IMG/VR virus record: IMGVR_UViG_3300032322_002561 | Span: 62,001-126,000 of that record | Strand: one strand, 5' to 3' | DNA: 64,000 nt | Part shown: one piece after another, positions 1 to 64,000 of the stretch | Numbering within the stretch: the first letter of the stretch is position 1 | Layout of the letters: every line of letters begins with the position of its first letter | Made by a program: the position numbers and the translations under genes | Notes under the pieces: model-generated | Databases searched by the model: none | Told to the model about the DNA's origin: nothing | What the model saw: the letters and a program-made list of their open reading frames with translations, nothing else

Positions 1-29
1 CCAATGCTGAATCTAATTATCAGCACCTG

Positions 30-662
30 GTGGAAGTGGCCAGCCTGACTTGGCGCAATCGTATACACCGCAGTACAGGAGTCACAGGCCGTGTGGCCGC
101 ATATCATGCCGCAGCTGAACTAAGTAGCACACCTTGGTTTTTTGCTGTGTTTGCCAAGTTGCGTGTTGATAAAGATTTTGATTGGTTATGGCAACCAGAC
201 CGTATGCAGGAACCCAAGCACTATATCTTCCATGCGTTTAATCCTGTGAATGGCTTGGAGTATGGGCACCAGGCCATGATTGCCTACAACAAACGATTGG
301 TCCTGGCCAACCCAGGCACAGGACTTGACTTTACCTTGGATTCAGCACACGAAGTAGTGCCTATACTATCAGGTACGGCCCACTATACAGATTCGGCTTG
401 GATGGCCTGGCGCACTGCGTTCCGCGAAGTAATCAAACTGCGTCACAGTTTGCCCAATGTAGAAAACGAATACAGATTAAACAAGTGGCTACAAGAAAAC
501 AACGACAATGATCGTGCGATGTACAGTCATTTGGGTGCGCAGGATGCTGTGGAGTATTACGAATCTGTTAAAGGGGATGAAACAGAACTACGCAAGAGCT
601 ATGACTGGGCCTGGTTGGCCAGTTATGCTTTGATCAAACGCAATCTAACAGCGAGTCAATAA
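30..662 (+). CDS. Hypothetical protein, C-terminal part (possible glycosyltransferase-like); probably begins upstream of the window
   Basis: 210 aa ORF at the window edge next to sugar-nucleotide genes; no clear catalytic motif. Confidence 0.5.
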   Translation: MEVASLTWRNRIHRSTGVTGRVAAYHAAAELSSTPWFFAVFAKLRVDKDFDWLWQPDRMQEPKHYIFHAFNPVNGLEYGHQAMIAYNKRLVLANPGTGLDFTLDSAHEVVPILSGTAHYTDSAWMAWRTAFREVIKLRHSLPNVENEYRLNKWLQENNDNDRAMYSHLGAQDAVEYYESVKGDETELRKSYDWAWLASYALIKRNLTASQ

Positions 663-1710
663 CATACTCAACTTCTAGATCTGTCAGTTCAGGATAGATA
701 GGCAAACACAGGGTTCTGCGACTCAAGGCCGACGCAACACTGAGTACATCGGGTCCTGGAAATTCATCGTAAGCTGGTAGCTCATGCAAGGGTTCCCAAG
801 ACAAAATCTTGGTTTCAATTCTGCGTATTTCAAGATTGCGTTGTAGGATATCACGCTTGTCTACATCAATCACAAACTTGTTGACAGCATGAGTTCTATG
901 ATTGGTCTCGTCTATGAGACTGCGTGCTCGAGTACCACGCAAGCGTTCCAGCCAATACCCTGCAATTTTACTACGTCTGCGTTGCCAGTCATCTAAGTAC
1001 CGGGTTTTGACCATGAGTTGGGCACAGTCAACTTCACTCATTCTTGAATTGGTGCCAATCATTTGATGATTTGGTTTACCATTGTTGCGCCAACTTCGTG
1101 CAAAATCCAACATATTAATATCATCAGTAACTATGGCACCACCGTTGCCGTAACTGTTGAAATTTTTCATAGGGTCAAAACTTATGGCTGTTACATTGCC
1201 CACACGTCTACATGCATCACTGAGCCAGTGCTGAGCACCATCTTCAATTATGATAGCATTGTTGTTCAAGTATTCGTGTTTGTTGATGCTTTGCCCATAC
1301 AAGCCCACGGCCACTGTGGCCTGTACACTTTGTTCACGATCAATTTTCTTATGATCCATTTGACCGTAGGCATCGGTATCTACTATGGTCACAGTCCAGC
1401 CAGCACGTTGAAAGGCATTTATAGTGGCCACATAAGTCATGGCCGGTATCAACACACGCGGTGGCCTAGGCATGTAACCTTGAGTGGCATAATATTCGGC
1501 AATGATTTCCAAGGCTTGTGTGCCCGAATGACAGGTTACAGCATATTTGGTACCGTTCTTTTTGGCTAGCCAATTTTCTAATTCGGCTGTGTAGTTGCCG
1601 TCCATGAGTCGACCACTGCGTAAAACTTCATCAGTGGCATCTAGTATTTCTGTTCTGAGATTGTTATACTGTTTTTTGATTCCAGTAAACGGAATTTGCA
1701 AGCCATTCAT
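634..1710 (-). CDS. DegT/DnrJ/EryC1/StrS PLP-dependent sugar aminotransferase
   Basis: Motifs SGTQALE, IEDGAQH, SFDPMKN..YGNGGAI, LPIYPEL; probable start MNGLQIPF. Confidence 0.9.
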   Translation of the reverse strand: MNGLQIPFTGIKKQYNNLRTEILDATDEVLRSGRLMDGNYTAELENWLAKKNGTKYAVTCHSGTQALEIIAEYYATQGYMPRPPRVLIPAMTYVATINAFQRAGWTVTIVDTDAYGQMDHKKIDREQSVQATVAVGLYGQSINKHEYLNNNAIIIEDGAQHWLSDACRRVGNVTAISFDPMKNFNSYGNGGAIVTDDINMLDFARSWRNNGKPNHQMIGTNSRMSEVDCAQLMVKTRYLDDWQRRRSKIAGYWLERLRGTRARSLIDETNHRTHAVNKFVIDVDKRDILQRNLEIRRIETKILSWEPLHELPAYDEFPGPDVLSVASALSRRTLCLPIYPELTDLEVEYVIDSLLDCV

Positions 1711-2632
1711 GATATATTTGAAATCCTTGTTCGACATCTACCTGTGGATCATATCCAAAATCTCGCTGTGCTGCTTCTATATTTAACGCACCGCGGCTGG
1801 GGAAATCCGCATCTTTGTCGTGAATTTCAATGCGCCCGCGACCTATCAACTCAACTATTTTTTGTGCGGCTTGTAAAAGTGTAACACTGTGACTCTTGGT
1901 GATGTTGTATGTTTTGTTTACTGCGTTTAAACTCAGTGCGGCACCCATTATGCCACGAGCGGCATCATCTACATAGGTAAAGTCCAAGGTTTCAGAAGCA
2001 CCACGCACAGTCAAAGTTTCGTCGCGCATGGCTCGCAACATGAATCTACTGATAACACGATCTTCCACATCCAAAGGACCATACACAGCACTGGGACGAA
2101 TTATGGTATGTGCAAGATTTTTTGTTCTTGTATAGTCGCGAGTGAGCCACTCACCTGCCAGTTTCATGATACCATACTGTCCTTGTGGCATGCACACAGC
2201 ATGTTCAGAAACTGCATCTTGAAAATTGCCATACACCATGCTACTAGACACATAAACAAATCTTGAAACATCATGACGTGCGCTGGACTCCAATAAATTT
2301 ATGAGACCCTCCATCATGACTCGGCTGCCCCAGGCCGGATCTGCATTTACAACTTTCTGTCGGGGAAAACTGGCCAAGTGTATGACACAATCTGGTTTGT
2401 GCGTGGACAATAACCAATCAATGCCGGACCGGTCACAGATGTCAATGCGATAAATTCTGTCAGTAGCAATGTGACGGCGTCGTTCGATTAGCAAGTAGTC
2501 AAGTTCAGATTGCGGCACAATGCCGTATGTGGTTTGAATGTCTGTGATGACAATTTCGTGCCCTTGAGTTTCCAGCATGGCTACCAGCCTATGCCCGATC
2601 AAGCCCAGTCCACCAGTGACCAAGATTTTCAT
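1664..2632 (-). CDS. NAD-dependent epimerase/dehydratase (extended SDR)
   Basis: ILVTGGLGLIG, SSSMVYG, YGIMK (YxxxK), DFTYVDD. Confidence 0.9.
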   Translation of the reverse strand: MKILVTGGLGLIGHRLVAMLETQGHEIVITDIQTTYGIVPQSELDYLLIERRRHIATDRIYRIDICDRSGIDWLLSTHKPDCVIHLASFPRQKVVNADPAWGSRVMMEGLINLLESSARHDVSRFVYVSSSMVYGNFQDAVSEHAVCMPQGQYGIMKLAGEWLTRDYTRTKNLAHTIIRPSAVYGPLDVEDRVISRFMLRAMRDETLTVRGASETLDFTYVDDAARGIMGAALSLNAVNKTYNITKSHSVTLLQAAQKIVELIGRGRIEIHDKDADFPSRGALNIEAAQRDFGYDPQVDVEQGFQIYHEWLANSVYWNQKTV

Positions 2633-2880
2633 TTTGTTTTTTGCCCCCATTTTAGTTCATGAAACACAGCATCAGCTGAGGATAGTTGTCCTTTGATGTT
2701 GACTCTATAACCCATGTAAGTAGGATCTGCATGGCACCAAAACACTGCTTCTCCCTGCACATGACTCATGCACCACTGTCCGTGTTCGGTTTGTTGCCAC
2801 TCACCAATGGGCATGGCTGCATATAGATATGGGTCTTCAACATCGCCCATTCTAAAACTGTGAAAAACTATTTCTGGCAT
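2629..2880 (-). CDS. Small hypothetical protein (F-x-L-[RK]-W C-terminal family)
   Basis: Ends DAVFHELKWG; TGnTATAAT lies 5 nt upstream of the ATG. Confidence 0.6.
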   Translation of the reverse strand: MPEIVFHSFRMGDVEDPYLYAAMPIGEWQQTEHGQWCMSHVQGEAVFWCHADPTYMGYRVNIKGQLSSADAVFHELKWGQKTK

Positions 2881-2900
2881 AGTTTATTATAACAGAACTG

Positions 2901-3566
2901 CTATTCTGTTGCAACAAACTCTTGGATCATTGGAAAGATTGGAGCGATGGCATCGGCGCAGGCCTGTGCCATCTGTCTATGTTCTAGTTGTGTGCCGTTG
3001 CCAGACCTTAGTTCGATGTAGTGAACCCAACTTCGCAGGGTGCCTTGCATGTACAGTCGGCTGGCAGTCATGCCTTCGGGCAACACAGCACGAGCTTGTT
3101 CTTTGGCTATGCCACGAGCCAAGGCCCATTGATAAGCACTGCGGGCATAGTCTTGAACTTGTTGTTGTTGCTTTAACCAATGTTTCTTTAGACTTTCATC
3201 TTCGGTAGCCACACTGTTTTGACGATTGGTGGTGTCTTGCAATCTGGCTTCGCGGTTTTCAAACTCCACATCAGCCACAGCATAACGCTGACTGAATTCT
3301 TGAAAACTAAAACTACGATGTCGCAGAATTTGGCGTGCTATATCTCTAGTGGTTTCAATTTCCAAACACACACTGACCATTTCCAAGGGACTCCAGTGAC
3401 CATGCCGGATCAAATAGCGTATGAGTTTTTCGCTGGTTTCAGTGTTGTGTTGATTTGAAGGATTGCTGACCCGGGCACAGTAAGCCACAAGCTCTTGAGC
3501 ATTGTTGATGCCTTGAGCTTGTAGTTCTGCGCTGGGTTGACTGTAACTAATTAATGCGACTTTCAT
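2901..3566 (-). CDS. thyX: Flavin-dependent thymidylate synthase
   Basis: HWSPLEM and the ThyX motif QILRHRSFSFQEFSQRY; EQARAVLP. Confidence 0.95.
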   Translation of the reverse strand: MKVALISYSQPSAELQAQGINNAQELVAYCARVSNPSNQHNTETSEKLIRYLIRHGHWSPLEMVSVCLEIETTRDIARQILRHRSFSFQEFSQRYAVADVEFENREARLQDTTNRQNSVATEDESLKKHWLKQQQQVQDYARSAYQWALARGIAKEQARAVLPEGMTASRLYMQGTLRSWVHYIELRSGNGTQLEHRQMAQACADAIAPIFPMIQEFVATE

Positions 3567-3575
3567 ACATTCTCT

Positions 3576-4226
3576 CTATGTCTTAATCAATGTTGTATCA
3601 TTTGGCCATCTATTACTAAATTTTTTTCCTTTTAGTTTAAACAATGGTTTTAGTGTCTGCAAATTTTTTAATTGATACCCATTTTGACAAAACAAACCAA
3701 TGGTGTTTAAAATATCTTTGCGAGTACTCAAAAAGTTTGTTTCAAAATTTATTTGATCCGGGTAATATTCACTTGGTTTATCTTTGAGATATTCTAGAAA
3801 AAAATTCAAAATCTGACAGTCAGAACCTTCAGTGTCAATTTTTAAATGTTTGATACGACGTATATTTAGATCTGTCAATAGTTTAGCTATTGGTATTTGT
3901 GTGATAGTTTGTTTTTCAACCAAGTGTTTGAGATTTTGATGCCTATGAATTTGATGATATCGACCTATTACAGAACAACCTTTGAGATATTCTTCTAAAC
4001 CTCGATTTTTTATACTACGATTGCTTATATAAAAAATTTCTACAGTTTGTTCAATGTTATTTGCAGCTATGGCTGCATTGATTTTAATAACATTAGTGGG
4101 GGAAGGTAAATTGTCTAAAAACTCTTTGACTGGTTCAACAACAACGCCAACAGTGTTGTCATTGGCTTGTTCCACTAAGGTATCAAAATCACATGACCCA
4201 ATTTCTAAAAAATCTAAGTCAAGCAT
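3576..4226 (-). CDS. FkbM-family methyltransferase
   Basis: FLEIG, VEP, LKIDTEGSD motifs; AT-rich gene. Confidence 0.75.
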   Translation of the reverse strand: MLDLDFLEIGSCDFDTLVEQANDNTVGVVVEPVKEFLDNLPSPTNVIKINAAIAANNIEQTVEIFYISNRSIKNRGLEEYLKGCSVIGRYHQIHRHQNLKHLVEKQTITQIPIAKLLTDLNIRRIKHLKIDTEGSDCQILNFFLEYLKDKPSEYYPDQINFETNFLSTRKDILNTIGLFCQNGYQLKNLQTLKPLFKLKGKKFSNRWPNDTTLIKT

Positions 4227-4235
4227 AACATTGTA

Positions 4236-4538
4236 TTATAGTTTGCCTAATAGTTTGTCGGTTTCTGGTTGTACAATTTTTGCTACGCTGTTTACGTCAA
4301 CCACAAAGTCAACATCACGAATTTGGTGATCATTTTCTTGAAAATATCGAGTCAGTATCTGCTCAACATCCTCTAGATCTAGACCCTGTTTCAACATGGC
4401 ATGCACGTTCAAGGTTTTTTGGCGGCCTTGTGCCAGTTTTATGACTACCTTCTTGATGCACTCAAGTGGAACATCAGTTTTGTTTACGCCTGCAATTATG
4501 TTTTCCCATTGAGTCAAAAAATCATCATTGGACTGCAT
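4236..4538 (-). CDS. Hypothetical protein
   Basis: 100 aa ORF coupled to the upstream gene. Confidence 0.65.
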   Translation of the reverse strand: MQSNDDFLTQWENIIAGVNKTDVPLECIKKVVIKLAQGRQKTLNVHAMLKQGLDLEDVEQILTRYFQENDHQIRDVDFVVDVNSVAKIVQPETDKLLGKL

Positions 4539-5238
4539 CTACCGGCGCTTTCTTGCGAGCACGTGTCTTTGCGGTTTCTGTTTTGGTTGCCTTGGCATCA
4601 GATTTAACCACGCTGGGAAAGATTTTTTCAGCTTCTTTTTTCATTCTTGCAGCTTCAGCAATCATACCTTTGGCTTCAACTTCCATGCGTTGAGCTTGAG
4701 TCAACATGTTGGCGGCTAGAGTGCGATCATCCAAGGCTGCATCCTGTGGTGCCTGCATGACTTGTCCGCGTGCTTCGGCTGCCAAACGTTGACGTTTGAA
4801 TTCCTGTTCGGCCTGACGCTTTGTGGCTGGATCAACAAGACCCTGACTGGCATTAAGATCGGCCAGTTTCTTGGCCGCATCTGCCCCGCTTTCCATTTCT
4901 TTAACGATGCGATTGAGTTCGTCTAGTTTGACTGAGCTTGTGGCAGTGGGTGTAACAATGACTTGATTTGTTGGTACTTTTTTCAACATGCCTTCACGAT
5001 GCAAGGCTTCTAGTATCACACGACCATCTGGTAACAGATTACGGTGCAAGGCATTGGCCAAGGTGTTTTCTTGTTGTCCGCTGGGACTTTCAATCACTTT
5101 CATGATTGTGTCATGAATGTGTGTGGGCAACACTTCAGGATATATTACCAGACACATGTGATCCTCGCCGGGAATCTCTCTAAAAATAATTGCTACCTTG
5201 CGGTCACCATGTCTACCTATGTGTTTAAGCATTTTCAT
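4525..5238 (-). CDS. Hypothetical protein with coiled-coil, Lys/Ala-rich C-terminus
   Basis: Long ORF with GGAG RBS before MKMLKH. Confidence 0.7.
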   Translation of the reverse strand: MKMLKHIGRHGDRKVAIIFREIPGEDHMCLVIYPEVLPTHIHDTIMKVIESPSGQQENTLANALHRNLLPDGRVILEALHREGMLKKVPTNQVIVTPTATSSVKLDELNRIVKEMESGADAAKKLADLNASQGLVDPATKRQAEQEFKRQRLAAEARGQVMQAPQDAALDDRTLAANMLTQAQRMEVEAKGMIAEAARMKKEAEKIFPSVVKSDAKATKTETAKTRARKKAPVDAVQ

Positions 5239-5425
5239 CTCCTTGTGCTTGTTGATTTTGCGCAATCATTTGAGCTTGTGATTGCGCAACAAAAAATTCT
5301 AACTTGTCATAAAGCATACCTACAGTGGTGAGTTCTGAGGCTTTGAAAGCGCCACGAGAATTTGCTGCTTCGATAACTGCTTTGAGACTGGCCATGTCGG
5401 CTACGGTAAGTTGTTTGTTTTCCAT
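5225..5425 (-). CDS. Hypothetical protein
   Basis: 66 aa; TAAATA-N5-ATG start. Confidence 0.65.
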   Translation of the reverse strand: MENKQLTVADMASLKAVIEAANSRGAFKASELTTVGMLYDKLEFFVAQSQAQMIAQNQQAQGDENA

Positions 5426-5461
5426 GCAGATATTTACGACAAAATTAGAGAGTCAACAAAT

Positions 5462-5487
5462 AAAAACACCCCAAATTGGGGTGTTTT
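5462..5487. terminator. Intrinsic terminator, probably bidirectional
   Basis: AAAACACCCCAA-AT-TGGGGTGTTTT inverted repeat. Confidence 0.7.
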
Positions 5488-5503
5488 GGTAAAACTGACC
5501 TGT

Positions 5504-5674
5504 TTATTTGCCGTTGAAATACCAGTTGGCTCCGGCGATAGCGAAACAAATGATAGCATTGAGCCACTGTCCAGATCCAAAATAAATCAAGCCACTCATG
5601 ATCATGGCACCAATGATAAACCATGTGATTTGTACTGCGTTGGCAAGATACCACAGTCTAAAACGTTCAAGCAT
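5504..5674 (-). CDS. Small membrane protein
   Basis: Two hydrophobic segments; AAGGA RBS. Confidence 0.6.
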   Translation of the reverse strand: MLERFRLWYLANAVQITWFIIGAMIMSGLIYFGSGQWLNAIICFAIAGANWYFNGK

Positions 5675-6959
5675 GTGCTGTTTCCTTTTCATAGTAAGCA
5701 TACTGACCCCAGGGTGGAATCACAGTAGTATTACCGTGTATGATCCACACTGTGTCAGCATAGTTTTCGTCACCCCACGAACCAAATGGGTAACCGTCGG
5801 TGAATACCACCAAGCGTTTGGGTTCGATTTGTTCTTCTTTCAAATAGCTGAATATGCAATCAAAGTCAGTGCCTCCTCCGCCCTTGACTTCGTAGTCACA
5901 GATGGTATCCAAATTATCTGAGTTGTAGGTAGCTGGATTGTAGGTTTGTGTATCAAAGGTAAAGATATGTATCTTGTAGCTCTGGAACTGGTCCATGATG
6001 CCCTGGGTTTCGCTCAAGAAATCCTTGAGCATGCGCTCGTCGATACTACCACTTGCGTCAATACCTATGGCTATGTCAATCAACTCATCATTCTTCATAC
6101 CGGGCATGACAGCATCCATGTGCCAACCACGTCGGCTGGCACGCATCCAGGTAAAGTCCGACTTGATGGTACTTTCCAACTGCATACGCAACAACTCACG
6201 CCAGTTCATCTTGGGTGCGGTCATGTCCTGGATAAGACGCTTGACACCTGCAGGCAAGTTACCTGCACCATCACTGGCAGCCGCTGCCGCTAGGACTGCT
6301 TCTTTGATCTCATCGCGGATCTTTTGGCGTTCTTCGGCTGAAATCTTGGGACGACCTTTGCCCTTGCCATCTTTGTCGTCACCATCGCCTTCGCTTTCGC
6401 CGTCACCCTCGCCATCCAAGTGATCGTCCAAGAGCTTGTCGATGAGATCACTCAAGCTGATTTTTTCTGCATTCTTGTACAGATCGTCGTAGATTTCTTC
6501 CGAACTCATGCCTTCATACTTTGAATCATACAGGCAGGGCACTGACGTGATAAACTCGCCTACTCGATGTTTCTTCAAGTCTGCATTGACCGCAAAGTCG
6601 TTGGCTACATTGAACAGTTGATGATCTCTGTCACCTCGGCGTCCAAAGTGATCATACACGCAGTGAAGCACCTCATGTCCAAACAAGAACTCGATCTCTT
6701 TGGGACGGAGCATGTCAATGAATCTGCTGTTGTAGTAGAAGTTACGACCATCCGTGGCTGCGGTTCCGCACCATTCGTCAGCGTTGACTAACTTGAGTCG
6801 AGTGGCCAGGTTGCCAAAAAATGAAGCACGTAGCAACAATCCTACACGGGCTGTGATCAGCTTTTCACGAACTTCACGATCCAATTTGGGATCCATGGGA
6901 CCAACAAGATCTTTGAACTTGTCTGCTTCTTTTTTGTTTTGTGAAGTTGCTGTGCTCAT
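5667..6959 (-). CDS. DUF2201-type metallopeptidase fused to a vWA domain
   Basis: TAATDG, HEVLH (HExxH), acidic linker, DASGS MIDAS, GGGGTDF, VFTDG. Confidence 0.85.
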   Translation of the reverse strand: MSTATSQNKKEADKFKDLVGPMDPKLDREVREKLITARVGLLLRASFFGNLATRLKLVNADEWCGTAATDGRNFYYNSRFIDMLRPKEIEFLFGHEVLHCVYDHFGRRGDRDHQLFNVANDFAVNADLKKHRVGEFITSVPCLYDSKYEGMSSEEIYDDLYKNAEKISLSDLIDKLLDDHLDGEGDGESEGDGDDKDGKGKGRPKISAEERQKIRDEIKEAVLAAAAASDGAGNLPAGVKRLIQDMTAPKMNWRELLRMQLESTIKSDFTWMRASRRGWHMDAVMPGMKNDELIDIAIGIDASGSIDERMLKDFLSETQGIMDQFQSYKIHIFTFDTQTYNPATYNSDNLDTICDYEVKGGGGTDFDCIFSYLKEEQIEPKRLVVFTDGYPFGSWGDENYADTVWIIHGNTTVIPPWGQYAYYEKETAHA

Positions 6960-6988
6960 ACTACTCCTATTGTTTAACTGTATATGTT

Positions 6989-7017
6989 ATTATAGCAAAA
7001 ATTGATTTATTGGTCAA
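6989..7017 (-). promoter_or_regulatory. Sigma70-type promoter
   Basis: TTGACC-N17-TATAAT upstream of the vWA gene. Confidence 0.75.
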
Positions 7018-7072
7018 ATCCTTTAATTTACTGTACAAGAGCTAGGCATTCCATAAATATTTACTATCCCTT

Positions 7073-9073
7073 ATGCAAGATATTGTCCTTTTCTCTGTGC
7101 CGTACATAGAGCCAACCGCGCCGTCGGCTGGTCCTGCTCTCTTGAAGGGATATTTGGTGACTCAAGGATTTGCTGTCACAGCCTACGACTGGAACGTGGA
7201 GTTCAAAAAACACATCAACGATCCAACTCTGTACGGAGAATTTATAGCTTATTGGACCGGTGGCAACAAAACGGCCATGAGCAAACACAGTCTCAAACGC
7301 TATCATGATTTTTTGGAAGACTACGCTAAAAAATTTGCTGAAATCAAAACTAGATGGTTGGGGTTTGGTGTGTTTTCAGACCACAGTAGGCAGTGTTTAT
7401 TTGATCTGTTGACTCATCTCAAGCAACAAGACTTAGGAACAACAAGAATTGTGGTTGGTGGACATGGTTTAGATGTGGTATATTTGGACAGTATTTCACA
7501 CCTGATTGATGCATACATTCTAGGAGAAGGTGAGATAGCTCTCAGAGAATTATTGCGCGAAAATTTTTCGTACCCTGGCATCAATAGTGCTTCGGTTCAA
7601 ATTGATGATTTAGATCAACTTGGTTATGCTGACTACAGTGATTATGATTTAACCAATGGATATGATCTTTGGTATGATTCGCCCATGATCCAAATCACTG
7701 GCAGTAGAGGTTGTGTTCGTAGTTGCAGTTTCTGTGAGGTTCCAAGTATTTGGAAAAAATATAGATACAGGTCTGGAACCAGTTTGGCAAACGAGATCAT
7801 AACCAATCACGAAAAAACCGGCATCAGACATTTTTATTTCACCGACAGTTTGATAAACGGCAATGTCAAACAACTGATGGAAATGATGTCTATACTGACA
7901 AAGTACAAGCAGGACACTGGATCTGATCTTACCTGGGGAGGTCAGTGGATTTCTAGACCACAAAAAGGTCTACCCAAAGACTATTACAAGTTGATCAAAA
8001 GCAGTGGCGGTTTCAATTTGTCTATAGGTGTTGAAACCGGCAGTGATGCAGTGCGAGAGCACATGAAGAAAGGTTTTACCAATCAAGACCTTGATCTAGA
8101 AATGGAACAGTTCAGCCGTCACGGTATAAGATGTGGTTTTTTCATTTTACTAGGCTATCCCACCGAAACCGAAAAAGATTTCAAAGATACTCTGCGTATG
8201 TTCAAACGTTACACAAAATATGTGGCAGATGGAACTCTTATTGGTGTAGCAATTGGTAATGGATATTTTGCAGGTGCAAAAACACCCATAATCTTGGAAG
8301 GTCAGGAAGTCAAATATCTTGACAACAACAATTCAGTCAAATGGGTGTCCACTACAACCAACAGCAATTTCATGGAAAATATTCGACGCAGATTGATCGC
8401 ACAAAAAGTATTAAACAGTCTAAAATGGCCCTCGTCCAATATTGAATATGAACTGAGAGGTGTTATCAGCAACAGCAATCTGTATTTTGACAAACAAGAT
8501 AAACCTTTGGTAGAAGAACTGATTCGCAACAAAAATCTTGAACCTGACCAGGAATTTTTAGCCGAAATTGAGCCACATGCTTATGAAATCAGCGTGACTC
8601 TACTTGGGGTGGCAGGTGAAACTGATCCCGTGGTTGACATACAAATAAACAATGTAAAATATCAAAATCTTCTGGTGCAGGGACTACAAACTTTTACTTT
8701 TAAAGTTGACCAAGCACGCAAAAGAAATCTGGTCAAAATTGCCTTGGTCAACAAAACTAACTTGGACACAGTGCTACAACATGGTCAAATAGTCAAAGAC
8801 AAACATGTAAAAATTGAAAATTTAACCATTCACGGCAGCAGGTTTGCCCAACCTTTTTTACTCATGCAGGGCAAAGTAAAAACCAAGGCCGCGGGCTGGC
8901 AAGCGTATCGAGATGGTCTGTATGTCCAGGATGATTGTTACAGTTTATATTTTGAAAATCCTGTTCATCCTTATTTCATCAAGAAAAACAAATACTACTT
9001 TGAAACTAGGAATCAATTTGCTAAAGACATGTTACAAAAGGTCACAAATCTTTTTCATGATTTTGTAAATTAA
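7073..9073 (+). CDS. B12-binding radical SAM protein
   Basis: VVGG, GEGE, SRGCVRSCSFC (CxxxCxxC), GVETGS, GYPTET. Confidence 0.85.
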   Translation: MQDIVLFSVPYIEPTAPSAGPALLKGYLVTQGFAVTAYDWNVEFKKHINDPTLYGEFIAYWTGGNKTAMSKHSLKRYHDFLEDYAKKFAEIKTRWLGFGVFSDHSRQCLFDLLTHLKQQDLGTTRIVVGGHGLDVVYLDSISHLIDAYILGEGEIALRELLRENFSYPGINSASVQIDDLDQLGYADYSDYDLTNGYDLWYDSPMIQITGSRGCVRSCSFCEVPSIWKKYRYRSGTSLANEIITNHEKTGIRHFYFTDSLINGNVKQLMEMMSILTKYKQDTGSDLTWGGQWISRPQKGLPKDYYKLIKSSGGFNLSIGVETGSDAVREHMKKGFTNQDLDLEMEQFSRHGIRCGFFILLGYPTETEKDFKDTLRMFKRYTKYVADGTLIGVAIGNGYFAGAKTPIILEGQEVKYLDNNNSVKWVSTTTNSNFMENIRRRLIAQKVLNSLKWPSSNIEYELRGVISNSNLYFDKQDKPLVEELIRNKNLEPDQEFLAEIEPHAYEISVTLLGVAGETDPVVDIQINNVKYQNLLVQGLQTFTFKVDQARKRNLVKIALVNKTNLDTVLQHGQIVKDKHVKIENLTIHGSRFAQPFLLMQGKVKTKAAGWQAYRDGLYVQDDCYSLYFENPVHPYFIKKNKYYFETRNQFAKDMLQKVTNLFHDFVN

Positions 9074-9362
9074 GATATCTAAGCACAAACCAAGTCTGTG
9101 CGGCTTCGCTGTAGAAATCCAAGTGAACTTGATCTTCATAGTGATAGCGGTGATTCCAACCTTCGCTTTTCATGATTTCCCACTCGGGTTCTGGATGTGG
9201 TACTAGACCTTTGTGCCTGCGTATGGTAAATCCCAACTCACGCTTGCAAACAAAACTGATGGCAATCTTGGGACCAAAGTCTTCAACTAGCTGAGCCTGC
9301 AGATCACTCCACTCTTCGGGTCTGTGAAATATGATCAAGTTTTTCTTTATCGTTACCTTCAT
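9042..9362 (-). CDS. Small hypothetical protein (paralog array)
   Basis: C-terminal FYSEAAQTWFVLRY. Confidence 0.65.
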   Translation of the reverse strand: MKVTIKKNLIIFHRPEEWSDLQAQLVEDFGPKIAISFVCKRELGFTIRRHKGLVPHPEPEWEIMKSEGWNHRYHYEDQVHLDFYSEAAQTWFVLRYLNLQNHEKDL

Positions 9363-9676
9363 GCGCCAAACTTCAACAAGAACAAAGTGTGCTTTTGCTC
9401 ATCCAAGATTCTATACTTCAAATCCACACCCTCGGGTTGAATGGTCATTTCTATACCATAGTTTTCTCGAAGATACTCTTGGAACTCCTGTCTCACAGGA
9501 TTGTCGCTTTGATCCCATTCCTGTTTAACGGCACGCAGACGGAGATAATATGTGCTATCCTTACCTACTATGGTGTCAATCCTGGCCGCCGGAGTAGCAT
9601 AGTATTCATCTTGGGCCTGATCTGTCAAGCGTTTGGCAAATGCCTTTACACGAGTTGCGATGTCGTTTTTACTCAT
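9359..9676 (-). CDS. Small hypothetical protein (paralog array)
   Basis: C-terminal ILDEQKHTLFLLKFG. Confidence 0.65.
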   Translation of the reverse strand: MSKNDIATRVKAFAKRLTDQAQDEYYATPAARIDTIVGKDSTYYLRLRAVKQEWDQSDNPVRQEFQEYLRENYGIEMTIQPEGVDLKYRILDEQKHTLFLLKFGA

Positions 9677-9950
9677 CCTCCCACCATTTGATAGTTTTAG
9701 CTCGAAGCTTGACCATAGTAAACTCTTTGCGATCTACTTGTCCACGATATATACCCCAGGCCGGTTTGACCAAGTAAACACCATTGGCATTTTCCAACCA
9801 TACTCGGCGACTGTGGGACATGAAATCATCGTGGGTCTTAAAACACATCCTGCCACCTTCAGCCGGTGAGCAGTTGGGCATGCACCACAAGTGCCATCCT
9901 TCGCGGAAGGCCTTGTCTGTGCGCTCGTCTAATTCATAGTAATAATTCAT
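9669..9950 (-). CDS. Small hypothetical protein (possible paralog array member)
   Basis: C-terminal VDRKEFTMVKLRA. Confidence 0.6.
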   Translation of the reverse strand: MNYYYELDERTDKAFREGWHLWCMPNCSPAEGGRMCFKTHDDFMSHSRRVWLENANGVYLVKPAWGIYRGQVDRKEFTMVKLRAKTIKWWEDE

Positions 9951-9959
9951 TTAAACTAA

Positions 9960-10739
9960 TTATAAGGACCATTTATAGATATTATTAATGTCTAATGGAA
10001 CAGATTTAATAGATTCTGAGTTGTAAAGTCGCAAAATCATTCTTCTATGCTTCTGTGGATAGGTTCCGAGCATTTGATCTATTTCATCTGATACAAATTG
10101 CGGTATTGGAGTTGTTTGGGATACTATATCTTGATAATCTGGCCAAGATTCTCCTCGGATGGCCAAATAATCCTCATAGGTCAAATATTTAGGTTCAATT
10201 TTAACTTTTTGTCCATAACAATGAACCCAGTCGCATTCAAAACCAAATATTCTGGCAGAATTTATAATCCATGATAAATTTGGAGTTCCGTTGGGAATTA
10301 TTTTACAATTTCCGTTCCACCCATGTAATACATTGTCTGTGGTTTCAAAAGTCCAAAACATTTCTGGATTGGCGGTCTCTGGTCCAAATACAGTTTCAAA
10401 CAAAACATGTTCAATGTTTGGTTTTAGAATATAAGAAAAAAATCTAAAATGATCAAATAAGTGATACAACACTCCAAAGCAAGTTATAGTTTGACTTTTG
10501 TTAACCAACGGCGTTAATATATCAGGATTGGTTATGTCTCCAACAACAAAATCTACGTTTCCTGTAATTTTTTCTTTGGCTTGACTGATTAATTCGTCTC
10601 TAATCTCTACAGCATATACATGTTTGGCATTATTTTTTAAAATTAAATCGGTCGATTCGCCGGTATGACAGGCCAAATCTAATACAATTTTATTTTGTAA
10701 AATTTTATTATTAATTTTTAGATATTCTATTTTGTGCAT
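9960..10739 (-). CDS. Class I SAM-dependent methyltransferase
   Basis: VLDLACHTG, AVEIR, CFGVLYHL; AT-rich gene. Confidence 0.8.
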   Translation of the reverse strand: MHKIEYLKINNKILQNKIVLDLACHTGESTDLILKNNAKHVYAVEIRDELISQAKEKITGNVDFVVGDITNPDILTPLVNKSQTITCFGVLYHLFDHFRFFSYILKPNIEHVLFETVFGPETANPEMFWTFETTDNVLHGWNGNCKIIPNGTPNLSWIINSARIFGFECDWVHCYGQKVKIEPKYLTYEDYLAIRGESWPDYQDIVSQTTPIPQFVSDEIDQMLGTYPQKHRRMILRLYNSESIKSVPLDINNIYKWSL

Positions 10740-10745
10740 AATAAT

Positions 10746-10973
10746 TCACCTCCACCTCAATCTAAACATTACCGCATCTCGGTTATCCTCAAAACGAAAC
10801 GCAAAACCTTCAGTTGCCTGATATCCATGTAGGTGCCAACGACCGTGTCCAGGTGTGCTAGAACACCACTCAGTGATAGCGTTTGGATTCATATCCGCAT
10901 TGGCCAGCATGGTGTCCCAGGTCACAACCACTTCGGTCCAGTCGGGTGGTGGCCATGTTTCCAACCGATTCAT
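10746..10973 (-). CDS. Small hypothetical protein (paralog array)
   Basis: Ends FRFEDNRDAVMFRLRWR. Confidence 0.65.
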   Translation of the reverse strand: MNRLETWPPPDWTEVVVTWDTMLANADMNPNAITEWCSSTPGHGRWHLHGYQATEGFAFRFEDNRDAVMFRLRWR

Positions 10974-11203
10974 TCAAACTTCATCCTAAAAAAAGTCTCC
11001 TGTGCAGGATCCTTAAAAATAAATCTGGCTTCAGGGTGTGCATGCATGCTGTCATCATATCCATCATAGGGATCTGGTCGGTATTCCCAACTAAAATCTT
11101 CGTGCAACACAAGTCCATGTGCCAGGACCTGCTCTTTGAGATCTATGGCCTGCTGGGCATTTTTGACCAGGACTCGTATCATGCCCACCTCAACATGAAC
11201 CAA
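10970..11203 (-). CDS. Small hypothetical protein (paralog array)
   Basis: Ends FIFKDPAQETFFRMKFE. Confidence 0.6.
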   Translation of the reverse strand: MVHVEVGMIRVLVKNAQQAIDLKEQVLAHGLVLHEDFSWEYRPDPYDGYDDSMHAHPEARFIFKDPAQETFFRMKFE

Positions 11204-11406
11204 GTGTAATCTTCATCATGATCAAATATATAGCAAGTTTCTCCCAACTTGCTTTTGCTGACGTCCACCCTACACCTATAGGCTTTGCGCCAGCGAGCTC
11301 CATATTGTCTAGGACTTTCCATACGTTGTACCGGCAAAGCTCGAAAGGCTTTTAGATATGCTGGACCAAATGTTGGATCTGCTGTACTTACTCTAATCAT
11401 GACCAC
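11179..11406 (-). CDS. Small hypothetical protein (paralog array)
   Basis: Ends YIFDHDEDYTWFMLRWA. Confidence 0.6.
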   Translation of the reverse strand: MVMIRVSTADPTFGPAYLKAFRALPVQRMESPRQYGARWRKAYRCRVDVSKSKLGETCYIFDHDEDYTWFMLRWA

Positions 11407-11615
11407 CTCAATCGGAACAACACCGCATCCTGTTCTCTACGGAACATGTAGGTGCTCTTGTAGTCTGAGTAGATACCTTGTGCCATGATATCCTCGCCCA
11501 GTTTGTACCAATCCTGATCAAACTCGCCTATGTTGGTCTTGCACCAGTCGCACACTTCTACCCAGTCGTGGCTGGTATAGCAGATGTGTGGCCAATCCTC
11601 GTCAGGCAGTTGCAT
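11397..11615 (-). CDS. Small hypothetical protein (paralog array)
   Basis: Ends YMFRREQDAVLFRLRWS. Confidence 0.65.
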   Translation of the reverse strand: MQLPDEDWPHICYTSHDWVEVCDWCKTNIGEFDQDWYKLGEDIMAQGIYSDYKSTYMFRREQDAVLFRLRWS

Positions 11616-11952
11616 CCTGACTCCATTTCAGCTTGAAAAGACTCAAGGCTGTTTCGTTGACATAGATTCTGTATTCGTGATATCTACAGCTATAAGCCCA
11701 GTAGCGATTGATTTCACTAAAATCACCCAGGGAGTGATTCATACGCACCTTGCTCTTGATCATTTCTGCACGAGTTTCTATGTCCTGGCTCCATCCCCAG
11801 CTCTCGTTCATCCACTTACGCACACGATCAAAGTCCAAGACACCTGTGCCCAAGCCCCATTGCACATTCTTGCGAAACTCAATCATGTAGGGAAACTGCG
11901 TGTGGTAGGCGTAGCGTTTGTCTAACTTGGTAATGTGATAGTTCATATGCAC
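11602..11952 (-). CDS. Small hypothetical protein (paralog array)
   Basis: Ends IYVNETALSLFKLKWS. Confidence 0.65.
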   Translation of the reverse strand: MHMNYHITKLDKRYAYHTQFPYMIEFRKNVQWGLGTGVLDFDRVRKWMNESWGWSQDIETRAEMIKSKVRMNHSLGDFSEINRYWAYSCRYHEYRIYVNETALSLFKLKWSQDATA

Positions 11953-12016
11953 TCGTTAAAAGGTGGAAGGCTGTAGCGACACAGCCTGTGAATTCCACAG
12001 CCTTCCGGGCCTATTT

Positions 12017-13102
12017 CTAGGCCGAAGCTTGAAGGATATACTTGCCGTACCGGTTGTGGAACTCATCAAAGTTCTTGAGCTTGGTAGGCATGAACGGAAG
12101 ATTGTATGTGGTCAACGCAATTCTAGCACCCATTACAACCAACTCGGTCTCAAAGTTCTGCATCATGTACTTGAAGAAATGATCAGCCATTTCGTGGAAC
12201 TGTTTGTCTGGTACTTTACGCTCAATAGCACCCTTTAGCTCGTAGCACATGCCAATGACCAACGAATACATGGCTGACACTTCTTTGACATCAAGATCCT
12301 TGACCTTGCCTGCCAAAATATCTTCTGGTTTAGGCATGCGTCCAGCAATCTTGCGGTGTGCCATAAACTTGACAGCAAGACCTTCGCCCACGGTGCCAGC
12401 AATCAAGTTCATAATGGTGTCATCGTCGGCATCTTCATCTTCCAAAAACTGGCTGACAAAGGTCCATGACCTTGGTGTTGCAAAGGCACGGCTTGCGCTC
12501 TTGGGATCAAAGTCATACAAGTCTTGCTTGGCAAAACTCAAGTAACCCACAACATCTGAGTGGATGCCGTTGTTGACAGCCCACTCTTGCCACGACGGAA
12601 AGTCCACACGCATTTCTTGGTGTACAAAACGATTGCTCAACGGAGTTGGCATTCTATAGCTCACGCCCTTGTCTGACTCACGATTACCAGCAGCCACCAT
12701 GACCACATTGTCAGGCAAAAAGTATTTGCCACTACGACGATTCAAGATTAGTTGATAAGCCGCGGCTTGCACACTGGGAGCAGCCGAATTCATCTCATCG
12801 AGGAATAACACAACAATGGGATATTGGCTGGCCAATTCTTCTGTTGGCAAGTCCACGGGTTCGGCCCAGTCCATTTTACCCGAGTCTTTGTTGTAAAACG
12901 GAATACCACGGATATCTGTGGGCTCCATCTGACCAAGTCGGAGGTCGATCATGTGGCCACCCAGTTCCTGGGCAATTTCGGCCACCAATTCCGATTTACC
13001 AATACCAGGAGGCCCCCAGAGGAATACTGGGCGTTTTTTGGCAAATGCTTTGAGCAGACTTTTACGGGCCTGCACCGATGTTACTGTTCTTGTATCTGAC
13101 AT
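12017..13102 (-). CDS. MoxR-like/AAA_5 AAA+ ATPase
   Basis: Walker A GPPGIGKS, Walker B LFLDE, AAGNR, NRF, TPRSW. Confidence 0.9.
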   Translation of the reverse strand: MSDTRTVTSVQARKSLLKAFAKKRPVFLWGPPGIGKSELVAEIAQELGGHMIDLRLGQMEPTDIRGIPFYNKDSGKMDWAEPVDLPTEELASQYPIVVLFLDEMNSAAPSVQAAAYQLILNRRSGKYFLPDNVVMVAAGNRESDKGVSYRMPTPLSNRFVHQEMRVDFPSWQEWAVNNGIHSDVVGYLSFAKQDLYDFDPKSASRAFATPRSWTFVSQFLEDEDADDDTIMNLIAGTVGEGLAVKFMAHRKIAGRMPKPEDILAGKVKDLDVKEVSAMYSLVIGMCYELKGAIERKVPDKQFHEMADHFFKYMMQNFETELVVMGARIALTTYNLPFMPTKLKNFDEFHNRYGKYILQASA

Positions 13103-13144
13103 GGCTGTGTCCTTTATAGAGTTAGAAAATTACTGCAAGTAAGT

Positions 13145-13173
13145 ATTATATAAAATAATGTTTTTTAGGTCAA
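13145..13173 (-). promoter_or_regulatory. Sigma70-type promoter
   Basis: TTGACC-N17-TATAAT upstream of the ATPase and paralog array. Confidence 0.75.
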
Positions 13174-13210
13174 CCAGGTCGCTAAATAATCCTGTTCCCA
13201 TTTGACCCTT

Positions 13211-13849
13211 ATGCACACTGCTTGTTATCCTGATTGGCACTATACTCCTTTACAAATTGACAATCTAGAGCAGATTAGATCTGAACTTGAGCACCTGTTC
13301 AATGACCTGTACACTCCCGGTCAACCGGTAACTTTTATCAATTTTGATCACAATACCAAACACTGGCAACGTCTGCTGGCTCTACAACAGTGGTTGGATA
13401 ATACCAATCGCGCTCGTGATCGCTGGATCAATTGTTATTTCAGTGCCAGTCAAAATGGATTGTGTCCCATACATGTGGACTATACCAGTGAACACAAGTT
13501 TTTGGCCATCAATATTCCGGTGTTAAACTGTGACAACAGTTGGATAGCCTGGTATGACACCAACATTGAAGTCAACAATCCCATCAAGGCTGTGCAACGT
13601 GGAAACAACACCAATGAACTTGTAATTTTTGATGAACACACCTACCAAGATGTGATGGTCACTCCGCAATCATTTTGGTGCGATCAGGAACATGCTCGCG
13701 AAATAGATCGTGCCAGTTGTGATCAGCCCATGATGATCAATAACACAGTGCCACATCGTCCTATAGTGGCGCATGATCGACTTAGAGTCATGTTTTCACT
13801 GCGACTGACGCCGGCCAGTTTTGAACACGATGTCATGCCCTTTTTGTGA
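13211..13849 (+). CDS. Putative 2OG-Fe(II)/cupin-fold oxygenase
   Basis: PIHVD (HxD) ... VPH ... R pattern. Confidence 0.55.
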   Translation: MHTACYPDWHYTPLQIDNLEQIRSELEHLFNDLYTPGQPVTFINFDHNTKHWQRLLALQQWLDNTNRARDRWINCYFSASQNGLCPIHVDYTSEHKFLAINIPVLNCDNSWIAWYDTNIEVNNPIKAVQRGNNTNELVIFDEHTYQDVMVTPQSFWCDQEHAREIDRASCDQPMMINNTVPHRPIVAHDRLRVMFSLRLTPASFEHDVMPFL

Positions 13850-14543
13850 TTCTCCGGCAAACTCGGTCATGCATGGTGTAGACCGAATTGTCCGGCACAT
13901 TAGTGGTAACAGTGCTACCAATATAAACAATTGAATTGGCTCCAATTTCTAATTGCTTTTTTTTGCGTGCCATGAGTATGCAACCCACACCTATTCTGCA
14001 GTTATCTTTGATGGTTACATGTGCCAAAGTACTGGCTGCACCCACAATCACATTGTTTCCGATCACAGTATCGGTTCCAATATTGCTTCTCCAATCTATA
14101 GCACTGTAGTTGCCAATGGTGATACGACTGATAAAAATTGTACCGCCCAAGATCAAAACACCGTGGCCTATGCTCACAGAGTCACGCCCGTGGAAAAACT
14201 GAGCACTGGGATGAATCAAATTTACTACATTGACCTGGCTGGATTCCAAGAGTTGTATTCGTGTTTGTCTTAGTTCTTCGCCAGTATTTCCGGTACCTGC
14301 TATGTCCTGACTGCCGTCCCACCAATCTGCAAGAAAAAAATCATATTGTCTCCACACACAATCTGGATTCATGAGATCACGTTCGTCACCAATCACTGGA
14401 ATGCCATCTATGTAGTCAGTGTTTCCCCAGTAGTGATGATCTAAAATTCCTAGAATTTCATAGCCAAGATCACGTGCAGTAAAAACTATATCACTGAGAT
14501 TCCACCTACTACCAACTAGTACGAGTTTTTTAGAGGTTTGCAT
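13833..14543 (-). CDS. PglD/NeuD-type sugar acyltransferase (left-handed beta-helix)
   Basis: GIPVIG, NLIHPSA, hexapeptide repeats. Confidence 0.8.
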   Translation of the reverse strand: MQTSKKLVLVGSRWNLSDIVFTARDLGYEILGILDHHYWGNTDYIDGIPVIGDERDLMNPDCVWRQYDFFLADWWDGSQDIAGTGNTGEELRQTRIQLLESSQVNVVNLIHPSAQFFHGRDSVSIGHGVLILGGTIFISRITIGNYSAIDWRSNIGTDTVIGNNVIVGAASTLAHVTIKDNCRIGVGCILMARKKKQLEIGANSIVYIGSTVTTNVPDNSVYTMHDRVCRRITKRA

Positions 14544-14634
14544 GCGTGCTTTATATATCAACACACAACAAGGCACCATTAGAATCCGGTTACGAATCCG
14601 GAACCACTCTATGATTGTGGTCGATTTTAAAATT

Positions 14635-15642
14635 TTACTTCTTGATCAAGGCCCACTGCTCTCGGCGGATACGATCTGTCACAGCCTTAGGTAGTGGCAC
14701 ATAATCTAGCTCTAGAGCACTCTTGGCACCGTTGTCCCACGACCAGGCAAAGAACTTGAGCACTTCTTGTGTGGCTTTGACATCCTTGGGTTCACGATAC
14801 ACCAGGATGAATGTGGCACCTGTGATGGGCCAAGCATCAGCACCTTTTTGATTTACCAAGCTGATGCCCATGCCGGGTGTCTTGAACCAGTCAGCGTCAC
14901 GGGCAGCCGCGGCAAATGTCTTGTCATCGGGATCCACATACCGGCCATCACGATTCTGCATCTTCATATGGGTAAGATTATTTTTCTTGGCATAGGCATA
15001 TTCCACATAACCAATTGAACCTTTGACACGAGCCACGTTGGCCGCAACACCTTCGTTGCCTTTGCCACCCACGGCTGTTGCTGGAATCCATTTGACTGCC
15101 GCGCCTTTGCCCATGCGTTCAGCCCAGGGCTTTGACACTTCGTTCAAGTAGTCGGTAAAGATGAATGTTGTACCTGATCCATCCGCACGATGTATCACAG
15201 TGATGGCCTGGTCAGGTAAGGTCCGACCTGGGTTTAATGCGGCAATTTTTGGGTCGTTCCATTTGGATACGGTTCCAAGGTAAATGTCTGCTAACACTGG
15301 GCCTGTGAGCTGTAGTTCGCCTGGTTTGAATCCGTCTAGGTTAATGATAGGAACTACACCACCCAGCACTGTGGGAAACTGGATCAGGCCAGCCTGTGCC
15401 AGATCTGCCACATTCATAGGAGCATCTGTGGCTCCAAAATGTACTGTACCGGCACGGATCTGTTTGATACCGCCCGAGCTACCAATACTCTGATAATTGA
15501 GCTTGACTCCGCTGACTTTTTCATAGTCTTTGGACCATTTGGCATAAACGGGATATGGGAATGTGGCACCAGCGCCGGTGATTTCTACAGCAGACACTGA
15601 AGTCGCTAATACTGTTAATACAGCGGCTAAAAACTTTTTCAT
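14635..15642 (-). CDS. pstS: Phosphate ABC transporter substrate-binding protein
   Basis: Signal peptide; GAGATFPYP, YQSIGSSGG, HRADGSGTT, GKGNEGV, IGYVE. Confidence 0.97.
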   Translation of the reverse strand: MKKFLAAVLTVLATSVSAVEITGAGATFPYPVYAKWSKDYEKVSGVKLNYQSIGSSGGIKQIRAGTVHFGATDAPMNVADLAQAGLIQFPTVLGGVVPIINLDGFKPGELQLTGPVLADIYLGTVSKWNDPKIAALNPGRTLPDQAITVIHRADGSGTTFIFTDYLNEVSKPWAERMGKGAAVKWIPATAVGGKGNEGVAANVARVKGSIGYVEYAYAKKNNLTHMKMQNRDGRYVDPDDKTFAAAARDADWFKTPGMGISLVNQKGADAWPITGATFILVYREPKDVKATQEVLKFFAWSWDNGAKSALELDYVPLPKAVTDRIRREQWALIKK

Positions 15643-15685
15643 TGAATCTCCTTTGAATTAATGTGCGATTGCACAACATTACTTA

Positions 15686-15713
15686 ATTACAATTTTGTTA
15701 CAGTTTTATGACA
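15686..15713 (-). promoter_or_regulatory. Pho box upstream of pstS
   Basis: TGTCATAAAAC-TGTAACAAAAT-TGTAAT: three 11-bp-spaced repeats matching the PhoB consensus. Confidence 0.85.
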
Positions 15714-15744
15714 CAGTCCGGTTACGGGCTCCGGTGGCACCCAA

Positions 15745-16755
15745 TCATTGTGCCCGATTTGTTTCGACTAAATTATCTCTAAATATCTGCCAGCAAGCCG
15801 CCCAGGTCCAACGACTGCTAGCCTGTTCCACTTGCCTTCTGTCCAGGGTCATACAGCGTTCCACAGCATGAGCCAGGTTCCAATCCAGGTATCCAGTGAC
15901 TCCTGATTCCACTATGTCTATAGGTCCTGGCACAGGATAGGCAGCCACTGGAGTGCCACAGGCCAAGGCTTCAATGTTGACCACACCAAAGGTGTCCACC
16001 CGGCTGGCAAACACAAACACATCGGCCTGAGCATAGTAACTGGCCAGTTCAAGTCCGGTTTTGGTACCCACAAACTCTACTTCAGGATATCGCCGTTCCA
16101 GTTCCCGGCGATAAGGGCCATCACCCACAACAATCTTGTGGCACCAGGGCATGTCTAGCTCACAGAAATCATCCAGGCCTTTTTCCTTGCTCACACGTCC
16201 CACACTCAGCAACACTGGCTTGACATTTGAGCCTGTTCTTAGACTGGGACTAAAATAAGTTCTATCTACTCCACGAGTCCAGGCCACAAGATCGCCATCA
16301 AAGCCATGTGCCTGAAGTTCTTGCCGCATGGTTTCTGTTGTGGTCAGCACTCGTCCTGAATGCTTGTGAAACCATCGCAAGTAAGCATAGGTCCAGGATT
16401 CGGGTATGTAATACAGCTTGTTTAGGAATTCTGGAAACTTGGTATGATAACTAGTGTTGTAGGCCCAGTCGTGCCAGTCCATCCACAGTCGTGCCGCTAG
16501 TCCGATAGGGCCTTCTGTAGCGATATGTACATAGTCCGGATCAATCTCGTTGATCTTACGGCCAATCCTCCAGGACCATGAGATTTTAACTTCAGGATAA
16601 CCCAAAGCATTACAATGAGGGAACTGCCGGGGATCAAGATAAACAACATCATAGCCATCGCCACGAGCCAACGCCTGGATGTTCGTGAAAGTTGTGACCA
16701 CACCATTGATTTGCTCCGGTAAATTGTCTGTGACAATCAGGATTTTTTTTGACAT
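15745..16755 (-). CDS. GT4 glycosyltransferase, Agt-like glycolipid synthase
   Basis: QINGVVTT, HIATEGPIG, YHTKFPE, VGRVSKEK, DTFGVVNIEALACGTPV; adjacent to a plcP-like gene. Confidence 0.85.
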   Translation of the reverse strand: MSKKILIVTDNLPEQINGVVTTFTNIQALARGDGYDVVYLDPRQFPHCNALGYPEVKISWSWRIGRKINEIDPDYVHIATEGPIGLAARLWMDWHDWAYNTSYHTKFPEFLNKLYYIPESWTYAYLRWFHKHSGRVLTTTETMRQELQAHGFDGDLVAWTRGVDRTYFSPSLRTGSNVKPVLLSVGRVSKEKGLDDFCELDMPWCHKIVVGDGPYRRELERRYPEVEFVGTKTGLELASYYAQADVFVFASRVDTFGVVNIEALACGTPVAAYPVPGPIDIVESGVTGYLDWNLAHAVERCMTLDRRQVEQASSRWTWAACWQIFRDNLVETNRAQ

Positions 16756-16910
16756 TGTGTGACTACCTTGAAACTATCAAATTTGAGCCAGTAGGTGACT
16801 GTGGCCTGTGCCCGTAAACATTCTTCTTGGGTGGCAAACTCAATGCTTGCTCTTCCGGGAATGTCTTGTGGATTGTTGGTGTGTACTGCTATCAGTATCA
16901 GCAACCACAT
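16737..16910 (-). CDS. Small exported/membrane protein (57 aa, not in ORF track)
   Basis: MWLLILIAVH...ECLRAQ...TQCQKKS; purine-rich GGAGAAGGAC upstream; overlaps both neighbours. Confidence 0.55.
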   Translation of the reverse strand: MWLLILIAVHTNNPQDIPGRASIEFATQEECLRAQATVTYWLKFDSFKVVTQCQKKS

Positions 16911-17664
16911 CGTCCTTCTCCTTGAGCCAGGTCACTATCTCCCAGGCTCCGTTGTGATGTTCAACTAGAGCGGTCAATGACTCTACCCAGTCGCCATCGT
17001 TCATGTACACCACACCATTTATGGTTTTGATTTCTGCGTGATGTATGTGTCCACAGATCACGCCATCATAGCCCTTTTTACGACAGTAGGTGGCCAGGTT
17101 TACTTCAAACTGGAACACAAAGTCCACGGCCTTTTTGACTCGGTATTTTAGGAACTTGCTTAACGACCAGTAGCCAAAGCCTAGCCTGTGCCGCAACCAG
17201 TTGAATCTGCTGTTGAGATTTAACACGAAATCATACAGTCTGTCGCCTAAAAAGCTGAGCCAGGGTGTGATTCGTGTAATGCCATCAAATAAATCGCCGT
17301 GTGTGACCAGGTAGTGACGTCCGTCCAGGCCAATGTGTTCGGCTTGATTGACCACTTCTATCATGCCAAATCCTATGCCATAAGGTATGAGAGGTCGCAA
17401 AAACTCATCGTGGTTGCCGGCCACGTAGACCACTCGGGTGCCACGTTTGGCATGTCCTAGCACACGTCTTACCACATTGGTATGGCTCTGTTTCCAACGC
17501 CAGCGATTCTGTTGTATCTTCCAGGCATCAATGATGTCACCCACAAGATACAAGGTATCACAGGTGTTGTGTTTGAGAAAGTTGTTGAGCTGTTCAGCCT
17601 TGCAGTCCTTGGTACCAAGGTGTACGTCGCTGATAAAAATAGAACGATAGGTACGGTCTGCCAT
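16840..17664 (-). CDS. plcP: PlcP-like metallophosphoesterase (UDP-2,3-diacylglucosamine hydrolase family; phospholipase C)
   Basis: SDVHLG, LVGDIID, GNHD, HGDLFD, ICGHIH, NDGDWVES. Confidence 0.8.
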   Translation of the reverse strand: MADRTYRSIFISDVHLGTKDCKAEQLNNFLKHNTCDTLYLVGDIIDAWKIQQNRWRWKQSHTNVVRRVLGHAKRGTRVVYVAGNHDEFLRPLIPYGIGFGMIEVVNQAEHIGLDGRHYLVTHGDLFDGITRITPWLSFLGDRLYDFVLNLNSRFNWLRHRLGFGYWSLSKFLKYRVKKAVDFVFQFEVNLATYCRKKGYDGVICGHIHHAEIKTINGVVYMNDGDWVESLTALVEHHNGAWEIVTWLKEKDDVVADTDSSTHQQSTRHSRKSKH

Positions 17665-17686
17665 ACATGTATTTACAGATCAGTGT

Positions 17687-17703
17687 GTTACAGTGTTATG
17701 ACA
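17687..17703 (-). promoter_or_regulatory. Pho box upstream of the plcP-like gene
   Basis: TGTCATAACAC-TGTAAC direct repeat with 11-bp period. Confidence 0.75.
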
Positions 17704-18001
17704 ATTTTATCACAGCCAAGAGTGCTTCGTTGGCATCCCAAAACGCCCAATACCAGCGTTGATGTGTGTCGTTGTCCAGGAATATGGGTTCGGCTTGGTA
17801 GCCTAGATCTCGAATATCGTTGTCCATGGCTTCCCAGGTTGACCACGCAAAGCCACGCTGACCCACTCTGCGATTGCGGTCCACGGGATCAACTACCAGC
17901 ACCGACGCAGGTGGATTGTCATAGTAACGCTGTTCTTGTTTGTTGCGTTCGTAGTAGGGAATGTGGCGATCAAGCCAGGTGGGCCATGATACAGCTTGCA
18001 T
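17696..18001 (-). CDS. Hypothetical protein
   Basis: 101 aa; C-terminus FWDANEALLAVIKL weakly resembles the paralog family. Confidence 0.6.
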   Translation of the reverse strand: MQAVSWPTWLDRHIPYYERNKQEQRYYDNPPASVLVVDPVDRNRRVGQRGFAWSTWEAMDNDIRDLGYQAEPIFLDNDTHQRWYWAFWDANEALLAVIKLS

Positions 18002-18202
18002 TCACTGTCGGCCCCACGAGATATGTGCCCAGAGTCGATCATACAGGTAGTATGACGTCATCCAGACACAGTTTATCGCTATGGTAGGAACCAGAGCCTC
18101 GGCGAAACTTTGACCTGTGATCAACAACATCACGTAGGTGCTGAGCAAGACCCAGCACCGGTAGATCAAGGTTTTTACCAAGGTCCGTGTTCGTGTTTCC
18201 AA
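18002..18202 (-). CDS. DUF2061-like small membrane protein
   Basis: ETRTRTLVKTLIYR ... YYLYDRLWAHISWG. Confidence 0.7.
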   Translation of the reverse strand: METRTRTLVKTLIYRCWVLLSTYVMLLITGQSFAEALVPTIAINCVWMTSYYLYDRLWAHISWGRQ

Positions 18203-18204
18203 GA

Positions 18205-18642
18205 TTACGAGTTGGCCTTGTGAGCTTCGAGTGTCTTGGTAAACTTGTTGGCGTGGCTACGTTCTGCCTTGGCCAAGGTCTCAAACCAGTCAGCGATCTC
18301 GTCAAAGCCTTCATCGCGTGCTTCTTTGGCCATGCCAGGATACATGTCTGAATACTCATGTGTTTCACCATGGATGGCAGCTTCAAGAGCTTCGGCCACA
18401 GTGCTGGCAGGCATGCTGGTACCAGGTTCACCAGCACCACCCGTGATCAAGTACTCCATGTGACCATGGGCGTGACCTGTTTCACCTTCTGCGGTGGAGC
18501 GGAATACAGCTGCCACATCTGGTGCACCAGCGATGTCAGCCATGTTTGCGAAATACAAATAACGACGGTTTGCTTGGCTCTCACCAGCAAATGCTTCTTT
18601 GAGATTGGTCTCAGTACGGGTTCCTTTTACGGATTTTGGCAT
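18205..18642 (-). CDS. rbr: Rubrerythrin (short form)
   Basis: [35 protein letters not shown]. Confidence 0.92.
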
Positions 18643-18688
18643 GTTTACTTCTCCTTTTTAAATGAAAGTAGTGATACTACTGAATAAT

Positions 18689-18741
18689 AGTATAACTTTA
18701 TTTAAACCTATTGTCAAGTAGATTTAATAGATTGTGTCTAT
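18689..18741 (-). promoter_or_regulatory. Sigma70 promoter with an upstream OxyR/LysR-like palindrome
   Basis: TTGACA-N17-TATACT (18689-18717) and ATAG-N7-CTAT (18727-18741). Confidence 0.6.
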
Positions 18742-18759
18742 AGTTTGTTGAATATATTT

Positions 18760-19815
18760 TTATGACTTTTTTGGTCCAACGTATTCATGACTATAGCATA
18801 TTCGGCCAGCATCACGCACTGTAGTGGTGCCACCGTAGCCGGGCATTTTTCTAGCACTTCCGTCTTTGAGCAGGTAGCTTCCTAATCGGCTCTTTTTGTT
18901 GGTCGATGTCGGACGCCACAAAGGACTTTTTTCCCGGTGCTCGCCAAAACTGGGATGGGCTGTTTTTGAAAAATATCTTAGTCCGCGATCCACATAAATT
19001 TGGGCTATGGCATCACTAAAGGCAGTACCTATGCCCAGGCCTTGAAACTCTGGTAACACCACGGTTCTATGGCCACGCCAATAACTGTGTATGTCACGGT
19101 TAGTTGAATGTATGGCAGCGTGAAATGCCACAGGCTTGTCACCTATGAGTCCCAGGTAGCAGTGAACGCTACGACTCATTCTGGTGTCTAGATAGTGATA
19201 CTTACTGAAACGTCGCCAATCGTCCGGAGTTGTGCCTCGGATATGGAGTGTAATTTCTGGTCTCCCCAATCGAAGATGAAGTGACCTCCGTTGAGTTAAT
19301 TCCTGCTGGTCAGTGTCATAGATGTAATCTGGATCCAACCAGTCCGTGATGTCTCGGTGACAGCTGGCAATATACAAGGTACCTGGATTCTGGTCGTAGT
19401 ATCGTCTCACACTGTAGGCCAAGGCCTTGGCTGTGTCTCGATCTACTACACTTGTAAACTCATCTATGCACTGAATGCCTTGGTCCAAGGCCATGGCCAT
19501 TTCAAATCTGTGATACTCACCATTGCTGAGTGTGCCTGGCGGTCTGAACCACGCTGGTATGCTACGAAGCCCGCAAGCTAACAGTAGTTCTTCGCCACGT
19601 TCTGCGGTTGAAAAGTTTTCTATTACCGAGCTACACGGGCTCACAGTCACAGCCTGACGGGCTCCAAGACTGCGCAGGATTGTGCTTTTGCCCGAACCCG
19701 AAGTGCCCACAATCAACACGATGCCGTCGGTGGGTAATTTGGGTATGTTTATTGGAATTTCTTTGTAATCTTTGATGTCGTATCTAGTACGAATCTCATC
19801 AAGATAGTTGTTCAT
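18760..19815 (-). CDS. ABC-type ATPase fused to a GNAT acetyltransferase
   Basis: GTSGSGKS, LSNGE, IDEFTS, SCH; C-terminal VVLPEFQGLGIG. Confidence 0.8.
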   Translation of the reverse strand: MNNYLDEIRTRYDIKDYKEIPINIPKLPTDGIVLIVGTSGSGKSTILRSLGARQAVTVSPCSSVIENFSTAERGEELLLACGLRSIPAWFRPPGTLSNGEYHRFEMAMALDQGIQCIDEFTSVVDRDTAKALAYSVRRYYDQNPGTLYIASCHRDITDWLDPDYIYDTDQQELTQRRSLHLRLGRPEITLHIRGTTPDDWRRFSKYHYLDTRMSRSVHCYLGLIGDKPVAFHAAIHSTNRDIHSYWRGHRTVVLPEFQGLGIGTAFSDAIAQIYVDRGLRYFSKTAHPSFGEHREKSPLWRPTSTNKKSRLGSYLLKDGSARKMPGYGGTTTVRDAGRICYSHEYVGPKKS

Positions 19816-19980
19816 TCATCGACCTCGTCCGGCTGATCGTGTAGGTGGTTTTTTGCCAATCACTGGAGCACGTTGTTTTCCAGCTTTCTTTTCTGCCACT
19901 GGAGCTTCATCGTTTTCCATGTGGTGCGTGCCTTGTTTCTTGGCCAAGGCCTTTTTGAGAGTGTCGCTCATTTTGCTCAT
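19816..19980 (-). CDS. Small basic hypothetical protein
   Basis: MSKMSDTLKK... with AAAGGA RBS. Confidence 0.5.
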   Translation of the reverse strand: MSKMSDTLKKALAKKQGTHHMENDEAPVAEKKAGKQRAPVIGKKPPTRSAGRGR

Positions 19981-20082
19981 TTCACGTTCCTTTCGCTTTT
20001 GATCCAATCTATTCAACAAGGCCAACAGTTGCTCACGAGTCAGCATCTTGCCCCAAGTAGTGTTTTTTGTTGACATGTTAGT

Positions 20083-20158
20083 TGGTGCTGGAGAAAGGAA
20101 TCGAACCCTCGACATCCTGATTACAAATCAGGCGCTCTACCGTCTGAGCTACTCCAGC
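20083..20158 (-). tRNA. tRNA-Thr(UGU)
   Basis: Cloverleaf; CCTGA-TT-TGT-AA-TCAGG; encoded CCA. Confidence 0.95.
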
Positions 20159-20168
20159 ATAAAATTTA

Positions 20169-20381
20169 TTACACAGATGCTTCTTCTTTCACTTCTACTG
20201 CATGTTCTACATAGCCAGGTCTGCATTTTAATAAATCAATGCGACGTTGTATTTTGGCTTTTCGTTTGTTTTGTTGTGTTTTTTCTTTTAGATCAGTCAA
20301 CTGCTTGACGCTGAGACTGATGATTTTGACTTGACCCGACTTGGTATATCCTGGTTTACGACGATTGAGTTTTTTTGCCAT
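20169..20381 (-). CDS. Small basic hypothetical protein
   Basis: 70 aa, Lys/Arg-rich. Confidence 0.6.
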   Translation of the reverse strand: MAKKLNRRKPGYTKSGQVKIISLSVKQLTDLKEKTQQNKRKAKIQRRIDLLKCRPGYVEHAVEVKEEASV

Positions 20382-20398
20382 GATTGTGATCCTGTTTG

Positions 20399-21382
20399 TT
20401 AGATATGCTTACTTATAATTCTGTTCTCAAGGCCAACAAAGTTTAGTAACTGTTCAGCCCAGAGTTGATGTGATTTTTCAGTGGGATGACACGTGGCTTG
20501 ATTGTGATTGAGTGGGTTAGATTTCAACCAAGCCCAGCAAGCATCTGCACGTGTTACCTGATCAATCATGTATTCTCGATAATTGGAAAAGTAACCTTCG
20601 GGATCGTTGAGTCGATTAAAAGCTATACCACTAGCTGCGCCACTGATCAAAATTTGATCCAGTGTAATTGTCTTGTGGTCTTGATTGTTTTTTTCATTGT
20701 GATGGTAATTTATTTCAATCCAGGATTGTAAACTATCAAGCTCACTGTTGGTGGTGCTTGGTAAATCCACGGTAAAATTTCTTCCTACAATCAAGTCACA
20801 AGAAATATTCTCCCTCAGTTTGGCCAGCAGATCATACACAAACTGTTCTTCCTGTTCAAGATATTGCGTGACATCAGTTGGCACAGTTTTGCCCAATGCT
20901 TTATAGAAAGCACTGTTTCTACCGGTTTCTGTCAAGGTGGTGAACACAAATATGCGGTTATATCTAGAAAGATCAATGGGAGGTTTTATTGTGCAATGAC
21001 GAACAAGTTGTGACTCTATGTCTGTATCGGCATGTGCATCTGTGACCAGTTCGGGCCATCCAGGATCACGAATCAAATTGTAGTTTTCCTGAGTCAAAAA
21101 AGGAGTATGGTGTCCCAGTACATAGTTGTACAAGGCACACACAATGTCCAAATTGCCGCCACCGCATTTGCCCCAGTTAAACCAATCAGCATCAAGGTGA
21201 TCTGCAAGTCGCCTGCCATAACATTGTGCCAGCCTTGCATCATAGTCATCTATGTCTTTGTCATGGGCAATGGTACCAAGACTGTCACCAAATGTCCAGG
21301 AATCGCCCACTGATATTACAAGATTAGGACGATCCCGCACCAGTTGCAAGGTCAAATTCTGATGTCTAAACGACGGCATCAT
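20399..21382 (-). CDS. SGNH/GDSL hydrolase-like protein
   Basis: GDSWTFG, GGGN, CHPTEKSHQLWA. Confidence 0.7.
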   Translation of the reverse strand: MMPSFRHQNLTLQLVRDRPNLVISVGDSWTFGDSLGTIAHDKDIDDYDARLAQCYGRRLADHLDADWFNWGKCGGGNLDIVCALYNYVLGHHTPFLTQENYNLIRDPGWPELVTDAHADTDIESQLVRHCTIKPPIDLSRYNRIFVFTTLTETGRNSAFYKALGKTVPTDVTQYLEQEEQFVYDLLAKLRENISCDLIVGRNFTVDLPSTTNSELDSLQSWIEINYHHNEKNNQDHKTITLDQILISGAASGIAFNRLNDPEGYFSNYREYMIDQVTRADACWAWLKSNPLNHNQATCHPTEKSHQLWAEQLLNFVGLENRIISKHI

Positions 21383-21544
21383 TTAGTATTTGAGTCTGGC
21401 CTGTGTGTTAAAAGCTTTAGTAATGCGATGGGCAACACGTCTATGTTCCATGATCTGCCGTGTAGCATGCTCACGTTTTTCGCTTTTTGACCATTGACCG
21501 GCAATGGTACGACTTAATTCACCTGCTGATTGACGTTTTCCCAT
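21383..21544 (-). CDS. Small basic hypothetical protein (53 aa, not in ORF track)
   Basis: MGKRQSAGEL...ARLKY fills the gap between neighbours exactly. Confidence 0.55.
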   Translation of the reverse strand: MGKRQSAGELSRTIAGQWSKSEKREHATRQIMEHRRVAHRITKAFNTQARLKY

Positions 21545-21545
21545 G

Positions 21546-21770
21546 TTAGCGCACCTTGCTCAAGTAATCAACCATGCTGAACTGCCCGCTCTGTACTTCT
21601 TTGAGTGCGTCAATAGGAGTGACCCATGAGTTGGTTTCTCGGGCACGACGTTTCATTTCTCGCAAGCGTTGGCTGGCGGCTATGACCAAGTCATACCGTC
21701 CCGCACCACTCTTTTCAATACAGCGTTCAATATCAATTTCGCCACTGCGGCTTTCAATACGTGTGCTCAT
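21546..21770 (-). CDS. rpoZ: RNA polymerase omega subunit homolog
   Basis: IERCIEK..GRYDLVIAASQRLRE...ALKEV.SG pattern; GGAG RBS. Confidence 0.8.
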   Translation of the reverse strand: MSTRIESRSGEIDIERCIEKSGAGRYDLVIAASQRLREMKRRARETNSWVTPIDALKEVQSGQFSMVDYLSKVR

Positions 21771-21791
21771 GATTTCTCCAATTAAAAGTTT

Positions 21792-21820
21792 ATTATATAA
21801 CAATTTTTTTTGTTTGTCAA
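21792..21820 (-). promoter_or_regulatory. Consensus sigma70 promoter for rpoZ
   Basis: TTGACA-N17-TATAAT. Confidence 0.85.
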
Positions 21821-21898
21821 TGGTGCCCCGGGAAGGATTTGAACCTTCAACAGCTCCCTTCTGAGGAGAGTGCGTCTACCAGATTGCGCCACCGGGGT
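21821..21898 (-). tRNA. tRNA-Leu(CAG), short variable loop
   Basis: CTCTC-CT-CAG-AA-GGGAG; A73-CCA; A1:C72 mismatch. Confidence 0.88.
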
Positions 21899-21904
21899 CG
21901 TCCT

Positions 21905-22498
21905 TTACGTGGCTGTTTGTGTGGTACCATTTCCATTTTTAAAACCGATCACACCACCCTCGTCACGGATGCGTTTGAGCACATCTTCAAACAAGATAGG
22001 TGCGAAATCGGTTTGTTCCACACACACGCAATGATACCTGGTATCAATCACGTCGGTTTGTTTGCCATTGAAACCTGTGTGCATGACACGATTGGCATGC
22101 AGGTGTCCGTGGATGTTGACACCAAAACGTCCCAGACTTTCTGTGTGGATGGGAATATGGCTCAGGATCATTCCGTTCATGACATGATATGCACGCAGTT
22201 CACGGAAGTGCTCGCGATATTCTTCATCACGGAAGATGTCGTGGTTACCACGGATCAAGACCTTGTCACCGTTGAGCCTGCGCATGATGCCCAGAGCTTT
22301 CCTGTTGATCACAACATCGCCCAAGTGATAGACCTTGTCTGTGGGTCCGACACGCTCGTTCCAGGCTTTGACCATGAACTCATCCATTTCGTCGGGATCG
22401 TCCCAAGGTCTCAGCTTGGTCACACCATCGTTACGGGTAAAGCGACATACACCTGCGTGACCAAAGTGCGTGTCGCTGATTAAAAATACTGCTGGCAT
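21905..22498 (-). CDS. Calcineurin-like metallophosphoesterase
   Basis: SDTHFGH, HLGD, GNHD, LSHIP, HGHLH. Confidence 0.88.
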   Translation of the reverse strand: MPAVFLISDTHFGHAGVCRFTRNDGVTKLRPWDDPDEMDEFMVKAWNERVGPTDKVYHLGDVVINRKALGIMRRLNGDKVLIRGNHDIFRDEEYREHFRELRAYHVMNGMILSHIPIHTESLGRFGVNIHGHLHANRVMHTGFNGKQTDVIDTRYHCVCVEQTDFAPILFEDVLKRIRDEGGVIGFKNGNGTTQTAT

Positions 22499-22521
22499 AT
22501 TCGCCTCCTTTCTTATTTAAG

Positions 22522-22598
22522 TGGTACGGATGGAGGGACTCGAACCCTCAAAACTCGGATTTTAAGTCCGATACGTATACCTATTCCGTCACATCCGT
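22522..22598 (-). tRNA. tRNA-Leu(UAA), short variable loop
   Basis: TCGGA-CT-TAA-AA-TCCGA; encoded CCA. Confidence 0.92.
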
Positions 22599-22654
22599 AT
22601 CTAATTCTCGGATTCAACGCAGGCGGATTAGGCCAGACTTTATAGTGTGAATTG

Positions 22655-22728
22655 TGGAGCGGGATAAGGGAATCGAACCCTTGACCGAAGATTGGAAATC
22701 TGCTGTTTTGCCCCTAAACTAATCCCGC
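22655..22728 (-). tRNA. tRNA-Gly(UCC)
   Basis: GCG start, TT-TCC-AA loop, U73-CCA. Confidence 0.93.
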
Positions 22729-22732
22729 AAAA

Positions 22733-23827
22733 TTAGAATGTTTTTGGCAGTTTGATGATAGATCTTTTTTCACCCTGGCGTTTGACATCTAGAGTGGCAC
22801 AGTGTATACCACTGTCCCAGTACAAAAAGTGTCTTTGCTCACACACATGGCAGTCAATACCATGTGTTTTTAAGAATGCGAACAGATCCGGCATGTGTTG
22901 TGCAAATATTACATTGTGTCGATCAATTACCAAGACATTCAAATCAAAACACACCTGTTGGATGTACCCTCTCCAATTTTCTAAATAAGCATCTACCCAA
23001 TCTAGATCATGTCTGTTTTGTGCCTTGGAAAAATCTTTGATGTATTGCTGTCGTGATCGACCTTGACGCACAAACTTTGAAACATCGATCAAGCGTTTGC
23101 CTCGCAATACCAACGGAACCCACTCCACACCTGAATGAATTACAGTTTCGTCATCGATCATGAAAAATCCATGATCGATGTGACCAAAGTTGTTGCCACG
23201 TGCATGAGTATTGGGTACAATGTTGAAGTCAGGTAGATTTCTGCGTATCCAGTCAAGCCCTCTCTGTGTTCCTGGGCCGTTTATGTTTACGATCACACTG
23301 TCTCCAACACTGAACATGGTGGCTGTGTGCCACAACAATCTATCTACTAATTTTTGGCGATACGTGCTGCCGGCCATGTCCACATAGTATAGATCCTGCA
23401 TGGTCAAGTCTGACAGCATAGGTGCAGGTTGACTGACCCAGTTGTAGCCTTGATCAAACAAATTCTGAAAAATTTGATAGTAGCCGAGTCCATCAAAATA
23501 TCTGTCGGTCAAACTGGTGTAAGTCTGCAGTATGGTCGATCCCTGTACCTTGTACTGATCACGGGGGACCACAGGACTCATTGGAAAACTTATCTTGAAT
23601 TCCGGTAGAACTACACCGTTGTCATAGGCATATACCTTGGGTCTATGCACCTTGATATTGCCTTGATGTAAAAATTTTGCCAGATTGTCCAGATCTTGTT
23701 TGGTTTCTTCTAGTATTTGATAAAATCCTTGTGGATTCTTGTCGACAAAAAAAGCAGACACATCACTGGGTTGATAGATATCACCAACTATGACTTCTTG
23801 CAGTGGATCATATTCTGTAAAAATCAT
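22733..23827 (-). CDS. Amidinotransferase (glycine/inosamine amidinotransferase-like)
   Basis: EYDPLQEVIVG, PRD, GHID, NVLVID, GIHCATLD. Confidence 0.85.
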   Translation of the reverse strand: MIFTEYDPLQEVIVGDIYQPSDVSAFFVDKNPQGFYQILEETKQDLDNLAKFLHQGNIKVHRPKVYAYDNGVVLPEFKISFPMSPVVPRDQYKVQGSTILQTYTSLTDRYFDGLGYYQIFQNLFDQGYNWVSQPAPMLSDLTMQDLYYVDMAGSTYRQKLVDRLLWHTATMFSVGDSVIVNINGPGTQRGLDWIRRNLPDFNIVPNTHARGNNFGHIDHGFFMIDDETVIHSGVEWVPLVLRGKRLIDVSKFVRQGRSRQQYIKDFSKAQNRHDLDWVDAYLENWRGYIQQVCFDLNVLVIDRHNVIFAQHMPDLFAFLKTHGIDCHVCEQRHFLYWDSGIHCATLDVKRQGEKRSIIKLPKTF

Positions 23828-24944
23828 GATTTTTTAAATTTTTGTCAAGTGTATCAAAGTAGTCTTGATCCGCATTAAGCGGGATCACAAACTGCGAAGG
23901 TCCCATGGGTGTTCTAACAGCAAGCATAAGGCCAAACTGGTTTTGTACTTGATAGCGATTGTTTTCAAATATGGATCTGGCCTGACACGCTATCTGTTCG
24001 TGTCTTGACAACAACGATTGTTGTTCCAACAATGATAGAAATTCTAAAACACTGACCACTCCTGGTAGACTGAAACTGTAGGTAAATCCGTGTTCCCACC
24101 GAAAGGTCTTGGGCAAACTGTCATGTATGCGTTGATTGTACAGTGTCATGCTCAGTGGATAGTGACCAGCTGTGATTCCCTTGCCCATGGTAAAAATGTC
24201 TGGTTCCACTGGCAAACATTTCCAACCAAAAAAGTTACCAGTTTTGCCACCCCCGGTAAAAATATCATCTATGATAACAATCACATCATGTTGCTTTTGA
24301 ACATAAGCCACACGTTGCCAAAATTCTTCATTGTAAGGCTCAAGACCCCGAGCCCACGAACAGGTTTCTATAACCATACAACACACTGTGTTCCAATCAA
24401 TTGATTCAACATCAAAATCTGTGTTTATTTTTACAAAATTACTGTCAAGATCCAAAGTGTACAGTTTTTGTGTTGGCTTGCTCAAATTCTTGGTCAGCCA
24501 GGTGCTACCATGGTAACTGTTGGCAATGCTCACCACTCGATTACGTTGTAGTTGACCCCGACAGTGATGATATGCACTGGCCAATTTTACAGCACCTTCG
24601 TTGGCATCACTGCCGCTGAGTGCAAAAAAACTTCGGTAACCGCCACTGAGATTGAACAGTTTGTCGGCCAATTCATAGCTGGCGTGATTTATCCTAAGTG
24701 GTTGTGCTGGTCCAAAAAAATTATCGGCTATTTCAGGTTTTGTGCTTTTCAGTCTTTCATGCACCCGATCTAAAAATTCATCATTACCGGTATATCCCAG
24801 TACAAAACAACCATAGTGTAAGTGTGCATCCACAATTTTTTTATCATTATGCACAATGCCATACTTCCAATATTGAGATTCTGTGTGCAAGGTGGTTTGT
24901 TGAGTGCTGTAAATTAAACCCTTGTAATCAGTCGCAGTATTCAT
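23808..24944 (-). CDS. Class III PLP-dependent aminotransferase
   Basis: SGSDANEGAVK, SYHGST, DDIFTGGGKTG, GKGITAG, HGFTY. Confidence 0.88.
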   Translation of the reverse strand: MNTATDYKGLIYSTQQTTLHTESQYWKYGIVHNDKKIVDAHLHYGCFVLGYTGNDEFLDRVHERLKSTKPEIADNFFGPAQPLRINHASYELADKLFNLSGGYRSFFALSGSDANEGAVKLASAYHHCRGQLQRNRVVSIANSYHGSTWLTKNLSKPTQKLYTLDLDSNFVKINTDFDVESIDWNTVCCMVIETCSWARGLEPYNEEFWQRVAYVQKQHDVIVIIDDIFTGGGKTGNFFGWKCLPVEPDIFTMGKGITAGHYPLSMTLYNQRIHDSLPKTFRWEHGFTYSFSLPGVVSVLEFLSLLEQQSLLSRHEQIACQARSIFENNRYQVQNQFGLMLAVRTPMGPSQFVIPLNADQDYFDTLDKNLKNHDFYRI

Positions 24945-25020
24945 GCTGTGTTTCCTTTAGATACTTATAGACTAGATGTGGTTAGATCAAGGTTTTTTAT
25001 GATCTTGATACCAGACCAAC

Positions 25021-25099
25021 TGGTCGGAGTGGAAGGATTCGAACCTTCGGTCTCCTGCTCCCAAAGCAGGCGGATTAGACCAGACTTTCCTACACTCCG
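25021..25099 (-). tRNA. tRNA-Pro(UGG)
   Basis: CCTGC-TT-TGG-GA-GCAGG; encoded CCA. Confidence 0.93.
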
Positions 25100-25109
25100 A
25101 AAAATAAAA

Positions 25110-25505
25110 TTATTTGATGTTTTGCACAGTCTTGACCATGGTCTCCTCAGAGAGATGATCGTGCTTGAACTCTCTCACCGGGTGACCCAACAAGCCGGCA
25201 ATTGAGTTTTTAAAACTAATGCGTTTGTTGTTGTAGTCCCGTATGCGTATGGCTCTTCGACCAATCTCGTCCAAGGGCAACTGTTCTTCAACACCTGATT
25301 TCAATTGCCATTCTAACTCCCAAATGGCATTGTGTATGGCAGTCATGGCATCCACATTGTAGTTGAGTTCAGCACTTTGCGGAAGTTTTGCAAATTGCGC
25401 CTCATACCAGTCTAGTTCTATTTGGTTGGCACCATTGGTGCGTTGGTGTTTGACTCGTGCTATACAAAGCCGGTCGACTAATTCAAGAACCGGTAAAAAT
25501 TCCAT
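25110..25505 (-). CDS. Hypothetical helical protein
   Basis: 131 aa; AAAGGA RBS. Confidence 0.65.
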   Translation of the reverse strand: MEFLPVLELVDRLCIARVKHQRTNGANQIELDWYEAQFAKLPQSAELNYNVDAMTAIHNAIWELEWQLKSGVEEQLPLDEIGRRAIRIRDYNNKRISFKNSIAGLLGHPVREFKHDHLSEETMVKTVQNIK

Positions 25506-25548
25506 GTAGTTCCTTTCTGAAAATGATGAAATTACCTATCACTATCTA

Positions 25549-25622
25549 TGGCGCCGGTCTAAGGAATCGAACCTCAATCCTCGGTTTTGGAGACCGTTGT
25601 AATGCCATTATACTAGACCGAC
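25549..25622 (-). tRNA. tRNA-Trp(CCA)
   Basis: CT-CCA-AA loop; G73-CCA. Confidence 0.93.
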
Positions 25623-25626
25623 TATA

Positions 25627-25704
25627 TGGAGGTGAAGGTTGGATTCGAACCAACGGGGGTAGAGATTTGCAGTCACTTGCCTTGGACCACTCGGCCACTT
25701 CACC
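25627..25704 (-). tRNA. tRNA-Cys(GCA)
   Basis: CT-GCA-AA loop; U73-CCA. Confidence 0.92.
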
Positions 25705-25715
25705 ACAATTAAAAA

Positions 25716-25961
25716 CTATTCTTTGTCGATGTCTTGTTCAGCTCGACGTTCTTGTATGGTTTTTTCACGCCAGGTTTTGCGAGGATTAGCGCACAACAAG
25801 CAATGTGGTCTTCCACAATTCATGACATGGTGTTTGGCATATCTGTGGTATTCTTTTACTGTGATACCGTGCGCCTTGGCAATACGTACTTGTCTGATTT
25901 CAGCATCTCTAGTTTTGCTGATGCGTCGACTGTGTTTGATACGTGTCTGTTCATTGCTCAT
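25716..25961 (-). CDS. Small basic protein with a CGRPHCLLC motif
   Basis: 81 aa; AGGAGG RBS; possible zinc ligands. Confidence 0.7.
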   Translation of the reverse strand: MSNEQTRIKHSRRISKTRDAEIRQVRIAKAHGITVKEYHRYAKHHVMNCGRPHCLLCANPRKTWREKTIQERRAEQDIDKE

Positions 25962-26015
25962 GATTGCCTCCTGACTACGATACTTATGAATACATTAATC
26001 ACTGACATACATTAT

Positions 26016-26089
26016 TGGTTGCGGGACCAGGAATCGAACCTGGGACTCGAGCTTATGAGACTCGCGTTTTACCGCTTCACTATCCCGCG
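26016..26089 (-). tRNA. tRNA-Met(CAU), initiator-like
   Basis: CGCGGGA/TCCCGCA with C1:A72 mismatch; CT-CAT-AA loop. Confidence 0.9.
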
Positions 26090-26107
26090 ATAGCATGGTG
26101 AAGATGT

Positions 26108-26266
26108 TTAACTTGGGATCAATCTTGGCAAATAAGGCACTGATCTAGGCCCGTGAAGTTGTTGTAAAAGTTTTCTAGCTTCTTCGGCAGTTTCAGCCCC
26201 CACTCGGGCCTTGAATTCTTGTCCACCCGGACCTGGCTCTCTGATTGTTGCTTCCCATAATTTCAT
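26108..26266 (-). CDS. Small hypothetical protein (52 aa, not in ORF track)
   Basis: GGGAG RBS; MKLWEATIRE...PRLIPS. Confidence 0.6.
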   Translation of the reverse strand: MKLWEATIREPGPGGQEFKARVGAETAEEARKLLQQLHGPRSVPYLPRLIPS

Positions 26267-26283
26267 ATGAACTCCCATAAAAA

Positions 26284-26358
26284 TGGTACACCGTAGGAGA
26301 ATCGAACTCCTCTTACCTGCGTGAAAGGCGGGTGTCCTAACCGATAGACGAACGGTGC
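26284..26358 (-). tRNA. tRNA-Glu(UUC)
   Basis: CT-TTC-AC loop; encoded CCA. Confidence 0.93.
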
Positions 26359-26366
26359 ATACAACT

Positions 26367-26458
26367 TGGCGGAGACTATTGGATTCGAACCAATGATACA
26401 GATTACTCCATATGACGGTTTAGCAAACCGTTGCCTTCAGCCACTCGGCCAAGTCTCC
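26367..26458 (-). tRNA. tRNA-Ser(GCU)
   Basis: TT-GCT-AA loop, long variable arm, G73-CCA. Confidence 0.94.
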
Positions 26459-26461
26459 ATT

Positions 26462-26666
26462 TATTGTTGAGACCACTGTTGTATGTTTAAGAGACTTCAA
26501 ACGAACCCGTAAAGGTTTGCGCCGTTTTTATACGTCTCTCCCAACCTCATCGTTCACGCAGTATCAGCAGACTGCTATTTCCCAGATCTTGGGCTGACTT
26601 GGCCGGGATGGTTATCTTCCCCAACAGTTGGGATTGCTTACTCTTTCGCTCACAATCTCAACAATA
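26462..26666 (-). ncRNA. Unassigned structured RNA, about 205 nt
   Basis: Perfect 11-bp terminal stem, several internal helices and a possible pseudoknot; abuts tRNA-Ser. Confidence 0.6.
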
Positions 26667-26685
26667 CGCACTCTGTGGAGTGCGT

Positions 26686-26785
26686 TTGCTATCGCTCGAA
26701 TTTTTCGCTCCACAAAAGGAGTTCCATCCTCGAGGCCGCCCGTTTGTGTTAGTTATAGTGTAACACAGGCCCTCGTTGCCTGCAA
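26686..26785 (-). ncRNA. Second unassigned structured RNA candidate
   Basis: GC-rich intergenic stretch with nested stems TGTGTTA/TAACACA, CGAGG/CCTCG, CTCC/GGAG. Confidence 0.4.
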
Positions 26786-26797
26786 CCACTGTGTCAG

Positions 26798-26974
26798 TTA
26801 TTTGTCTTCTTCTGCTAACCGACGAAATTGTTCCTGCGCCCGAATCATTGCGGCCGCACGATCGATCTTGTTCTGAAACAGACGTTGTTTCTGCTCTTCG
26901 GTCAAAAAGGCCGAAATATGGTCATAAGCCTGTTTCACAATTTGATCGTTTAATTTTGTGTAATCAATTGACAT
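26798..26974 (-). CDS. Small hypothetical protein (58 aa, not in ORF track)
   Basis: GAGG RBS; MSIDYTKLND...AEEDK. Confidence 0.55.
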   Translation of the reverse strand: MSIDYTKLNDQIVKQAYDHISAFLTEEQKQRLFQNKIDRAAAMIRAQEQFRRLAEEDK

Positions 26975-26992
26975 CTTTTTCCTCTATAAAAT

Positions 26993-27026
26993 AAAAAACC
27001 CCGGAGTGTTTAATTCCAGGGTCTTT
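26993..27026 (-). terminator. Terminator/attenuator hairpin ahead of the tRNA operon
   Basis: AAAGACCCTGGA...TCCGGGGTTTTTT. Confidence 0.7.
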
Positions 27027-27048
27027 GAATATTGTATGATATTTTATA

Positions 27049-27150
27049 CTATTCACTGCCCTGAATCGGATCTTCACAAATTGCCCATAGCGCCACACTC
27101 CCGCTGAAATTGGGTTGTGGTGCAAGATGTGTTAATTTGTGATTCAACAT
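27049..27150 (-). CDS. Putative leader peptide (33 aa)
   Basis: ATG 6 nt after TATAAT; followed by a terminator. Confidence 0.45.
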   Translation of the reverse strand: MLNHKLTHLAPQPNFSGSVALWAICEDPIQGSE

Positions 27151-27156
27151 AATAGT

Positions 27157-27185
27157 ATTATACGAGAATATTTATACCAGGTCAA
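27157..27185 (-). promoter_or_regulatory. Sigma70 promoter with an embedded TATAAATA late-type motif
   Basis: TTGACC-TGGTATAAATATTCTCG-TATAAT. Confidence 0.8.
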
Positions 27186-27199
27186 CCAATTTGGTCAAC

Positions 27200-27223
27200 A
27201 AAAAAGGCTCCTAAGAGCCTTTT
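27200..27223. terminator. Intrinsic terminator
   Basis: AAAAGGCTC-CTAA-GAGCCTTTT. Confidence 0.8.
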
Positions 27224-27229
27224 ATACTA

Positions 27230-27457
27230 CTAGGCTTGATCCACGAACCGTTTGAGTTCTTCAGCCTTGGCTATGATATCCGTGCTGGACGGAAAATCTG
27301 GCAAGGTAGGGAACTGCAAAGTTTCTCGATTGGCTTCGGTAATCTTGCTGTGATATTCCTGCATTCGTGCTTCGCGATTTTGGAATACGGGTGTGGTCAA
27401 TATTTCATTGGCCATTTTGAGTAGATCCAGACGGATCTCGTAGGGTGTTTTGCTCAT
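27230..27457 (-). CDS. Phage hypothetical protein
   Basis: MSKTPYEIRLDLLKMA...IIAKAEELKRFV; AGGAG RBS. Confidence 0.75.
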   Translation of the reverse strand: MSKTPYEIRLDLLKMANEILTTPVFQNREARMQEYHSKITEANRETLQFPTLPDFPSSTDIIAKAEELKRFVDQA

Positions 27458-27544
27458 GATTACTCCTTTCTGTGTGTGATGTGTGTTAAACACGAGCTTG
27501 TAGTTTTCACTACACATTTACTTATCAAGCCAAATCAAGGTCAT

Positions 27545-27571
27545 AAAAAAAGCTCCCGGAGGAGCTTTTTT
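27545..27571. terminator. Intrinsic terminator
   Basis: AAAAAAAGCTCC-CGGA-GGAGCTTTTTT. Confidence 0.8.
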
Positions 27572-27586
27572 GTTCACTTTTAAAAA

Positions 27587-28327
27587 TTAATTAAAAGTCT
27601 TTGTCAAGCCTACTACCACTGCATTTTTGTAGAGCTTTTGACCGCCTACAGTGTTTGCAGTTTCAAAGGTTGATGTGGTGCCAGTATTGGTAAAATACTT
27701 GACGCTCAAGTCATATGCCTTGGGTAGAGAATAAACAAATCCAGCATTGATGTCGTTGTAATCATATGCCGAGCTGTTGGCCACATTGGTACGACCATAG
27801 TGAGCAACCACAGCTAGATTTTTAACAACAGGAACTGGTAGTTTGCCATCCACTTGTGTATAGTTTGTGCCACGAGCATTGGCTGTACCGAAGTAACCGT
27901 TGCCCAAGGTTTGGCTATACTTGGCAGAAATAATGTCTTTGTAACCTACGCCGACAAAACCTTCATAGGTGTCAAAGTTGCTGCCAGTGGCTGCAGAAGT
28001 GGTTGCACGTGGATAGAAATAGTTGTAGCTACCGATGTCAATCGAGATGCCCTTGAAAATTTCTTTCTTGTAACCAGCATAGAGGTCGCTTTCTACACCT
28101 GCACCGTTGGTATAAACATTGCTGGAAACACTGCTGTTCCAGTTACCAACATAGAAGCCACTCTTGTGTGCATAGTCGATGCCGCCCTGAACTGCAGGAG
28201 CATTTTGGGTTTGGCTAACACCGCGGAAACGGTAGTCGCTGGTCAAACCTAAATTGCCGGTGAGTTGAGCTTGAGCCGAGGCAACAAAGCCAGCGGACAA
28301 GGCTAATGCGATTAATAGTTTTTTCAT
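27587..28327 (-). CDS. TorF/Gcw_chp-family putative outer-membrane porin
   Basis: Signal peptide; SDYRFRGVSQT..PAVQGGID..GFYVGNWNS, ESDLYAGY; near-terminal Phe. Confidence 0.85.
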   Translation of the reverse strand: MKKLLIALALSAGFVASAQAQLTGNLGLTSDYRFRGVSQTQNAPAVQGGIDYAHKSGFYVGNWNSSVSSNVYTNGAGVESDLYAGYKKEIFKGISIDIGSYNYFYPRATTSAATGSNFDTYEGFVGVGYKDIISAKYSQTLGNGYFGTANARGTNYTQVDGKLPVPVVKNLAVVAHYGRTNVANSSAYDYNDINAGFVYSLPKAYDLSVKYFTNTGTTSTFETANTVGGQKLYKNAVVVGLTKTFN

Positions 28328-28402
28328 GCTTGAGATTTCCTTTTAAAAGAATGCTGGGTGATCACCCAACAAGTTATTTAGTGGTTTTCACTGATGGCCA
28401 AC

Positions 28403-28430
28403 AAAAAAGCGACATTTCTGCCGCTTTTTT
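28403..28430. terminator. Intrinsic terminator after the tmRNA
   Basis: AAAAAAGCGACA-TTTC-TGCCGCTTTTTT. Confidence 0.75.
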
Positions 28431-28790
28431 GACTATTTTGGGTAACAAGGCATAGTTGCCCCGGAGATCATGCCGCTAAGGCAAAGACCTCGTCGTTGGC
28501 TGCGTTTGCAGTTATCGTTGTGCTTCTACAACCGGGTGTCCCCAGTCCTAACGGGTTTCGCATTCCCGTGTAGATCCTGTCCATACTTGTTGCCACGTCG
28601 AAACTGTGTCATCCCCACCAAAAAGACCTAGCAATTCTGGATCAATGTGCCAGCTCCAGCTCATGCTGTAATTCCACAAATTCAAGGGTGGAAAACTATC
28701 GGTCCATTGCTCCATAAAAGTCCTTTTGGTGGAGATGCCGGGTTCTGCCCCCGGGTCCGCAACACCTTTCTGTCAAGGCATTAAACTACA
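28431..28790 (-). ncRNA. ssrA: Circularly permuted (two-piece) tmRNA
   Basis: Acceptor piece ending CATCTCC-A-CCA (3' end at 28727) precedes the GGGGATG 5' end (28616); G3:U70 pair; tag ANAANDEVFALAA-stop at 28509..28468; outer ends approximate. Confidence 0.92.
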
Positions 28791-28798
28791 ATTCTTTT

Positions 28799-28828
28799 AT
28801 TGTACTACAAAAAATATTTATTGGTCAA
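28799..28828 (-). promoter_or_regulatory. Promoter for the tmRNA
   Basis: TTGACC-N18-TACAAT with TAAATA in the spacer. Confidence 0.65.
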
Positions 28829-28935
28829 TTAAACAAACCGTATGTCCAACACCATAATTCCAGGCTGAGTTTGTACAGCAACCACATGGCCACCAAGCCT
28901 GTGCTAAAGATTAAAGTTAATTGAGTTTTATTCAT
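28825..28935 (-). CDS. Hydrophobic micropeptide (36 aa)
   Basis: MNKTQLTLIFSTGLVAMWLLYKLSLELWCWTYGLFN. Confidence 0.5.
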   Translation of the reverse strand: MNKTQLTLIFSTGLVAMWLLYKLSLELWCWTYGLFN

Positions 28936-28972
28936 AGATCCGACCCACCACCACGTTTAACGAACGTGGAAA

Positions 28973-29044
28973 CTAGTAAAACACCAACAAGAAAACTGCC
29001 ACCACAACCACAATGCCAATGGCAAAACTGTAGTCTGGTTCCAC
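28973..29044 (-). CDS. Hydrophobic micropeptide (23 aa)
   Basis: GTG start; MEPDYSFAIGIVVVVAVFLLVFY. Confidence 0.45.
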   Translation of the reverse strand: MEPDYSFAIGIVVVVAVFLLVFY

Positions 29045-29045
29045 G

Positions 29046-29138
29046 CTATTTCCCAAACAAGTGTGCTACAATGCCCATGGCCACAAACACTGCGATGGCT
29101 GCAATGGCTGCCCAAGGAAGGTTTTGAAATATTTTCAT
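29046..29138 (-). CDS. Hydrophobic micropeptide (30 aa)
   Basis: MKIFQNLPWAAIAAIAVFVAMGIVAHLFGK; AAGGA RBS, ATGA overlap. Confidence 0.5.
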   Translation of the reverse strand: MKIFQNLPWAAIAAIAVFVAMGIVAHLFGK

Positions 29139-29218
29139 TGTTCGTCCTTGTGTTCGTTAAGCCACATGATGCCATAACACACAACTATGGCCAACAAGGC
29201 AAAAAATATCAGCCACAT
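29135..29218 (-). CDS. Hydrophobic micropeptide (27 aa)
   Basis: MWLIFFALLAIVVCYGIMWLNEHKDEQ. Confidence 0.5.
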   Translation of the reverse strand: MWLIFFALLAIVVCYGIMWLNEHKDEQ

Positions 29219-29219
29219 G

Positions 29220-29390
29220 TTAATTATAACCTTTTATGTTTTTGCCGTCAATCTTGGGATTACCTTTTGCTGCTACATTTTCTAATTGACGTGCTCGATC
29301 TCGTTCGGGCGGTAGCGGGCCGCAACCCAACCTGTCCCACTCTGAATCAGAGTAGTAGTATTTTTCTACGGGTTTTTTGACCTGTTCCAT
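29220..29390 (-). CDS. Small hypothetical protein (56 aa)
   Basis: MEQVKKPVEKYYYSDSEWDRLGCGPLP...; TAAATA upstream. Confidence 0.55.
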   Translation of the reverse strand: MEQVKKPVEKYYYSDSEWDRLGCGPLPPERDRARQLENVAAKGNPKIDGKNIKGYN

Positions 29391-29406
29391 AGCATAGATA
29401 TTTAGT

Positions 29407-29481
29407 TGGTGGGCCTTGAAAGAATTGAACTTTCACTCCATCGATTATGAGTCGATTGCTTTACCATTAAGCTAAAGGCCC
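29407..29481 (-). tRNA. tRNA-Ile2(CAU) (lysidine type); elongator Met not excluded
   Basis: GGGCCTT acceptor stem; ATCGA-CT-CAT-AA-TCGAT; encoded CCA. Confidence 0.88.
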
Positions 29482-29492
29482 GGTTGTTTGTT

Positions 29493-29759
29493 TCAGTCCC
29501 AAAGCTTCTTGTCACCGTGGCGCTCGTTCCACTCGTAGCCGGCCAAGTATTCTGCTATTTCGGCTTGATTGAGATTGGTGATTTTGGTACCATGTCCGGT
29601 GCCTTCGGGCCACCAGTGTGGTTCTTTCCAACGCCCGTAGTAGGAATCGGCCGAGCCTCGATCATACAGACTGCCATGACGCTCACGATCAAATTGTGGC
29701 CCACGCAGGGCTCTCACTATGGCTTCTTGTTCGCTTTTTTCTAAGATTGGTAGATACAT
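29493..29759 (-). CDS. Phage hypothetical protein
   Basis: HGSLYDRGSADSYYGR...EYLAGY; AGGAG RBS and TTGACC-N18-TATAAT promoter upstream. Confidence 0.7.
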   Translation of the reverse strand: MYLPILEKSEQEAIVRALRGPQFDRERHGSLYDRGSADSYYGRWKEPHWWPEGTGHGTKITNLNQAEIAEYLAGYEWNERHGDKKLWD

Positions 29760-29877
29760 TGTTTGCTCCTGCTATTGTTTATAATGTATTATAGCAAAAA
29801 GTGTATTTTTAGGTCAACTAGGTTGAAAAAAAGACTGTTGTTTTTAGGCAACAGTCTTTAGCATCTAATTGGGCGGT

Positions 29878-30372
29878 TTATACCGTGACAAACCAACACA
29901 GATTGGGATTGGTGCTTGGATACCAGGCCAGCCCATGTTTTAGCAGCACTTGCTGATAGGCTCTATGATGAGCTTGGTTTAGATAGTCCTGCTCATACAA
30001 CACATCTATGGCTTCTTGATCGGCGCCCACCAAAGATTTGGAATTGTATAACATGATGCATTCTATGAAATCATCTTCGGTACCGTAGTGTTTTTTCAAT
30101 ACTTCCCAATTTTCAGCACTGTAGATTGTGGTCAGTTGTCTTGGAGCACGATCACTAAAGGCACTGATCATCACAGTCTGGCCGCTTTCAATTGTGATAT
30201 TGATGTCAAAATTGTCAGGGATTTCGCCGTCAATGGTGTGAGTAAACAGTTCGGTTCCCATTGGATCCACAGGTACTTCACCAAGATAGAGTAGAGCATC
30301 GTCCTTGGTTACTCGAATTCTAGCAGTTTCATTCACTGCTACGCCGTAAAATGTTAAAATTTGTTGAGCCAT
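29878..30372 (-). CDS. Hypothetical protein
   Basis: AAGGA RBS before MAQQILT. Confidence 0.6.
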   Translation of the reverse strand: MAQQILTFYGVAVNETARIRVTKDDALLYLGEVPVDPMGTELFTHTIDGEIPDNFDINITIESGQTVMISAFSDRAPRQLTTIYSAENWEVLKKHYGTEDDFIECIMLYNSKSLVGADQEAIDVLYEQDYLNQAHHRAYQQVLLKHGLAWYPSTNPNLCWFVTV

Positions 30373-30429
30373 GATTGTTTGTCCTTGTGCAATATTTACC
30401 AAGCTGGACCCCAACAAATAAGTATCAGC

Positions 30430-31491
30430 ATGCATGATCCTTACCATGAAATTTATCAGGGTGAAATATTTCACACAAGCAAGTGCATTTGGCACGAAAA
30501 CACCTTGCTTGATTTTTTACGCAGTAGCTTGATTAGTCTGGGCTACACTTCAATCGGTGCTAGCAACAAGGTTTGGCGTCGTGATCAGCGTACAGTGGTA
30601 GTTTGCTTGGTGGATGATTTTACCACCTGCAGTGAAGATTTTTCTCTTGCAGTTCCTTACTTGTTTGACAAAAATACTGTGATCATAACTGATAATCGAG
30701 TCACAGTGCCCACACAATATACTGTGTGCCAGCTACCCACGAGTTTTTATGGTATCTACTCGCACTCACCCAAAAACACACAGTGGCAACCTGATCGCAG
30801 ATTTTGCTTTGCTGTGAATCGCATGGATTCCAAACGATTGCTGATGTTTTTGGAAATGCAACTACGCAGCGAATATCAGCCAAATTCAGCCCATCTAGAC
30901 TATGTGAATTTCAACTGCTGGAGTTGGCAAGGTGACAATACCACTGCACAAGGCTTGAGAGAAAATTTTCAACGTGAATATCACAGTCTTGAAGCACAGT
31001 ACAACGAAGTCTATGCGTCCACTTTTCAACGTGTCAGTGAAAACATGCCATTTCGCAATCATGACCTAACGCAGGAACAGGCGCATGTCAGTGCCTGGCT
31101 AAACATTGTCATGGAAACCTACAGCAGTGACAGTACCATAGCTGTCAGTGAAAAAATCTTTAGAGCCTTGTGTTTGCCTGTGCCCTGGATGGTGTATGCC
31201 GGCAAACACACTGTGGCCTATTTAAACAGTTTGGGATTTGATGTCATGCTGGATGTAATTGGTCATCGCTACGATGGCATGATCGAAAACCGCACAGCCG
31301 CTTATGGCGACAAAATGGTGGACTTTTTGTTTGAAGCCACAGAAGCTGTAGAATCCATGCAACAACAAAATCTAAAACAGCGAGCACTGCAAGCGTCTCA
31401 ACACAATCAACTTCTGCTAAAACAACTACAACAACAGTGGCCCCAGGATTTTGCCGCCTGGTGGCCGAGTGTGGTAGATCTAATTCAATAA
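30430..31491 (+). CDS. Putative glycosyltransferase (GT10-like motif)
   Basis: NIVMET..AVSEKIFRAL..P...G...LGFD; paralog of 32123..33088. Confidence 0.55.
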   Translation: MHDPYHEIYQGEIFHTSKCIWHENTLLDFLRSSLISLGYTSIGASNKVWRRDQRTVVVCLVDDFTTCSEDFSLAVPYLFDKNTVIITDNRVTVPTQYTVCQLPTSFYGIYSHSPKNTQWQPDRRFCFAVNRMDSKRLLMFLEMQLRSEYQPNSAHLDYVNFNCWSWQGDNTTAQGLRENFQREYHSLEAQYNEVYASTFQRVSENMPFRNHDLTQEQAHVSAWLNIVMETYSSDSTIAVSEKIFRALCLPVPWMVYAGKHTVAYLNSLGFDVMLDVIGHRYDGMIENRTAAYGDKMVDFLFEATEAVESMQQQNLKQRALQASQHNQLLLKQLQQQWPQDFAAWWPSVVDLIQ

Positions 31492-32126
31492 TGGATCAGG
31501 TACAACAAATGCTGGGGCAGGAATTTGCCATGTTCTATTGTGGCAAGTTGCCATTCACCAAACTTGTTCCACAGCAAACTCTTGATGATTCAATCCGGGT
31601 AGTCAATCACTATCTCAAAACACACGGCAACAATTTGAGTGAGTGGGAGTCAGGCATGCAGGACGAAATAGCTCGTTTGCTGAATGTGAATTGGATATGG
31701 CAGAGATTGAAACAGGAGCCTATAAGAAAACCTTTTTTGGTTCACGAGCACCAACAAGATTTTAAAATTGACTGCGGTGACACCAGACACATGGCATTGA
31801 ATTTGTTGCCGGACCCACCCACAGTCACAGCAGTGATCACAGTGCCTAAATCTCAATCTGCTCACTACAGTGCTTGGCAACCGATTCACTCAGATCAAGA
31901 CTTAATAGCCATGATTGGTCTGGATGCTGGCTCTGCGCAGATCTATTACACCAAAACGCATGGCATGGATTGGGCCGTGAGTTGGTTGGAAATTGGAGAC
32001 AACTCCACCAGTCATCACTTGCACAACATTACAGTCAAACTCAACATGATGCAACAGTATCTTAATGACCAACAAAATTTTGAATTCTCTCGAGCCTGGT
32101 TTACCCAATATCATGACTGGAGTTGA
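31491..32126 (+). CDS. Hypothetical protein
   Basis: Coupled ORF; DCGDTR weakly resembles the ParB/Srx DG-x-R motif. Confidence 0.55.
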   Translation: MDQVQQMLGQEFAMFYCGKLPFTKLVPQQTLDDSIRVVNHYLKTHGNNLSEWESGMQDEIARLLNVNWIWQRLKQEPIRKPFLVHEHQQDFKIDCGDTRHMALNLLPDPPTVTAVITVPKSQSAHYSAWQPIHSDQDLIAMIGLDAGSAQIYYTKTHGMDWAVSWLEIGDNSTSHHLHNITVKLNMMQQYLNDQQNFEFSRAWFTQYHDWS

Positions 32127-33088
32127 TGTTGGACTATTGTGATCTTTACATTCAAACTCTAAAGGAACAAGGGTTTGAGCCAGTTTTGATTCCCAATGCG
32201 TTTGACACTCCCTATGATTCTGTACTGGGGTGGCCAGTAAAACTTCCCCAAGTCAAATTTAACAAACGCACAATCTTGGTCATGCATTTTCAAGATTTTG
32301 TGACCATACGTCAAGGACAAATTCTAGAACTTGCAAAATTAGAAAAACACTATGGCGCCAACGCTGACAAGATTTTGGTCACACACTGGAATCGTGATCT
32401 TGCCAAACTCTATCATGGACCCATAAACTTAATTGAATTCAGCAATCACAACTATGCCTTGATGAATCGTCTGGCACAACAGACAAAAACTTGGCTACCA
32501 CAAGTTTCATCCACAGCTAGATCTGGATGGATGTGTCTGAACGGACGTATTTGTCATCATCGCATGCGAGTGCGTGACGTGTTACAGTCATGGCCCAATG
32601 GGTGTTTGAGTTTTGGTACAGAAATATCTTTGCCTGAATGGAATTATGCCACTTATCGTGGCACGGATAATGATGAGAATTTTCAACGTCTGGCCGCCCT
32701 ATACGGTCGACACGCAGTAAACATTGTGACCGAAACCGAATATGACACCACTCCAGGAATCATAACTGAAAAAACCTTGTTGGCCATGCTGGCAGGACAA
32801 ATACCTGTGGTAATAGGATACGCTGGCATTGTAGAACATCTGCGTGATCTTGGACTAGATGTGTTTGATGACTTGGTAGATGTCACCTATGACAGCTTGC
32901 CCAACAGTGTTCGAGCCGAACAGGCCCTGGAAAAAAACAAACACGTCATCCTGGGCCCAATTAATTTTGCACAATATTGGCCACGATTACAAAAACAACA
33001 GCAACGTGTGTTGATAGAATTACCGGCCTGGTATCAACAAAATTTTTGTCGACAAGTCACTGAGTTGGCACAACGTTTACTGTCTTGA
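32123..33088 (+). CDS. Putative glycosyltransferase (GT10-like motif)
   Basis: NIVTET..IITEKTLLAMLAGQIPVVIG resembles the fucosyltransferase donor-binding motif. Confidence 0.55.
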   Translation: MMLDYCDLYIQTLKEQGFEPVLIPNAFDTPYDSVLGWPVKLPQVKFNKRTILVMHFQDFVTIRQGQILELAKLEKHYGANADKILVTHWNRDLAKLYHGPINLIEFSNHNYALMNRLAQQTKTWLPQVSSTARSGWMCLNGRICHHRMRVRDVLQSWPNGCLSFGTEISLPEWNYATYRGTDNDENFQRLAALYGRHAVNIVTETEYDTTPGIITEKTLLAMLAGQIPVVIGYAGIVEHLRDLGLDVFDDLVDVTYDSLPNSVRAEQALEKNKHVILGPINFAQYWPRLQKQQQRVLIELPAWYQQNFCRQVTELAQRLLS

Positions 33089-33442
33089 CAGCATTTCTAT
33101 GTAGTGATCTAGATCGCCCAATAACGACAGCATCATGGCTTCACGACTGCCAAACACAATTAGCTTGGCATTTTTTCCTGGACGTATGTAATAAGGACAT
33201 GACAGTTTTTGATCTAGAGCCAAATAGGCACTGGGCTTTAGAGGATAGCGTCCAGATAAATCATACTGCCATCTTTCAATCTCCAGCATGTTAAAGATGA
33301 TGTATCCAGCTTCGGACAATCGCATGCCACCTTGATCTCTTAGATTTACCCACCACTCTTTCAAGGCCACGTCGCATTTAGGACGCACCTCGGCACTGAG
33401 TTTTTCAAGAAGTTGTTGAGTGATCAGAGTCTTATTGAGCAT
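33077..33442 (-). CDS. Hypothetical protein
   Basis: WW.N.R..GGMRLS..G; part of a coupled operon. Confidence 0.65.
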   Translation of the reverse strand: MLNKTLITQQLLEKLSAEVRPKCDVALKEWWVNLRDQGGMRLSEAGYIIFNMLEIERWQYDLSGRYPLKPSAYLALDQKLSCPYYIRPGKNAKLIVFGSREAMMLSLLGDLDHYIEMLSRQ

Positions 33443-33731
33443 GCGGGTACACTTGGTCCCCTTGCCGCAATAGTACCACTGTGAATTTGTCAGTCTTGAA
33501 TTGACTGTTGAGTTTTTTGGCCAAGTTGATAGCATGGCCAGGATTGGAGAACGAAACTTTTTTGTATTTGGGCCCTGGATACTGAGTCAGCATGTTGCTG
33601 GTTTTAAGATTGATAGGTGCATGATCAAAAAACACAGCCCATACTCCATCGGATGCCAAGACCTGTTCGGTTTTGTAAGTGTGCTTGTCGGTATGTTCGA
33701 CCAACACCTGCGGCTTGGGTCTACTCATCAT
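33432..33731 (-). CDS. Hypothetical protein
   Basis: MSRPKP...GPKYKKVSFSNPGHA; AGGAG RBS. Confidence 0.7.
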   Translation of the reverse strand: MMSRPKPQVLVEHTDKHTYKTEQVLASDGVWAVFFDHAPINLKTSNMLTQYPGPKYKKVSFSNPGHAINLAKKLNSQFKTDKFTVVLLRQGDQVYPHAQ

Positions 33732-33760
33732 TATCTCCTAGCTTTATTTATCAAAATAAA

Positions 33761-33970
33761 CTAGGGATTTTTAAATGCACCGCCCACTAATTCTACTTGT
33801 ATTACTTCTTCTTTTGTGGATTTATCACGCATTTGTTCAAGAGTCAACAACAATTTGGTTATATCTGCGTGCAAATCCTTGGCATCACGCAAGGTCATTT
33901 GTAGATCTTTTTGACCACGTGCTTCGGAGACCTTGATTAGATCTATAAAACGATGTATATGCAAACTCAT
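33761..33970 (-). CDS. Hypothetical protein
   Basis: 69 aa ORF in operon. Confidence 0.65.
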   Translation of the reverse strand: MSLHIHRFIDLIKVSEARGQKDLQMTLRDAKDLHADITKLLLTLEQMRDKSTKEEVIQVELVGGAFKNP

Positions 33971-34423
33971 TTATGCGGCTTCAAAAGTTTCGGCCTGTTC
34001 CTTGGTGTGGAACGGACCTTGATACTGATAGCGTTCTAACAAGATCAGTTTGGGATTGTGTACCAACTTCCAGGTACGATGTTGTTTGACTTGATACCAT
34101 CCGGCTGCATACCATGATTTACTTTTGCGTTCCTTGGTAAACAAAGGCAATCTATACTTGACGTTCCACATGGCATTGAATGTTCGACAGTCGGTATCAA
34201 ATCCGTGTACCTGACGTGCCTTGGCTGGTGTGGCCTTTTCCGCGGGCGAAAATTCAATGTCCAGACTTTTTCTCACCATGGGAATGGTCTTGAATCGTTG
34301 CACACGATTATCAATGCGTATCACATATTCGCCCTTGTCGGCTTCCAGGGCACCAACTTTTTGATCATTTTGTTTAAGGATCCAGTATTGCTTGTCAATC
34401 ACAGGTTTAGCTACTATTTTCAT
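33971..34423 (-). CDS. Hypothetical protein
   Basis: AGGAG RBS before MKIVAKPV. Confidence 0.7.
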   Translation of the reverse strand: MKIVAKPVIDKQYWILKQNDQKVGALEADKGEYVIRIDNRVQRFKTIPMVRKSLDIEFSPAEKATPAKARQVHGFDTDCRTFNAMWNVKYRLPLFTKERKSKSWYAAGWYQVKQHRTWKLVHNPKLILLERYQYQGPFHTKEQAETFEAA

Positions 34424-35417
34424 TGAGTACTCCTTTGTATGTTTCATTCATCCATCGGCCAAAACTTTCAGCCGACTCACTGCACTTGTTTAATTCATAT
34501 TTGCCACAAAACTGCATGAATCGCACACCCACCTGTCCTACATCCTTGTGACTGATCTGTTCACGTATGGCCGCATCCACTGTGGTCTTGACTTCTGCAG
34601 GCTGAGCTGTCAAATCAATCAAGGTCCTGTTGCGTTCATAATCGTCTAGTACTCTATGTTCTACACCGTCGGGATCAGTCCAGCGTTGCAACATCAAGTT
34701 GTTCCAATTGTATCCTTTTTTGTCTCGATCAGCATACGCCTCTTGTAGGCCAACTTTGTTCTTGGTCCCTTTTGTACGCACTCCAGGAAACGCTGAAAAA
34801 ACATTGTCACTCGAGTCGCCTCGCATGCACTTCTCAAAAAGTAGCCACTGTGGGTCCGGAATCGTTTTAGGTTCCTTTGTTTTCTTGTCAATGACTGGTT
34901 TACCCTTGGCATCAAAGATTCCTTCTATGGTGATTAATTCATCGGTGATTCCATTGTACTGCTTGACATTGGGTGCTACTAGTTGAACAAAGTCAGTGTC
35001 ACTTGAAATTACTACATGTTCATCTTGGGGGTGTAGTGCGATCCAGCGAGCAATAATATCGTCGCCTTCTGCGGTAGGGCATCTGATAACGCTACAGTTG
35101 GTCCTATCGCTCAAGTATTTAGTCAGCGCATCATAGGTTTCCCAGAACATCTTGTCTTCTTCTAGTTCGTTTTCTGTGAGTGCTTGCCGGGCCACAGCAC
35201 GGTTGTTTTTGTAAGGCTTGTACATGTCCTTGCGCCACGATCTGCCCTCAAGTGCAAAAACCACGTGATCGGCTTCAAATCTGCGTGCCACTTTGTTGGC
35301 AGCCATTAGCGTAACATGCAAGGCAAAGCCCAGTTTTTCCCAGGTATCAGCCGCACGAAACGCACCGTGTCTGGCACGAAAAAACATGTTGGCTGTGTCT
35401 ATGAGCACATACTTCAT
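34407..35417 (-). CDS. rnh: T4 RNase H-like 5'-3' exonuclease/flap endonuclease
   Basis: LIDTAN, YKNNR, EGDDII, SSDTDFVQL, GDSSDNV..PGV. Confidence 0.88.
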   Translation of the reverse strand: MKYVLIDTANMFFRARHGAFRAADTWEKLGFALHVTLMAANKVARRFEADHVVFALEGRSWRKDMYKPYKNNRAVARQALTENELEEDKMFWETYDALTKYLSDRTNCSVIRCPTAEGDDIIARWIALHPQDEHVVISSDTDFVQLVAPNVKQYNGITDELITIEGIFDAKGKPVIDKKTKEPKTIPDPQWLLFEKCMRGDSSDNVFSAFPGVRTKGTKNKVGLQEAYADRDKKGYNWNNLMLQRWTDPDGVEHRVLDDYERNRTLIDLTAQPAEVKTTVDAAIREQISHKDVGQVGVRFMQFCGKYELNKCSESAESFGRWMNETYKGVLNENSS

Positions 35418-36130
35418 TTTGAGCTTTCTAAAATTTTATTATCAGTAATATATTGTAACAGATATTCTGCCCAAAAGCAATGGGCCGCTGGACCAAAATG
35501 CCAGCTTTTTTCATTTACAGTTTCAAAACAGTTGTCTTTTAACACACGATCATAGGTTGATTCGGCATCATAGGGTCGGATATAATGTCCATCCCAATCC
35601 ATGCGATTTTGAGTTTGACTAAAATCTGTGTTACCGTTGAACATGACATGCCGAACTCCTTGCTCCTGAAGCTCTTGATGGAAGCGCCAAATTTGATCAT
35701 GAGCCTGGCGAGTTTTTTCCTGCCAGTCTAGGCCTATAATGTAATGTCGATATTTCTCTTGCATTTCCGCTGGTACGCTGTCAGTGCCTGATGCCCCTAC
35801 TTGATAATATTCACCGTTGTGTAACCACTCTTCTCGTTCCCAGGTGCTCCATTGTATTACCATGAACGTGTCTGCTAGTGCTGTGGGATTTTGTTCAATC
35901 CAAGATCTGGTAGTGCGTATGATACGATCATTGCTACAACCGGCTTGGGCCTCGCAGACCAGAATAGCTCCTAGTTGGTTGGCCAATTCGCAACCAAAAC
36001 TGGCACGTAGGTTATCGGGGTGTGGGCGTTGACCCATGCTCCAATACAGGCCGTCGTCACAGGCCCAGGCATGCGGGTTTACACATTCGGCAGCGGCCGC
36101 ATGGCTATCACCGTTAACATACAGTATCAT
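35414..36130 (-). CDS. SGNH/GDSL hydrolase-like protein
   Basis: NGDSH, GCSNDRI, HFGPAAH..WA. Confidence 0.7.
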   Translation of the reverse strand: MILYVNGDSHAAAAECVNPHAWACDDGLYWSMGQRPHPDNLRASFGCELANQLGAILVCEAQAGCSNDRIIRTTRSWIEQNPTALADTFMVIQWSTWEREEWLHNGEYYQVGASGTDSVPAEMQEKYRHYIIGLDWQEKTRQAHDQIWRFHQELQEQGVRHVMFNGNTDFSQTQNRMDWDGHYIRPYDAESTYDRVLKDNCFETVNEKSWHFGPAAHCFWAEYLLQYITDNKILESSK

Positions 36131-36660
36131 CGTGTTTGAACAGCGTAATCTTCTGGATGCGGTAGTTTGAGATCTGATTCAGCTGGTCCATTTTTTAACA
36201 ACCTTTCGCTTTCGGCCTGCGCCACACGTTTGCGTAGACTGCTGGAACTGAAGCTATGGTCTCGGCCGTTGAACACAATTTCAATGCCACGCTGATAGCA
36301 TTCTTGTTCGCCAGTAAAGTTTTTGTTTTCGTATTCCACACCCAGGATACGCACATCCACAGGCAAGATCAACAACAGGTCCACAAGATCCTGTTCGGTT
36401 TGATACACCACCACTTCATCTACATAACGACAAGCAGCCAATTGTATTTGCCGTTCTACTATGCTTTGCACAGGCTTGTTCTTGGTATCGGGTCTATCTA
36501 TAGTAGGATCAGTTTGCAGGCCGCAGATCAAGTAATCACAAACATTTTTTGCCTCACTGAGCATGGCGATATGTCCGGCATGTAGCATGTCAAAGGTGCT
36601 GAATGTGATGCCAATCTTTTTTCCTTCGGCATGCAGTTGTTTGATGTGATTGAATATCAT
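36127..36660 (-). CDS. TagD-like cytidylyltransferase
   Basis: TFDMLHAGH (HxGH), RYVDEV, SSSSLR. Confidence 0.88.
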   Translation of the reverse strand: MIFNHIKQLHAEGKKIGITFSTFDMLHAGHIAMLSEAKNVCDYLICGLQTDPTIDRPDTKNKPVQSIVERQIQLAACRYVDEVVVYQTEQDLVDLLLILPVDVRILGVEYENKNFTGEQECYQRGIEIVFNGRDHSFSSSSLRKRVAQAESERLLKNGPAESDLKLPHPEDYAVQTR

Positions 36661-37331
36661 AAGGCTTTGAGTAGTTGATTTTTGTTTAAATTGCTAAATT
36701 CAAAATTTTCAAATTTGGTTTGAAAGATTCCTGGTACTAAATTGTCACTAATAAGTTTGGCTAAAATTTCGTTATTTTTCACAGTGAGATGACATTGGCG
36801 TAGATCTTTGTGTGATTTAAATATGTCTTCTAATCTTTGTTTAGGAAAGAACAATTTAATTTCATGATAACAAAGATCATACAGATTAAAAAATGATTCA
36901 AGTGGTGCTGGAAAACACGGGATAATCATGAGATTTGGCACGGTTCTTAAATAATGTTCCACAATTATTTTCCCCAAAAAATTTTCATAGTCCCAAGAAA
37001 AAATATATTTGAAATATTTTTTACAGGCATCTACTACTTCTTGATTATCAAATGCCAAATCTAATTCTGCTGATTGCAATGAGTTATAGGAGGAGTGAAA
37101 AAAATCATTGCCGTTGGCCACACTGATTCTTGCAGGAGTGGTCACACACCAAATATTAAAATCAAATTTTGAGTGATGTTTTTCTAAAAGATCCATGCTG
37201 TATTTGATACTGGATCCTCCTGTGCCATAACAAGTAACTACATGGCCATGATCAAGACACAACCTTTGCCACCATGCATGTTGAGATGAGTTTTTTTCAG
37301 CGTAGCTATCACCAAAAACGGCAATTTTCAA
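36657..37331 (-). CDS. SGNH-like protein
   Basis: VFGDSY, GGSS, CHLT..NN; AT-rich gene. Confidence 0.6.
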   Translation of the reverse strand: MKIAVFGDSYAEKNSSQHAWWQRLCLDHGHVVTCYGTGGSSIKYSMDLLEKHHSKFDFNIWCVTTPARISVANGNDFFHSSYNSLQSAELDLAFDNQEVVDACKKYFKYIFSWDYENFLGKIIVEHYLRTVPNLMIIPCFPAPLESFFNLYDLCYHEIKLFFPKQRLEDIFKSHKDLRQCHLTVKNNEILAKLISDNLVPGIFQTKFENFEFSNLNKNQLLKAL

Positions 37332-37714
37332 CTGACTTCGCTCCTACCATCTCCAAGATTGCGACTCTGCACATAGATACCACTGGTGCGTATGGCCTGT
37401 TCTTGTTCCCAGGTTTCCATGACCACGTGCCTACAAACATTTTGAAACCAACGATCCACAATTTCAGCATCGGTATCTGTGGGCTTCAACATGTACCCGG
37501 CCTTGACAAGTCTGGCTACAAAAATGTCATTCCAATCCAGTTCAAATGCACCCTGATGCAAATTGTTGGGGTCAACATCAATTCTCAATACTTGTACCCA
37601 AGGCTCACCTTGCTCAGTGGCCAACTCTTTTTCAGATTTCTTTGGCGGCCGAGATTCTTTAGGAGTATCTACCTTGGCAGGTTTTTTCTTTTTAAATATG
37701 TCAAACAGGCTCAT
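37328..37714 (-). CDS. Hypothetical protein
   Basis: GEPWV...GAFELDWN; AGGAG RBS. Confidence 0.7.
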   Translation of the reverse strand: MSLFDIFKKKKPAKVDTPKESRPPKKSEKELATEQGEPWVQVLRIDVDPNNLHQGAFELDWNDIFVARLVKAGYMLKPTDTDAEIVDRWFQNVCRHVVMETWEQEQAIRTSGIYVQSRNLGDGRSEVS

Positions 37715-37723
37715 TACAACTCC

Positions 37724-38818
37724 TTAAAATAAATCAATCTGCTCCCATGGCAATGTGTCTTTGCCAAAATGACCATAATTGGTTGTAGAACTGTAAATGG
37801 GGCGGAATAGGTCAAATCGCTTGATAATGCCTGCTGGAGTAAGATCTACATTGTCTTGCACCCACTGTGTCAGCGCACGACTGTCGCCGTTGCTGTCAAT
37901 GTAGAAACTCATGGGCTGAGCTAGACCAATAGCGTAACTGATCTGACATGTGGCCCAGTCTGCACGACCCGATGCCACAATATTCTTGGCAAGATATCGC
38001 ATCATGTATGCGGCACTTCGGTCCACCTTGGTGGGATCTTTACCACTGAATGCACCACCACCATGTGGTGCGTACCCACCATAGGTGTCCACAATGATCT
38101 TGCGTCCGGTCAAGCCCGTGTCACCATCGGGCCCGCCAATGACAAATCTACCAGTTGGATTGATATGAAACTCGGTTTGATCATCTACCAATTGACTTGG
38201 TAACGTATTGCGAATAATATGTTCTACAGTTTTTCTTACTGTTTCAATATCAACTTCGTTTTCATGCTGAGTTGAACAAACTACCTTGGCTATGCGCACA
38301 GGCTTGTTGGTGTCGTCGTATTCAAATGTAACTTGTGCCTTGGCATCCGGACCCAACCAACTTATAACACCGTGTTTTCGTACATCAGTTAAGGCATGTA
38401 AAATTTCATGGCTCCAGTAAATTGCGCTGGGCATAAATGCTTTGGTTTCTTTGCAGGCATAGCCAAACATCAAGCCTTGATCACCGGCACCAAATGTATC
38501 GGTTCCTAGTGCAATGTCGGCACTTTGACCATGCATGAGGTTTGTGATTTCTAGTGTGCGCCAGTCAAATCCGGCCTGTTCGTAACCAACGTCCTTGACA
38601 ACCTTGCGAACTGCTGAATCAACTTCTTGAGCATGCAACACCCCTTTGTATTCGCCAGCTACTACCACTCGATTTGTGGTCACCAAGGTCTCGCATGCAC
38701 ATCTAAGCGCCGGATCTTGCTTGGTCATGACAAGATCAAGTACTGCATCACTGATGGCATCGGCCACTTTGTCTGGATGACCTTCGCTAACGCTTTCACT
38801 TGTAAACAAATAACTCAT
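37724..38818 (-). CDS. metK: S-adenosylmethionine synthetase
   Basis: FTSESVSEGHPDK, GAGDQG, GGGAFSGKD. Confidence 0.97.
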   Translation of the reverse strand: MSYLFTSESVSEGHPDKVADAISDAVLDLVMTKQDPALRCACETLVTTNRVVVAGEYKGVLHAQEVDSAVRKVVKDVGYEQAGFDWRTLEITNLMHGQSADIALGTDTFGAGDQGLMFGYACKETKAFMPSAIYWSHEILHALTDVRKHGVISWLGPDAKAQVTFEYDDTNKPVRIAKVVCSTQHENEVDIETVRKTVEHIIRNTLPSQLVDDQTEFHINPTGRFVIGGPDGDTGLTGRKIIVDTYGGYAPHGGGAFSGKDPTKVDRSAAYMMRYLAKNIVASGRADWATCQISYAIGLAQPMSFYIDSNGDSRALTQWVQDNVDLTPAGIIKRFDLFRPIYSSTTNYGHFGKDTLPWEQIDLF

Positions 38819-38832
38819 GCTATCTCCATTTA

Positions 38833-39063
38833 TTAATCTTTTAACTGCCAAATCAAATGCTCGTATCGATCATGCCAGTGAGTTTCTACCGCATCCGATC
38901 CGGGTCCAGTCCATACAGCACGGCCACGATAGGCCAAGGTTCCTGGCCATAACATTTTGTTGCTTATTATGCATCTTCGCGGCCAGGTTATTCTGCGCAA
39001 CTCCCATTGTGCTCTAATGTAAAAATATCCATCACGCCTGTCTATTTTTTCTGGTATAGGCAT
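38833..39063 (-). CDS. Hypothetical protein
   Basis: 76 aa ORF in operon. Confidence 0.6.
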   Translation of the reverse strand: MPIPEKIDRRDGYFYIRAQWELRRITWPRRCIISNKMLWPGTLAYRGRAVWTGPGSDAVETHWHDRYEHLIWQLKD

Positions 39064-39069
39064 GTGTTT

Positions 39070-39333
39070 TTAAATCCAACCGCCGGCTCTGGCGATGCCC
39101 ACGATGCCCACCAAGATCCAGAAGGCGTTGAGCAAGGTATAGGCCCGGTCTTTTTTGAGCATGGCACAATAGGTCAGCAAAATGGCATCAGCGGTGTTGA
39201 CCAGCCATACCAACATGAACGGACTGGCCGGTCCCAACCAAGATACCAGAGTGAAACAGAAGATACGCATGACGACGCCTGCCATCTCCAACTGTGAAAT
39301 ATTATTTTTTATAAAATCGTGTATGATTTTCAC
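39070..39333 (-). CDS. Small membrane protein
   Basis: Three hydrophobic segments. Confidence 0.65.
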   Translation of the reverse strand: MKIIHDFIKNNISQLEMAGVVMRIFCFTLVSWLGPASPFMLVWLVNTADAILLTYCAMLKKDRAYTLLNAFWILVGIVGIARAGGWI

Positions 39334-40182
39334 TTACTTGCCCCAGCCATTGCCCCACAAGTCCACATGCAACCTTGGACTGTACCAATAGCCGCGCTTG
39401 AGTGCTTCGTCGGCCACGTGAATTCTGTTGCCATCATACACGCTGACAACTCCGCCCACAGGCATCACAAAAACTGGACCTGCAAAGCCGCGCTCGCGAT
39501 ATGTTGCCACGGCACGATCCAATTCTTCAAAATCTTCCAGGCGTTCCACTACAAATTTCAAGTAGGTGACTCCGTGTAATTCATATTCCCACACGACATC
39601 GGGCTTGATAGCACTGTCCCATGTTTCACCTGACACACTCAACTTGGGGCTAACACTAAAAGTGATTTCACCAAACCAGTCGTCCAAGTAGTTGGCAAAT
39701 TCCCGGTGTAGTTCTTGAGTGCCATTGGTTTCAAATGTGATGTGTCTAAGTCCACGCTCGTGCAAGATGTCTAACAGCTCGGGATAGATTCGTTGCCAGC
39801 CCAACAGTGGTTCGCCGCCAGTGATCACAAGATGAACGGGATTTCCGTTCTTGAACTGCATCCACTGATTGTTGGGCAACAAACTGTGAATACGATCTGC
39901 CAATTCTGCAGCAGTGTATGTTGGACTTAGATGTTTAAAAGCCGGGTGCCATGACGCATAACTGTCGCAACCAGTGTCCACTAGTGGTAATTCTTCAAAC
40001 GTTTTGTAAAGATGCACTGACTTGGCAATTTCATCTGGCTCAGTAGTTTTCTCTCCAGGCTTACAACCAAATCCGGCACACTGAAAGTTGCAACCAAACA
40101 TGCGTAAGAAAATACTGGGCACGCCTACATAGCGACCTTCGCCTTGTGCTGAATAAAATATTTCACTGACTTTGAAATCCAT
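39334..40182 (-). CDS. queE: 7-carboxy-7-deazaguanine synthase (radical SAM)
   Basis: SEIFYSAQGEG..G.P..FLR.FGC, CDS, ITGGEP, ETNGT, SPKL, PRLH. Confidence 0.92.
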   Translation of the reverse strand: MDFKVSEIFYSAQGEGRYVGVPSIFLRMFGCNFQCAGFGCKPGEKTTEPDEIAKSVHLYKTFEELPLVDTGCDSYASWHPAFKHLSPTYTAAELADRIHSLLPNNQWMQFKNGNPVHLVITGGEPLLGWQRIYPELLDILHERGLRHITFETNGTQELHREFANYLDDWFGEITFSVSPKLSVSGETWDSAIKPDVVWEYELHGVTYLKFVVERLEDFEELDRAVATYRERGFAGPVFVMPVGGVVSVYDGNRIHVADEALKRGYWYSPRLHVDLWGNGWGK

Positions 40183-40190
40183 ACTTGTTC

Positions 40191-40919
40191 CTATAATCTT
40201 GTAACTGTACTTAGACCGCTTTGAGTCATTGTCAAATTCTTTGCCTCATTAGCAATTTTAACACGAAGTTTGCAATTTGTCATCCAACCTGGCAATACTG
40301 CATCCAAATACTGTAAATGTTCCAGCGGTGTTGGATGCGGATCTCCTTGATTGCGCCAACCTTGTGCAAATACCGTGCTTCTAAAACTGGGTAGCATGAT
40401 GTCTAAAGCATCTCGATAAACATTCAAGACATCTTGATCTGGTGTCTCTGTGTCATCAAATTGATGTACATTGCCAAGATCACACACGCTTAAAAACCGC
40501 CAAGTTGCACCAGTTTGTTCTAGCACTGTTTTGGCGGCTTGAATCATGGCCAAGTCTCTTATGAGCGAACCACGTTCGGTCACAGCCGCCCGCACATAGT
40601 CCTTGTTGTATATGGGACAGGATGTGATATTGCCCAAAGTCTGCCAACGATCGGTGTAGCGATCCTCACGCATGACATTGGTCCAACATACCAACACAGT
40701 ATCTGACTCGCCCAAACTATGACGTTGGTTGGCTTCAATCAGGCTGTTAAAGATAAAGTGATTGCCAGCACCACTTTGAGCCCAATTTTGGTAATGTGCA
40801 AATTGTGTGCCCAAAAGGTCAGCCCAAGTGGGCCAACGATAATTTGTAAAACTACATCCAAAAGTAAAAAGTCTTGAGCCTTTTACCTCCACCACTCCTC
40901 CCAGGGAAACACAATCCAC
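40191..40919 (-). CDS. SGNH-like protein
   Basis: FGCSFT..WPTW, GAGN, DPHPT; start uncertain. Confidence 0.6.
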   Translation of the reverse strand: MDCVSLGGVVEVKGSRLFTFGCSFTNYRWPTWADLLGTQFAHYQNWAQSGAGNHFIFNSLIEANQRHSLGESDTVLVCWTNVMREDRYTDRWQTLGNITSCPIYNKDYVRAAVTERGSLIRDLAMIQAAKTVLEQTGATWRFLSVCDLGNVHQFDDTETPDQDVLNVYRDALDIMLPSFRSTVFAQGWRNQGDPHPTPLEHLQYLDAVLPGWMTNCKLRVKIANEAKNLTMTQSGLSTVTRL

Positions 40920-41419
40920 ACATCCTTGTCTGCTTTGTTTATGGCCACAGCTGAATATGTGACATCCAGTTTGCTCTTGCTTGACTCATTGTCATACAAG
41001 CATGCCACACGCACATTGTTGCCCCAGACTTCTTTCCAACGTTTGTCTTTGGGGAAACAACCGCTTTGCCAATCTTCTTTGATCCAGTTTAGTGTGGCGC
41101 CCGAATCGTTGATGTCATCTACAATCAAGATATTTTTACGTCCGTCTCCGCTGGCTTGCGGATCAAACTCTCTGTGACCATAGGCATCTTCAGCCATCCA
41201 TAAGTTGCTTTCTTGTTCAGCGCCATCTCGCAAGCTGACCTTGAGTGTTTCCATTCTGCAACCCAAGTACTGACTGATCAAGTTGGCCGGCACTAGACCG
41301 CCACGTGTTATACCAACCACATAGTCAGGCTGCCACTGGTCCCGGTGCAATTGTCTTAGAAGCTCTTGCACTTGCTTCTCCACGTCTTGCCACGTCAATG
41401 TTATTCGTTGTGTTGCCAT
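40883..41419 (-). CDS. Type I phosphoribosyltransferase (Gpt-like)
   Basis: VGITRGG, ILIVDDINDSGAT, WIVFPWE. Confidence 0.9.
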   Translation of the reverse strand: MATQRITLTWQDVEKQVQELLRQLHRDQWQPDYVVGITRGGLVPANLISQYLGCRMETLKVSLRDGAEQESNLWMAEDAYGHREFDPQASGDGRKNILIVDDINDSGATLNWIKEDWQSGCFPKDKRWKEVWGNNVRVACLYDNESSKSKLDVTYSAVAINKADKDVWIVFPWEEWWR

Positions 41420-43334
41420 GTGTTTCTACCGTTGCCTTTCCAAAATTTCTACGCCGTGCAAAATAAAACATTTCTAAAAAAGTAGGAAAACTCATGTTTT
41501 TGTCTTCGGGAAAATCTAGATTATACACTGTAGGCGATTCTTCCAAAGGCTGACCAAAAGTCAAGTAATCCCAGATATTGTAATCCAATTCCAAGGATTG
41601 TGGATATTGATCAATGTCTGGATATGCAATAAAATACTTGCGCTGAAACTTCATGACACTGTCCAACAGTTCCTTGGGCAAGTTATATTGTAACATAAAT
41701 CTGTATAAAAGGTCAAACACCTGATCGTATCTTGATTCTTCGTGCAGTTTTAATATGGTTCGGTGCATGAGGTTCCAACCATAAATTTCAATGCCCCCAA
41801 TGTCAGGATGGTCAATTTTGTCACTGCTCATCCAGTTTTGATTGTATTGTCTAGTATCCAGCATTTCTTTATGGAACCAGGAATCCTGCTGTATGAATTC
41901 AAATAAATCTTCATAGAATTGTGAGTAGTCAATATCCAGATATTGATAAACAAATCTGCTCAACAAAGTGCTCAGCCCATTGATATGAAAAGTGTTTATG
42001 AACCAAGAATACACTTGAGCATCCAGCATGGATTCATGTGGCATGTCCTTGGTGCCAGTGATGATTTCGATGCTTTCAATAATTTGTTCGTTTTTGTATG
42101 ATCCACTGAAGTAGTCAGTGACTCTGTTGCCAGTAATCTTAAAAAGTTTTCTTTGCAATAGATTCATTTCGGCATTTTCCAACAGTTGGGCCTGAAACAC
42201 CGTGAGTCCTGTGTGATTACCCATGCGGAACAATTTCCAAAAATTATCTTTCCAGGTCTGTAAACTTTCACCAGGCAAGCCAAGTATGAGTTCGGTATAG
42301 GTGGGAATGTTGCGCTGTTCACACAGTTCAAACACTTCTTCCAACTTGTTCATTTCCATGTTTTTACGACGAATGTTTTCCAGAACATCCACGTCCAAAC
42401 TCTGTACACTGAGTGTGAGACCCTGATTGAAGCCTGGTGCATTCAGTAGCTTGGTTATGATATCAACCACTTCACGTTTTTGATTCTTGGCCCAGGCCAC
42501 CGAGAAGGTCTTGGGAAATCCATAGCGTTCTTGTATTTCTATGATTTTATCTGCAATGAGATTGTCTCTGTCGGGGAACATGCCAAAGTTAGCATCGGTG
42601 ATTGAAATAAAACCCACACGGTGCTGTGCCATCCACTCAAGTTCCTCAAATACTCGATCCAAGCGATAGTGTTTGACCTTGTTGTAGGTCAAGCTGCCCC
42701 AGTCACAGAATGTGCAAGCAAATGGACATCCACGATTGGTTTCCAAGGTACCGTTCCACTCCACGTCGGGATTTTCTGCAATGATTTTGTCAAACACTCC
42801 GGTAAGATAGGGACTGGGTATGTCTTCAAGATTTTCTATGCGTTTGGCATCGCCTGTATTGATGGGTTCACCGTTGCGATTGATCAAGAGTCCTGGAATA
42901 TCGTCCCAGCAACGCTTTTCAAAGGCCTGTATTACTCGTTGAAAAGTTATTTCGCCCTCAAAACAAATAATCATGTCCATGTAGGGCTCTTTGCGAAAGA
43001 TATCAGGATCTGTGATGGCCGGCTCTGGCCCACCAAAAATTATCACACAGTCGGGATTGGCTGCTTTGACTGCACGAGCCACGGTGTAGTTGTACTGGTG
43101 ATTCCACACATAGGTACTAAAAGCCACCACATCGTTTTGAGCCAAGCGAGCCACCACATCATCTATGGCTTCACGCCGCCAAATCATGTCGGTGCACTCA
43201 AAATTTTCTCGAATCCATGGATCAGTGAGGGCATAGCTCCAAATCACTCCTGCGCTATAGGGCAAGTAGTGTGCATTCAGCTCTTTGGGTCCTTGTTGAA
43301 AATTGGGTTGTACCCAGGCAATCTTATAGGTCAT
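41325..43334 (-). CDS. B12-binding radical SAM protein
   Basis: LPYS, FGGP, ETNRGCPFACTFCDWG, ILGLPGE. Confidence 0.88.
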   Translation of the reverse strand: MTYKIAWVQPNFQQGPKELNAHYLPYSAGVIWSYALTDPWIRENFECTDMIWRREAIDDVVARLAQNDVVAFSTYVWNHQYNYTVARAVKAANPDCVIIFGGPEPAITDPDIFRKEPYMDMIICFEGEITFQRVIQAFEKRCWDDIPGLLINRNGEPINTGDAKRIENLEDIPSPYLTGVFDKIIAENPDVEWNGTLETNRGCPFACTFCDWGSLTYNKVKHYRLDRVFEELEWMAQHRVGFISITDANFGMFPDRDNLIADKIIEIQERYGFPKTFSVAWAKNQKREVVDIITKLLNAPGFNQGLTLSVQSLDVDVLENIRRKNMEMNKLEEVFELCEQRNIPTYTELILGLPGESLQTWKDNFWKLFRMGNHTGLTVFQAQLLENAEMNLLQRKLFKITGNRVTDYFSGSYKNEQIIESIEIITGTKDMPHESMLDAQVYSWFINTFHINGLSTLLSRFVYQYLDIDYSQFYEDLFEFIQQDSWFHKEMLDTRQYNQNWMSSDKIDHPDIGGIEIYGWNLMHRTILKLHEESRYDQVFDLLYRFMLQYNLPKELLDSVMKFQRKYFIAYPDIDQYPQSLELDYNIWDYLTFGQPLEESPTVYNLDFPEDKNMSFPTFLEMFYFARRRNFGKATVETHGNTTNNIDVARRGEASARASKTIAPGPVAA

Positions 43335-44197
43335 GCCTTATTTACTTGACTTAATTTTTGTTGTTTTTCAAAGTGAGTGTGTGGATTAGCAAACTGCACC
43401 ATTTGTTTGTTGACATCGTTTTGTGCAAGTTTTTCCCAGGGATCTTGTTTGTGCAAGAACACATTTTCAAAAAAAGTCATGTCCTGATTTCGCGTATTTT
43501 TCAAATAGGTAGCTATTTTGGCAGCATCCCTATGACGCAGTTCGATCATGGGTGCGCTGTGAAAGTCGTCTGGATCACTGGGTTTGCCCTCTAGCATGGC
43601 ACGACGTTTGAATGTTTCGTCACCGTTGTTGCCGGTCAAATCAAAGCGATCATGTTCAACCCACACCGGTATTCTCTGCCAGATATCCAACAAATAGGCC
43701 TGTTGACTCAACCAACCATCCTGCGTGGGGTGCGGGCTGATATACCCCAAGAGATCATACCATTCGCGTGGAACTATGGGGAATATACTGTAGGGATGAT
43801 CATTGTGAGTGTGGAAAGCCAAGAGCTTGAACTGACCGGTATAGCGAATGATTTCTGTGTCCCAGCCCTGAGTCTGCATGATGGCATCATCATTCCAGAT
43901 CACAATCCAATCACTGTCGGTCTTGGCTGCTAGTTTGTTGTTGTACACATTGAGTCTAATATAGCCCAAGGGATCAAACAACATGGCGGTGTAAACGGCC
44001 TTGACTGAATCAAGATAGGGTTTAATTGTGTCCGTGAAATATTTTTGTCCAATGGCATCATCACGGTCCAAGGCTATCATGATCTGCACACGATTGTAGT
44101 CGTCGGCGAGATCTATTAAACTTTGCAGACTGCGCATCAAGGCATCAGTTCGACCACGTGTGGGTAACAATATGGAAAGAGCATATTTGTGATTCAT
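43331..44197 (-). CDS. GT2/GT-A glycosyltransferase
   Basis: SILLPTRGR, WNDD. Confidence 0.75.
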   Translation of the reverse strand: MNHKYALSILLPTRGRTDALMRSLQSLIDLADDYNRVQIMIALDRDDAIGQKYFTDTIKPYLDSVKAVYTAMLFDPLGYIRLNVYNNKLAAKTDSDWIVIWNDDAIMQTQGWDTEIIRYTGQFKLLAFHTHNDHPYSIFPIVPREWYDLLGYISPHPTQDGWLSQQAYLLDIWQRIPVWVEHDRFDLTGNNGDETFKRRAMLEGKPSDPDDFHSAPMIELRHRDAAKIATYLKNTRNQDMTFFENVFLHKQDPWEKLAQNDVNKQMVQFANPHTHFEKQQKLSQVNKA

Positions 44198-44200
44198 TGA

Positions 44201-44791
44201 CTATCCTTCGTATATGGCACTGTTACCGGCATGCTCAAATACTTCTGCTGAACGTAATTTAACGCCTGATCCTACTGGATAGCGAGCCTTGTGTATGTTG
44301 CCGTTGGGGCAATGATAGTTGTTGCCTGTTTTAAAAATATGCAGTATGGTGGCCATTTCCTTATAGGCAAGTTCAGCAAACTTTTCGCAACCCACACCTT
44401 CCACGATCCTTAAATCACACACACCGCCTTGATCTTGCAATCCCAACTGGGCCATTTGTTTAAACATACCTTTGTGAGGATCATCATGTGCTACCACGAG
44501 AGTATGATCAAACATGTATTCGCTCCACTCTTTAAAGGCCTTGAGTCCACCAAAGTCCATGACCCAGTTGCGGTCATCCAGGGTTTCGCTTTCAAATACG
44601 AGTTTGATACCAATTGAGTATCCGTGTAGTAATGAGCAGTGACTATGTGTGCTACGCCATTGACGGAAGCAACAACTCAATCCGCGATCGTTGCCATATG
44701 TTTTTGTTGAAACGTATTTGGCTTTGGTCGTGCTTTCATTGAGCTGTCTTGTTGTTTCTTTTCCAATCTGTTCTTCTGTGTAATGAATCAT
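44201..44791 (-). CDS. queD: 6-carboxytetrahydropterin synthase
   Basis: HCSLLHGYS, WVMDFG, FDH, EKFA, VFE. Confidence 0.9.
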   Translation of the reverse strand: MIHYTEEQIGKETTRQLNESTTKAKYVSTKTYGNDRGLSCCFRQWRSTHSHCSLLHGYSIGIKLVFESETLDDRNWVMDFGGLKAFKEWSEYMFDHTLVVAHDDPHKGMFKQMAQLGLQDQGGVCDLRIVEGVGCEKFAELAYKEMATILHIFKTGNNYHCPNGNIHKARYPVGSGVKLRSAEVFEHAGNSAIYEG

Positions 44792-44797
44792 GCTGGT

Positions 44798-44864
44798 TCT
44801 CCTATGTTAATTTTAGCATAGGCTTGCAGAATTTGTAAAGCGGGATGAATGCCGGAAGACCGCT
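44798..44864 (-). promoter_or_regulatory. Structured 5' leader of queD (riboswitch-like candidate)
   Basis: AGCGG/CCGCT stem, then CCTATG/CATAGG hairpin overlapping the AGGAG RBS. Confidence 0.5.
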
Positions 44865-44871
44865 AAGATTA

Positions 44872-45240
44872 TTATTTAACTCGATAATTGCCACGCTCGG
44901 GAATAACATGGCGAACACCACCACGTGGATCTTCCATGTCACCTTTTCTGCGAGGAATGAGATGCACGTGCGGATACATAACTGTTTGCCCGGCAGCCTC
45001 TCCCCAGTTGATACCAATATTGAAACCATTCCACTCGCCAGAGTTGACTTGTGCCTGGCCCCATTTTAGTGCGTCAGCAAAACAATCTTCAATCACACCG
45101 TTGGCTGTGTACTTGGGCACAAACAACAAATGGCCTTCAGTAACTGGGTAACGATCACGATATACCACGACGTGGAAATCTTCACGTACTACATCATTCC
45201 AAGGTGCTATACCTAATCGTTGTGCTTCCTCAAGATCCAT
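44872..45240 (-). CDS. HIT-family nucleotide hydrolase
   Basis: GHLLFVPK, GFNIG..AAGQTV..PHVHLIPR. Confidence 0.9.
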   Translation of the reverse strand: MDLEEAQRLGIAPWNDVVREDFHVVVYRDRYPVTEGHLLFVPKYTANGVIEDCFADALKWGQAQVNSGEWNGFNIGINWGEAAGQTVMYPHVHLIPRRKGDMEDPRGGVRHVIPERGNYRVK

Positions 45241-45242
45241 GT

Positions 45243-45428
45243 TTATTTTGTTTTTTTTGTTACTACTTCAAGATCTAATCCCACAGCCAAGAGCCAGGAA
45301 TTAATGCGTTCGGCCACAACATCTTCGTGTATGGGATTATCCCACTGCATGTCTATGCGCACAGCAAGATCACCGGTTTCGACATGCAGATTTTGATATT
45401 GCAAATAGTAACTGACCTTGTTGCTCAT
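45243..45428 (-). CDS. Hypothetical protein
   Basis: 61 aa coupled ORF. Confidence 0.55.
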   Translation of the reverse strand: MSNKVSYYLQYQNLHVETGDLAVRIDMQWDNPIHEDVVAERINSWLLAVGLDLEVVTKKTK

Positions 45429-46264
45429 CTTGGTGCAAACTCCTGTTGCAGTTTGATATTGTCCATGAACTCTTTTTTAACACTTGAATCTGTGCTGAAC
45501 ACACCTCGTAACACTGTGGTTTGTGTCAGACTTGAGTGTGCCATGATACCACGATTTTCGCAACAACCGTGAGTGGCCTGGATATACACACCTACGTTGA
45601 CACTGTCTGTGGCTTTCATGATTTCTCGTGCGATGTCATTACATAGTTCTTCCTGAAGTGTACCACGACGAGCACACCATTGAGCAATACGAGTATACTT
45701 AGAAAGACCAATAAGTTTATTGGCAGCAATGATTCCGATATAAGCGACGCCGTTAACAGGCTGGTGATGGTGACTACACATACTACGCAACTCACTGCGT
45801 ACAACCAACATTCCTTCATATCTATCCTCCGAATCGTTAGGGAAAGCAGTAGCATCTGGTGCCGGCTCATAGCGTCCTGCCATGATTTCATTGAAATACA
45901 TCTTGGCCAAGCGACGTGCTGTACCTTGGCTGTTGGGATCTGTTTCGCGATCGATCAACAAAGTGTCTAGCACCTTTTCAAATGCTTCTGTGGCTTCATC
46001 GATTAATTTTTGTTTTTTGTTTTCATCTTCGATAAATTCACTGATGTTGTCTCCAGCCCAAAAGCGTTTGCCCGTGGCTCGCATGTTTTCACGAATCACT
46101 TGGCTCAGTGGGCGTCCTTCATCTAGATCAATCACGGCATCTTCATAACCAGGATGATATGGTGCCTCTGCCACAATACGGCTTTGTTGTAAGACATCGA
46201 ATGTTTTTTGGCTGGCATTATTTTTCACTGCGTTCTCTCTATCGTCACTGGTAAATGTTGTCAT
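45425..46264 (-). CDS. folE: GTP cyclohydrolase I
   Basis: SMCSHH, GLSKYTR, LQE, HGC..RG. Confidence 0.95.
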   Translation of the reverse strand: MTTFTSDDRENAVKNNASQKTFDVLQQSRIVAEAPYHPGYEDAVIDLDEGRPLSQVIRENMRATGKRFWAGDNISEFIEDENKKQKLIDEATEAFEKVLDTLLIDRETDPNSQGTARRLAKMYFNEIMAGRYEPAPDATAFPNDSEDRYEGMLVVRSELRSMCSHHHQPVNGVAYIGIIAANKLIGLSKYTRIAQWCARRGTLQEELCNDIAREIMKATDSVNVGVYIQATHGCCENRGIMAHSSLTQTTVLRGVFSTDSSVKKEFMDNIKLQQEFAPR

Positions 46265-46289
46265 AAGTTCCCTTTATTATACAAGATAT

Positions 46290-46877
46290 TTAGATTTTTG
46301 CAAGATCAAATGGAATTTTCCTCAAGTCTGGATAAATTCCTGGTTGCGCTTTGGGCTCAATGCTTGGTAACAGTTCCAATCCCTTGGCACACAATTCCAA
46401 AGTAGGGCAATAATGCCATCCTAAAATTAATTCTGTTTCTTTCTCCCAGGGAATGTGCAGGTCTCGACCATCTGCACGTTGTCGACTGAACAATTGGTAG
46501 GCGTCTGGATCATCTAATAGTATAGCACCCACTTTGCCTAATTGTAAAGGTTTGGTCCAACCAAAACTCAAGCATTGAAACTGTCCAGGTCTGTACATGC
46601 CCGGTTCTAATCTTCTAGCACTATCCCAGATCCTTGTGTTTGCAAATTGATATTCACCTGTCCAGGGTTGGTCAGATAGAGTAAACTTTATACCCAAGTG
46701 GTACATGAGCATGGGCACACTGAGATAGGTATAGGCCGTGAACCTGGTTTGTTGCACAGCATCGTATCTCATGCAAAGTTCCAAAGCATGAGTACAGCCA
46801 TCTGTGACCACCACATAGGGTGCGCCGGTGTATTTGGCCAAGGCACTTTCAAAATCAAACAAGGCCTGAAAACTCAT
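46290..46877 (-). CDS. Short DegT-like PLP-dependent enzyme
   Basis: DGCTHALEL, WDSA, LSFGWTKPL..GKVGAIL. Confidence 0.75.
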   Translation of the reverse strand: MSFQALFDFESALAKYTGAPYVVVTDGCTHALELCMRYDAVQQTRFTAYTYLSVPMLMYHLGIKFTLSDQPWTGEYQFANTRIWDSARRLEPGMYRPGQFQCLSFGWTKPLQLGKVGAILLDDPDAYQLFSRQRADGRDLHIPWEKETELILGWHYCPTLELCAKGLELLPSIEPKAQPGIYPDLRKIPFDLAKI

Positions 46878-47920
46878 GACATTCTACCTAGATCAACTGT
46901 GCCAAAAAATACATTGCTTAGGGCACGATTTGTATAACTGGCCATGTGTGCAGTTACACCGTGACGATGCAAGGCCGTAAGCACAGTGTCGTTTTCAACA
47001 TCCACAATGATATTTTTACTGTCAATAGACAACAGTCCAACTGGCATGCTGGGCCACAAATTAGACCAAGCTGGGTCTAAGAAATCAATTGCACGTTTGT
47101 ATTCGCTGTTGATGTCAGCAAAGGCATCTGGTACATCAGTGACCGTGACTATTTCCCAGTCTGGAAAAAATTTACCAAGATTTAGGTCTGGTTCGAAACA
47201 TAAAACCAGGCCTGGACAGGGTATCGCAAAAGATTTTTTCCAACGGCCTGAAGTTGTTATCACATGATTCTCACTGTCTGTAAAAATACTATCTATTTGC
47301 TGTTGTGCCCAGACCGCGTTTGATTCCTGTGCTTCAAAGTATCTGTGCGCACCTGCACATGTCACGCTAGACAACAACGTCATGGTGGCTTGATCAACTT
47401 CATGTACAGTGACATAATTTTCAAGTTCTGGCAGAACTTCGTTAAAGCACCCCCACTGACTGGTAAAGTCTTCCATGTGCTTTTGCAGACCATGTATTTT
47501 TTTACATTCTTCCTTGATGGCATCAGGTAAACCTTCAAAGTTTTTGTAATCATTGCAAGCGGGCCATGAAACGTCGGCAACATTTTTGTAAAATTCAGCA
47601 AAGTCAAATTCAATCAAGGGACAATAAAAGGCTTTGTCCGCTATAACAATCAAATTGTTTCTGGGACTATAACTGGCGGCCACATATTTTTTTTGCCACT
47701 GCGGTAGTACCGGATATCTTGTGCGAAATATCTCAACCTCGTGCAACCAAAGTTTGCCCAAGAGCCAGTTGGCATTTTGTTCAATTTCATTGGTGATCAA
47801 TTCAACACTGTTGCGTAATTCTATATCTGTAATATCAACAAAAAGTTCTGGCAGATATGATGTCCCTATCAGACAGGCCTTGAGTGGATCCCAGTCTTGA
47901 TATTTGGAAAATTTTATCAT
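46874..47920 (-). CDS. Divergent amidinotransferase-fold protein
   Basis: WDPLKACLIG, SPRN, terminal TVDL.R; catalytic Cys/His not evident. Confidence 0.55.
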   Translation of the reverse strand: MIKFSKYQDWDPLKACLIGTSYLPELFVDITDIELRNSVELITNEIEQNANWLLGKLWLHEVEIFRTRYPVLPQWQKKYVAASYSPRNNLIVIADKAFYCPLIEFDFAEFYKNVADVSWPACNDYKNFEGLPDAIKEECKKIHGLQKHMEDFTSQWGCFNEVLPELENYVTVHEVDQATMTLLSSVTCAGAHRYFEAQESNAVWAQQQIDSIFTDSENHVITTSGRWKKSFAIPCPGLVLCFEPDLNLGKFFPDWEIVTVTDVPDAFADINSEYKRAIDFLDPAWSNLWPSMPVGLLSIDSKNIIVDVENDTVLTALHRHGVTAHMASYTNRALSNVFFGTVDLGRMS

Positions 47921-49752
47921 GAGTCTATTCTTTCAATTCGATTTCTCAAGCAATCGCTTTTTCTCAAAACATGAAACCCCATGTCGTTGAATTTAGATAG
48001 ATCAATATTGGATTTTATCAAGTATTCTCTGTCTATTTTGTTCCATGTTTCAATGTCGTATTCTGATTTTACCTGGCGATTGATTTCTTGATTACTGTCA
48101 AACAAAAACATTTGCTGTAATAGTTTTATACTGTCAGGTATTTGTCCAAAATATTCTGCACAGTCTAAGGCCAACTCCACGCACTGATCTTTTACTCCAT
48201 GCAAGATTTCAAAACTCTTGGTATACCAAAATTCAAGACCCATGTTGTTGTTAAGGTGTCCTTGAGTAAGCAGTTGAACGATTTCCTTTTCCACTGCTTG
48301 ATATTCCTGTGCAGGCGCTGTGTTTGATGTCTGTAACAGATATTTAAGGCGACTGTAAAATTCAAAATAAGATATATTCAATACATTTCTACAAAAGCGT
48401 GAAATAAGTTGACTGTAACCTTGACAGTGAAAATTTTGTATCAGCCAGCAAAACAAATAACTTTGCACCATATCCTCAGTGGTCATGGTGCTGGTACTAA
48501 CAACTATGTCACCAAATTCTACAATACCGCTGTTGTCAGCGCCGGTATAACTTTGATGATTGTACATGCGCCTGGTTTTAATTTTGTATAAAAACATCTG
48601 AGTGCGATTTATTTCAGTGTTTTCTAAAATTTGCAATAAGGAAATGTTTATAAAATCGTGTTGTCCTGATTCCAATAATTGGCATAAGCCTTGTTCCCAA
48701 CTCTGTCTAGTTTCCAAAGGCAGTCCCAGAATCAAATCTGTATAAGTGGGCAATTTGTATTTGTTTGACAAGCTCAACATGCGTTCAAGATCATTTATCT
48801 CCATGTTGTCGCGTTTGATTACCTTGAGAGTGTCAGGGTTGAGTGTTTGTGTGGCAAGAGTAAGCCCACGAGCCAATTTACCAAATGCCTTGAGTATTTT
48901 AAACACATGCTCGCCACTGTTCTTGGGAAAATTTATGGCCACGTACTCTACAGCACTGTTGGCAAACTTTCGATTCATCATCTCAGCAATTTGTAAATCT
49001 CTTTCTTTCAATATGCCAAAATTTCCATCAGCTATGAAAACTGTGGTCACACAGTTATTTTGGACCAACCAGTCTAGTTCTTGTTCTATGCGTGACAAAT
49101 CAAAATTATATAACTTGCTGGCAGTCAGTGTGCCCCAATCACAGTAGGTGCATGCATAAGGACAACCTCGATTGGTTTCCAATGTTGCATCAAAGTACTC
49201 ATGTGAGTCTCTGTTTTTGACAATGTCATCAAACAGTCCCAACACATAAGGACTTGGATAGTCTAGGTCTTTTATTCTTGGCCCTTTTACCAATTTTTCC
49301 AGAGGTTGACCACTGGCAATTTTGCGCAGTATGTCAACAAAGGCTTGCTCACCTTCGTTGTTGACAATGACATCAATGTAGTCATATTCAGTATGACGGA
49401 TTCCGGTCTGAGGTCCACCAAATACTATGACACAATTGGGCCAGGCTTGTTTGATACACTTGGCCAACTCCAGGCAGTATTGTTCGTTCCAAACATAGAT
49501 ACTGAACGCACAAAGGTTTGGTGCCTTTAGTTCTTGCAACACTTCAGCAAGAGGCTGACGTTTATAGTGTAGTTTGACCAGGCGCCAATTTTGCACCACA
49601 TCGTCAAATTGTTGAGCATAGGCCCACAGACAACTCACAGAATATGGCAACCAAAATTGATACTTGTTTCCAAATTTGACACTGTATTGTGGTTGGAAAA
49701 GATGAATGGCACGTTGAGACATAGTCTCTGTAATTATCGTCGACGTCGTCAA
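47917..49752 (-). CDS. B12-binding radical SAM protein
   Basis: LPYS, FGGP, ETNRGCPYACTYCDWG; paralog of 41325..43334. Confidence 0.88.
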   Translation of the reverse strand: MTTSTIITETMSQRAIHLFQPQYSVKFGNKYQFWLPYSVSCLWAYAQQFDDVVQNWRLVKLHYKRQPLAEVLQELKAPNLCAFSIYVWNEQYCLELAKCIKQAWPNCVIVFGGPQTGIRHTEYDYIDVIVNNEGEQAFVDILRKIASGQPLEKLVKGPRIKDLDYPSPYVLGLFDDIVKNRDSHEYFDATLETNRGCPYACTYCDWGTLTASKLYNFDLSRIEQELDWLVQNNCVTTVFIADGNFGILKERDLQIAEMMNRKFANSAVEYVAINFPKNSGEHVFKILKAFGKLARGLTLATQTLNPDTLKVIKRDNMEINDLERMLSLSNKYKLPTYTDLILGLPLETRQSWEQGLCQLLESGQHDFINISLLQILENTEINRTQMFLYKIKTRRMYNHQSYTGADNSGIVEFGDIVVSTSTMTTEDMVQSYLFCWLIQNFHCQGYSQLISRFCRNVLNISYFEFYSRLKYLLQTSNTAPAQEYQAVEKEIVQLLTQGHLNNNMGLEFWYTKSFEILHGVKDQCVELALDCAEYFGQIPDSIKLLQQMFLFDSNQEINRQVKSEYDIETWNKIDREYLIKSNIDLSKFNDMGFHVLRKSDCLRNRIERIDS

Positions 49753-50702
49753 CGTTTAAGATACCATGCCCATGCATGTTTGATGATATCTTCAAGTTTC
49801 CACTGCGGTTTCCAGCCACTTGCCGCCGTGAACTTGGCACAATCAGCGGTAAGCACAGCTGGATCTCCAACTCGTCGTGTGCCTACATTGTATTCTAGAT
49901 CCTTTTGTGAAATTTTGATGGCACCATGTATGATTTCTAGATTGCTGTAACCGGTACTTGTGCCAAGATTATATACTCCGCTGGCGATGTTGCTATCAAT
50001 GGCCATGACATGTGCATCAGCCAAGTCCTCTACATGCACATAATCTCGAACACAGGTGCCATCCTCAGTTTCAAAATCTGTACCATTTAACACAAAATCT
50101 CCTGTGTTGTCACGCAGGGCTTCCAACACTCTGGCAATGATATGTGTTGCACCAGGTTCTTGACCATGACGACCCTGACTGTCGGCACCACAGGCATTGA
50201 AATATCTAAAACTCACATAGTCAAGACCATATGCTTGACGATAGCTGTTCATGATCATTTCTACCATGAGCTTGCTTTCGCCATAAGGACTGATAGGTTC
50301 CTTGGGATCTACTTCATGACAAGGAGTCATGACCGGTGTGCCGTACACAGCCGCTGAACTTGAAAAAACAAATCTACATGTGGGCATGGTCTTGCACACC
50401 AGATTCAACAATATGATTGTTTTGACCACGTTGTTGTCGTAATATTCGGCTGGATTTTTTATGCTGGGTCCTACGAGGCTGGTACCGGCACAATGTATGA
50501 TTGCATCGGGACGTTCTTGTACAATGCGACTGAGGCTTTCTTTGCTGACAATATCTGCAACAACAAACTGCTTGATGTGATCTGCTAGATGTCGCGGGCA
50601 GGGTCTACGGTCAATGCCAATCACTTCATGACCAGCATCCAACAGTTTCAAGGCAGTCTGTCCACCAATGTACCCAGCAGCTCCGGTTACAACTACTTTC
50701 AT
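49749..50702 (-). CDS. galE: UDP-glucose 4-epimerase
   Basis: TGAAGYIG, SSSAAVYG, YGESK, RYFNACGA, DGTCVRDYVHV. Confidence 0.92.
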   Translation of the reverse strand: MKVVVTGAAGYIGGQTALKLLDAGHEVIGIDRRPCPRHLADHIKQFVVADIVSKESLSRIVQERPDAIIHCAGTSLVGPSIKNPAEYYDNNVVKTIILLNLVCKTMPTCRFVFSSSAAVYGTPVMTPCHEVDPKEPISPYGESKLMVEMIMNSYRQAYGLDYVSFRYFNACGADSQGRHGQEPGATHIIARVLEALRDNTGDFVLNGTDFETEDGTCVRDYVHVEDLADAHVMAIDSNIASGVYNLGTSTGYSNLEIIHGAIKISQKDLEYNVGTRRVGDPAVLTADCAKFTAASGWKPQWKLEDIIKHAWAWYLKR

Positions 50703-51907
50703 GATTCAATTTTCCTTACATGATACTTGGCCCGACTCACATGATCACGATAGCGATTGCCGGCACGGTTCCACTGCTCACCTTGACCTAGAATGATATC
50801 TACAATACGATCTACAGTGCCATCGGTCCAGTCCGAAATGAGTCCCATGTTGTGATGTGGTTGTTCCAACAAGTTTTCCAGCTTGTGAAACGCATCATCT
50901 ATACTCCAAGGAACATAGAGCCGGTTTGGGTCATCGGCAAAAGTTTCAGGGAAACTGCGATAAGCAGGATATAGAACATTGGATCCGAGAGTATCAGCTT
51001 CTGAAACTGTGTTAGACACCCAATCTTGAAGAGCACAATTAAACAATACCCTAGTGTCATTGAGAAGATTGTAGTAATCATTTTTCTTTAAGTTTTCATA
51101 AATTGTTAATTTGCCCTGATGCTCTAGTTCTCTTGCACGATTGATGTACCTAATGTTGTTGCTGCGCAATGGACCGCCTTGAAACACAGAAAACTCAACA
51201 TTTTTATGTCGTCCTTGACTGTGATACATTTCGATCAAGTCCATGTAAAAGTCTGGTTGTTTCTCTTGGTCAAATCTTGCAGCGAAGCCCACACGCATTT
51301 TACGATCAGCAAATGGTCGCACATTCTGTGCACCACCGATGCGTTCTAACACTTCCGCTTTGCCAAATGCCAGTCCACTGATGTTGTAGATTGGTGCAGT
51401 CCAGCCTGCGATCCTCATGTGGGCTACCATCTCTTCGTTGGTGGCCAGCACATGTACATTGGGAATCTGATTTACCATTTTTTCATACGTTGACATCCAG
51501 CCTGCCATGCCCCATACATGAACAAAATCATCCGGGTCAATGGCTTGAGCAAGACAGCGTACAAAAATACGAGGACGCTGAGACTCAGGCACTTGATCCA
51601 GAATATAAGGTAAGCTCTCGATACCGGGCTGAAACATGTCTTCAAAGTAGATAACATCTTCATTGGTAACTTCTCCATTCCTCATCATCTGCACCAGATT
51701 CATCATCTGGCTCATGCTAAAATAACTGCGACCGTGTGCGTCCAACACCTGACCAACACTGATGCTCTGTGTGTTGTCTATGGTGTCGCCCGGCACATAG
51801 ACCACGTCCAGCCCTCTACGATCAAACACACGACGATTCCACTCTGTGAGTTGCAGGGTATAGCGAGCTTCATAGCTCTCCAAGCCCATGTAGAATATCT
51901 TTCTCAT
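50699..51907 (-). CDS. GT-B fold glycosyltransferase
   Basis: ARFDQEKQP, ALQDWVSNTVSEA (E-x7-E-like), YPAYRSFPE. Confidence 0.7.
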   Translation of the reverse strand: MRKIFYMGLESYEARYTLQLTEWNRRVFDRRGLDVVYVPGDTIDNTQSISVGQVLDAHGRSYFSMSQMMNLVQMMRNGEVTNEDVIYFEDMFQPGIESLPYILDQVPESQRPRIFVRCLAQAIDPDDFVHVWGMAGWMSTYEKMVNQIPNVHVLATNEEMVAHMRIAGWTAPIYNISGLAFGKAEVLERIGGAQNVRPFADRKMRVGFAARFDQEKQPDFYMDLIEMYHSQGRHKNVEFSVFQGGPLRSNNIRYINRARELEHQGKLTIYENLKKNDYYNLLNDTRVLFNCALQDWVSNTVSEADTLGSNVLYPAYRSFPETFADDPNRLYVPWSIDDAFHKLENLLEQPHHNMGLISDWTDGTVDRIVDIILGQGEQWNRAGNRYRDHVSRAKYHVRKIES

Positions 51908-52125
51908 ATGTTGCGTCCCAGTCTGCGAGCATCTTCCAGCCACATGTTCTTGGCGTTCTTGCCTTGAGTGAACTTGTTGTACTGTTGCCAGGCATAGGCT
52001 CGGAAGTTATAGAGATCCTCCTCACGGAATCTGTAGCCGTATTCACGGCAAAATTCCAAGAAATCGCCAAGATCTTCTTGACATTGTACAGCACGAGGGT
52101 TGAGCCGATATTCACGCTTGCCCAT
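51904..52125 (-). CDS. Hypothetical protein
   Basis: 73 aa; AAGGA RBS. Confidence 0.65.
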   Translation of the reverse strand: MGKREYRLNPRAVQCQEDLGDFLEFCREYGYRFREEDLYNFRAYAWQQYNKFTQGKNAKNMWLEDARRLGRNI

Positions 52126-52136
52126 GGTATTTCCTT

Positions 52137-52586
52137 TTAATATTTGATTGATAAGTTAGGGCGAGAAAGTTCATACTTGATAAGGCAACCGTTCTCGCCA
52201 TCCTCGGCCACCTCAATCCATACAGCACGCTCAGGATAGCGATCAGCTATCTGTGTATATAGGTCATCTGCGATCATCTCACAACTTTTAAAATCCAGTT
52301 CTAAAACGGAATCCTGACCGTTATACAGCGACTCGAGCCATCGTTTGAACTGGATGAATTCGATGTCCCGGTCATTGTGGAACACATCGATCCACACCCG
52401 GAAATGAAAAATGTGCCTATGAGCATTAGCAAGAAACGATACATCATACTCTCCTGGAGTATTTAACCGGGGATCAGTGGCCGCCGCTGGATAGCGATGT
52501 ATGCCTTCTCTGCGGAATGTGACCCAGATCTTGCGCTCTGCGTGTTCGCGGATGCGTTCTACAGTTTCTCTTTGTTCTTGTATCAT
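52137..52586 (-). CDS. dpdL: QueD-paralog T-fold protein, DpdL-like (putative CDG decarboxylase)
   Basis: LANAHRHIF (LxxxHRHxF), RDIEF, SCEMIA, EDGENG. Confidence 0.7.
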   Translation of the reverse strand: MIQEQRETVERIREHAERKIWVTFRREGIHRYPAAATDPRLNTPGEYDVSFLANAHRHIFHFRVWIDVFHNDRDIEFIQFKRWLESLYNGQDSVLELDFKSCEMIADDLYTQIADRYPERAVWIEVAEDGENGCLIKYELSRPNLSIKY

Positions 52587-52909
52587 CGTTTCAATAACTC
52601 CATGGTTACAATTCGGCCAATAGCTTCACTCAAGTTTTCGTTTTCGGTCACAATGTGCAACTTGCGAACATAGTTGTCGGTCTTGGGATCAGTCCAACGT
52701 GTCTCGATCAAGGTGCCACCCGATACAGTCTGCACACTGAAACGAATAGGATCAGTGAGATCAATCTCATTGTCTGAGACTACAATCATTTCATCTTGTC
52801 CGCGTCTCCTACCTCTAATGGTCAACGGTACAAGAGCGTCATCCTCTCGTAGGTCGCGACTGAAATCCCAACCCCATTTCATCATTCTTGACCATAACCA
52901 TCTAATCAT
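52583..52909 (-). CDS. Hypothetical protein
   Basis: Coupled ORF starting MIRWLW. Confidence 0.6.
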   Translation of the reverse strand: MIRWLWSRMMKWGWDFSRDLREDDALVPLTIRGRRRGQDEMIVVSDNEIDLTDPIRFSVQTVSGGTLIETRWTDPKTDNYVRKLHIVTENENLSEAIGRIVTMELLKR

Positions 52910-53460
52910 TTGTTTACCTTTTGTGTTGTTGCGTTGTGTGAGAAATACAATTCTTGTATGCAAATACCCTTGTCAAGATATTTTAACACATCTACTATGA
53001 GTTCAGCAACACTGTGTGTGGTCATTTTGGCGGCTTTGATATCATGTGATAGTTTGGTGTCTATCCAGTGCGGCATGATGTTGATCAAATTTGGCAGTGC
53101 AAATTTACGCATGGATCTTGCGAATTCTAGTTGTTGAGTTTTTTGTAGTTGATATTCAATACCCAGCAAACTTCCAGATTCCAGGACCACAGCACTGCCA
53201 ATATTCACAATGGTACGTGGTTGACCGTACCAGACCTTGTACAACCGTTTGAGCAGTTCGGTTTGCCCATATTCGTGATAGGCATTGTTTATAAAACAGT
53301 CATAATTCTGTGCTTCTAACACTATGCGATCCAGATCTTGAGACTTGGCAATATCATAACCATTTTCTAGCGCAAAGCCCACGATCTCATGATGGCTTGA
53401 CAATGATGTGTATAGTTCAAGGCCCAGGCCACCGGTATGGCCGGTCATGGCAATTTTCAT
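52906..53460 (-). CDS. Short-chain dehydrogenase/reductase
   Basis: TGHTGGLG, FINNA, NIGS, YQLQK. Confidence 0.8.
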   Translation of the reverse strand: MKIAMTGHTGGLGLELYTSLSSHHEIVGFALENGYDIAKSQDLDRIVLEAQNYDCFINNAYHEYGQTELLKRLYKVWYGQPRTIVNIGSAVVLESGSLLGIEYQLQKTQQLEFARSMRKFALPNLINIMPHWIDTKLSHDIKAAKMTTHSVAELIVDVLKYLDKGICIQELYFSHNATTQKVNK

Positions 53461-53990
53461 TTGACAGGTTTATCTTGGCTGTATTGGTCCCAACTAGTAA
53501 ACTTGTTGCGATCCAGTAGGTCATGTAGACTGTGACACCATACTCCAGCATTGGTAGCAGCAAAATCACGATCATCCAACTTGATTGTGGCATTGTAGCC
53601 CAGTTGATTTAGATAGGGCAACTTGACCGAGATCATGGGAATAAATTTGTGATGTTCAACTAGGCCTGATTCCAAGAGCCCCTCTACTGATTTTACATCT
53701 AGGTCCAAGGTACACCAATAGTTTCTGTCCAACAAGGCCTGCACCATGTGTTCCCAGTCCCGCCAAGTTTCTGCATCGTTGGAGTCCGGATTGGGGAAAC
53801 TGTGGTTGGCTCCAAAATACACATGTGTAATTGGCAGTTTGCTACGCCGGTCTGCTTCGCCTATTTGCCATAAAATCTGATCTACTGATTCAACACCCAC
53901 CACGAACATGGTTCTGTGTTGATAGCATGGTGTGTGTTCAATTTCGGTACCTACAAAAAATCTTGTTTCCTCGTGTCCTTGACGATTCAT
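53457..53990 (-). CDS. Hypothetical protein coupled to dpdA
   Basis: FFVGTEIEHTP, HVYFGANHSF, TNAGVWCH. Confidence 0.7.
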   Translation of the reverse strand: MNRQGHEETRFFVGTEIEHTPCYQHRTMFVVGVESVDQILWQIGEADRRSKLPITHVYFGANHSFPNPDSNDAETWRDWEHMVQALLDRNYWCTLDLDVKSVEGLLESGLVEHHKFIPMISVKLPYLNQLGYNATIKLDDRDFAATNAGVWCHSLHDLLDRNKFTSWDQYSQDKPVK

Positions 53991-55531
53991 AACAACTCCT
54001 CTAGTTGATCCAATTTGTCCTGATCAAGCTCATCTGGATCGGTTGCGGCAACTTCCTCAACATCAAACAGAGCGTCAAACATGGGTCTGGCACTGACCAA
54101 TCGTTTGCCAGTAAATCCACGTGTACCAATGATCAGATCCAAGACCTTGCCATAGTGTTCAATTCTTTCAAGACTACGTTGGCGATCCTGTTGACTAAAG
54201 ATATCTTCTACAATGTTACGGAAATCGTTATCGGGTGTGGTGCGTCCGGCCAGCATGTTGGGTTTTTGTCCACGATCGTACAGTTCATTGGCCGTTTGCA
54301 CAGCATTGATATGACTCCAACAGTTGTGTCCCATGAGCAAGGCATAGCTGAATGAATCCCAAGATGTCTTGCCTTCTTTGCCAATCTTGTTGAGATCGCC
54401 TGGACGATACACACAAACATCGCTGATGTTGAGTCGTTTGCTTATGGGCGATTCCTCAAAAACAGGATGAATGTTATCCTGCGTCACAGCGTCACGGAAA
54501 CTGCGTGGGTCAGTGGCATACTTCTTGTCATCGGCGGTGGGAGCCATGCTGTAGGTCCACTTGTCGAGTGATTCATAACTGCTGTTGTAGTAGAGCTGAC
54601 CATTGGCAATGGCCAAGAATGGTGATGCACAATCAAAGCTGATGGTAAAGTTTGGATTGTGATAGTGTCTGATCGCACGCTGAATATCTGTTAGCAGGCA
54701 AGCCCACTCTAGTTTGCTAGTGCCCAAAAAGTGCATCCAGTCGTGTATGCCTGTTTCTAACAGTCCGTCGTGAATGAGATTCACAATGCGTCGTAGCACC
54801 AAGTGTACGTCACACATGTTTTGTCCTCCCATGCCCCAACCATTGAAGTGACGTCCTGGATACTGAGCCGGGTCCGAATACTTTTTCATGGTCTCATACC
54901 ATGCGTCAGCCTCTACATGGTTGGCACCTTGTAGCACATTCAAGAACCGAGCACCACCATTTTCAATACCTTTGCGATTGGCAATAAAATAATCATTGTT
55001 GTAGATAGTGGCTTCTACTGCATCCTGATAGTTGCGGATGCCAGTTTTCTTTGTAGAACCTGGCCACTTGGAAGTCCAAGTGGGAATGTCCAAGGTCAGG
55101 CCGTATGTGGCAATGCCATCCTGCCACTTCAACACAGCCTCACGTTTTTTTTGTGCCTTGGGGCATCCGCTATTGGCTTTCCAATCACCTTCCCATACAC
55201 CTTTGGCAATTTGGAATCCACCTGAATCGCACAACAAGGTTGATCCAGGGTCACGATTGCGCAACATGTCCTCTTTGGGATTGAACTTGCTAAGATCTAA
55301 GTCGGCGTGTCCAGCCGAATACAGAGCCCACTGATACGGAAACAGACCTTGTTGTGGATTCAAAAAATTCATCATTTCCATGTCCGGCATGTTCTTGGGC
55401 ATGCGAGTCTGATCCACATAATTTTCATGACGTTGGCGACCAATATAGGTTGAATAAAAACTACTAATGGCCGGCAAAAAGATTGCGTAGTCTTTCTGCC
55501 TTGCAGTCAGGTCATGTTGGCTGAATTCCAT
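53987..55531 (-). CDS. dpdA: TGT-family transglycosylase, DpdA-like (deazaguanine DNA insertion)
   Basis: DSGGFQ, LDIP, VLQG, GMGG, HFLG, SFD; near folE/queD/queE. Confidence 0.8.
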   Translation of the reverse strand: MEFSQHDLTARQKDYAIFLPAISSFYSTYIGRQRHENYVDQTRMPKNMPDMEMMNFLNPQQGLFPYQWALYSAGHADLDLSKFNPKEDMLRNRDPGSTLLCDSGGFQIAKGVWEGDWKANSGCPKAQKKREAVLKWQDGIATYGLTLDIPTWTSKWPGSTKKTGIRNYQDAVEATIYNNDYFIANRKGIENGGARFLNVLQGANHVEADAWYETMKKYSDPAQYPGRHFNGWGMGGQNMCDVHLVLRRIVNLIHDGLLETGIHDWMHFLGTSKLEWACLLTDIQRAIRHYHNPNFTISFDCASPFLAIANGQLYYNSSYESLDKWTYSMAPTADDKKYATDPRSFRDAVTQDNIHPVFEESPISKRLNISDVCVYRPGDLNKIGKEGKTSWDSFSYALLMGHNCWSHINAVQTANELYDRGQKPNMLAGRTTPDNDFRNIVEDIFSQQDRQRSLERIEHYGKVLDLIIGTRGFTGKRLVSARPMFDALFDVEEVAATDPDELDQDKLDQLEELL

Positions 55532-55534
55532 GAG

Positions 55535-56257
55535 TTACTTGCTCTGTGCAGGCAGTATGTATTCGTATACAGCAATACCAGAATCCACAGTGATCATGGC
55601 TGCACCATCATCACTAATTTGAATTTTTTTGTCGCCGGTAAGACCCATGATTGAAATAAACTGTGCGGCTGGCCAGCTCCATGCACGTTTGAGTGTGCCG
55701 CCAACGTCGTGATGAAACACAAAATTGCCTGCGTGTGTTGAATGATCACCAAAGAAAAACTTCAAGTGTCCGTCCTCGGTCTTGGCCTGAAAATGTGGCT
55801 CTTCGGCATTGGCACTGGCCTGCATCTTCAGTCGTTGTATTGCAGCCACAGTGGGCTCAAACGTGATGTGCCAGTTTACACCCTTGAACTTGGGAGTTTT
55901 TAATTTTTCATTCACAATTTCTGCTGCCATGAAACGATATGCATTCTTGAAATCTCCATGAGCATTTTCAAATGCAATGCCGTCGGGTGCACCTGTGGAC
56001 TTCTTGGTAATGCTTAATTTGGCATTCTCACGATACTCTTGCAAGTTTAACAAAATTTTTAATTTGCTGAGATTTGGCATGCCAAACGTGCCCACAAAGT
56101 CTGGCACAGGATTTTTGAATTTGGCCTGTACCACAACGCTGAGGTCCTCGCTCAGACCAGCGATTGTGGTGTTATTTTCGTCGCCACTGATCTTGACAAG
56201 ATCAATACAGCCCAAATCATAAGTGTGTTCTACTAAATCTAACAGATAGTCTTTCAT
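55535..56257 (-). CDS. Probable DNA polymerase sliding clamp (gp45-like)
   Basis: 240 aa; FGMPNLSKL and terminal YEYILPA; near the polymerase gene. Confidence 0.55.
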   Translation of the reverse strand: MKDYLLDLVEHTYDLGCIDLVKISGDENNTTIAGLSEDLSVVVQAKFKNPVPDFVGTFGMPNLSKLKILLNLQEYRENAKLSITKKSTGAPDGIAFENAHGDFKNAYRFMAAEIVNEKLKTPKFKGVNWHITFEPTVAAIQRLKMQASANAEEPHFQAKTEDGHLKFFFGDHSTHAGNFVFHHDVGGTLKRAWSWPAAQFISIMGLTGDKKIQISDDGAAMITVDSGIAVYEYILPAQSK

Positions 56258-56307
56258 GCAATATTCTCCTTGTGTGTATTTTAACAGAATTATTTAGATC
56301 GTGCAAG

Positions 56308-57246
56308 TTATTTGGCCATAATTTTGGCCAAAGTTTGCCCGCCTCGCAGACTGTGGATTTCCCCAGGACGTTGCAGTTCAATCCAGGCCACGTTGCCAGC
56401 ACCTCTATAACGATCGTTGATTTCAAACCCCAGTTGCTCGGCATGTGCCACAATTTGTCGGCCTGGTGTATAGGTCATGAAACTGCTTTCGGCCAAGGCC
56501 ACACCATGTTCATAGTCACAATCGTTTATGGTCATAAACACTACACCTCCCGGTCTAAGTTTGTACCAAAACTCCACAAGATATTGTTTGATTACTTCCA
56601 TGGGTTTGAAATTAAAATAGTTGTAGGCAAACACATAGCCAAATTGTGCGTCTGGCAATGCCGATAAAAAAGGTTGTGGCATCTGCTCGTTCACAGTATA
56701 CAGACGCAATCTGCGCTGATATTCAGGAGTAAATTTTGACACTGCTGGTTGCAACAGGTCTAAGTTTTGATCAACCACGTACAAAGGATCCAAGGGCACC
56801 AACTGTTCAATAAAGTTTTCCTGTGCAGGTCTAAATATCAAACCTGGCAATCTCCAGTCGGTGTAACGCACAATACGTCCCTGCAACCGCTCGGCACTTT
56901 CATTGTCCAAGTGCAGTTTGCGATTCAAAATATATTCATTGGTTTCGTAACACATTTCTTCCTGATACAACCTAAGACTTTCTTGCAGATAGATTGGCTC
57001 CAATGCAGATATTTTGTGTTCTAGTTCCTGTTTGATTTGATCCAAGGTTTGCTGAAAAGAATCAAATGCTCGATCAATGTTGTGTCCATCTTTGATGAGT
57101 TGATCACTTTGTGTTTGCAATTGCGATCTGTGATTTATCACTTGGTGTATCATGCCGTCAAGACGATGTCGAGCTGTGTAATGAATGTCACGCAGACTAA
57201 AACTGTCTAAGAGATTTTTATATTCAATAAGATCGCTTAGTGTCAT
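56308..57246 (-). CDS. Coiled-coil plus methyltransferase-like protein
   Basis: C-terminal QFGYVFAYNYF ... KLRPGGV. Confidence 0.6.
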   Translation of the reverse strand: MTLSDLIEYKNLLDSFSLRDIHYTARHRLDGMIHQVINHRSQLQTQSDQLIKDGHNIDRAFDSFQQTLDQIKQELEHKISALEPIYLQESLRLYQEEMCYETNEYILNRKLHLDNESAERLQGRIVRYTDWRLPGLIFRPAQENFIEQLVPLDPLYVVDQNLDLLQPAVSKFTPEYQRRLRLYTVNEQMPQPFLSALPDAQFGYVFAYNYFNFKPMEVIKQYLVEFWYKLRPGGVVFMTINDCDYEHGVALAESSFMTYTPGRQIVAHAEQLGFEINDRYRGAGNVAWIELQRPGEIHSLRGGQTLAKIMAK

Positions 57247-59903
57247 GAAAAATCAAACAGGCTTTGAAAAGTTGTTTCTGTGTTGGTGGCAGCGCTCAGG
57301 TCCCAACCCAGCACGCCCAGCAAGTTGTCAATCTTTTGATCTACCACGGTCTGTTCCATTTCTGCATCGTCAAACGGCAGTTCTTTGAACCAGGCCGGCA
57401 GGTTAATTTCATCTGTGGGATAACCAATCGAAGTCCAACCCAAGGGATTGCTCTTTAACTTGCATACGATAGTTTTCATGCCATCTACAATCTGCATGCT
57501 ATACTTGTCTGAGTTCATCCTGCGCAGGTTGTTCCAGTTCATGGCCGCACGCACATGTCCAGGCATGTTGGCTTTGCCCAGGCGTTCTTCTTCGCGTGCA
57601 TACTTGGTCAAGTTGTTTACACGCTTGGGTGACCCTTTTTCCCAGCCCGGTCTGTCCTTGAACTGATACTTGAATTCACGAATTTTTTCTACTACCTGTT
57701 CACGTGTTTTTCCTGTGAGTACGTCGTTGAGGATTTCGCTCAAGAAGTCTTGGATGACCTTGGGTGTGTCACTACGCTTCAAATCCAGGCCCATGGCCTT
57801 GACCCGACCTGGCTCGCCATGTGTGTCCACACGCTTGTTCTCTTTGTCATAGTACATGACAGCATAACGCTTCTTGGTGATAAACAAGCCTTTTGATGCT
57901 ACAATTTCGCGACCGCCCTTGATGACTGACCCCATGTCTCTGGGGCAGTGAAATGCCTGTTCCATGAATCCTGGAAAACTTTCATTGACCTGATCAGCAA
58001 TACTGTTGTACAGTTGCACAGCCATGTCACGATTCCAGGTCATGTTGCCAGCCTCAATCTCTGATTTCAATGCTGGATAGGCCGAAAAATAACACGAGTC
58101 TGTGTCACCATAGATAATGGCTTCACCCACATGATCATATGATCCTGTAATACATTCGTTGACGTAAGCATCCATGTGGCGTGCAATGGCACGACCTGTC
58201 AAGGTAGTTGATTGACCAATGCGTTTGTCAAAGAATCTGCAACCTGGATTCAGGATAGCACCATACAGGCTGTTCAAGTTAATCTTCTTGACCAACTGAC
58301 GCTTGTCCCAGTATTCTTCATCCTCGGGCGTGGTCGATTCTTTGAGCCGGGCCTGCATTTCTTTGCGTTCAGCATACCAACGTTTCAACAATCCTGGGAT
58401 AACCGCTTCGCGTTCATATGTAAAGATAGTGCCATTGGCCGTGATCATCCAGGGTTGATTGCTATCAAAAATCATCTTCCATACTTCGGCAGCACTGTGT
58501 ACACTTTCTTCTCCGTCCTGCCAGTCAATGGTGATCTCTGTGCCTCGCTGTTGTTCCATCACAGCAGTATACTCTAAACTGCCAAACAGTCCTTCCCAGG
58601 CAGCCGCAAAACTGCTACCACTGCGAATCTTTTCGCTAATGTAGCGTTCGGTCATCACAGGGCGCAGTTGTCCCACAATGGTCTCGGGTCCCATGTTAAG
58701 TGCTCGAATGGCACTGGGATATAGACTGTTGATGTCTATTGATCCCACGTATTCATGTATGCCCTTGCGTGGATAGGCCACATAAGCACCAGCGGCCTGT
58801 GTGTCCTCATCCGAATAACGTTCTTTGCGATTGGGCACTACCAGCCCACGTTCGTGTGCTTCGTTGATGATGGCCTGTTCGGTCACAGCCACAGCACCCA
58901 TGGTGGTCTGTAGCAACACTGTGTTCTCATGTGCCAGGGTATTGGCCAAGTCCAAGAATTTCAGCTTCTTGTCCAACTGTGCAAGTCCGTTGACGTCTTG
59001 TCGGTTATACTCGATAAAGCGTTTGAAGTTCTGATTGTATAACTGATCTAGTGTGCCTTCGAACTTGGTCTTGCCTTCAAGTCCTTCGTATTCAAGAATA
59101 GCATCCAAGCTGTAACTATGCCGCTCTTCGTATGTGTACTTGCGATACAGTTGCATATAGTCCATGTGTACACGACCAATCAAGTCATAGGTTTGACTCT
59201 CATGGCCAAAACGTTCAAAGGTCCTGCCCTTGGGATATTGATTCCACAGGCAGAATCTGCGTGTGTCATCTTTGCTGAGTACTCGGGTCACACGATTTAC
59301 TGTGTAAGGGATATCATAGCCCTCCGAATTCCAACCTGACACGGCATCGGCATCTTCTATGAGATCCAGAAATGTGTTCAGCATGTCTTCCTCACGCTCA
59401 AACAACAAGGTGTCCTCAAACTCGGCACAAATTTCTTGCGCAGTTTCCCAGCTCATGTGCTTGGGTGGTACCACAAGCGTGATCAATCTATCCACCCAAC
59501 CTAGATAAACACTTATGGCTGTGATGGGATTGAATGGATCTTCGGGTGGACTGAATCCACGGTCACTGTCAAAGTCTACTTCGATGTCAAAGAACGCAAC
59601 ATTTAGTCTAGGAGCATCTTGTCCTTTGTAGTTTTCTTCCAAGCAACGGAATATGGGATTGATATCTGACTCATACAGTTGCTTGCCGCTCTGTATGCGA
59701 ATCTCTTTGCGGAACTCTTTGTTGTTGCGTGTGCTGAACCTTGACACCGGAGTGCCATAGATTGATGTAAATTTACCGCGGGGATCATCATAATAGAACA
59801 CATAGTTAGCAGCATATTCTTGATAGCGTCGTTCGCCATCCTTGCGTTCAACTACATGTATGCGATCGTGTTCACGATCAAAAAGTGCGTCTACATAACT
59901 CAA
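57243..59903 (-). CDS. Family B DNA polymerase (T4 gp43-like)
   Basis: Exo DIEVD, GWNSEGYDIPY; Pol DINSLYPS, KINLNSLYG, YGDTDS, KKRY; TTG start. Confidence 0.97.
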   Translation of the reverse strand: MSYVDALFDREHDRIHVVERKDGERRYQEYAANYVFYYDDPRGKFTSIYGTPVSRFSTRNNKEFRKEIRIQSGKQLYESDINPIFRCLEENYKGQDAPRLNVAFFDIEVDFDSDRGFSPPEDPFNPITAISVYLGWVDRLITLVVPPKHMSWETAQEICAEFEDTLLFEREEDMLNTFLDLIEDADAVSGWNSEGYDIPYTVNRVTRVLSKDDTRRFCLWNQYPKGRTFERFGHESQTYDLIGRVHMDYMQLYRKYTYEERHSYSLDAILEYEGLEGKTKFEGTLDQLYNQNFKRFIEYNRQDVNGLAQLDKKLKFLDLANTLAHENTVLLQTTMGAVAVTEQAIINEAHERGLVVPNRKERYSDEDTQAAGAYVAYPRKGIHEYVGSIDINSLYPSAIRALNMGPETIVGQLRPVMTERYISEKIRSGSSFAAAWEGLFGSLEYTAVMEQQRGTEITIDWQDGEESVHSAAEVWKMIFDSNQPWMITANGTIFTYEREAVIPGLLKRWYAERKEMQARLKESTTPEDEEYWDKRQLVKKINLNSLYGAILNPGCRFFDKRIGQSTTLTGRAIARHMDAYVNECITGSYDHVGEAIIYGDTDSCYFSAYPALKSEIEAGNMTWNRDMAVQLYNSIADQVNESFPGFMEQAFHCPRDMGSVIKGGREIVASKGLFITKKRYAVMYYDKENKRVDTHGEPGRVKAMGLDLKRSDTPKVIQDFLSEILNDVLTGKTREQVVEKIREFKYQFKDRPGWEKGSPKRVNNLTKYAREEERLGKANMPGHVRAAMNWNNLRRMNSDKYSMQIVDGMKTIVCKLKSNPLGWTSIGYPTDEINLPAWFKELPFDDAEMEQTVVDQKIDNLLGVLGWDLSAATNTETTFQSLFDFS

Positions 59904-59909
59904 ATTTTT

Positions 59910-59975
59910 CTCCAGTTATGGCTGGTCTGCCATGATTCATGTTGCTTACGGCAACGACTCGCTGTTGTAAAACAG
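59910..59975 (-). promoter_or_regulatory. Structured leader of the polymerase gene (putative translational operator)
   Basis: Two hairpins plus an H-type pseudoknot that includes the RBS. Confidence 0.5.
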
Positions 59976-59978
59976 TAC

Positions 59979-60239
59979 TTATAAGGTTTTGCCTACCGTG
60001 GTAAGAATTGTTTCTAAAAGTTCGTGATCTTGTTGTTCTTGACCAAAGCTGGCTTTATGTGCTAGACGAATGGCTTTTTTTAAAATACTGGGTTTGATTT
60101 CTAATTCTTCGGCCACGGCTTTGATAGTGTCACTCAAGCCCTCGTTTAAGGTTTCAACCTCGTGCATGACCTGCATGCCTTCGTTGATGATCTGTGTGAG
60201 TTTGAGTTTTTGTTCAGCTGAAAAAGTTTTGGTGTCCAT
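59979..60239 (-). CDS. Small DNA-binding protein, T4 DsbA/GapR-like
   Basis: 86 aa helical; IKAVAEELEIKPSILKKAIRLAHK. Confidence 0.55.
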   Translation of the reverse strand: MDTKTFSAEQKLKLTQIINEGMQVMHEVETLNEGLSDTIKAVAEELEIKPSILKKAIRLAHKASFGQEQQDHELLETILTTVGKTL

Positions 60240-60295
60240 GTTTTCTCCTGGTAATGTCTTATTATAAACAAAATTATTTAGAAGTCAATGATATT

Positions 60296-60385
60296 GCTCA
60301 CTTTTGGCAAACTGGGTAGCGAATCCGTTTGTCAGGCCAGCAGCCGGCCACACACTGCGGTAACAAGTACCGGTCCTAAGGTGTG
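60296..60385 (-). ncRNA. Unassigned structured RNA candidate
   Basis: Three stems plus a 3' pseudoknot. Confidence 0.5.
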
Positions 60386-60660
60386 TTCTTTTTCTTTGGA
60401 GCGGCGCCCAGCGCCTGTTGTATTCTTTTTTCTAGAGCAGCACGCTCACCGGCAGTTGGAGCCCCTGCTGGAGCAGCCGGCGCCACTTGTGAAACATCAA
60501 CTGTGGGTGTATCTGTTTTGGTCACCGCCGGGGTTGTCACAGTCTGCGGATATTTGGCTCGAAGTTCGGCCTTGGTGTACAACTTGCCTGTTTCAGGATT
60601 GGTCACCGAAGAATAGGTTGAAGTTGCTCCTGTTGTTTCAAACAATTCAGACAGCAACAT
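60376..60660 (-). CDS. Hypothetical low-complexity protein (possible virion internal protein)
   Basis: MLLSELFE N-terminus; Thr/Ala/Pro-rich. Confidence 0.6.
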   Translation of the reverse strand: MLLSELFETTGATSTYSSVTNPETGKLYTKAELRAKYPQTVTTPAVTKTDTPTVDVSQVAPAAPAGAPTAGERAALEKRIQQALGAAPKKKNTP

Positions 60661-60661
60661 A

Positions 60662-61357
60662 TCAACGTTCTTCTATGTAGTCTTGACTTTGATCTTGTCG
60701 TTTTTGACGTGCTTGATATAATTTTACAGCCATGTCAGCTTGGTCAAGATCTTGGAAACGTGTTGGTAAGCGTTTGTCACCACGACGCAGTTCAAATCCA
60801 TCACGTTCGTTACCCCAACATTCCACACACGAACCATCCTCCATGGTATATGATTTAATGCATGCACCTTCGGGCAAAGTGGGATTGATCACAGGTGCAG
60901 GGACAGGTTCGGCTATGTCACCTACTTCTGTGGTGGTGGGATCTTCACTAACATCCTCTTCCTCGTGATGTTTTTGTTGGCCAGCCTTGGCAGGATTTTC
61001 GTCTTCAATTTCATCCTTGGCTTTGTCTTTGAGATCTTTGTCAACTCGGATCTTTTGTTCTAGTTTGTCTAGATAAGTGGTCAGGTCTTTTTTGACCTTG
61101 CTGAGCATGTCTTCTTCTACTTCTTGCATGGCTTCAGCCAATGCACTTTCGCTAGTGCCCACAGCCATGCCCTTCATGGGGTGTTGGGGATCAGTTTTGG
61201 CGCCTAGAGCATGTATGGTTTTGGGGCGAAACAAAGCTGGCAATTGTTTGGCATCTTTTTGCTGTGGGTCAAGACCCTTGCCCTTGGGAGAGACTGGCAC
61301 TAGCTTGCGTTCAATGGCGTCTAATCGTTCTAAGATATCGTGTATGTTGTTGCTCAT
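60662..61357 (-). CDS. Hypothetical acidic protein
   Basis: 231 aa. Confidence 0.7.
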   Translation of the reverse strand: MSNNIHDILERLDAIERKLVPVSPKGKGLDPQQKDAKQLPALFRPKTIHALGAKTDPQHPMKGMAVGTSESALAEAMQEVEEDMLSKVKKDLTTYLDKLEQKIRVDKDLKDKAKDEIEDENPAKAGQQKHHEEEDVSEDPTTTEVGDIAEPVPAPVINPTLPEGACIKSYTMEDGSCVECWGNERDGFELRRGDKRLPTRFQDLDQADMAVKLYQARQKRQDQSQDYIEER

Positions 61358-61797
61358 GCTCTAGCGTCTTTCAAAAATGATCTCAACATCCAACGATGTT
61401 TGCCCATGGCGTCAATACGCCCGGCTAAGAAGTCCATGAGACCTTGTTGGTTTTCTTGTTCTGCTGATTCAAATGTCTGATTCAACAGTACAATCATTTT
61501 TTCGCTATCTGAGTATAGCTCCTCGATCATCAATCGAGCACGTGGGACCTTGGTCTGTCCCTGAATCTGGCTGAGTTCGCCGAATCGTTCAAAACTGCCT
61601 GGTGTGTAATCGTCTAGAATACGAATAAATTCTGCTGTTTGATCTATGCTGTTTTCATAAACTTCTTCATAGATTTTACCAAAAAATTTGTGCAACTGCG
61701 CAAAGTCTGGACCTTCAACATTCCAATGAAAGAACTGTGCTTTCACTACAAAAGCATACTGTGTTGCCAGCAATGTTTTCAAGTCATCGACTACCAC
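61354..61797 (-). CDS. dps: Dps/ferritin-like DNA protection protein
   Basis: FHWNVEGPDFAQLH, D..AE.IR, K..WML. Confidence 0.92.
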   Translation of the reverse strand: MVVDDLKTLLATQYAFVVKAQFFHWNVEGPDFAQLHKFFGKIYEEVYENSIDQTAEFIRILDDYTPGSFERFGELSQIQGQTKVPRARLMIEELYSDSEKMIVLLNQTFESAEQENQQGLMDFLAGRIDAMGKHRWMLRSFLKDARA

Positions 61798-61972
61798 GGC
61801 GTTTTCCTTTAAGCTTTTTCATCCACTCCGGTGTGTTAGGAGAAAGATCGTTAGTGTATTTACCACCCAGCAAAGAACCGCCACGTGTTTGGACAGAGCC
61901 CAGGGGCATGCTAACTGTGGCAATGCTACCACTGGTGGTGCCGGTGCTTTCCATGATTTCACGTATTTTCAT
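61784..61972 (-). CDS. Hypothetical protein
   Basis: MKIREIME N-terminus. Confidence 0.6.
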   Translation of the reverse strand: MKIREIMESTGTTSGSIATVSMPLGSVQTRGGSLLGGKYTNDLSPNTPEWMKKLKGKRRGSR

Positions 61973-62253
61973 TATAGTACTACCAATTCGCCCAGATGAT
62001 TCACTGTGGCATCTCCGTATTCTACACGATAATTTTCAACCTGTAGACTGGCCTGGCGATCCAACAGTTCATATCGTATTGTGTACTTACCGGGCCAGGC
62101 TTCAATTTGAAAGCTCTCTTGCAGATAGACATTTTGCCAGGTCCAGGTGCGCTCGGTAAACAATTCGTCATCAACGAATGCACGGTACTGTGGCGGTGTC
62201 ACAGTCCAGGCACAGTGTACATCGCAAACTATCTTGACGAACTTTTTTGTCAT
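61972..62253 (-). CDS. Hypothetical protein
   Basis: TAAATA-N5-ATG start. Confidence 0.65.
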   Translation of the reverse strand: MTKKFVKIVCDVHCAWTVTPPQYRAFVDDELFTERTWTWQNVYLQESFQIEAWPGKYTIRYELLDRQASLQVENYRVEYGDATVNHLGELVVL

Positions 62254-62291
62254 AAACCTATTTATCATAATCTTAGCCTATAAATATGGCT

Positions 62292-63344
62292 ATGTTAAAG
62301 CTGGCTGATATACGTCGAGTACACGTAGAACTTACAACTCGTTGCAATGCTCGCTGTCCCATGTGTCCTAGAAACTATCGAGGATTTGATTATAATTCTG
62401 GATATCCTATAACCGAATTGAGTCTTGCACAATTCAGACACATTTTCCCCGCTAGTTTTCTTGAACAGTTGAGACCGCCACCGTTTCCCAACGATGGGTT
62501 CGCGCACAAACACATGAAATTTTACGGTGTATTGTTCAACGGGAATCTAGGCGATTTTGCATTGGCCAAAGATGGTGTAGAAATCGTGGAATATCTAGTC
62601 AGTCACGGAGTTCCGGTCAAAATCAGCACCAATGGCAGCATGCGATCTAGATCCTGGTGGAGTCGCCTGGCTCTACCAGATGTCACAATTGGATTTGCCT
62701 TGGATGGCTTGGCAGACACGCACAATTTGTATAGACAGGACACTAACTGGCACACAGTCATTGACAATGCCATGGGTTTTATTGGCGCCGGTGGCCAAGC
62801 CATATGGCGCTTTATTCCTTTTGAACACAACCAACATCAAGAACAACAATGTAAAGAACTAGCCAAAGAACTAGGCTTTGCAAAATTTGACAACATAGGT
62901 GACGGTCGCAACAATTCTCCGGTGTTTACTAGAACTGGAGAATACAGTCATCAAATTGGACATGATCCTAGACCTGCAAATCATGTGCCCAATGTTCACG
63001 TCTTGCTGGACAATCATAAGTCTTGGTTCAATCATCGCACTATTCGAATTGAAAAAGACGAACCCAATCTGCGACTCATATGCGAGCACAAGCGACAAGA
63101 AGAAATATACGTGGCCGCAGACGGCAGTGTGTATCCTTGTTGTTTTTTAGGATACTATCCAGCCACTATGAATCACCCCGGTAACGAGCAGTTGAAAGAA
63201 ATGGTACATGAAAATAATGCCTTGCAATATGATTTGGCACACTGCATGAACTGGTTTGAAAAAATTGAACAATCATGGAAACAGGCCAGCATAGCTGAGG
63301 GAAGATTATATCAGTGTGTGAACACTTGTGGAGGACGATCTTGA
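62292..63344 (+). CDS. Radical SAM/SPASM-twitch domain protein
   Basis: [17 protein letters not shown]...[11 protein letters not shown]. Confidence 0.88.
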
Positions 63345-63952
63345 ATTTGCAGTTGCAGAGATTGTTCAGTTTGGCCTATACTCCTGAACAACAGGCTAGA
63401 GAGGACCGTGCCGCCAGTAGCATAGCACACACTCAAAAGTTGCGTGATGAATTACCCATGCTGTTTGCTCGGCACGGCATTGTGTCCATGTTTGATGCAG
63501 GCTGTAATGATTGTTCTTGGAGCAGTAGACTTGCCAACACAATTGAATATCATGGTGGTGATATCAGCCTGGCCATGGTGGCACGAGTTTGGCGCGAGCA
63601 TCCTGAACTTGATGTGGTCTTACATGACGTGACCACAGATGCCTTGCCCATGGTACATGTGTTGTTTGTGCGAGATGTAGCCATACATCTAAACAACCAA
63701 GACAAACTGCGCCTGTTACGTAACTGGTTGCTGAGTCAGATACCCTGGTTGATGATCACGCAGGACTATCATGAAACTTGCAATCGTGATTTTGACTATG
63801 ATAAAGTAGATTTTCCCTTGGGCTGGGTAAACTGGAGCCTGGATCCTTGGAATTTTCCTGAGCCCATGGATAGTATCTATGAATTCAATAACAATCAATC
63901 TGGTAGATGCATGGCTCTATGGCATCGTGATCAAATCCGGGGCATGCTATGA
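63314..63952 (+). CDS. Class I methyltransferase-like protein
   Basis: FDAGCND, GGDIS, RDVAIHL; start may be TTG at 63341. Confidence 0.7.
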
Positions 63953-64000
63953 GTGTGGCTCGTGTGTTGTTTTTGGCTAGATATCGTGTGCCACATGCGT

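Follow-up and report, generated by a model that had tools for sequence, protein, structure and literature searches.

The locus studied here raises the question of whether a 205-nt segment lying just upstream of a phage tRNA gene is a fortuitous set of complementary stretches or a genuine structured RNA, and, in the latter case, whether it belongs to any described class. The segment was analyzed in a window of 64,000 nt (positions 62,001 to 126,000 of the IMG/VR virus record IMGVR_UViG_3300032322_002561), which forms part of a 236-kb record that is estimated to be 68% complete and is referred to below as G000. ARAGORN and Rfam place 11 tRNAs and a two-piece tmRNA between 20 and 29.5 kb of the window, all on the minus strand. 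The first-pass annotation, which was made from the sequence alone and gave no strand, had described a 205-nt RNA at 26462-26666 with a perfect terminal helix, internal helices, short hairpins and a pseudoknot, and had proposed a new class of phage non-coding RNA. Each of the features listed there is indeed present in the sequence, so the observation is confirmed, although the RNA has to be read on the minus strand and one of the proposed helices is reassigned below. The interpretation as a new phage RNA class is supported at the level of an RNA family.

On the minus strand the element runs from 26666 to 26462 (RNA position i corresponds to window coordinate 26667-i) and ends 3 nt before tRNA-Ser(gct), which occupies 26458-26367 on the same strand. 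The 11-bp inverted repeat TATTGTTGAGA/TCTCAACAATA is located at 26462-26472 and 26656-26666, and no ORF of 60 aa or more spans the region. The minus strand folds at -64.4 kcal/mol with a z-score of -3.5 against dinucleotide shuffles, whereas the plus strand gives a z-score of only -1.8. The terminal helix alone is not exceptional, since the window holds 26 inverted repeats of at least 11 bp within 260 nt, several of them perfect with spacers over 100 nt. The single sequence thus could not settle the matter, and it is the comparative data that lift the element above chance.

A match to a catalogued family had been named in advance as an outcome that would remove the claim of novelty. No such match was found: Rfam 15 (4227 models, including RNase P types, 6S, SRP, tmRNA, Y RNA/YrlA, group I and II introns, self-cleaving ribozymes, GOLLD, ROOL and riboswitches) gave nothing on the element, either at gathering thresholds on the whole window or with permissive filters at E up to 10 on 26300-26900. 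A gathering-threshold scan of nine other loci with members of the family returned only tRNAs and tmRNAs. Literature searches found no description of the family, although the tables of the 2023 survey of IMG/VR structured RNAs (PMC10690425) were not examined, so that we cannot say whether the family is among its 8,495 unnamed candidates.

Collection of homologs and the consensus fold

Searches by blastn with the element and its surroundings against 50,697 cultured phage records matched only the tRNAs and revealed no cultured relative. We next retrieved 39 IMG/VR loci (loci retrieved in this work are numbered with the prefix L) through the neighboring Gcw_chp gene, and although some of them are 85-93% identical in that protein, none contains the element by blastn, nhmmer or the covariance model. 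A scan with the 16-mer of the 3' end gave 46 loci, nearly all of them chance hits. A pattern made of the two terminal arms recovered one true homolog, L041, located 7 nt upstream of tRNA-Met in a cluster of 27 tRNAs. The conserved block shared by the window and L041 then identified nine more viral loci, a relaxed pattern added L100, and one scan of metagenome contigs found 27 loci, all of which were confirmed by nhmmer. A scan of genome contigs gave a single chance hit in an alphaproteobacterial MAG (L207) that is not a member, so no prophage or host copy is known. After removal of duplicates, the family comprises 28 rows (27 distinct sequences) of 165-221 nt from IMG/VR and metagenome contigs.

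A covariance model (R1) built on the alignment was used to realign the members, which score 107-203 bits; the window copy scores 189.9 bits and is the only copy in the 236-kb record. R1 was run on the retrieved loci and not on whole metagenome and virome collections. On 844 kb of unrelated phage loci R1 gave at most 18 bits, with the exception of a 41-bit hit in L182 (9832-9924, minus strand). This mini-variant of about 70-90 nt retains only a P1-like 10-bp inverted repeat, ATATTGTTTG/CAAACAATAT, enclosing the J1/3 motif UUGUGAGCGAAAGUGUAAGCAAU, and its locus has no tRNAs, which suggests that the J1/3 hairpin is a self-contained module.

The consensus fold has seven helices. P1, the terminal helix, extends to 13 bp across the 27 distinct homologs and pairs 26654-26666 (RNA 1-13) with 26462-26474 (RNA 193-205); 99.1% of its cells pair and 10 of 13 pairs have changes on both sides, while the two innermost pairs are G-U in the window copy and C-G or A-U in other members. 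P2 is a long-range helix stacked on P1, in which the loop of the P3 hairpin at 26628-26623 (ACUGUU, RNA 39-44) pairs with 26475-26480 (AACAGU, RNA 187-192), the latter directly adjoining the 3' strand of P1. P2 is 99.4% paired and 3 of 6 pairs have changes on both sides. The P3 hairpin occupies 26619-26632 and pairs CCC at 26632-26630 with GGG at 26621-26619 (RNA 35-37 with 46-48); it is 100% paired, and its third pair is U-A in 16 and C-G in 11 sequences. Since the 5' strand of P2 is the loop of P3, the two helices form an H-type pseudoknot. P4 pairs 26603-26608 (UCCCGG, RNA 59-64) with 26539-26544 (UUGGGA, RNA 123-128), and 5 of its 6 pairs have changes on both sides. The P5 hairpin at 26581-26593 (RNA 74-86; 74-77 with 83-86, CCCA/UGGG) is present in all members, but its register is ambiguous in the alignment and its two core pairs are 82.7% paired. 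The P6 hairpin at 26558-26575 (RNA 92-109; 92-96 with 105-109) has changes on both sides in all 5 pairs and a conserved 8-nt loop containing UGCUGA. P7 at 26491-26538 pairs GAGAC at 26538-26534 with GUCUC at 26495-26491 (RNA 129-133 with 172-176), with changes on both sides in 3 of 4 pairs, and encloses a variable arm (26533-26496) that ranges among members from a 6-nt loop, as in the 165-nt members, to about 60 nt.

Covariation was another of the tests named beforehand, and it proved to be strong. Overall, 96.4% of cells pair and 29 of 39 pairs show compensatory changes; the covariation score is 0.515, as compared with 0.208 for column shuffles (0 of 500 reach the observed value) and at most 0.115 for partners slid by 1-3 columns. 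Together with the covariance-model scores, these data refute the possibility that the element is a chance set of complementary segments. Among the pairings listed in the first-pass annotation, GAGAC/GTCTC is the base of P7 and covaries, and ACTGTTG/CAACAGT is P2, with 6 of its 7 bp conserved and double changes in L094, L090 and L211, which carry several compensated positions. In contrast, TCCCAAC/GTTGGGA is not the conserved pairing: GUUGGGA pairs instead with UCCCGG in P4, and UCCCAAC belongs to the P3/P2 pseudoknot. The pseudoknot is therefore real, but its topology is P2 crossing a 3-bp P3 and not the one originally drawn. We also rejected a GUG/CAGU pairing next to P1 suggested by RNAalifold, since it involves only invariant positions and excludes P2, which does covary.

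About 45 unpaired positions are invariant or nearly so. They include the block J1/3 at 26633-26653 (RNA 14-34), composed of GUGAGCGAAAG, three variable nt and AAGCAAU, which is invariant in 27 of 28 rows and was the search pattern that recovered the family; it probably forms a small hairpin capped by a GAAA tetraloop, although this internal pairing is inferred and, in the absence of variation, was not tested. Further conserved positions are AAGA..ACCA before P4, UGCUGA in the P6 loop, and the block CUUAAACA before the 3' strand of P2, part of which is J7/2 at 26481-26490 (RNA 177-186), with UUAAACA invariant in all 28 rows. An all-pairs covariation scan for tertiary contacts was dominated by phylogenetic noise, and a possible contact between AAGCA in J1/3 and UGCU in the P6 loop was not tested because both are invariant. 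The resemblance of GAUCACC...CCU to the 3' end of 16S rRNA is not conserved across members. A protein-coding reading was rejected, since member lengths differ by amounts that are not multiples of three and in 26 of 28 rows every one of the six frames has a stop codon; an SD-like AGGAG followed by AUG in some members gives no conserved ORF.

The element has a complex pseudoknotted fold with about 45 invariant unpaired nucleotides, which include an AGC next to a GAAA tetraloop and the invariant block CUUAAACA, and its size and degree of conservation are typical of ribozymes and riboswitches. The element could be a ribozyme that cleaves itself at its own borders and helps to break the tRNA precursor apart, or that acts in trans on RNA during infection, and members without a flanking tRNA still need their ends to be made somehow. 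However, no self-cleaving, group I, group II or RNase P model matches the element even at E up to 10, and members without an upstream tRNA carry an abutting hairpin rather than a conserved cleavage-site sequence. We consider this reading unlikely; catalysis was not assayed. RNase P RNA itself, defined by a P4 pseudoknot with the conserved CR-I and CR-V sequences, is not supported by any model hit, and by visual inspection we infer that the conserved blocks do not fall in the order of the RNase P core.

Position in tRNA arrays, distribution and possible transcripts

Every copy lies in a tRNA array, on the strand of the surrounding tRNAs. By ARAGORN, 21 of 28 rows have a tRNA within 26 nt downstream, 16 of them within 8 nt, and Rfam finds one more, 7 nt after the L221 copy, that ARAGORN missed. 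Eleven rows have a tRNA within 9 nt upstream, and in L215, L090 and L233 the encoded CCA of the upstream tRNA overlaps the first two bases of P1. In L211, L213, L215, L228 and L090 the element fills the space between two tRNAs exactly as a tRNA would. The contig L230 carries two diverged copies separated by a single tRNA and reads tRNA-Met, 185 nt, copy b, tRNA-Leu, copy a, tRNA-Met, whereas in the otherwise collinear L215 the slot of copy b holds a tRNA-Met. In L210 (7676-8252, plus strand) the bases immediately after the element resemble the 5' end of a tRNA-Ser (GGAGAGUUGG), but the intact tRNA-Ser starts 577 nt further on, which may reflect a duplicated tRNA fragment or an insertion.

This arrangement could also suit a cis-acting leader that controls transcription, folding or processing of the following tRNAs, either as a ligand- or protein-sensing switch or as a processing enhancer, given that nine distinct sequences are followed within 26 nt by tRNA-Met and that in the window the element is the first one after the operon leader. 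On the other hand, the downstream tRNA varies among Met, Cys, Ser, Gly and Leu, six rows have 260-610 nt before the next tRNA, many copies sit in the middle of arrays between two tRNAs, no terminator or alternative pairing with the downstream tRNA was detected, and P1 closes the element on itself. We therefore regard a cis role as doubtful.

Where no tRNA lies upstream, a hairpin abuts P1 with no spacer. In the window this 7-bp hairpin, P0, occupies 26667-26684 and may be part of the mature RNA or an insulating or processing hairpin; equivalent hairpins in L208 and L224, and in L087, L095, L222 and L230b (copy b of L230), differ in sequence but keep the pairing. Further upstream, a conserved leader (26685-26790) separates P0 from a 58-aa ORF (26798-26974, minus strand) and contains a promoter-like TTGCAG-17-TACACT at 26785-26757, which was read by eye and was not listed by a simple promoter scan. 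The leader is 81-84% identical in relatives that lack the element, where it leads straight into tRNA-Met. In L005, L006 and L012 homology runs through window 26790-26669 and then jumps to tRNA-Met at 26093-26015, so that the element, tRNA-Ser, tRNA-Glu and a 56-aa ORF form one 575-bp block (26094-26668), inserted in the window or deleted in the relatives. This illustrates the modular turnover of slots in the tRNA array.

The element was found once in each record checked, and all carriers are fragments estimated at 3-43% of large genomes. A close relative that is 93% complete (320 kb; G001) and four other whole relative records lack it, so the element is accessory and dispensable. Its terminal inverted repeats, its patchy distribution among close relatives, the differing neighbors and the duplicated copy in L230 might point to a selfish mobile element or its remnant, such as an intron derivative, a retroelement RNA or a MITE-like DNA inserting into tRNA arrays. 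We consider this very unlikely, since the terminal arms covary freely instead of keeping a transposase-binding sequence, the internal helices covary as well, no direct repeats flank the element by visual inspection, and the indel relative to close relatives covers four genes. A group I intron in a tRNA gene is not supported, as the flanking tRNAs are complete, the element is not inside a tRNA and Intron_gpI gives no hit. No transposase, reverse transcriptase or homing-endonuclease gene is consistently adjacent, although reverse-transcriptase domains were not searched for explicitly. As regards a retron msr-msd RNA, terminal repeats are present and no recurrent large ORF adjoins the element in 38 loci, but reverse-transcriptase domains were not searched for explicitly, which leaves that assignment undecided.

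The runs that hold the family are lake, freshwater and wastewater metagenomes. The tmRNAs of the carriers L210 and L094 match the betaproteobacterial two-piece tmRNA model at about 152 bits, which points to Betaproteobacteria as hosts. The window likewise encodes a two-piece (permuted) tmRNA at 28377-28819 on the minus strand, about 1.7 kb upstream of the element, with the tag ANAANDEVFALAA.

Expression, whose absence had also been proposed as grounds for refutation, was examined in assembled contigs of public runs, and a first hint of it was obtained. In one freshwater metatranscriptome, a 167-nt contig at depth 12 matches 26535-26647 with 2 differences and continues into a variable arm of the L224 type, and it therefore lies wholly inside a relative's copy. 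A seawater RNA library has a 151-nt contig that ends 6 nt beyond the 5' border. Another freshwater RNA library has a 151-nt contig with 1 difference that reaches 26687, 23 nt past the 5' end, and thus covers P0. The neighboring ORFs have zero depth in all three libraries. These contigs come from relatives, their depths are low, DNA carry-over cannot be excluded and they do not map the ends of the RNA, so the data fit a discrete small RNA but do not prove one.

Proposed biogenesis and comparison with other RNAs

The explanation that we favor, with moderate confidence, is that the element is a gene for a stable, structured non-coding RNA carried by large freshwater phages, probably of Betaproteobacteria, inside their tRNA arrays. 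In this view it is transcribed as part of the tRNA operon, has no promoter or terminator of its own and is freed by tRNA punctuation: RNase P cleavage at the 5' end of the next tRNA (in the window, tRNA-Ser) would make its 3' end, and 3' maturation of the preceding tRNA, or else a flanking hairpin or the transcript start, would make its 5' end. Release by RNase P, as suggested in the first-pass annotation, fits the family-wide flush spacing but has not been shown, and no processing site has been mapped. The stacked P1-P2 helix would protect both ends, while the three-way junction (P4, P5, P6) and P7, carrying the invariant unpaired nucleotides, should build a compact tertiary core that most likely acts in trans by binding a protein or small ligand during infection. 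The variable distance to the next tRNA, the changing tRNA partners and the self-closing P1 argue for a trans-acting product, although the conserved unpaired nucleotides would suit a ribozyme or a ligand sensor as well as a binder. Our data establish the family, its fold, its non-coding nature, its place in the tRNA slots and its accessory distribution; the processing route is an inference from these, and trans action and the identity of the partner are guesses. The function is not known.

The closest analogs are the phage T4 species 1 and species 2 RNAs (rnaC and rnaD), stable non-tRNA RNAs of 139 and 119 nt with unknown function. They are encoded on the tRNA strand inside a phage tRNA cluster, with rnaD and rnaC sitting 1 and 6 nt apart behind tRNA-Arg, and so are matured with the tRNAs. 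The element shares this location and tRNA-like spacing, but the analogy is by position only: R1 run with filters off on the T4 tRNA region scores at most 5.9 bits on rnaC, which is noise, and gives nothing on rnaD. Whether the RNA accumulates as a discrete, RNase P-processed species, as would be expected of this type, was not measured. Moreover, rnaC ends in a tRNA-like T arm, whereas no tRNA-like arm is detectable here by ARAGORN or the Rfam tRNA model, and the present fold is larger and pseudoknotted. A stable non-tRNA RNA in a phage tRNA operon thus has a precedent in T4, and what is new is the family and its covariation-supported fold.

GOLLD and ROOL RNAs are likewise phage-borne, highly structured, of unknown function, often adjacent to tRNA genes and partly from lake metagenomes (bioRxiv 10.1101/2024.12.08.627333). 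They are roughly three to four times larger, and their Rfam models give no hit here even at E up to 10; multimer formation was not tested for the present RNA. Bacterial Y-RNA-like RNAs (YrlA), some of which are phage-encoded, are modular RNAs also closed by a long terminal helix formed by the 5' and 3' ends, and are associated with Rsr/Ro60. However, the element gives no hit to their Rfam models and has no tRNA-like module, and no TROVE or RtcB gene was found in the incomplete G000 record. Liberation of RNAs lying between tRNAs by RNase P and 3' tRNA nucleases is also the logic of tRNA punctuation in mitochondrial transcripts and of tRNA-linked viral or host small RNAs, an analogy that concerns biogenesis only and says nothing about function.

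Phage tRNA arrays are usually read as lists of tRNAs. These results show that one slot in the tRNA arrays of a group of large freshwater phages holds a different cargo, a roughly 200-nt pseudoknotted RNA with conservation comparable to that of riboswitches and ribozymes. It is the first covariation-supported relative, in kind though not in sequence, of the T4 species 1 and 2 RNAs, whose function has been open for about 50 years, and a second, better-conserved example with 27 sequence variants makes the role of non-tRNA RNAs in phage tRNA operons directly approachable by biochemistry. It is possible, although we consider it rather unlikely, that the RNA represents a new functional class and not merely a new family, being either a previously unknown ribozyme or an RNA-based counter-defence or translation-takeover factor, for example a decoy or sponge for a host nuclease, tRNA-targeting toxin or signaling nucleotide, which phages would ship inside their tRNA arrays so that the tRNA-processing enzymes of the host mature it. 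In any case the alignment is a ready-made seed for a new Rfam family, and ARAGORN-negative gaps in tRNA arrays deserve attention.

Neighboring genes and a second conserved block

No partner protein emerged from clustering of the gene neighborhoods, and we claim no specific partner. The ORF at 26798-26974 belongs to a conserved group of 57-60-aa helical proteins (MSIDYTKLND...FQNKIDRA...) without a Pfam domain that immediately precede the tRNA-operon leader in many of these phages; it lies 112-273 nt upstream of the element in six lineages but also occurs in relatives without it. A calcineurin-type metallophosphoesterase of about 200 aa (window 21905-22498, minus strand; homologs in L041, L087, L089 and L092) is embedded among the tRNA genes of several carriers, but G001 has it too; a role in RNA-end healing is conceivable and was not examined. 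Domain searches in G000 did not detect a CCA-adding enzyme.

A screen for genes that are present in G000, absent from the element-free G001 and shared with other carriers yielded only a curli-type secretion cluster outside the window (G000:C1:208239-214986; locus L273:3239-9986). It encodes CsgF, CsgG with an SH3 domain, a curlin-repeat protein and a FecR-like protein next to a CHASE2 adenylate/guanylate cyclase, and is present in three other element-bearing fragments (G006, G010 and G013). This cluster is hard to link to an RNA.

In three lineages, a second conserved intergenic block of about 160 nt lies directly upstream of the element, between a tRNA and the element (L087:11139-11301, minus strand; L095:4417-4577, minus strand; L230:207-391, plus strand). 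RNAalifold finds 13 of 34 pairs compensated among only three sequences, Rfam does not hit the block, and the genome of the window lacks it. It may be another unclassified RNA in the same arrays. In L222 (400-560, plus strand), a 48-aa zinc-ribbon ORF (CxxC ... CPxC) lies upstream of the element and is followed by the same hairpin that abuts P1 in L087 and L095.

Follow-up and report, generated by a model that had tools for sequence, protein, structure and literature searches.

A putative leader-peptide attenuator upstream of the tRNA gene cluster of a large freshwater phage

Leader-peptide transcription attenuators are known from the amino-acid operons of Escherichia coli (trpL, hisL, leuL, thrL, ilvL and pheL), in which a promoter-proximal short ORF precedes an intrinsic terminator, an antiterminator shares the 5' strand of the terminator, and a ribosome reaching the end of the ORF allows termination. 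Short ORFs that begin at the 5' AUG of the transcript, and on which the progress of the ribosome sets the expression of downstream genes, have been described in attenuators of Deinococcus deserti (PMC4007540) and mycobacteria (polycysteine LL-sORFs; bioRxiv 10.1101/834739), the mycobacterial ones acting by the unmasking of a ribosome-binding site rather than through a terminator. T-box riboswitches also tie a terminator/antiterminator switch to tRNA status, but they bind uncharged tRNA directly via a specifier loop and the T-box bulge, are not translated, and control synthetase and amino-acid genes. The reasons why phages carry tRNA genes are still debated, with codon compensation, survival of host tRNA decay, and escape from tRNA-cleaving defences having been proposed (PMC10264068, PMC11555353, PMC11025619), and almost nothing is known about how the expression of these genes is controlled. 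No attenuator located before a phage tRNA cluster was found in our literature searches.

Here we analysed a 64,000-nucleotide stretch (the window; positions 62,001 to 126,000 of IMG/VR record IMGVR_UViG_3300032322_002561) of a 236-kb viral contig, which is estimated to be 68% complete. Related contigs reach 320-364 kb and come from lake and freshwater metagenomes, and the contig is therefore derived from an uncultured freshwater jumbo phage. No relative of the locus was found in the GenBank phage collection by blastn. All 11 tRNA genes of the contig and a permuted tmRNA lie on the minus strand of the window. In a first-pass annotation of the sequence, a strong promoter, a leaderless 33-codon ORF, a terminator located directly ahead of the tRNA cluster, and a possible pairing between CAGGG and the 5' arm of the terminator were noted, and it was inferred that ribosome position on the leader sets readthrough into the tRNA genes. 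All four elements were confirmed on the minus strand (Table 1), with the exception that the terminator does not directly precede the tRNAs in this window; it is followed by a gene for a 58-aa protein with its own ribosome-binding site and then by 340 nt of non-coding RNA. Comparative evidence supports the structural premises of the attenuator interpretation, as described below.

Table 1. Features of the putative attenuator locus and its surroundings (coordinates are those of the window).
Feature	Position	Strand	Sequence or remarks
Permuted (two-piece) tmRNA	28468-28790	-	tag ANAANDEVFALAA; promoter-like site at 28828-28799
Gene for a 246-aa protein	27587-28327	-	signal peptide; Pfam Gcw_chp
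Stop codon of upstream 75-aa gene	27232-27230	-	TAG
Terminator hairpin of upstream 75-aa gene	27223-27201	-	AAAAGGCUC-UUAG-GAGCCUUUU
Additional TTGACC	27193-27198	-	13 nt upstream of the -35 hexamer
Sigma-70-type promoter	27185-27157	-	-35 TTGACC (27185-27180); 17-nt spacer with invariant ATAAATA (27168-27174); -10 TATAAT (27162-27157)
Predicted transcription start	27150	-	on the A of the ATG
Leader ORF	27150-27049	-	33 codons plus TAG (27051-27049); peptide consensus MLNRKVT[HY]LVPQPN[FL]xGxxxLWxIC[EK], followed by a variable tail
P1, predicted hairpin inside the ORF	27142-27074	-	core UCRCA:UGYGA plus CCC:GGG
Antiterminator 5' strand	27065-27059	-	UUCAGGG (CAGGG at 27063-27059); ends 7 nt upstream of the stop codon
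P2, apical hairpin of the antiterminator	27055-27026	-	5' strand UGAAUAGUAU, containing the stop codon
Intrinsic terminator	27025-26988	-	ACCCUGGA (27022-27015) pairs with UCCGGGGU (27005-26998) across a 9-nt loop; U-tract (U6-A-U4) at 26998-26988
Shared strand (terminator 5' arm and antiterminator)	27021-27015	-	CCCUGGA (CCCUG at 27021-27017)
Ribosome-binding site of 58-aa gene	26985-26980	-	AGAGGA
58-aa gene	26974-26798	-	helical protein of unknown function
Non-coding spacer	26797-26459	-	conserved structured RNA at about 26790-26690
Proximal part of the tRNA cluster	26458-25021	-	Ser(GCU), Glu(UUC), initiator-like Met(CAU), Cys(GCA), Trp(CCA) and Pro(UGG), with small ORFs between them; four more tRNAs follow, down to 20083
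Initiator-like tRNA-Met(CAU)	26016-26089	-	C1xA72 mismatch
Second tRNA-Met	29407-29481		normal G1-C72 pair

The promoter matches the sigma-70 consensus at 11 of 12 positions. It is one of 18 TTGAC-N16-18-TATAAT sites in the 236-kb genome (window sites at 29251, 27185, 21820, 13173, 7017 and 60288), all of which are on the minus (coding) strand, often in the context GGTTGACCAAAAA, and most of which are followed by a ribosome-binding site and a gene. The ATG of the leader ORF lies 7 nt after the -10 hexamer and lacks a Shine-Dalgarno sequence, and the predicted transcript therefore has no 5' leader. At two more sites (positions 160629 and 189277 of the contig), an ATG lies 5-6 nt after the -10 hexamer, and these are possible further leaderless starts. 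The additional TTGACC upstream of the -35 hexamer, which is also present in two homologous loci (L006 and L009; homologous loci are designated by L numbers), and the invariant ATAAATA in the spacer could together form an overlapping promoter that starts about 14 nt upstream of the AUG and would give a leadered, poorly translated transcript. The terminator hairpin of the upstream 75-aa gene insulates the unit from upstream transcription.

The whole unit is conserved at 75-83% identity in nine loci (L002-L010) that were found through the 58-aa protein, and in these loci both promoter hexamers are invariant and similarity to the window begins just upstream of the -35 hexamer. These loci were joined by matches to a 22-nt pattern in the viral and metagenome collections, giving 32 distinct leaders in total. 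Because 23 of the 32 were found with this pattern, which covers the -10 hexamer and the first codons, invariance in that region is partly by construction, although the protein-anchored loci are free of this bias. No further copy of the leader was detected by nhmmer elsewhere in the genome or in 80 loci of relatives that share the upstream 75-aa gene but lack the 58-aa gene.

The leader ORF evolves as a protein-coding sequence. It is open for 32-33 codons in 31 of the 32 homologues, and column entropy summed by codon position is 11.1, 10.6 and 20.1, the third position thus showing about twice the entropy of the other two. The mean pN/pS is 0.45 in this frame against 0.75 and 1.14 in the other two frames, which carry stops in 32/32 and 26/32 sequences. 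Synonymous variation is plain at Leu9, Gln12, Asn14, Phe15, Cys25 and Glu26, whereas some codons (TTG2, AAT3, CCA11, CTA21, TGG22 and ATT24) are invariant at all three positions, indicating that RNA-level or codon-level constraints act as well. The exceptional homologue is L108 (2147-2324), in which the frame runs on for 50 codons through P2 into the terminator. This would reverse the predicted logic if it is real, but the contig is only 2.5 kb and an assembly indel or sequencing error is possible. Notably, two separate lineages (L008 and the clade L091/L095/L100/L126) carry a 1-nt insertion after codon 27 that changes the last 5-6 residues completely, yet both stop at a TGA that starts 3 nt upstream of the usual TAG and both retain UUCAGGG. 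This argues that the place where the ribosome stops is selected, not the C-terminal peptide.

Both alternative helices are supported by compensatory changes. The terminator has a hairpin energy of -15.4 kcal/mol when the A:U extension is included and was missed by a simple terminator scan only because the loop limit of the scan is 8 nt. Among the homologues, 98.6% of its alignment cells are paired and three pairs are changed on both sides (0 of 500 shuffles). For the antiterminator, UUCAGGG with CCCUGGA, extended to eight pairs in the alignment, 90.2% of cells are paired and four pairs are changed on both sides (17 such cells), a level reached by 0 of 500 shuffles, and sliding the partner by one column drops pairing to 57-70%. 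RNAalifold recovered this helix by itself on the sub-region. The three strands also change together: where the shared strand reads CCUCG instead of CCCUG, the upstream strand reads CGAGG instead of CAGGG (or a wobble-compatible UGGGG in L099) and the 3' arm reads CGAGG instead of CGGGG; L009 has CCCCG with GGGGG. On a maximum-likelihood tree built without these columns, the CCUCG state needs at least three changes. The change from CAGGG to CGAGG replaces the encoded Gln by Arg, so pairing was kept at the expense of the peptide. Relatedness temper these numbers, as does recombination, which could have moved the three covarying strands together, but base pairing of one strand with two alternative partners is the simplest reading. 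In contrast, P1, which is possibly a pause element and is present in the MFE fold, is only weakly supported, with 91.6% of cells paired against 90.7% in shuffles (reached by 14 of 500 shuffles).

The leader RNA of the window folds with z = -3.26 against shuffles. RNAalifold on the full MAFFT alignment missed P2 because of alignment gaps, and per-sequence folds were used instead. In all 32 homologues, the segment from the upstream antiterminator strand to the shared strand folds as one extended hairpin (-11 to -23 kcal/mol) with different apical sequences. Before the 3' arm of the terminator is transcribed, this hairpin is part of the MFE structure in 32 of 32 homologues, whereas the full RNA prefers the terminator in 29 of 32, by 0-10 kcal/mol; the pair thus behaves as a kinetic switch. 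When nucleotides -12 to +15 around the P site were masked for a ribosome at the stop codon, the terminator was the MFE structure in 31 of 31 homologues, and with the ribosome placed at Trp22 or Cys25 the antiterminator was the MFE structure in 32 and 31 of 32, respectively. With Cys25 in the A site, the last covered nucleotide is the one just before the upstream strand.

The 58-aa gene, the first gene that would be controlled, follows every leader and is conserved at 68-88% amino-acid identity in nine viral contigs. No informative match to the 33-aa, 58-aa or 75-aa products was found in Pfam or PHROGs, and the ESM Atlas yielded only hypothetical viral clusters for the 58-aa protein. The tRNA genes follow on the same strand in 27 of the 28 distinct loci that have at least 440 nt of downstream sequence. 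In 12 of these, tRNA-Met begins 7 nt after the stop codon of the 58-aa gene, which leaves no room for a promoter of its own. In the window, no sigma-70-like site was detected on the minus strand between 27157 and 25636, the latter hit lying inside tRNA-Cys/Trp, although phage-specific promoter types cannot be excluded. The first ~100 nt of the spacer after the 58-aa gene is 76-89% identical in at least 14 related loci, and its hairpins keep pairing through compensatory changes (for example, UGUGUUA/UAACACA becomes UGUGUCG/CGACACA). This structured RNA has no Rfam family and is absent from the homologues in which tRNA-Met follows the gene after 7 nt.

Taken together, the locus is probably a ribosome-dependent transcription attenuator, an explanation that we favour with moderate confidence and that is inferred from comparative sequence analysis and thermodynamic folding alone; none of the 20 sequencing runs containing the locus or parts of it is recorded as RNA. 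In this model, host RNA polymerase starts at or next to the A of the AUG, and a ribosome must load directly on the 5' AUG. As the RNA emerges, UUCAGGG, P2 and CCCUGGA fold into one extended hairpin that ties up the 5' arm of the terminator. Because the stop codon lies inside this hairpin, a ribosome that translates all 33 codons in step with the polymerase would unwind and cover the antiterminator, CCCUGGA would be freed to pair with UCCGGGGU, and transcription would end near 26993. If the ribosome is absent, late, or stalled at or before codon 25, the antiterminator would persist and the polymerase would read on into the 58-aa gene, the structured RNA and the tRNA genes, so that phage tRNA output would rise when translation is impaired. 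The transcription start, the translation of the ORF, the kinetic order of folding and the direction of the logic are inferred, and the ribosome might be slowed by initiation on the leaderless RNA, by single sensor codons or by nascent-peptide arrest. Such a switch, encoded in about 200 nt, would mean that the phage monitors translation capacity and tops it up on demand, and would show that leader-peptide attenuation exists in viruses, that it works with an RNA lacking a 5' leader, and that it can work without an amino-acid codon run.

Compared with the E. coli amino-acid operon leaders, the unit is phage-encoded and precedes tRNA genes rather than genes for biosynthetic enzymes, its predicted RNA has no 5' leader and no ribosome-binding site, and its peptide is longer and conserved. 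It contains no run of codons for any one amino acid, the usual sensor in this class, and no supported 1:2 helix that would sequester the antiterminator strand in the absence of translation, since P1 does not include that strand. The untranslated default is therefore predicted to be readthrough rather than termination, which depends on assumed folding kinetics; the full RNA favours the terminator thermodynamically. Rfam searches at gathering score and at E <= 5 gave no family for the leader and no T-box match; the His_leader, Thr_leader and Phe_leader families were not matched at their gathering thresholds, with scores of 20.9 bits against 49 for His_leader and 17.9 against 55 for Thr_leader. 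In relation to the leaderless short-ORF attenuators of Deinococcus and mycobacteria, the ORF is not enriched in a sensed amino acid but has a single Trp and a single Cys codon, and it is followed by an intrinsic terminator and tRNA genes.

Other explanations were considered less likely. The same switch may be operated by the nascent peptide, the conserved 26-residue N-terminal part (with PQPN about 11-14 residues before LWxIC) acting as an arrest peptide that stalls the ribosome near codon 25 in response to a small molecule or factor, as TnaC, SecM or SpeFL do. Nine residues, including P11, N14, L21, W22, I24 and C25, are invariant, amino-acid conservation over 26 residues is more than a passive spacer peptide needs, which speaks against the favoured model, the C-terminal tail is free to vary and even to change frame, and the spacing of the conserved blocks may resemble that of known arrest peptides. 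However, no sequence similarity to any known arrest peptide or family was detected, nothing indicates a ligand, and the invariance of CCA, CTA and ATT at synonymous sites points to RNA-level or codon-level constraint instead, so this possibility remains doubtful. It is also conceivable, though somewhat less likely still, that the switch is set without translation by a protein, a small ligand or a tRNA that binds P1 or the antiterminator hairpin, with the ORF encoding a small protein with an unrelated job, or that the terminated ~160-nt RNA itself acts in trans as a small or dual-function RNA, as terminated attenuator RNAs and their leader peptides can do in the case of rnTrpL and peTrpL (PMC6614838, PMC7298713). 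The stability of the leader RNA and the stretches invariant even at synonymous sites are compatible with this idea, but P1 shows almost no covariation, no Rfam riboswitch, T-box or sRNA family matches, and neither the coding signature nor the retention of the stop codon inside the antiterminator after frameshifts is explained. The least likely alternative is that there is no regulation, and that a small phage gene has a leaky terminator of its own next to a hairpin that serves in processing or stability, for example as an RNase III site for maturing the tRNA precursor. Phage tRNA precursors need nucleolytic processing and the hairpin is long (about 20 pairs with internal loops), but the hairpin and the terminator are mutually exclusive because they share one strand, and the concerted change of all three strands is not expected of a plain processing stem placed next to a plain terminator.

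A further possibility, which we consider unlikely but not excluded, is that the leader directly gauges the very tRNAs it controls. In most homologues, the core of the downstream cluster is Met(CAU)-Cys(GCA)-Trp(CCA), and the Met tRNA has an initiator-type acceptor stem (C1xA72, G2:C71, C3:G70, A73) in the window and in 20 of 21 other homologues, although it lacks the three G:C pairs of the initiator anticodon stem. Loading of a ribosome on an RNA without a 5' leader depends on initiator tRNA, and the single invariant Trp (22) and Cys (25) codons sit at the last positions where a stalled ribosome leaves the antiterminator free. A shortage of initiator, Trp or Cys tRNA, which could come from host shutoff or host tRNA-cleaving defence nucleases, would then switch on transcription of replacement tRNAs in a feedback loop. 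The correlation is suggestive but statistically weak: leader codons read by the ten downstream tRNAs number 14 of 33 against 26.4% genome-wide (binomial p = 0.034), and this test was chosen after the fact and is too weak to carry a claim.

The permuted tmRNA, which scores 107.7 bits against Rfam tmRNA_permuted, is conserved in related contigs and sits upstream of the attenuator unit. Between the tmRNA and the tRNA cluster lies the gene for a 246-aa protein that matches Pfam Gcw_chp (E = 1e-45), a bacterial family of unknown function; this protein, possibly an outer-membrane porin, is an unusual cargo at this position. In the downstream clusters of two relatives, L004 (4028-4120) and L098 (470-562), ARAGORN calls a tRNA-Ser with anticodon ACU (A34), which is unusual for bacteria and phages.

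What the first reader, a model, noticed from the sequence alone, without database searches (positions are those of the whole stretch)
28431..28790. Circularly permuted two-piece tmRNA in a phage
Seen: on the minus strand the 3' acceptor half (T-arm CCGGG-GGCAGAA-CCCGG, then CATCTCC-A-CCA) comes first. A 110-nt intervening segment closed by ACCAAAAGGAC/GTCTTTTTGGT follows, then the 5' half GGGGATG (G3:U70) and the tag ANAANDEVFALAA. Established: permuted tmRNAs occur in alphaproteobacteria and some beta- and cyanobacterial lineages. The non-canonical T-loop resembles the alpha type, while the ANDExFALAA tag resembles beta types. No smpB is present in the window. Inference: a distinct phage lineage of two-piece tmRNA that supports ribosome rescue or resists host nucleases.
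Basis: partly seen in the sequence, partly recalled or inferred. Interest (0 to 1): 0.75.

Follow-up and report, generated by a model that had tools for sequence, protein, structure and literature searches.

The report
Mosaic two-piece tmRNA in jumbo phage
A giant freshwater phage carries a complete, circularly permuted gene for tmRNA, the RNA that rescues stalled ribosomes and tags unfinished proteins for destruction; phages are already known to carry such genes, but this copy mixes hallmarks of two bacterial lineages, and the same phage also encodes the Clp proteases that read such tags.

Summary
ARAGORN and Rfam (tmRNA_permuted, 107.7 bits, cut-off 47) call a permuted tmRNA on the minus strand. 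Its order is promoter, acceptor piece, 110-nt intervening segment, coding piece with tag ANAANDEVFALAA, post-tag pseudoknot, terminator. The host genome is a 236-kb IMG/VR jumbo-phage contig from fresh water with no smpB. The gene is conserved and syntenic, about 30 kb from polB, in all four related contigs long enough to show it. Helices covary, G3:U70 is invariant, and the tag differs from an ortholog by 7 synonymous and 0 non-synonymous codon changes. So it is a selected, almost certainly functional gene. Twelve of 17 family members pass Rfam's beta_tmRNA cut-off (up to 154 bits; the window scores only 66). Yet the window's T-arm 21-mer is otherwise found in at least 120 bacterial genomes, nearly all alphaproteobacterial. 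Different segments have different nearest relatives, so the gene is a modular mosaic. Phage two-piece tmRNAs were already described (Buchholz 2022), so the kind is known. No RNA-level evidence was obtainable. The same contig encodes ClpX, ClpP (two copies) and a ClpA-like ATPase.

The parts
28799..28828 (-). sigma-70-like promoter: TTGACC (28828-28823), 18-nt spacer, TACAAT (28804-28799); predicted start near 28792
   Evidence: 10 of 12 matches. Relatives have TATAAT at the same distance from the first helix. The RF01850 model itself includes such a promoter.
28727..28792 (-). Acceptor piece, predicted about 66 nt: 5' strands of P2 (28790-28786, 28778-28776, 28764-28758), T-arm (28754-28738), acceptor 3' strand (28737-28731), discriminator A and CCA (28730-28727)
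   Evidence: Covariation: P2a 97% paired with 4 of 7 pairs changed on both sides.
28617..28726 (-). Intervening segment, 110 nt, removed during maturation (inferred). Its two ends pair and extend the acceptor stem.
   Evidence: All 13 family members have an in-register stem of 11-16 pairs with different sequences. A DNA contig of the source run spans it with no differences.
28400..28616 (-). Coding piece, predicted about 217 nt: acceptor 5' strand GGGGAUG (28616-28610), D-loop analogue (28609-28598), 3' strands of P2 (28597-28569), PK1 region, tag, post-tag pseudoknot, terminator
28532..28568 (-). PK1 region: hairpin CGGG/CCCG (28568-28552) plus a second hairpin (28545-28532) present only in the window, L009 and L059
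   Evidence: Alignment A2. First hairpin 96% paired, with 3 of 4 pairs changed on both sides.
28468..28509 (-). Tag reading frame: resume codon GCA 28509, peptide ANAANDEVFALAA, stop UGA 28470-28468
   Evidence: Window vs L316: 7 synonymous, 0 non-synonymous codon changes.
28432..28462 (-). Post-tag pseudoknot: stem 1 28462-28457 with 28452-28447; stem 2 28456-28453 with 28435-28432; conserved loop CUUGUUACCCAAA
   Evidence: stem 1 92% paired, stem 2 80% paired with 4 of 4 pairs changed on both sides. The same motif is in the RF01850 consensus.
28401..28431 (-). Intrinsic-terminator-like hairpin (13 pairs, GAAA loop) merging into a U run
   Evidence: -16.9 kcal/mol, z -6.8. Every relative has a G+C-rich hairpin plus U run at this place.

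Best explanation
This is a functional, self-contained ssrA gene of a roughly 350-kb freshwater jumbo phage, in the circularly permuted form. SHOWN: the sequence has its own promoter-like site and terminator hairpin, and every structural element of a two-piece tmRNA. The gene is conserved, syntenic and under structural and coding selection across the phage lineage. INFERRED: one precursor is transcribed. The ends of the intervening segment pair and extend the acceptor stem. Host RNase P cuts 5' of G28616, and host 3' processing leaves or rebuilds CCA at 28727. That would give an acceptor piece of about 66 nt and a coding piece of about 217 nt, held together by the acceptor stem and the P2 helices. 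Host AlaRS charges it through G3:U70. With host SmpB and EF-Tu it enters stalled ribosomes, translation resumes at GCA 28509, and ANAANDEVFALAA is appended. The -ALAA end then delivers the product to ClpXP or ClpAP, which the phage also encodes. By descent the gene is a divergent member of a beta-type (RF01850-like) family found in viral contigs, assembled from exchangeable modules. In this copy the tRNA-like module carries an alphaproteobacterial-type T-arm.
For: Detection. Anatomy and energies. Covariation in 13 sequences: acceptor stem 100% paired with 3 of 7 pairs changed on both sides and G3.U70 in 13 of 13; P2a 97%; PK1 hairpin 96%; post-tag stems 92% and 80%; slid controls 10-64%. The closing stem of the intervening segment is conserved in structure, not sequence, in 13 of 13. 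The tag is under purifying selection. Synteny: all four polB-relative contigs of 76-149 kb hold a permuted tmRNA 29-37 kb from polB, as in the window. Beta-type scaffold: 12 of 17 family members score 86-154 bits on RF01850, cut-off 84. Genuine alpha genes reach at most 72 bits on that model. L316 shares the identical tag and 92% of the pseudoknot. Alpha-type T-arm. Mosaic: and a co-occurring variant in the source run (joint 28609 to 28745). No smpB in this contig, in complete Phosso, or in a 99%-complete relative. ClpX, ClpP x2 and ClpA-like on the same contig.
Against: There is no RNA evidence. The RNA runs held only the conserved T-arm of other organisms, or relatives of the neighbouring gene. 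Transcription, the cuts at 28616 and 28727, charging and tagging are all unobserved. The window's own copy fails the beta cut-off (66.2 vs 84) and matches the alpha model only over the tRNA-like core, so its subtype rests on relatives. No bacterial RF01850 member was in my genome samples (0 of 151), so the relation to bacterial beta genes rests on the Rfam model alone. The contig is about 68% complete, so a phage smpB cannot be excluded. The host is unknown.
Confidence: 0.8

Rival explanations
1. The RNA is a decoy or modulator rather than a rescuer. It soaks up host SmpB, AlaRS or EF-Tu, or competes with host tmRNA, to shut down or redirect host trans-translation during infection.
For: The phage brings no SmpB, so it must compete for the host's. 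A CDS-less tmRNA-like RNA of mycobacteriophage DS6A inhibits endogenous tmRNA in E. coli (as cited in PMC11915505). The non-canonical T-loop might change partner binding.
Against: The tag frame is intact and evolves as a coding sequence: 7 synonymous vs 0 non-synonymous changes against L316, and stop codons are kept. The resume context UAA-N-U/C-GCA-AA is invariant. A pure decoy would not need either.
Confidence: 0.1
2. The gene is of alphaproteobacterial descent, captured from an alpha host, and its beta-model score is mere cross-matching. This was my own working reading until.
For: RF01849 scores 60 bits, above its cut-off of 50. The T-arm is identical to that of at least 120 genomes, nearly all alpha. 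The nearest isolated phages by polB infect Rhizobiaceae, and Phosso has an alpha-type permuted tmRNA. Alpha genes score 50-72 bits on the beta model. Two relatives (L061, L067) score best on the alpha model. A similar post-tag pseudoknot exists in some alpha genes.
Against: The alpha match covers only model positions 82-172 of 355. Syntenic orthologs and most family members pass the beta cut-off by a wide margin. The tag is ANDE-type, not the ANDN of about 100 alpha genes. In a sample not chosen by T-arm, 27 of 34 family members have canonical T-loops. No alpha genome of 401 sampled matches the coding piece.
Confidence: 0.07
3. The locus is not a working phage gene. It is a decaying relic, a fragment left by integration at a host ssrA gene, or host DNA joined in by misassembly.
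For: tmRNA genes are common prophage integration sites, and fragments occur in prophages (PMC9004378). The window's copy has the lowest family scores.
Against: Both halves are complete, all helices are intact, and it has its own promoter and terminator. It lies in a tRNA cluster inside a 236-kb contig with phage genes on both sides. The source DNA run tiles the locus with identical overlapping contigs at even depth. It is syntenic in four related phage contigs.
Confidence: 0.03

Closest known systems
Two-piece tmRNA of OM43 phage Melnitz and pelagimyophages (Buchholz et al. 2022, PMC9004378)
   Same: A permuted ssrA gene in a lytic T4-like aquatic myophage, with no smpB discussed, placed behind an early promoter. 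The lineage signal of the RNA does not simply match the host's class.
   Different: Melnitz's gene is reported as alpha-lineage and carries a glutamine riboswitch in its 3' domain. No riboswitch or other Rfam family is found here. No GenBank phage matches this gene by blastn. The phage here is a jumbo phage of about 350 kb from fresh water.
Rfam beta_tmRNA (RF01850), two-piece tmRNA of Betaproteobacteria
   Same: Full-length alignment including the promoter, P2, an ANDE-type tag, the post-tag pseudoknot with loop CCUUGUUACC-AA, and the terminator. 12 of 17 relatives pass its cut-off.
   Different: The window scores 66.2, under the cut-off of 84. The T-arm is not the canonical GGUUCGAUUCC. The PK1 region has an extra hairpin, the intervening segment is longer, and the tag has an ANA prefix.
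Rfam alpha_tmRNA (RF01849), two-piece tmRNA of Alphaproteobacteria
   Same: The T-arm CCGGG-GGCAGAA-CCCGG and the tRNA-like core; 60 bits against a cut-off of 50.
   Different: Only model positions 82-172 of 355 align. The tag is not ANDN-type, and the coding piece has no alpha match.
Unannotated permuted tmRNA of Sinorhizobium jumbo phage Phosso (PV764938.1:349596-350198)
   Same: Nearest isolated phage by polB (49.6% identity). Permuted tmRNA (113 bits), ClpX present, no smpB.
   Different: T-loop GGCGGUA and tag ANDNVSTKVALAA, so alpha-like throughout. Its intervening segment is about 400 nt. ARAGORN misses it and the record has no feature there.
Bacillus megaphage G: tmRNA together with ClpXP (PMC12484599)
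   Same: A very large phage that encodes both a tmRNA and ClpX/ClpP.
   Different: Gram-positive host and an unrelated tag (AKLNITNNELQVA). ARAGORN reports a 308-bp gene; the paper does not say whether it is permuted.

Membership tests
Permuted (two-piece) tmRNA, Rfam RF04321 | Covariance-model score at or above the gathering score (47 bits) | tested here: met
   107.7 bits, model positions 1-213 of 213; ARAGORN tmRNA*
Permuted (two-piece) tmRNA, Rfam RF04321 | Gene order: acceptor 3' half with CCA, then intervening segment, then acceptor 5' half followed by the tag frame | tested here: met
   CCA ends at 28727, G1 is at 28616, tag at 28509-28471
Permuted (two-piece) tmRNA, Rfam RF04321 | Alanine identity pair G3:U70 in a 7-bp acceptor stem | tested here: met
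   G28614 opposite U28733. Invariant in 13 of 13 relatives while pairs 4-6 covary.
Permuted (two-piece) tmRNA, Rfam RF04321 | Tag reading frame with an alanine resume codon and a hydrophobic C-terminal degron, conserved as a coding sequence | tested here: met
   ANAANDEVFALAA; 7 synonymous vs 0 non-synonymous codon changes against L316
Permuted (two-piece) tmRNA, Rfam RF04321 | Precursor cut into two RNAs that stay base-paired | not testable with these tools
   No RNA run held this gene. Only the conserved precursor helix is shown.
Permuted (two-piece) tmRNA, Rfam RF04321 | Dedicated partner SmpB available | tested here: not met
   No PF01668 match in the 236-kb contig (about 68% complete) or in four related records plus complete Phosso. 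It would have to come from the host.
beta_tmRNA, Rfam RF01850 | Score at or above the gathering score (84 bits) | tested here: not met
   Window 66.2 bits, full length. Relatives: 12 of 17 pass, from 85.7 to 154.2 bits.
beta_tmRNA, Rfam RF01850 | ANDE-type tag and post-tag pseudoknot with loop CCUUGuuACcaAA | tested here: met
   Aligned to the consensus; stems covary
beta_tmRNA, Rfam RF01850 | Canonical T-loop (GGUUCGAUUCC in the consensus) | tested here: not met
   The loop is GGCAGAA. Of 34 family members not chosen by T-arm, 27 are canonical.
alpha_tmRNA, Rfam RF01849 | Score at or above the gathering score (50 bits), over the full model | tested here: inconclusive
   60 bits, but only model positions 82-172 of 355
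alpha_tmRNA, Rfam RF01849 | T-arm CCGGG-GGC(A/G)G(A/U)(A/G)-CCCGG | tested here: met
   The same 21-mer is in at least 120 genomes, nearly all Alphaproteobacteria; 20 further alpha genes
alpha_tmRNA, Rfam RF01849 | Tag beginning ANDN, and a coding piece similar to alpha genes | tested here: not met
   Alpha tags. Only 25-49-nt chance-level matches to the coding piece in 401 alpha genomes.
cyano_tmRNA, Rfam RF01851 | Score at or above the gathering score (70 bits) | tested here: not met
   18.5 bits

The most novel reading that the evidence does not exclude
In this abundant lineage of freshwater jumbo phages the tmRNA gene is a cassette of exchangeable modules: the P2 domain, the tRNA-like domain, PK1, the tag plus pseudoknot, and the intervening segment. 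The switch of the tRNA-like module from a canonical to an alphaproteobacterial-type T-arm may track the SmpB and processing machinery of the host, that is, host shifts between beta- and alphaproteobacteria. Together with phage-encoded ClpX, ClpP and ClpA, the phage would run its own tag-and-destroy pathway, borrowing only SmpB.
Probability: 0.15. Interest if true: 0.65.

Novelty: new variant of a known kind. Interest (0 to 1): 0.42.

Why it matters
Phage tmRNAs are widely annotated but none has a demonstrated role. This family offers a natural experiment. Closely related phages (polB 77-93% identical) carry orthologous two-piece tmRNAs that keep the same tag and pseudoknot but differ in the tRNA-like module. 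That directly poses the question of what the T-arm of tmRNA must match in the cell (SmpB, processing enzymes, modification). The presence of ClpX, ClpP and ClpA in the same genome makes a phage-controlled link between tagging and proteolysis testable. Practically, ARAGORN missed several family members (CCU instead of CCA, or long intervening segments), and the clade-specific Rfam models give misleading subtype calls for mosaics.

Tried and rejected
1. Alpha descent with the beta score as cross-matching. I held this view. I dropped it when syntenic orthologs scored 112-154 bits on RF01850 and most family members passed it.

2. RNA evidence. Two run searches and one read-laying gave no transcript of this gene. 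RNA contigs matched only 28725-28763 (T-arm and acceptor of other organisms, running on into unlike sequence) or 28000-28356 (relatives of the neighbouring gene).

3. A post-tag motif specific to beta. My first regex was too strict. A looser one finds a related pseudoknot in at least 11 of 128 alpha genes, so the motif alone does not decide lineage.

4. Something hidden in the intervening segment. No Rfam family is there. Its length is within the range of relatives (23-215 nt) and of alpha bacteria (4-151 nt). A 55-aa ORF starts in it but is not conserved.

5. Phage-encoded partners. No SmpB, CCA-adding enzyme or SspB was found.

6. Bacterial donors. No match to the coding piece in 401 alpha-class or 401 phylum-level genomes beyond short fragments or the terminator. 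No bacterial RF01850 member was in the sample, so bacterial beta genes could not be compared directly.

7. Isolated phages. blastn of this gene and of L316 found none.

8. Host identification failed.

Full report
WHAT IS THERE. The minus strand of 28400-28830 holds a complete permuted tmRNA gene. ARAGORN calls tmRNA* at 28377-28819 with tag ANAANDEVFALAA. Rfam's tmRNA_permuted model gives 107.7 bits against a cut-off of 47. A sigma-70-like site (TTGACC, 18 nt, TACAAT) ends seven bases before the first helix. A 13-pair hairpin running into a U tract closes the gene. It is therefore a self-contained transcription unit. It lies among 11 tRNA genes, all on the same strand.

THE GENOME. The window is part of a 236,309-bp linear IMG/VR contig that CheckV rates about 68% complete, which implies a phage of roughly 350 kb. 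Its family-B DNA polymerase is closest, among isolates, to Sinorhizobium phage Phosso (49.6% identity) and Agrobacterium phage Atu_ph07 (45.8%), then to Rak2-like jumbo phages at about 42%. DNA runs that hold the locus are lake and freshwater metagenomes. The lineage is abundant: more than 565 IMG/VR contigs encode a polymerase relative, the best 80 at 75-93% identity.

IS IT A REAL, SELECTED GENE? Pattern scans and synteny brought in 16 close relatives. In a 13-sequence alignment the acceptor stem is paired in every sequence, with changes on both sides at 3 of 7 pairs and G3.U70 invariant. P2a is 97% paired (4 of 7 pairs compensatory), the PK1 hairpin 96% (3 of 4), and the two stems of a post-tag pseudoknot 92% and 80%. 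Slid-partner controls give 10-64%.

The ends of the intervening segment pair in register with the acceptor stem for 11-16 pairs in all 13 sequences, using different sequences. In the window the whole helix is 20 pairs, z -5.6.

The tag evolves as a coding sequence. Window vs L316 shows 7 synonymous and no non-synonymous codon changes, with UGA against UAA as stop. Window vs L009 shows 6 synonymous and 2 non-synonymous.

All four polymerase-relative contigs of 76-149 kb hold a permuted tmRNA 29-37 kb from polB, as the window does at about 28 kb. The eight shorter contigs had none, but most do not reach that position.

The source DNA run tiles the locus with identical contigs, including one across the intervening segment. 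So this is not an assembly artefact.

WHICH KIND OF TWO-PIECE tmRNA? The window fits none of the three clade-specific Rfam models cleanly. The alpha model gives 60 bits (cut-off 50) but only over the tRNA-like core. The beta model gives 66.2 bits full length (cut-off 84). The cyano model gives 18.5.

The T-arm 21-mer occurs in at least 120 bacterial genomes, and essentially all named ones are Alphaproteobacteria (Rickettsiales, Holosporales, Geminicoccaceae, Azospirillaceae, Micavibrio). Twenty further alpha genes show the same CCGGG-GGC(A/G)G-type arm with ANDN tags. Genuine alpha genes also score 50-72 bits on the beta model. I therefore first read the gene as alpha-derived.

That reading fell when the syntenic orthologs were scored: L316 154 bits, L318 112 and L317 111.5 on the beta model. 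Of the relatives found through the alpha-like T-arm itself, nine pass the beta cut-off, at 85.7-138.5 bits. In all, 12 of 17 family members are RF01850 members by Rfam's criterion.

L316 has the window's tag exactly and 92% of its pseudoknot, yet a canonical T-loop UUCGACU. The consensus of the beta model encodes ANDEHFAMAA and carries the loop CCUUGuuACcaAA found here. In a sample chosen by that loop and not by the T-arm, 27 of 34 viral genes have canonical T-loops and 4 have UGC-type loops. Some of those 4 sit on the window's exact stem and acceptor. Only 3 have GGC-type loops.

MOSAIC STRUCTURE. Segment by segment the window is 96-100% identical to L319 in both strands of P2 and in the D-loop analogue, and 95% in the pseudoknot. 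It is only 43-64% identical to L319 in the acceptor stem. It is 86-100% identical to L318 in T-arm and acceptor, but about 50% elsewhere. Its PK1 region, with an extra hairpin, is shared only with L009 and L059. The source run also contains a variant that matches on both sides of 28609-28745 but differs between them.

The gene is thus assembled from modules that recombine among co-occurring phages. Whether the alpha-type T-arm came by transfer from an alpha-type gene or arose in place cannot be decided here. The exact 21-mer identity favours transfer; the intermediates on the same stem favour change in place.

PARTNERS. No SmpB is encoded in the contig, in the complete Phosso genome, in Atu_ph07, or in three related IMG/VR records, one of them 99% complete. 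There is also no CCA-adding enzyme or SspB. Some relatives encode CCU, CCC or CCG instead of CCA, so host 3' repair is implied.

The contig does encode ClpX (539 bits, above the equivalog cut-off of 359) and ClpP (314 bits, cut-off 249). It also encodes a second divergent ClpP-like protein and a ClpA-like ATPase (797 bits, under the cut-off of 993). ClpX lies 5 kb from the tmRNA in L009's contig, and it is present in Phosso and Atu_ph07. Clp genes are already described for Atu_ph07 (PMC6102473), and a tmRNA plus ClpXP for phage G (PMC12484599). A functional link is my inference.

WHAT IS KNOWN. Permuted tmRNA genes and their three bacterial lineages are long established (as summarised in PMC11915505). 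Buchholz et al. 2022 (PMC9004378) described the two-piece tmRNA of phage Melnitz. They counted 53 two-piece forms among 133 unique phage tmRNAs, mostly aquatic, and noted a mismatch between RNA lineage and host class. The kind is therefore known. What appears new is this freshwater jumbo-phage family, its modular mosaicism, and the alpha-type T-arm on a beta-type scaffold. No GenBank phage matches the gene.

LIMITS. I found no RNA-level evidence. The host is unknown. No bacterial beta-type gene was available for direct comparison (0 of 151 sampled genomes pass RF01850).

Noticed in passing
G000:C1:200925-201569, 203159-203740, 225435-226634, 145039-147315 (same contig, outside the window): The phage encodes ClpP, a second divergent ClpP-like protein, ClpX and a ClpA-like ATPase. 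These are the proteases that recognise ssrA tags ending in -ALAA.
   Followed up: partly
window 27587-28327 (-): The gene directly downstream of the tmRNA encodes a signal-peptide protein of family Gcw_chp (PF09694, 157 bits). L060 has the same neighbour. River and freshwater metatranscriptomes hold contigs 90-95% alike over 28000-28356, from relatives or from a host homolog.
   Followed up: no
window 28548-28715 (-): A 55-aa ORF starts in the intervening segment behind AAGGA (5-nt spacer) and reads across the predicted RNase P site into the coding piece. L058 has a similarly placed ORF with a hydrophobic product, but the other relatives do not, so it is probably chance.
   Followed up: partly
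L215:2097-2699 = PV764938.1:349596-350198 (-): Sinorhizobium phage Phosso has a permuted tmRNA (RF04321 113 bits, T-loop GGCGGUA, tag ANDNVSTKVALAA, intervening segment about 400 nt) in a gap with no annotated feature. ARAGORN does not find it.
   Followed up: yes
L009:7992-8228; L318:1501-1703; L418, L419, L426: Several family members encode CCU, CCC or CCG instead of CCA after the discriminator. ARAGORN missed L009, L318 and L319, so phage permuted tmRNAs are under-called by the usual tool.
   Followed up: partly
L098, L102, L145, L148, L183: The alpha-type T-arm 21-mer also occurs on contigs assigned to Desulfobacter latus and to Elusimicrobia, Saccharibacteria, Verrucomicrobiales and Acidimicrobiia MAGs. 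These may be phage or alphaproteobacterial DNA that was misbinned. RF04321 found no match in the Desulfobacter genome.
   Followed up: no
window 20083-29481 (-): A cluster of 11 tRNA genes (Thr, Leu x2, Gly, Pro, Trp, Cys, Met x2, Glu, Ser) on one strand, with the tmRNA inside it. These are the only tRNA genes in the 236-kb contig.
   Followed up: no
L011, L014, L020, L035 and about 20 other loci: A second group of viral permuted tmRNAs has canonical T-loops and tags such as ANDDVYFEDFALAA. blastn links parts of them to unannotated regions of Alcaligenes, Stenotrophomonas and Pseudomonas phages.
   Followed up: no
window 23808-24944 (-), 5667-6959 (-), 34407-35417 (-): Other genes in the window include a class-III aminotransferase, an HNH endonuclease (phrog_1314) and a 5'-3' exonuclease.
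   Followed up: no

Follow-up and report, generated by a model that had tools for sequence, protein, structure and literature searches.

Does a lake-water jumbo phage that carries the genes for placing 7-deazaguanine in its DNA also encode the means to attach a sugar to that base? The question is raised by a run of genes on the minus strand (39334-55531) in a window of 64,000 nucleotides, positions 62,001 to 126,000 of the IMG/VR record IMGVR_UViG_3300032322_002561, where a 7-deazaguanine pathway without QueC lies next to a glycosyltransferase gene. An earlier note, made from the sequence alone, had described this arrangement and inferred that the DNA carries 7-deazaguanine (DG) or 7-carboxy-7-deazaguanine (CDG), possibly further glycosylated. 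We found that the arrangement itself is real, as all the genes named in that note are present on the minus strand and are joined mostly by 4-nt start/stop overlaps in one translationally coupled run.

Genes of the deazaguanine pathway

Three genes encode the enzymes that lead from GTP to CDG. The folE gene (45425-46264; GTP cyclohydrolase I) matches PF01227 with an E-value of 2e-39 and its product is 62% identical to the FolE of phage Phosso. The queD gene (44201-44791; 6-carboxytetrahydropterin synthase) matches PF01242 and phrog_2389 (E 4e-32) and carries C52xxxH56G as in other phage QueDs, with the catalytic C52 and H56 being invariant among phage QueDs including that of phiST. The queE gene (39334-40182; 7-carboxy-7-deazaguanine synthase) matches phrog_2076 with an E-value of 2e-53 and its product is 49% identical to the QueE of BUCT-ZZ01, whereas the QueE models of NCBIfam match below the curated cut-off.

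The dpdL gene (52137-52586) encodes a QueD paralog and proposed CDG decarboxylase with the motif LxxxHRHxF, here L52-A-N-A-H56-R57-H58-I-F60. It is homologous to phiST CGPG_00067 and ACP17 gp125, and matches phrog_17812 (E 1e-33). Positions H30, L52, H56, H58, F60 and H70 are invariant across 11 homologs, including the DpdL of phiST and of ACP17.

The dpdA-like gene (53987-55531) encodes a protein of 514 aa that gave no Pfam TGT hit. However, its AF2 model (pLDDT 81, pTM 0.83) is predicted to fold as a tRNA-guanine transglycosylase (TGT), as all top 50 Foldseek PDB hits are Z. mobilis TGT with a probability of 1.0. The residues D102-S-G-G-F-Q107 and D300 are invariant in 18 relatives. Homologs were found in PA5oct (gp168, 36% identity), in Vibrio 2.275.O (_468, inside a QueF/QueC/FolE cluster) and in Phosso (gp440), so that this TGT-fold gene also sits in deazaguanine clusters in other phages (PA5oct, Vibrio 2.275.O). 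The protein represents a divergent subfamily, related only distantly to the ACP17-type DpdA (hhalign E 4e-5).

A purine (xanthine/guanine-type) phosphoribosyltransferase (PRTase) gene lies at 40883-41419 (PF00156, E 1e-17), with xanthine PRTase as the best NCBIfam match. Its homologs lie next to queE in BUCT-ZZ01 and between dpdL and queE in PA5oct (gp163). A gene for a HIT-family nucleotide hydrolase/transferase (44872-45240) matches PF01230 (E 2e-9) and phrog_19494, and was found in 40 of 80 relatives within the fetched flanks.

Immediately downstream of the run is metK (37724-38851, minus strand), where all three S-AdoMet synthetase domains were found with E-values of 1e-33 to 1e-57; it could supply the three radical SAM enzymes, although this is inference. 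Replication genes lie immediately upstream on the same strand (55535-59903), namely a sliding clamp (55535-56257), ORF312 and a family B DNA polymerase (57243-59903; DNA_pol_B, E 7e-38). The clamp is homologous to PA5oct gp170 and to the protein annotated as a sliding clamp in the Phosso record.

Absence of QueC, QueF and pyrimidine-modifying enzymes

The earlier note had reported no queC or queF in the window, and we extended the search to the rest of the contig. No QueC was found in the 236-kb contig, where the only hit, at 13.8 bits, is a NadE-like protein, and no QueF was found in the contig. In addition, no QueC was found in two complete relatives with terminal repeats (352,754 and 346,856 bp). 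No ThyA homolog, TET/JBP or C5-methyltransferase was found in the contig or in two complete relatives, so no known hydroxylated pyrimidine acceptor is available for a DNA glycosyltransferase.

Glycosyltransferase and its association with dpdL

The GT-B glycosyltransferase gene was first delimited as 50699-51943, but the real start is probably M13, at 51907. Its product belongs to a GT4-like family of about 790 clusters at 50% identity. The AF2 model (pLDDT 92) gave retaining GT4 enzymes (BshA, MshA, SenB and SPS) in Foldseek searches. The donor-site residues R211, E215 and K216 are invariant and E303 is at least 90% conserved, so that the enzyme looks active as judged from sequence. The GT-B is the most conserved protein of the module in this lineage, with 77-90% identity against 52-67% for DpdA.

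Members of this family travel with dpdL. All 16 phage records with a tblastn match to the GT-B are among only 29 dpdL-bearing records out of 50,697, and profile searches added Phosso (hhalign E 4e-52) and BCSR5 (HMM E 2e-74). The gene lies within a few kb of dpdL in seven cultured phage lineages, namely BUCT-ZZ01 (65% identity), PA5oct-like, ACP17, Xanthomonas X1/BUDD, Phosso, BCSR5 and this one; in ACP17 and PA5oct it lies between dpdA and dpdL. Among eight distant metagenomic members at 31-37% identity, six have dpdL beside the glycosyltransferase, whereas the other two contigs are only about 3 kb. The glycosyltransferase is thus linked to dpdL and dpdA well beyond chance across unrelated phage lineages. 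On the other hand, five DpdL phages lack it, and phiST, the only phage here with proven plain dDG, lacks it.

Accessory and lineage-specific genes

The remaining genes differ in how widely they are kept among 80 relatives. Two proteins without a family match are common: ORF73 (51904-52125), a small basic protein conserved between dpdL and the glycosyltransferase, was found in 77 relatives, and ORF177 (53457-53990), an alpha/beta protein and recurrent neighbour of dpdA, in 74. Homologs of ORF177 lie upstream of ACP17 dpdA (gp122, E 5e-13) and between dpdL and the glycosyltransferase in the metagenomic contig L098; it gave no Pfam or PHROG hit and only weak leads in an Atlas search. ORF126 (52583-52963; basic, pI 9.6) was found in 36 relatives, ORF242 (40191-40919) in 12, next to queE, and the accessory ORF348 (46874-47920) as weak homologs in eight, all three without a family match. 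The short Rossmann/SDR-like protein of 184 aa (52906-53460), listed as an SDR in the earlier note, has a weak RmlD_sub_bind match (E 2e-4) and was found in only one of 80 relatives, so it is accessory.

The sugar-related genes are specific to this lineage or accessory. The galE-type NDP-hexose 4-epimerase gene (49749-50702) matches PF01370 (E 1e-56) and phrog_540 (nucleotide-sugar epimerase), with the motifs SSSAAVYG and YGESK read directly from the sequence, and was found in 78 of 80 relatives. Four further genes were not spelled out in the earlier note. A compact DegT/DnrJ/EryC1-like protein of 195 aa (46290-46877), a possible sugar aminotransferase, matches PF01041 (E 1e-8) over its N-terminal part and was found in 68 of 80 relatives, so it is a real gene and not a fragment; we read SFGWTKPL as its PLP-lysine motif, which is our own interpretation of the sequence. 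A GT-A-like glycosyltransferase of 288 aa (43331-44197), specific to this lineage, matches phrog_14945 (E 3e-12); its only homolog in a cultured phage is in Pelagibacter phage HTVC008M, and no match was found in the DpdL-carrying cultured phages. Two accessory B12-binding radical SAM enzymes, of 611 aa (47917-49752) and 669 aa (41325-43334), contain PF04055 plus PF02310 and match the KedN5-like C-methyltransferase subfamily (E 1e-54) and KedN5-like enzymes (E 7e-78) respectively, both below the curated cut-off. The 3' end of the second overlaps the PRTase start by 95 nt. B12 radical SAM genes occur in 14 of 80 relatives and are almost absent from cultured phages.

The sugar genes lie in a hypervariable, putatively sugar-tailoring cassette that also collects unrelated genes such as an MFS transporter and an FG-GAP protein. 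GalE, HIT and the other sugar genes are not general partners, as they are conserved only within this lineage, where synteny may only reflect kinship. However, other sugar genes recur in other modules bearing the glycosyltransferase, with a second glycosyltransferase in BUCT-ZZ01 and an epimerase-like stub in PA5oct.

A possible glycosylated 7-deazaguanine

The best reading of the locus is a phage DNA-guanine replacement module of the QueC-less DpdL type, extended by a dedicated glycosyltransferase, although we hold this reading tentatively. The interpretation in the earlier note is therefore partly supported: the pathway is QueC-less and of the DpdL type and the glycosyltransferase is linked to it, whereas a glycosylated base is unproven. 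The gene content, the conserved motifs, the absences and the linkage were observed in this analysis, and the conversion of GTP to CDG by FolE, QueD and QueE follows from established enzymology of the families. The removal of the carboxyl group by DpdL to give DG, an activity never shown experimentally, and the exchange of this base for guanine in phage DNA by the TGT-fold DpdA are proposed in the literature and inferred here, while the glycosylation and everything downstream of it is a new inference without chemical data for any phage bearing the glycosyltransferase.

In this view, the GT4-like GT-B would add a sugar from an NDP-hexose to the deazaguanine, either as the free base before insertion or once the base is in DNA, with GalE supplying or interconverting the donor. 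One possible site is the exocyclic N2, as in huimycin and dapiramicin, and carbon 7 is another. In this lineage the mini-DegT, the GT-A, the B12 radical SAM enzymes and other cassette genes would tailor or extend the sugar, and the purine PRTase would most simply recycle the guanine released by the base exchange. The expected outcome is virion DNA that resists guanine-dependent restriction, carrying what would be an undescribed sugar-bearing guanine replacement.

Published observations are in line with this reading. PA5oct DNA resists G-containing restriction sites (PMC12191111), and ACP17 dpdA plus dpdL alone gave no dDG in E. coli, for which the authors suggested that other enzymes may be needed (PMC10516641). 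In addition, a GT4-domain enzyme, HuiG, glycosylates N2 of a 7-deazapurine base (PMC7439116; bioRxiv 2026.04.15.718813). Other observations speak against it, as DG has no obvious hydroxyl handle, the GT-B model is closest to GT4 enzymes with small-molecule acceptors and not to T4 alpha- or beta-glucosyltransferase, and the family is acidic with a median pI of about 6. Since phiST makes plain dDG without this glycosyltransferase, it is not needed for insertion as such. A complex prediction of the GT-B with DpdL gave no answer.

Alternative explanations

The alternative that survives best, though we consider it unlikely, is that the DNA carries plain dDG (or dCDG) as in phiST and that the GT-B is an auxiliary factor which leaves no sugar on the final base, for example through a transient glycosylated intermediate, a carrier or activation step, or a scaffold. 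The GalE, DegT, GT-A and radical SAM genes would then serve another target, such as virion proteins or host surface glycans. This is favoured by phiST reaching about 100% dDG with FolE, QueD, QueE, DpdL and DpdA3 only, by the occurrence of the GT-A homolog in HTVC008M and not in the DpdL-carrying cultured phages searched, by the unrelated genes in the cassette, and by the small-molecule GT4 fold. However, the GT-B is restricted to DpdL modules in many lineages, it is the most conserved protein of the module in this lineage, its donor-binding residues are intact and no other acceptor pathway is encoded.

A more doubtful alternative is a nucleotide-level, tubercidin-like route in which the PRTase joins CDG or DG to PRPP, DpdL decarboxylates the base or nucleotide, and the 7-deaza-GMP is processed to the dNTP and incorporated during replication. 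HIT and host kinases would handle the nucleotides and the TGT-fold protein would have a secondary or repair role. A purine PRTase recurs in the modules of this phage, BUCT-ZZ01 and PA5oct, tubercidin clusters are QueC-less and use CDG plus a PRTase plus a decarboxylase, the module abuts the DNA polymerase and clamp genes, and an ADG nucleoside was seen in cells infected with phage CP220. On the other hand, the PRTase is missing from the fetched module regions of ACP17, X1, Phosso and BCSR5, whereas each fetched cultured-phage module has a TGT-fold gene. The best family match of the PRTase is a guanine/xanthine salvage enzyme, which fits recycling of released guanine equally well, and no dGTP-specific pyrophosphatase or dedicated kinase was found in the run.

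Finally, a pterin glycoside in place of a DNA base, with a glycosylated biopterin-like cofactor made by FolE, a PTPS-type T-fold enzyme, a short SDR and a GT4 enzyme, as in cyanobacteria, is very unlikely. It is favoured by the match of the GT-B model to the UDP-glucose:tetrahydrobiopterin glucosyltransferase of Synechococcus PCC 7942 (5ze7, rank 25, E 1e-9), by the closest cultured homolog of the glycosyltransferase being in a Synechococcus phage, and by the SDR-like gene in the run. However, the 5ze7 match is no better than matches to dozens of other GT4 enzymes, QueE (which commits CPH4 to CDG) and a TGT-fold enzyme are present in every module, DpdL lacks the catalytic cysteine that PTPS and QueD chemistry needs, and the SDR is found in only one of 80 relatives.

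Comparison with related systems

The QueC-less route to dDG by FolE, QueD, QueE, DpdL and DpdA is already known from Cellulophaga phage phiST (Cui, Hutinet et al., NAR 2023, PMC10516641), and what appears to be new here is the GT-B gene. Both loci have FolE, QueD and QueE without QueC, a QueD paralog with LxxxHRHxF, a divergent TGT-fold transglycosylase that Pfam barely or never detects, and a position next to replication genes. However, a whole-genome profile search found no member of the GT-B family in phiST, which also has no GalE, DegT, GT-A, PRTase or B12 radical SAM genes, and the transglycosylase here is of a different subfamily (PA5oct gp168 type).

The PA5oct-like jumbo phages (Wroclawvirus; gp168-gp167-gp166...gp163-gp162) share the DpdA subfamily, the GT-B homolog between dpdA and dpdL, a nearby PRTase and QueE, and the clamp and DNA polymerase upstream. 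PA5oct, whose modified base has not been identified chemically, has only an epimerase-like stub (gp164) and has no DegT, GT-A or B12 radical SAM genes.

In huimycin and dapiramicin biosynthesis, a 7-deazapurine core is made by FolE, QueD and QueE homologs and a glycosyltransferase with a GT4-type domain (HuiG) attaches a sugar to the base at the 2-amino group. These products are bacterial secondary metabolites built on a preQ0 core (QueC present) and O-methylated, and they are free small molecules and not DNA.

Phage DNA glycosylation on hydroxylated pyrimidines, as by the T4 alpha/beta-GT on 5hmC or as arabinosyl-5hoC in RB69 and DLP3 (PMC13326640), likewise involves a virus-encoded glycosyltransferase and NDP-sugar supply genes clustered with base-modification genes, with the sugar genes being hypervariable among relatives. 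In the locus described here, by contrast, the glycosyltransferase is GT4-like and does not match T4-type enzymes most closely, no ThyA homolog, TET/JBP or C5-methyltransferase is encoded in the contig or in the complete relatives, and the partner pathway makes a purine analogue.

Genomic setting of the module

The stretch (bases 62001-126000) comes from a single 236,309-bp IMG/VR virus contig judged to be 68% complete. Close relatives reach 347-353 kb with terminal repeats, and sequencing runs labelled lake-water metagenome hold parts of the stretch, so this is a freshwater jumbo phage. All the genes discussed lie on the minus strand, and from dpdA (which begins at 55531) to queE (which ends at 39334) most neighbours overlap by 4 nt or are a few bases apart. 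A family B DNA polymerase and a sliding clamp lie upstream, whereas a SAM synthetase (37724-38851) lies downstream, 0.5 kb beyond queE. A megablast search with the 16-kb region against cultured phages gave no match.

FolE, QueD, QueE, a HIT protein, a purine PRTase, GalE and a GT-B glycosyltransferase were recognised by Pfam, PHROGs or NCBIfam. The observation made in the earlier note, namely a 7-deazaguanine pathway without queC but with a DpdL-like gene, coupled to a glycosyltransferase and galE, was confirmed by our analysis, although the note did not spell out two B12-binding radical SAM enzymes, a GT-A-like gene and a compact DegT-like gene in the same run. A search of the remaining genome for queC had been named beforehand as a check, and neither QueC nor QueF was found in the contig, while two complete relatives were also found to lack QueC. 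The weak QueC hits in this genome and in three relatives are NadE-like NAD synthetases. This phage encodes such a protein, and in relative G004 the homolog lies directly beside queE (G000:C1:183297-183434, within the fetched locus L001:955-1755; L099:1006-1761).

DpdL and the predicted transglycosylase

The 149-aa protein at 52137-52586 carries L52-A-N-A-H56-R57-H58-I-F60, that is the LxxxHRHxF signature published for DpdL (PMC10516641) in place of the CxxxHGH of QueD. In eleven homologs the L, both H and the F are invariant and the R is at least 90% conserved. By tblastn and blastp the protein is 34% identical to CGPG_00067 of phage phiST (E 5e-14) and 51-54% identical to the DpdL of ACP17 (E 2e-42), and it occurs with FolE, QueD, QueE and a DpdA-like protein but without QueC. 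DpdL was also observed as the C-terminal domain of longer proteins in Vibrio phage Bakedbeans (gp176, 383 aa; L090:9251-10402) and in another fetched locus (about 255 aa; L095:430-1194), where the N-terminal parts match no known family.

The 514-aa protein at 53987-55531 matches no sequence library. No hit to Pfam TGT (PF01702) was obtained at E up to 10, either in the protein scan or in a six-frame scan of the genome, and NCBIfam, PHROGs and a PDB sequence profile also gave nothing. Only the fold search identified it, as an AlphaFold2 model built on 18 relatives (pLDDT 81, pTM 0.83) hits Zymomonas mobilis tRNA-guanine transglycosylase in all of the top 50 Foldseek matches with a probability of 1.0 (TM 0.40-0.43 by query and 0.50-0.57 by target), in agreement with the (beta/alpha)8 fold of the TGT superfamily. 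The DSGG(F/Y)Q motif, which holds the catalytic Asp of the superfamily, and a second conserved Asp are present, as D102-SGGFQ and D300 (within 'ISFDCAS') are invariant in 18 sequences and align with DSGGLQ and 'ISYDST' of the ACP17-type DpdA, although equating D300 with the TGT nucleophile is an inference and no BLAST-level similarity to the ACP17-type DpdA was found. Homologs lie in deazaguanine clusters of PA5oct and of Vibrio phage 2.275.O.

The glycosyltransferase and its linkage to DpdL

The GT-B (50699-51943) is 24% identical over its full length (E 5e-16) to PA5oct gp167, a gene that lies between dpdA (gp168) and dpdL (gp166) of that phage. A tblastn search of 50,697 phage records found sixteen records with the GT, all of which are among the 29 records that hold a DpdL, and in each of them the GT is within about 2 kb of dpdL. 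It directly follows dpdL in BUCT-ZZ01 (65% identity) and lies between dpdA and dpdL in ACP17, while Xanthomonas phages X1 and BUDD and the PA5oct group also carry it. Profile methods add Sinorhizobium phage Phosso (hhalign E 4e-52), in which the GT directly follows dpdL, and Burkholderia phage BCSR5 (HMM E 2e-74). Six cultured phage groups carry the GT. On the other hand, whole-genome profile searches found no member in phiST, RHph_I1_18, Bakedbeans, D479 or Ahp1.

A phmmer search showed that the family has about 790 clusters at 50% identity. Eight members at only 31-37% identity were looked up, and six of their contigs have a DpdL beside the GT, usually with FolE, PTPS and radical SAM genes, whereas the other two contigs are only 2.8 and 3.2 kb. 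Two unrelated metagenomic phage contigs with the dpdL-GT pair also encode a UDG domain fused to a family A DNA polymerase (L103:9965-12629 and L104:8344-10847), an architecture that a 2026 NAR paper ties to T-modified genomes, and these phages may modify two bases. PAPS-reductase-like PP-loop proteins sit inside the dpdL-GT modules of X1 (L006:10852-11385) and, more weakly, of BCSR5 (L091:11276-11923), where they could activate the CDG carboxylate in place of QueC.

The phage lineage itself is extremely common, as at least 7,986 GT protein clusters at 90% identity were scored in public metagenomes and 595 IMG/VR stretches encode a relative. A first protein homology search with the GT returned only near-identical environmental copies, which shows abundance but adds no diversity.

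The model of the GT (pLDDT 92) is a GT4-like retaining GT-B with two Rossmann domains. Its nearest Foldseek matches (E 1e-11 to 1e-13 to BshA, MshA, glycogen synthase, SenB and PimA) also include sucrose-phosphate and trehalose-phosphate synthases and, further down, a pteridine glucosyltransferase. R211, E215 and K216 are invariant and E303 is at least 90% conserved in 45 sequences. By analogy with GT4 enzymes these are assigned to donor binding in the C-terminal domain, as an R/K pair and an acidic residue of the EX7E region. The match to Pfam Glycos_transf_1 falls below the gathering score (19.5 bits against a cut-off of 26.4), and one of eight scanned relatives passes the curated cut-off at 29.4 bits. 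The C-terminal extension of a 655-aa GT contains no recognisable domain. No T4-type DNA glucosyltransferase was found among the top 50 PDB matches. The predicted fold therefore favours a small acceptor, but it cannot exclude a flipped-out base in DNA. Net charge and pI are uninformative as a hint of DNA binding since the DpdA-like protein is acidic too, and a complex prediction for the GT-B with DpdL was uninformative in either direction.

Other genes in the run

Eighty IMG/VR relatives, in which the GT is 77-90% identical, keep the order clamp, dpdA, ORF177, (ORF126), dpdL, ORF73, GT-B, galE, DegT195, folE, HIT, queD, GT-A, (B12 rSAM), (PRTase), (ORF242), queE. Within this lineage the GT is the most conserved protein of the module, whereas DpdA is only 52-67% identical. 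The B12 radical SAM genes (14 of 80 relatives), the uncharacterised ORF348 (8 of 80) and the SDR-like gene (1 of 80) are accessory.

Both B12-binding radical SAM enzymes (41325-43334 and 47917-49752) have an N-terminal cobalamin-binding domain (PF02310) and a radical SAM core (PF04055), with the CxxxCxxC cluster motifs 'CPFACTFC' and 'CPYACTYC' seen in the translations, as expected of B12-dependent (class B) radical SAM methyltransferases, but their KedN5-subfamily scores (262 and 186 bits) are far below the 700-bit cut-off. A tblastn search of the 50,697 phage records found only two unannotated faecal contigs with partial matches. The 3' end of the 669-aa enzyme gene (41325-43334) overlaps the start of the PRTase gene (40883-41419) by 95 nt in another frame, which fits a recent insertion of the accessory gene. 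The DegT/DnrJ/EryC1-like protein (46290-46877), at 195 aa about half the usual length, is conserved in 68 of 80 relatives and may be a minimal PLP sugar aminotransferase or a non-catalytic remnant.

Between galE and folE the relatives carry different gene sets (L021:12222-17589, L055:12167-18169, L029:12244-13449 and L007:15721-18204, all fetched loci of relatives), which include a radical SAM enzyme, a 2OG-Fe(II) oxygenase, an NDP-hexose C-methyltransferase, an AMP-binding enzyme, an MFS sugar transporter and an 828-aa FG-GAP repeat protein. This looks like a hypervariable sugar-tailoring cassette. It is also a general insertion hot spot inside the module, so the linkage of galE, DegT and GT-A to the base modification is weaker than that of the GT-B.

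Outside the lineage, the PRTase recurs in the BUCT-ZZ01 and PA5oct modules, while ORF177 (an unknown protein encoded next to dpdA) recurs in ACP17 and in the metagenomic contig L098. BUCT-ZZ01 has a second GT and PA5oct an epimerase-like stub. We considered whether ORF177 and the SDR-like protein (SDR184) could be a split version of the gene of about 360 aa that follows dpdA in PA5oct and Vibrio 2.275.O, but there is no similarity and the PA5oct gene is instead the GT-B homolog. A cytidylyltransferase-like nucleotidyltransferase (36127-36660) lies about 2.7 kb downstream of queE, but it is not BLAST-similar to the enzymes of this kind annotated near the PA5oct and X1 modules.

Proposed role of the glycosyltransferase

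The conversion of GTP to CDG by FolE, QueD and QueE is established for these families, whereas the decarboxylation of CDG to DG by DpdL, which lacks experimental demonstration for any member, and the base exchange into DNA by DpdA are proposals from the literature. Our analysis shows the gene content, the conserved motifs, the predicted folds and the association of the GT-B with DpdL, while the activity of DpdL, the action of the TGT-fold protein on DNA rather than tRNA and any glycosylation of the deazaguanine, either as free base or in DNA, are inferred, as no chemical data support the last of these. The interpretation in the earlier note, that the DNA carries DG or CDG which may be further glycosylated to give an undescribed base, is partly supported. 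We consider a functional linkage of the GT to the pathway likely, but the presence of a sugar on the final DNA base is only a tentative reading.

No thymidylate-synthase homolog, TET/JBP dioxygenase or C5-methyltransferase was found in this contig or in two complete relatives, so the known hydroxylated-pyrimidine acceptors (PMC13326640) are not made. PA5oct DNA resists enzymes with G in their sites, and ACP17 dpdA plus dpdL alone did not give dDG in E. coli. Both fit a requirement for further module genes. The GT gene that lies between the two ACP17 genes, and the ORF177 homolog, were apparently not included in that experiment, which may explain the negative result. The reading also provides a candidate for the unidentified 'modified G' of PA5oct, a therapeutic-candidate Pseudomonas phage.

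A nucleotide-level route remains as a rival, since tubercidin clusters are QueC-less and use CDG with a PRTase and a decarboxylase. However, the PRTase may simply recycle the guanine that base exchange releases, which is our inference.

In its furthest form, which we regard as possible but less likely than not, the hypothesis is that of a widespread but unrecognised class of phage DNA modification in which the 7-deazaguanine that has replaced guanine carries a sugar installed by a dedicated GT4-like family co-evolving with DpdL. In this abundant lake-water lineage the sugar would be further diversified by the hypervariable cassette, through an epimerase, an aminotransferase, C-methylases including the B12 radical SAM enzymes, oxygenases and a second GT. 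This would be the first glycosylated purine analogue found in any natural DNA, and it would bear on the evasion of restriction, CRISPR and END nucleases as well as on the sequencing and cloning of such genomes.

Comparison with known systems

All the phage DNA glycosylation described in the literature we could search is on pyrimidines (5hmC, 5hmU and 5hoC), and a sugar on a guanine replacement would be a new chemical class of natural DNA. Within the open-access papers and preprints covered, nothing was found that links a glycosyltransferase to DpdA, DpdL or 7-deazaguanine DNA. A precedent outside DNA is HuiG, which carries a GT4-type domain and puts GlcNAc on the 2-amino group of a 7-deazapurine base in huimycin.

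The core of the pathway is already known, as FolE, QueD, QueE and DpdL with a divergent DpdA and without QueC form the published route to 2'-deoxy-7-deazaguanine, which fully replaces dG in phiST. What appears to be undescribed is the tight, cross-lineage association of a dedicated GT4-like family with DpdL, together with a TGT-fold subfamily that Pfam does not detect, and these point to a glycosylated 7-deazaguanine as a testable possibility. There are two kinds of DpdL module, with and without the GT, and the only chemically characterised one, that of phiST, is of the GT-less kind.
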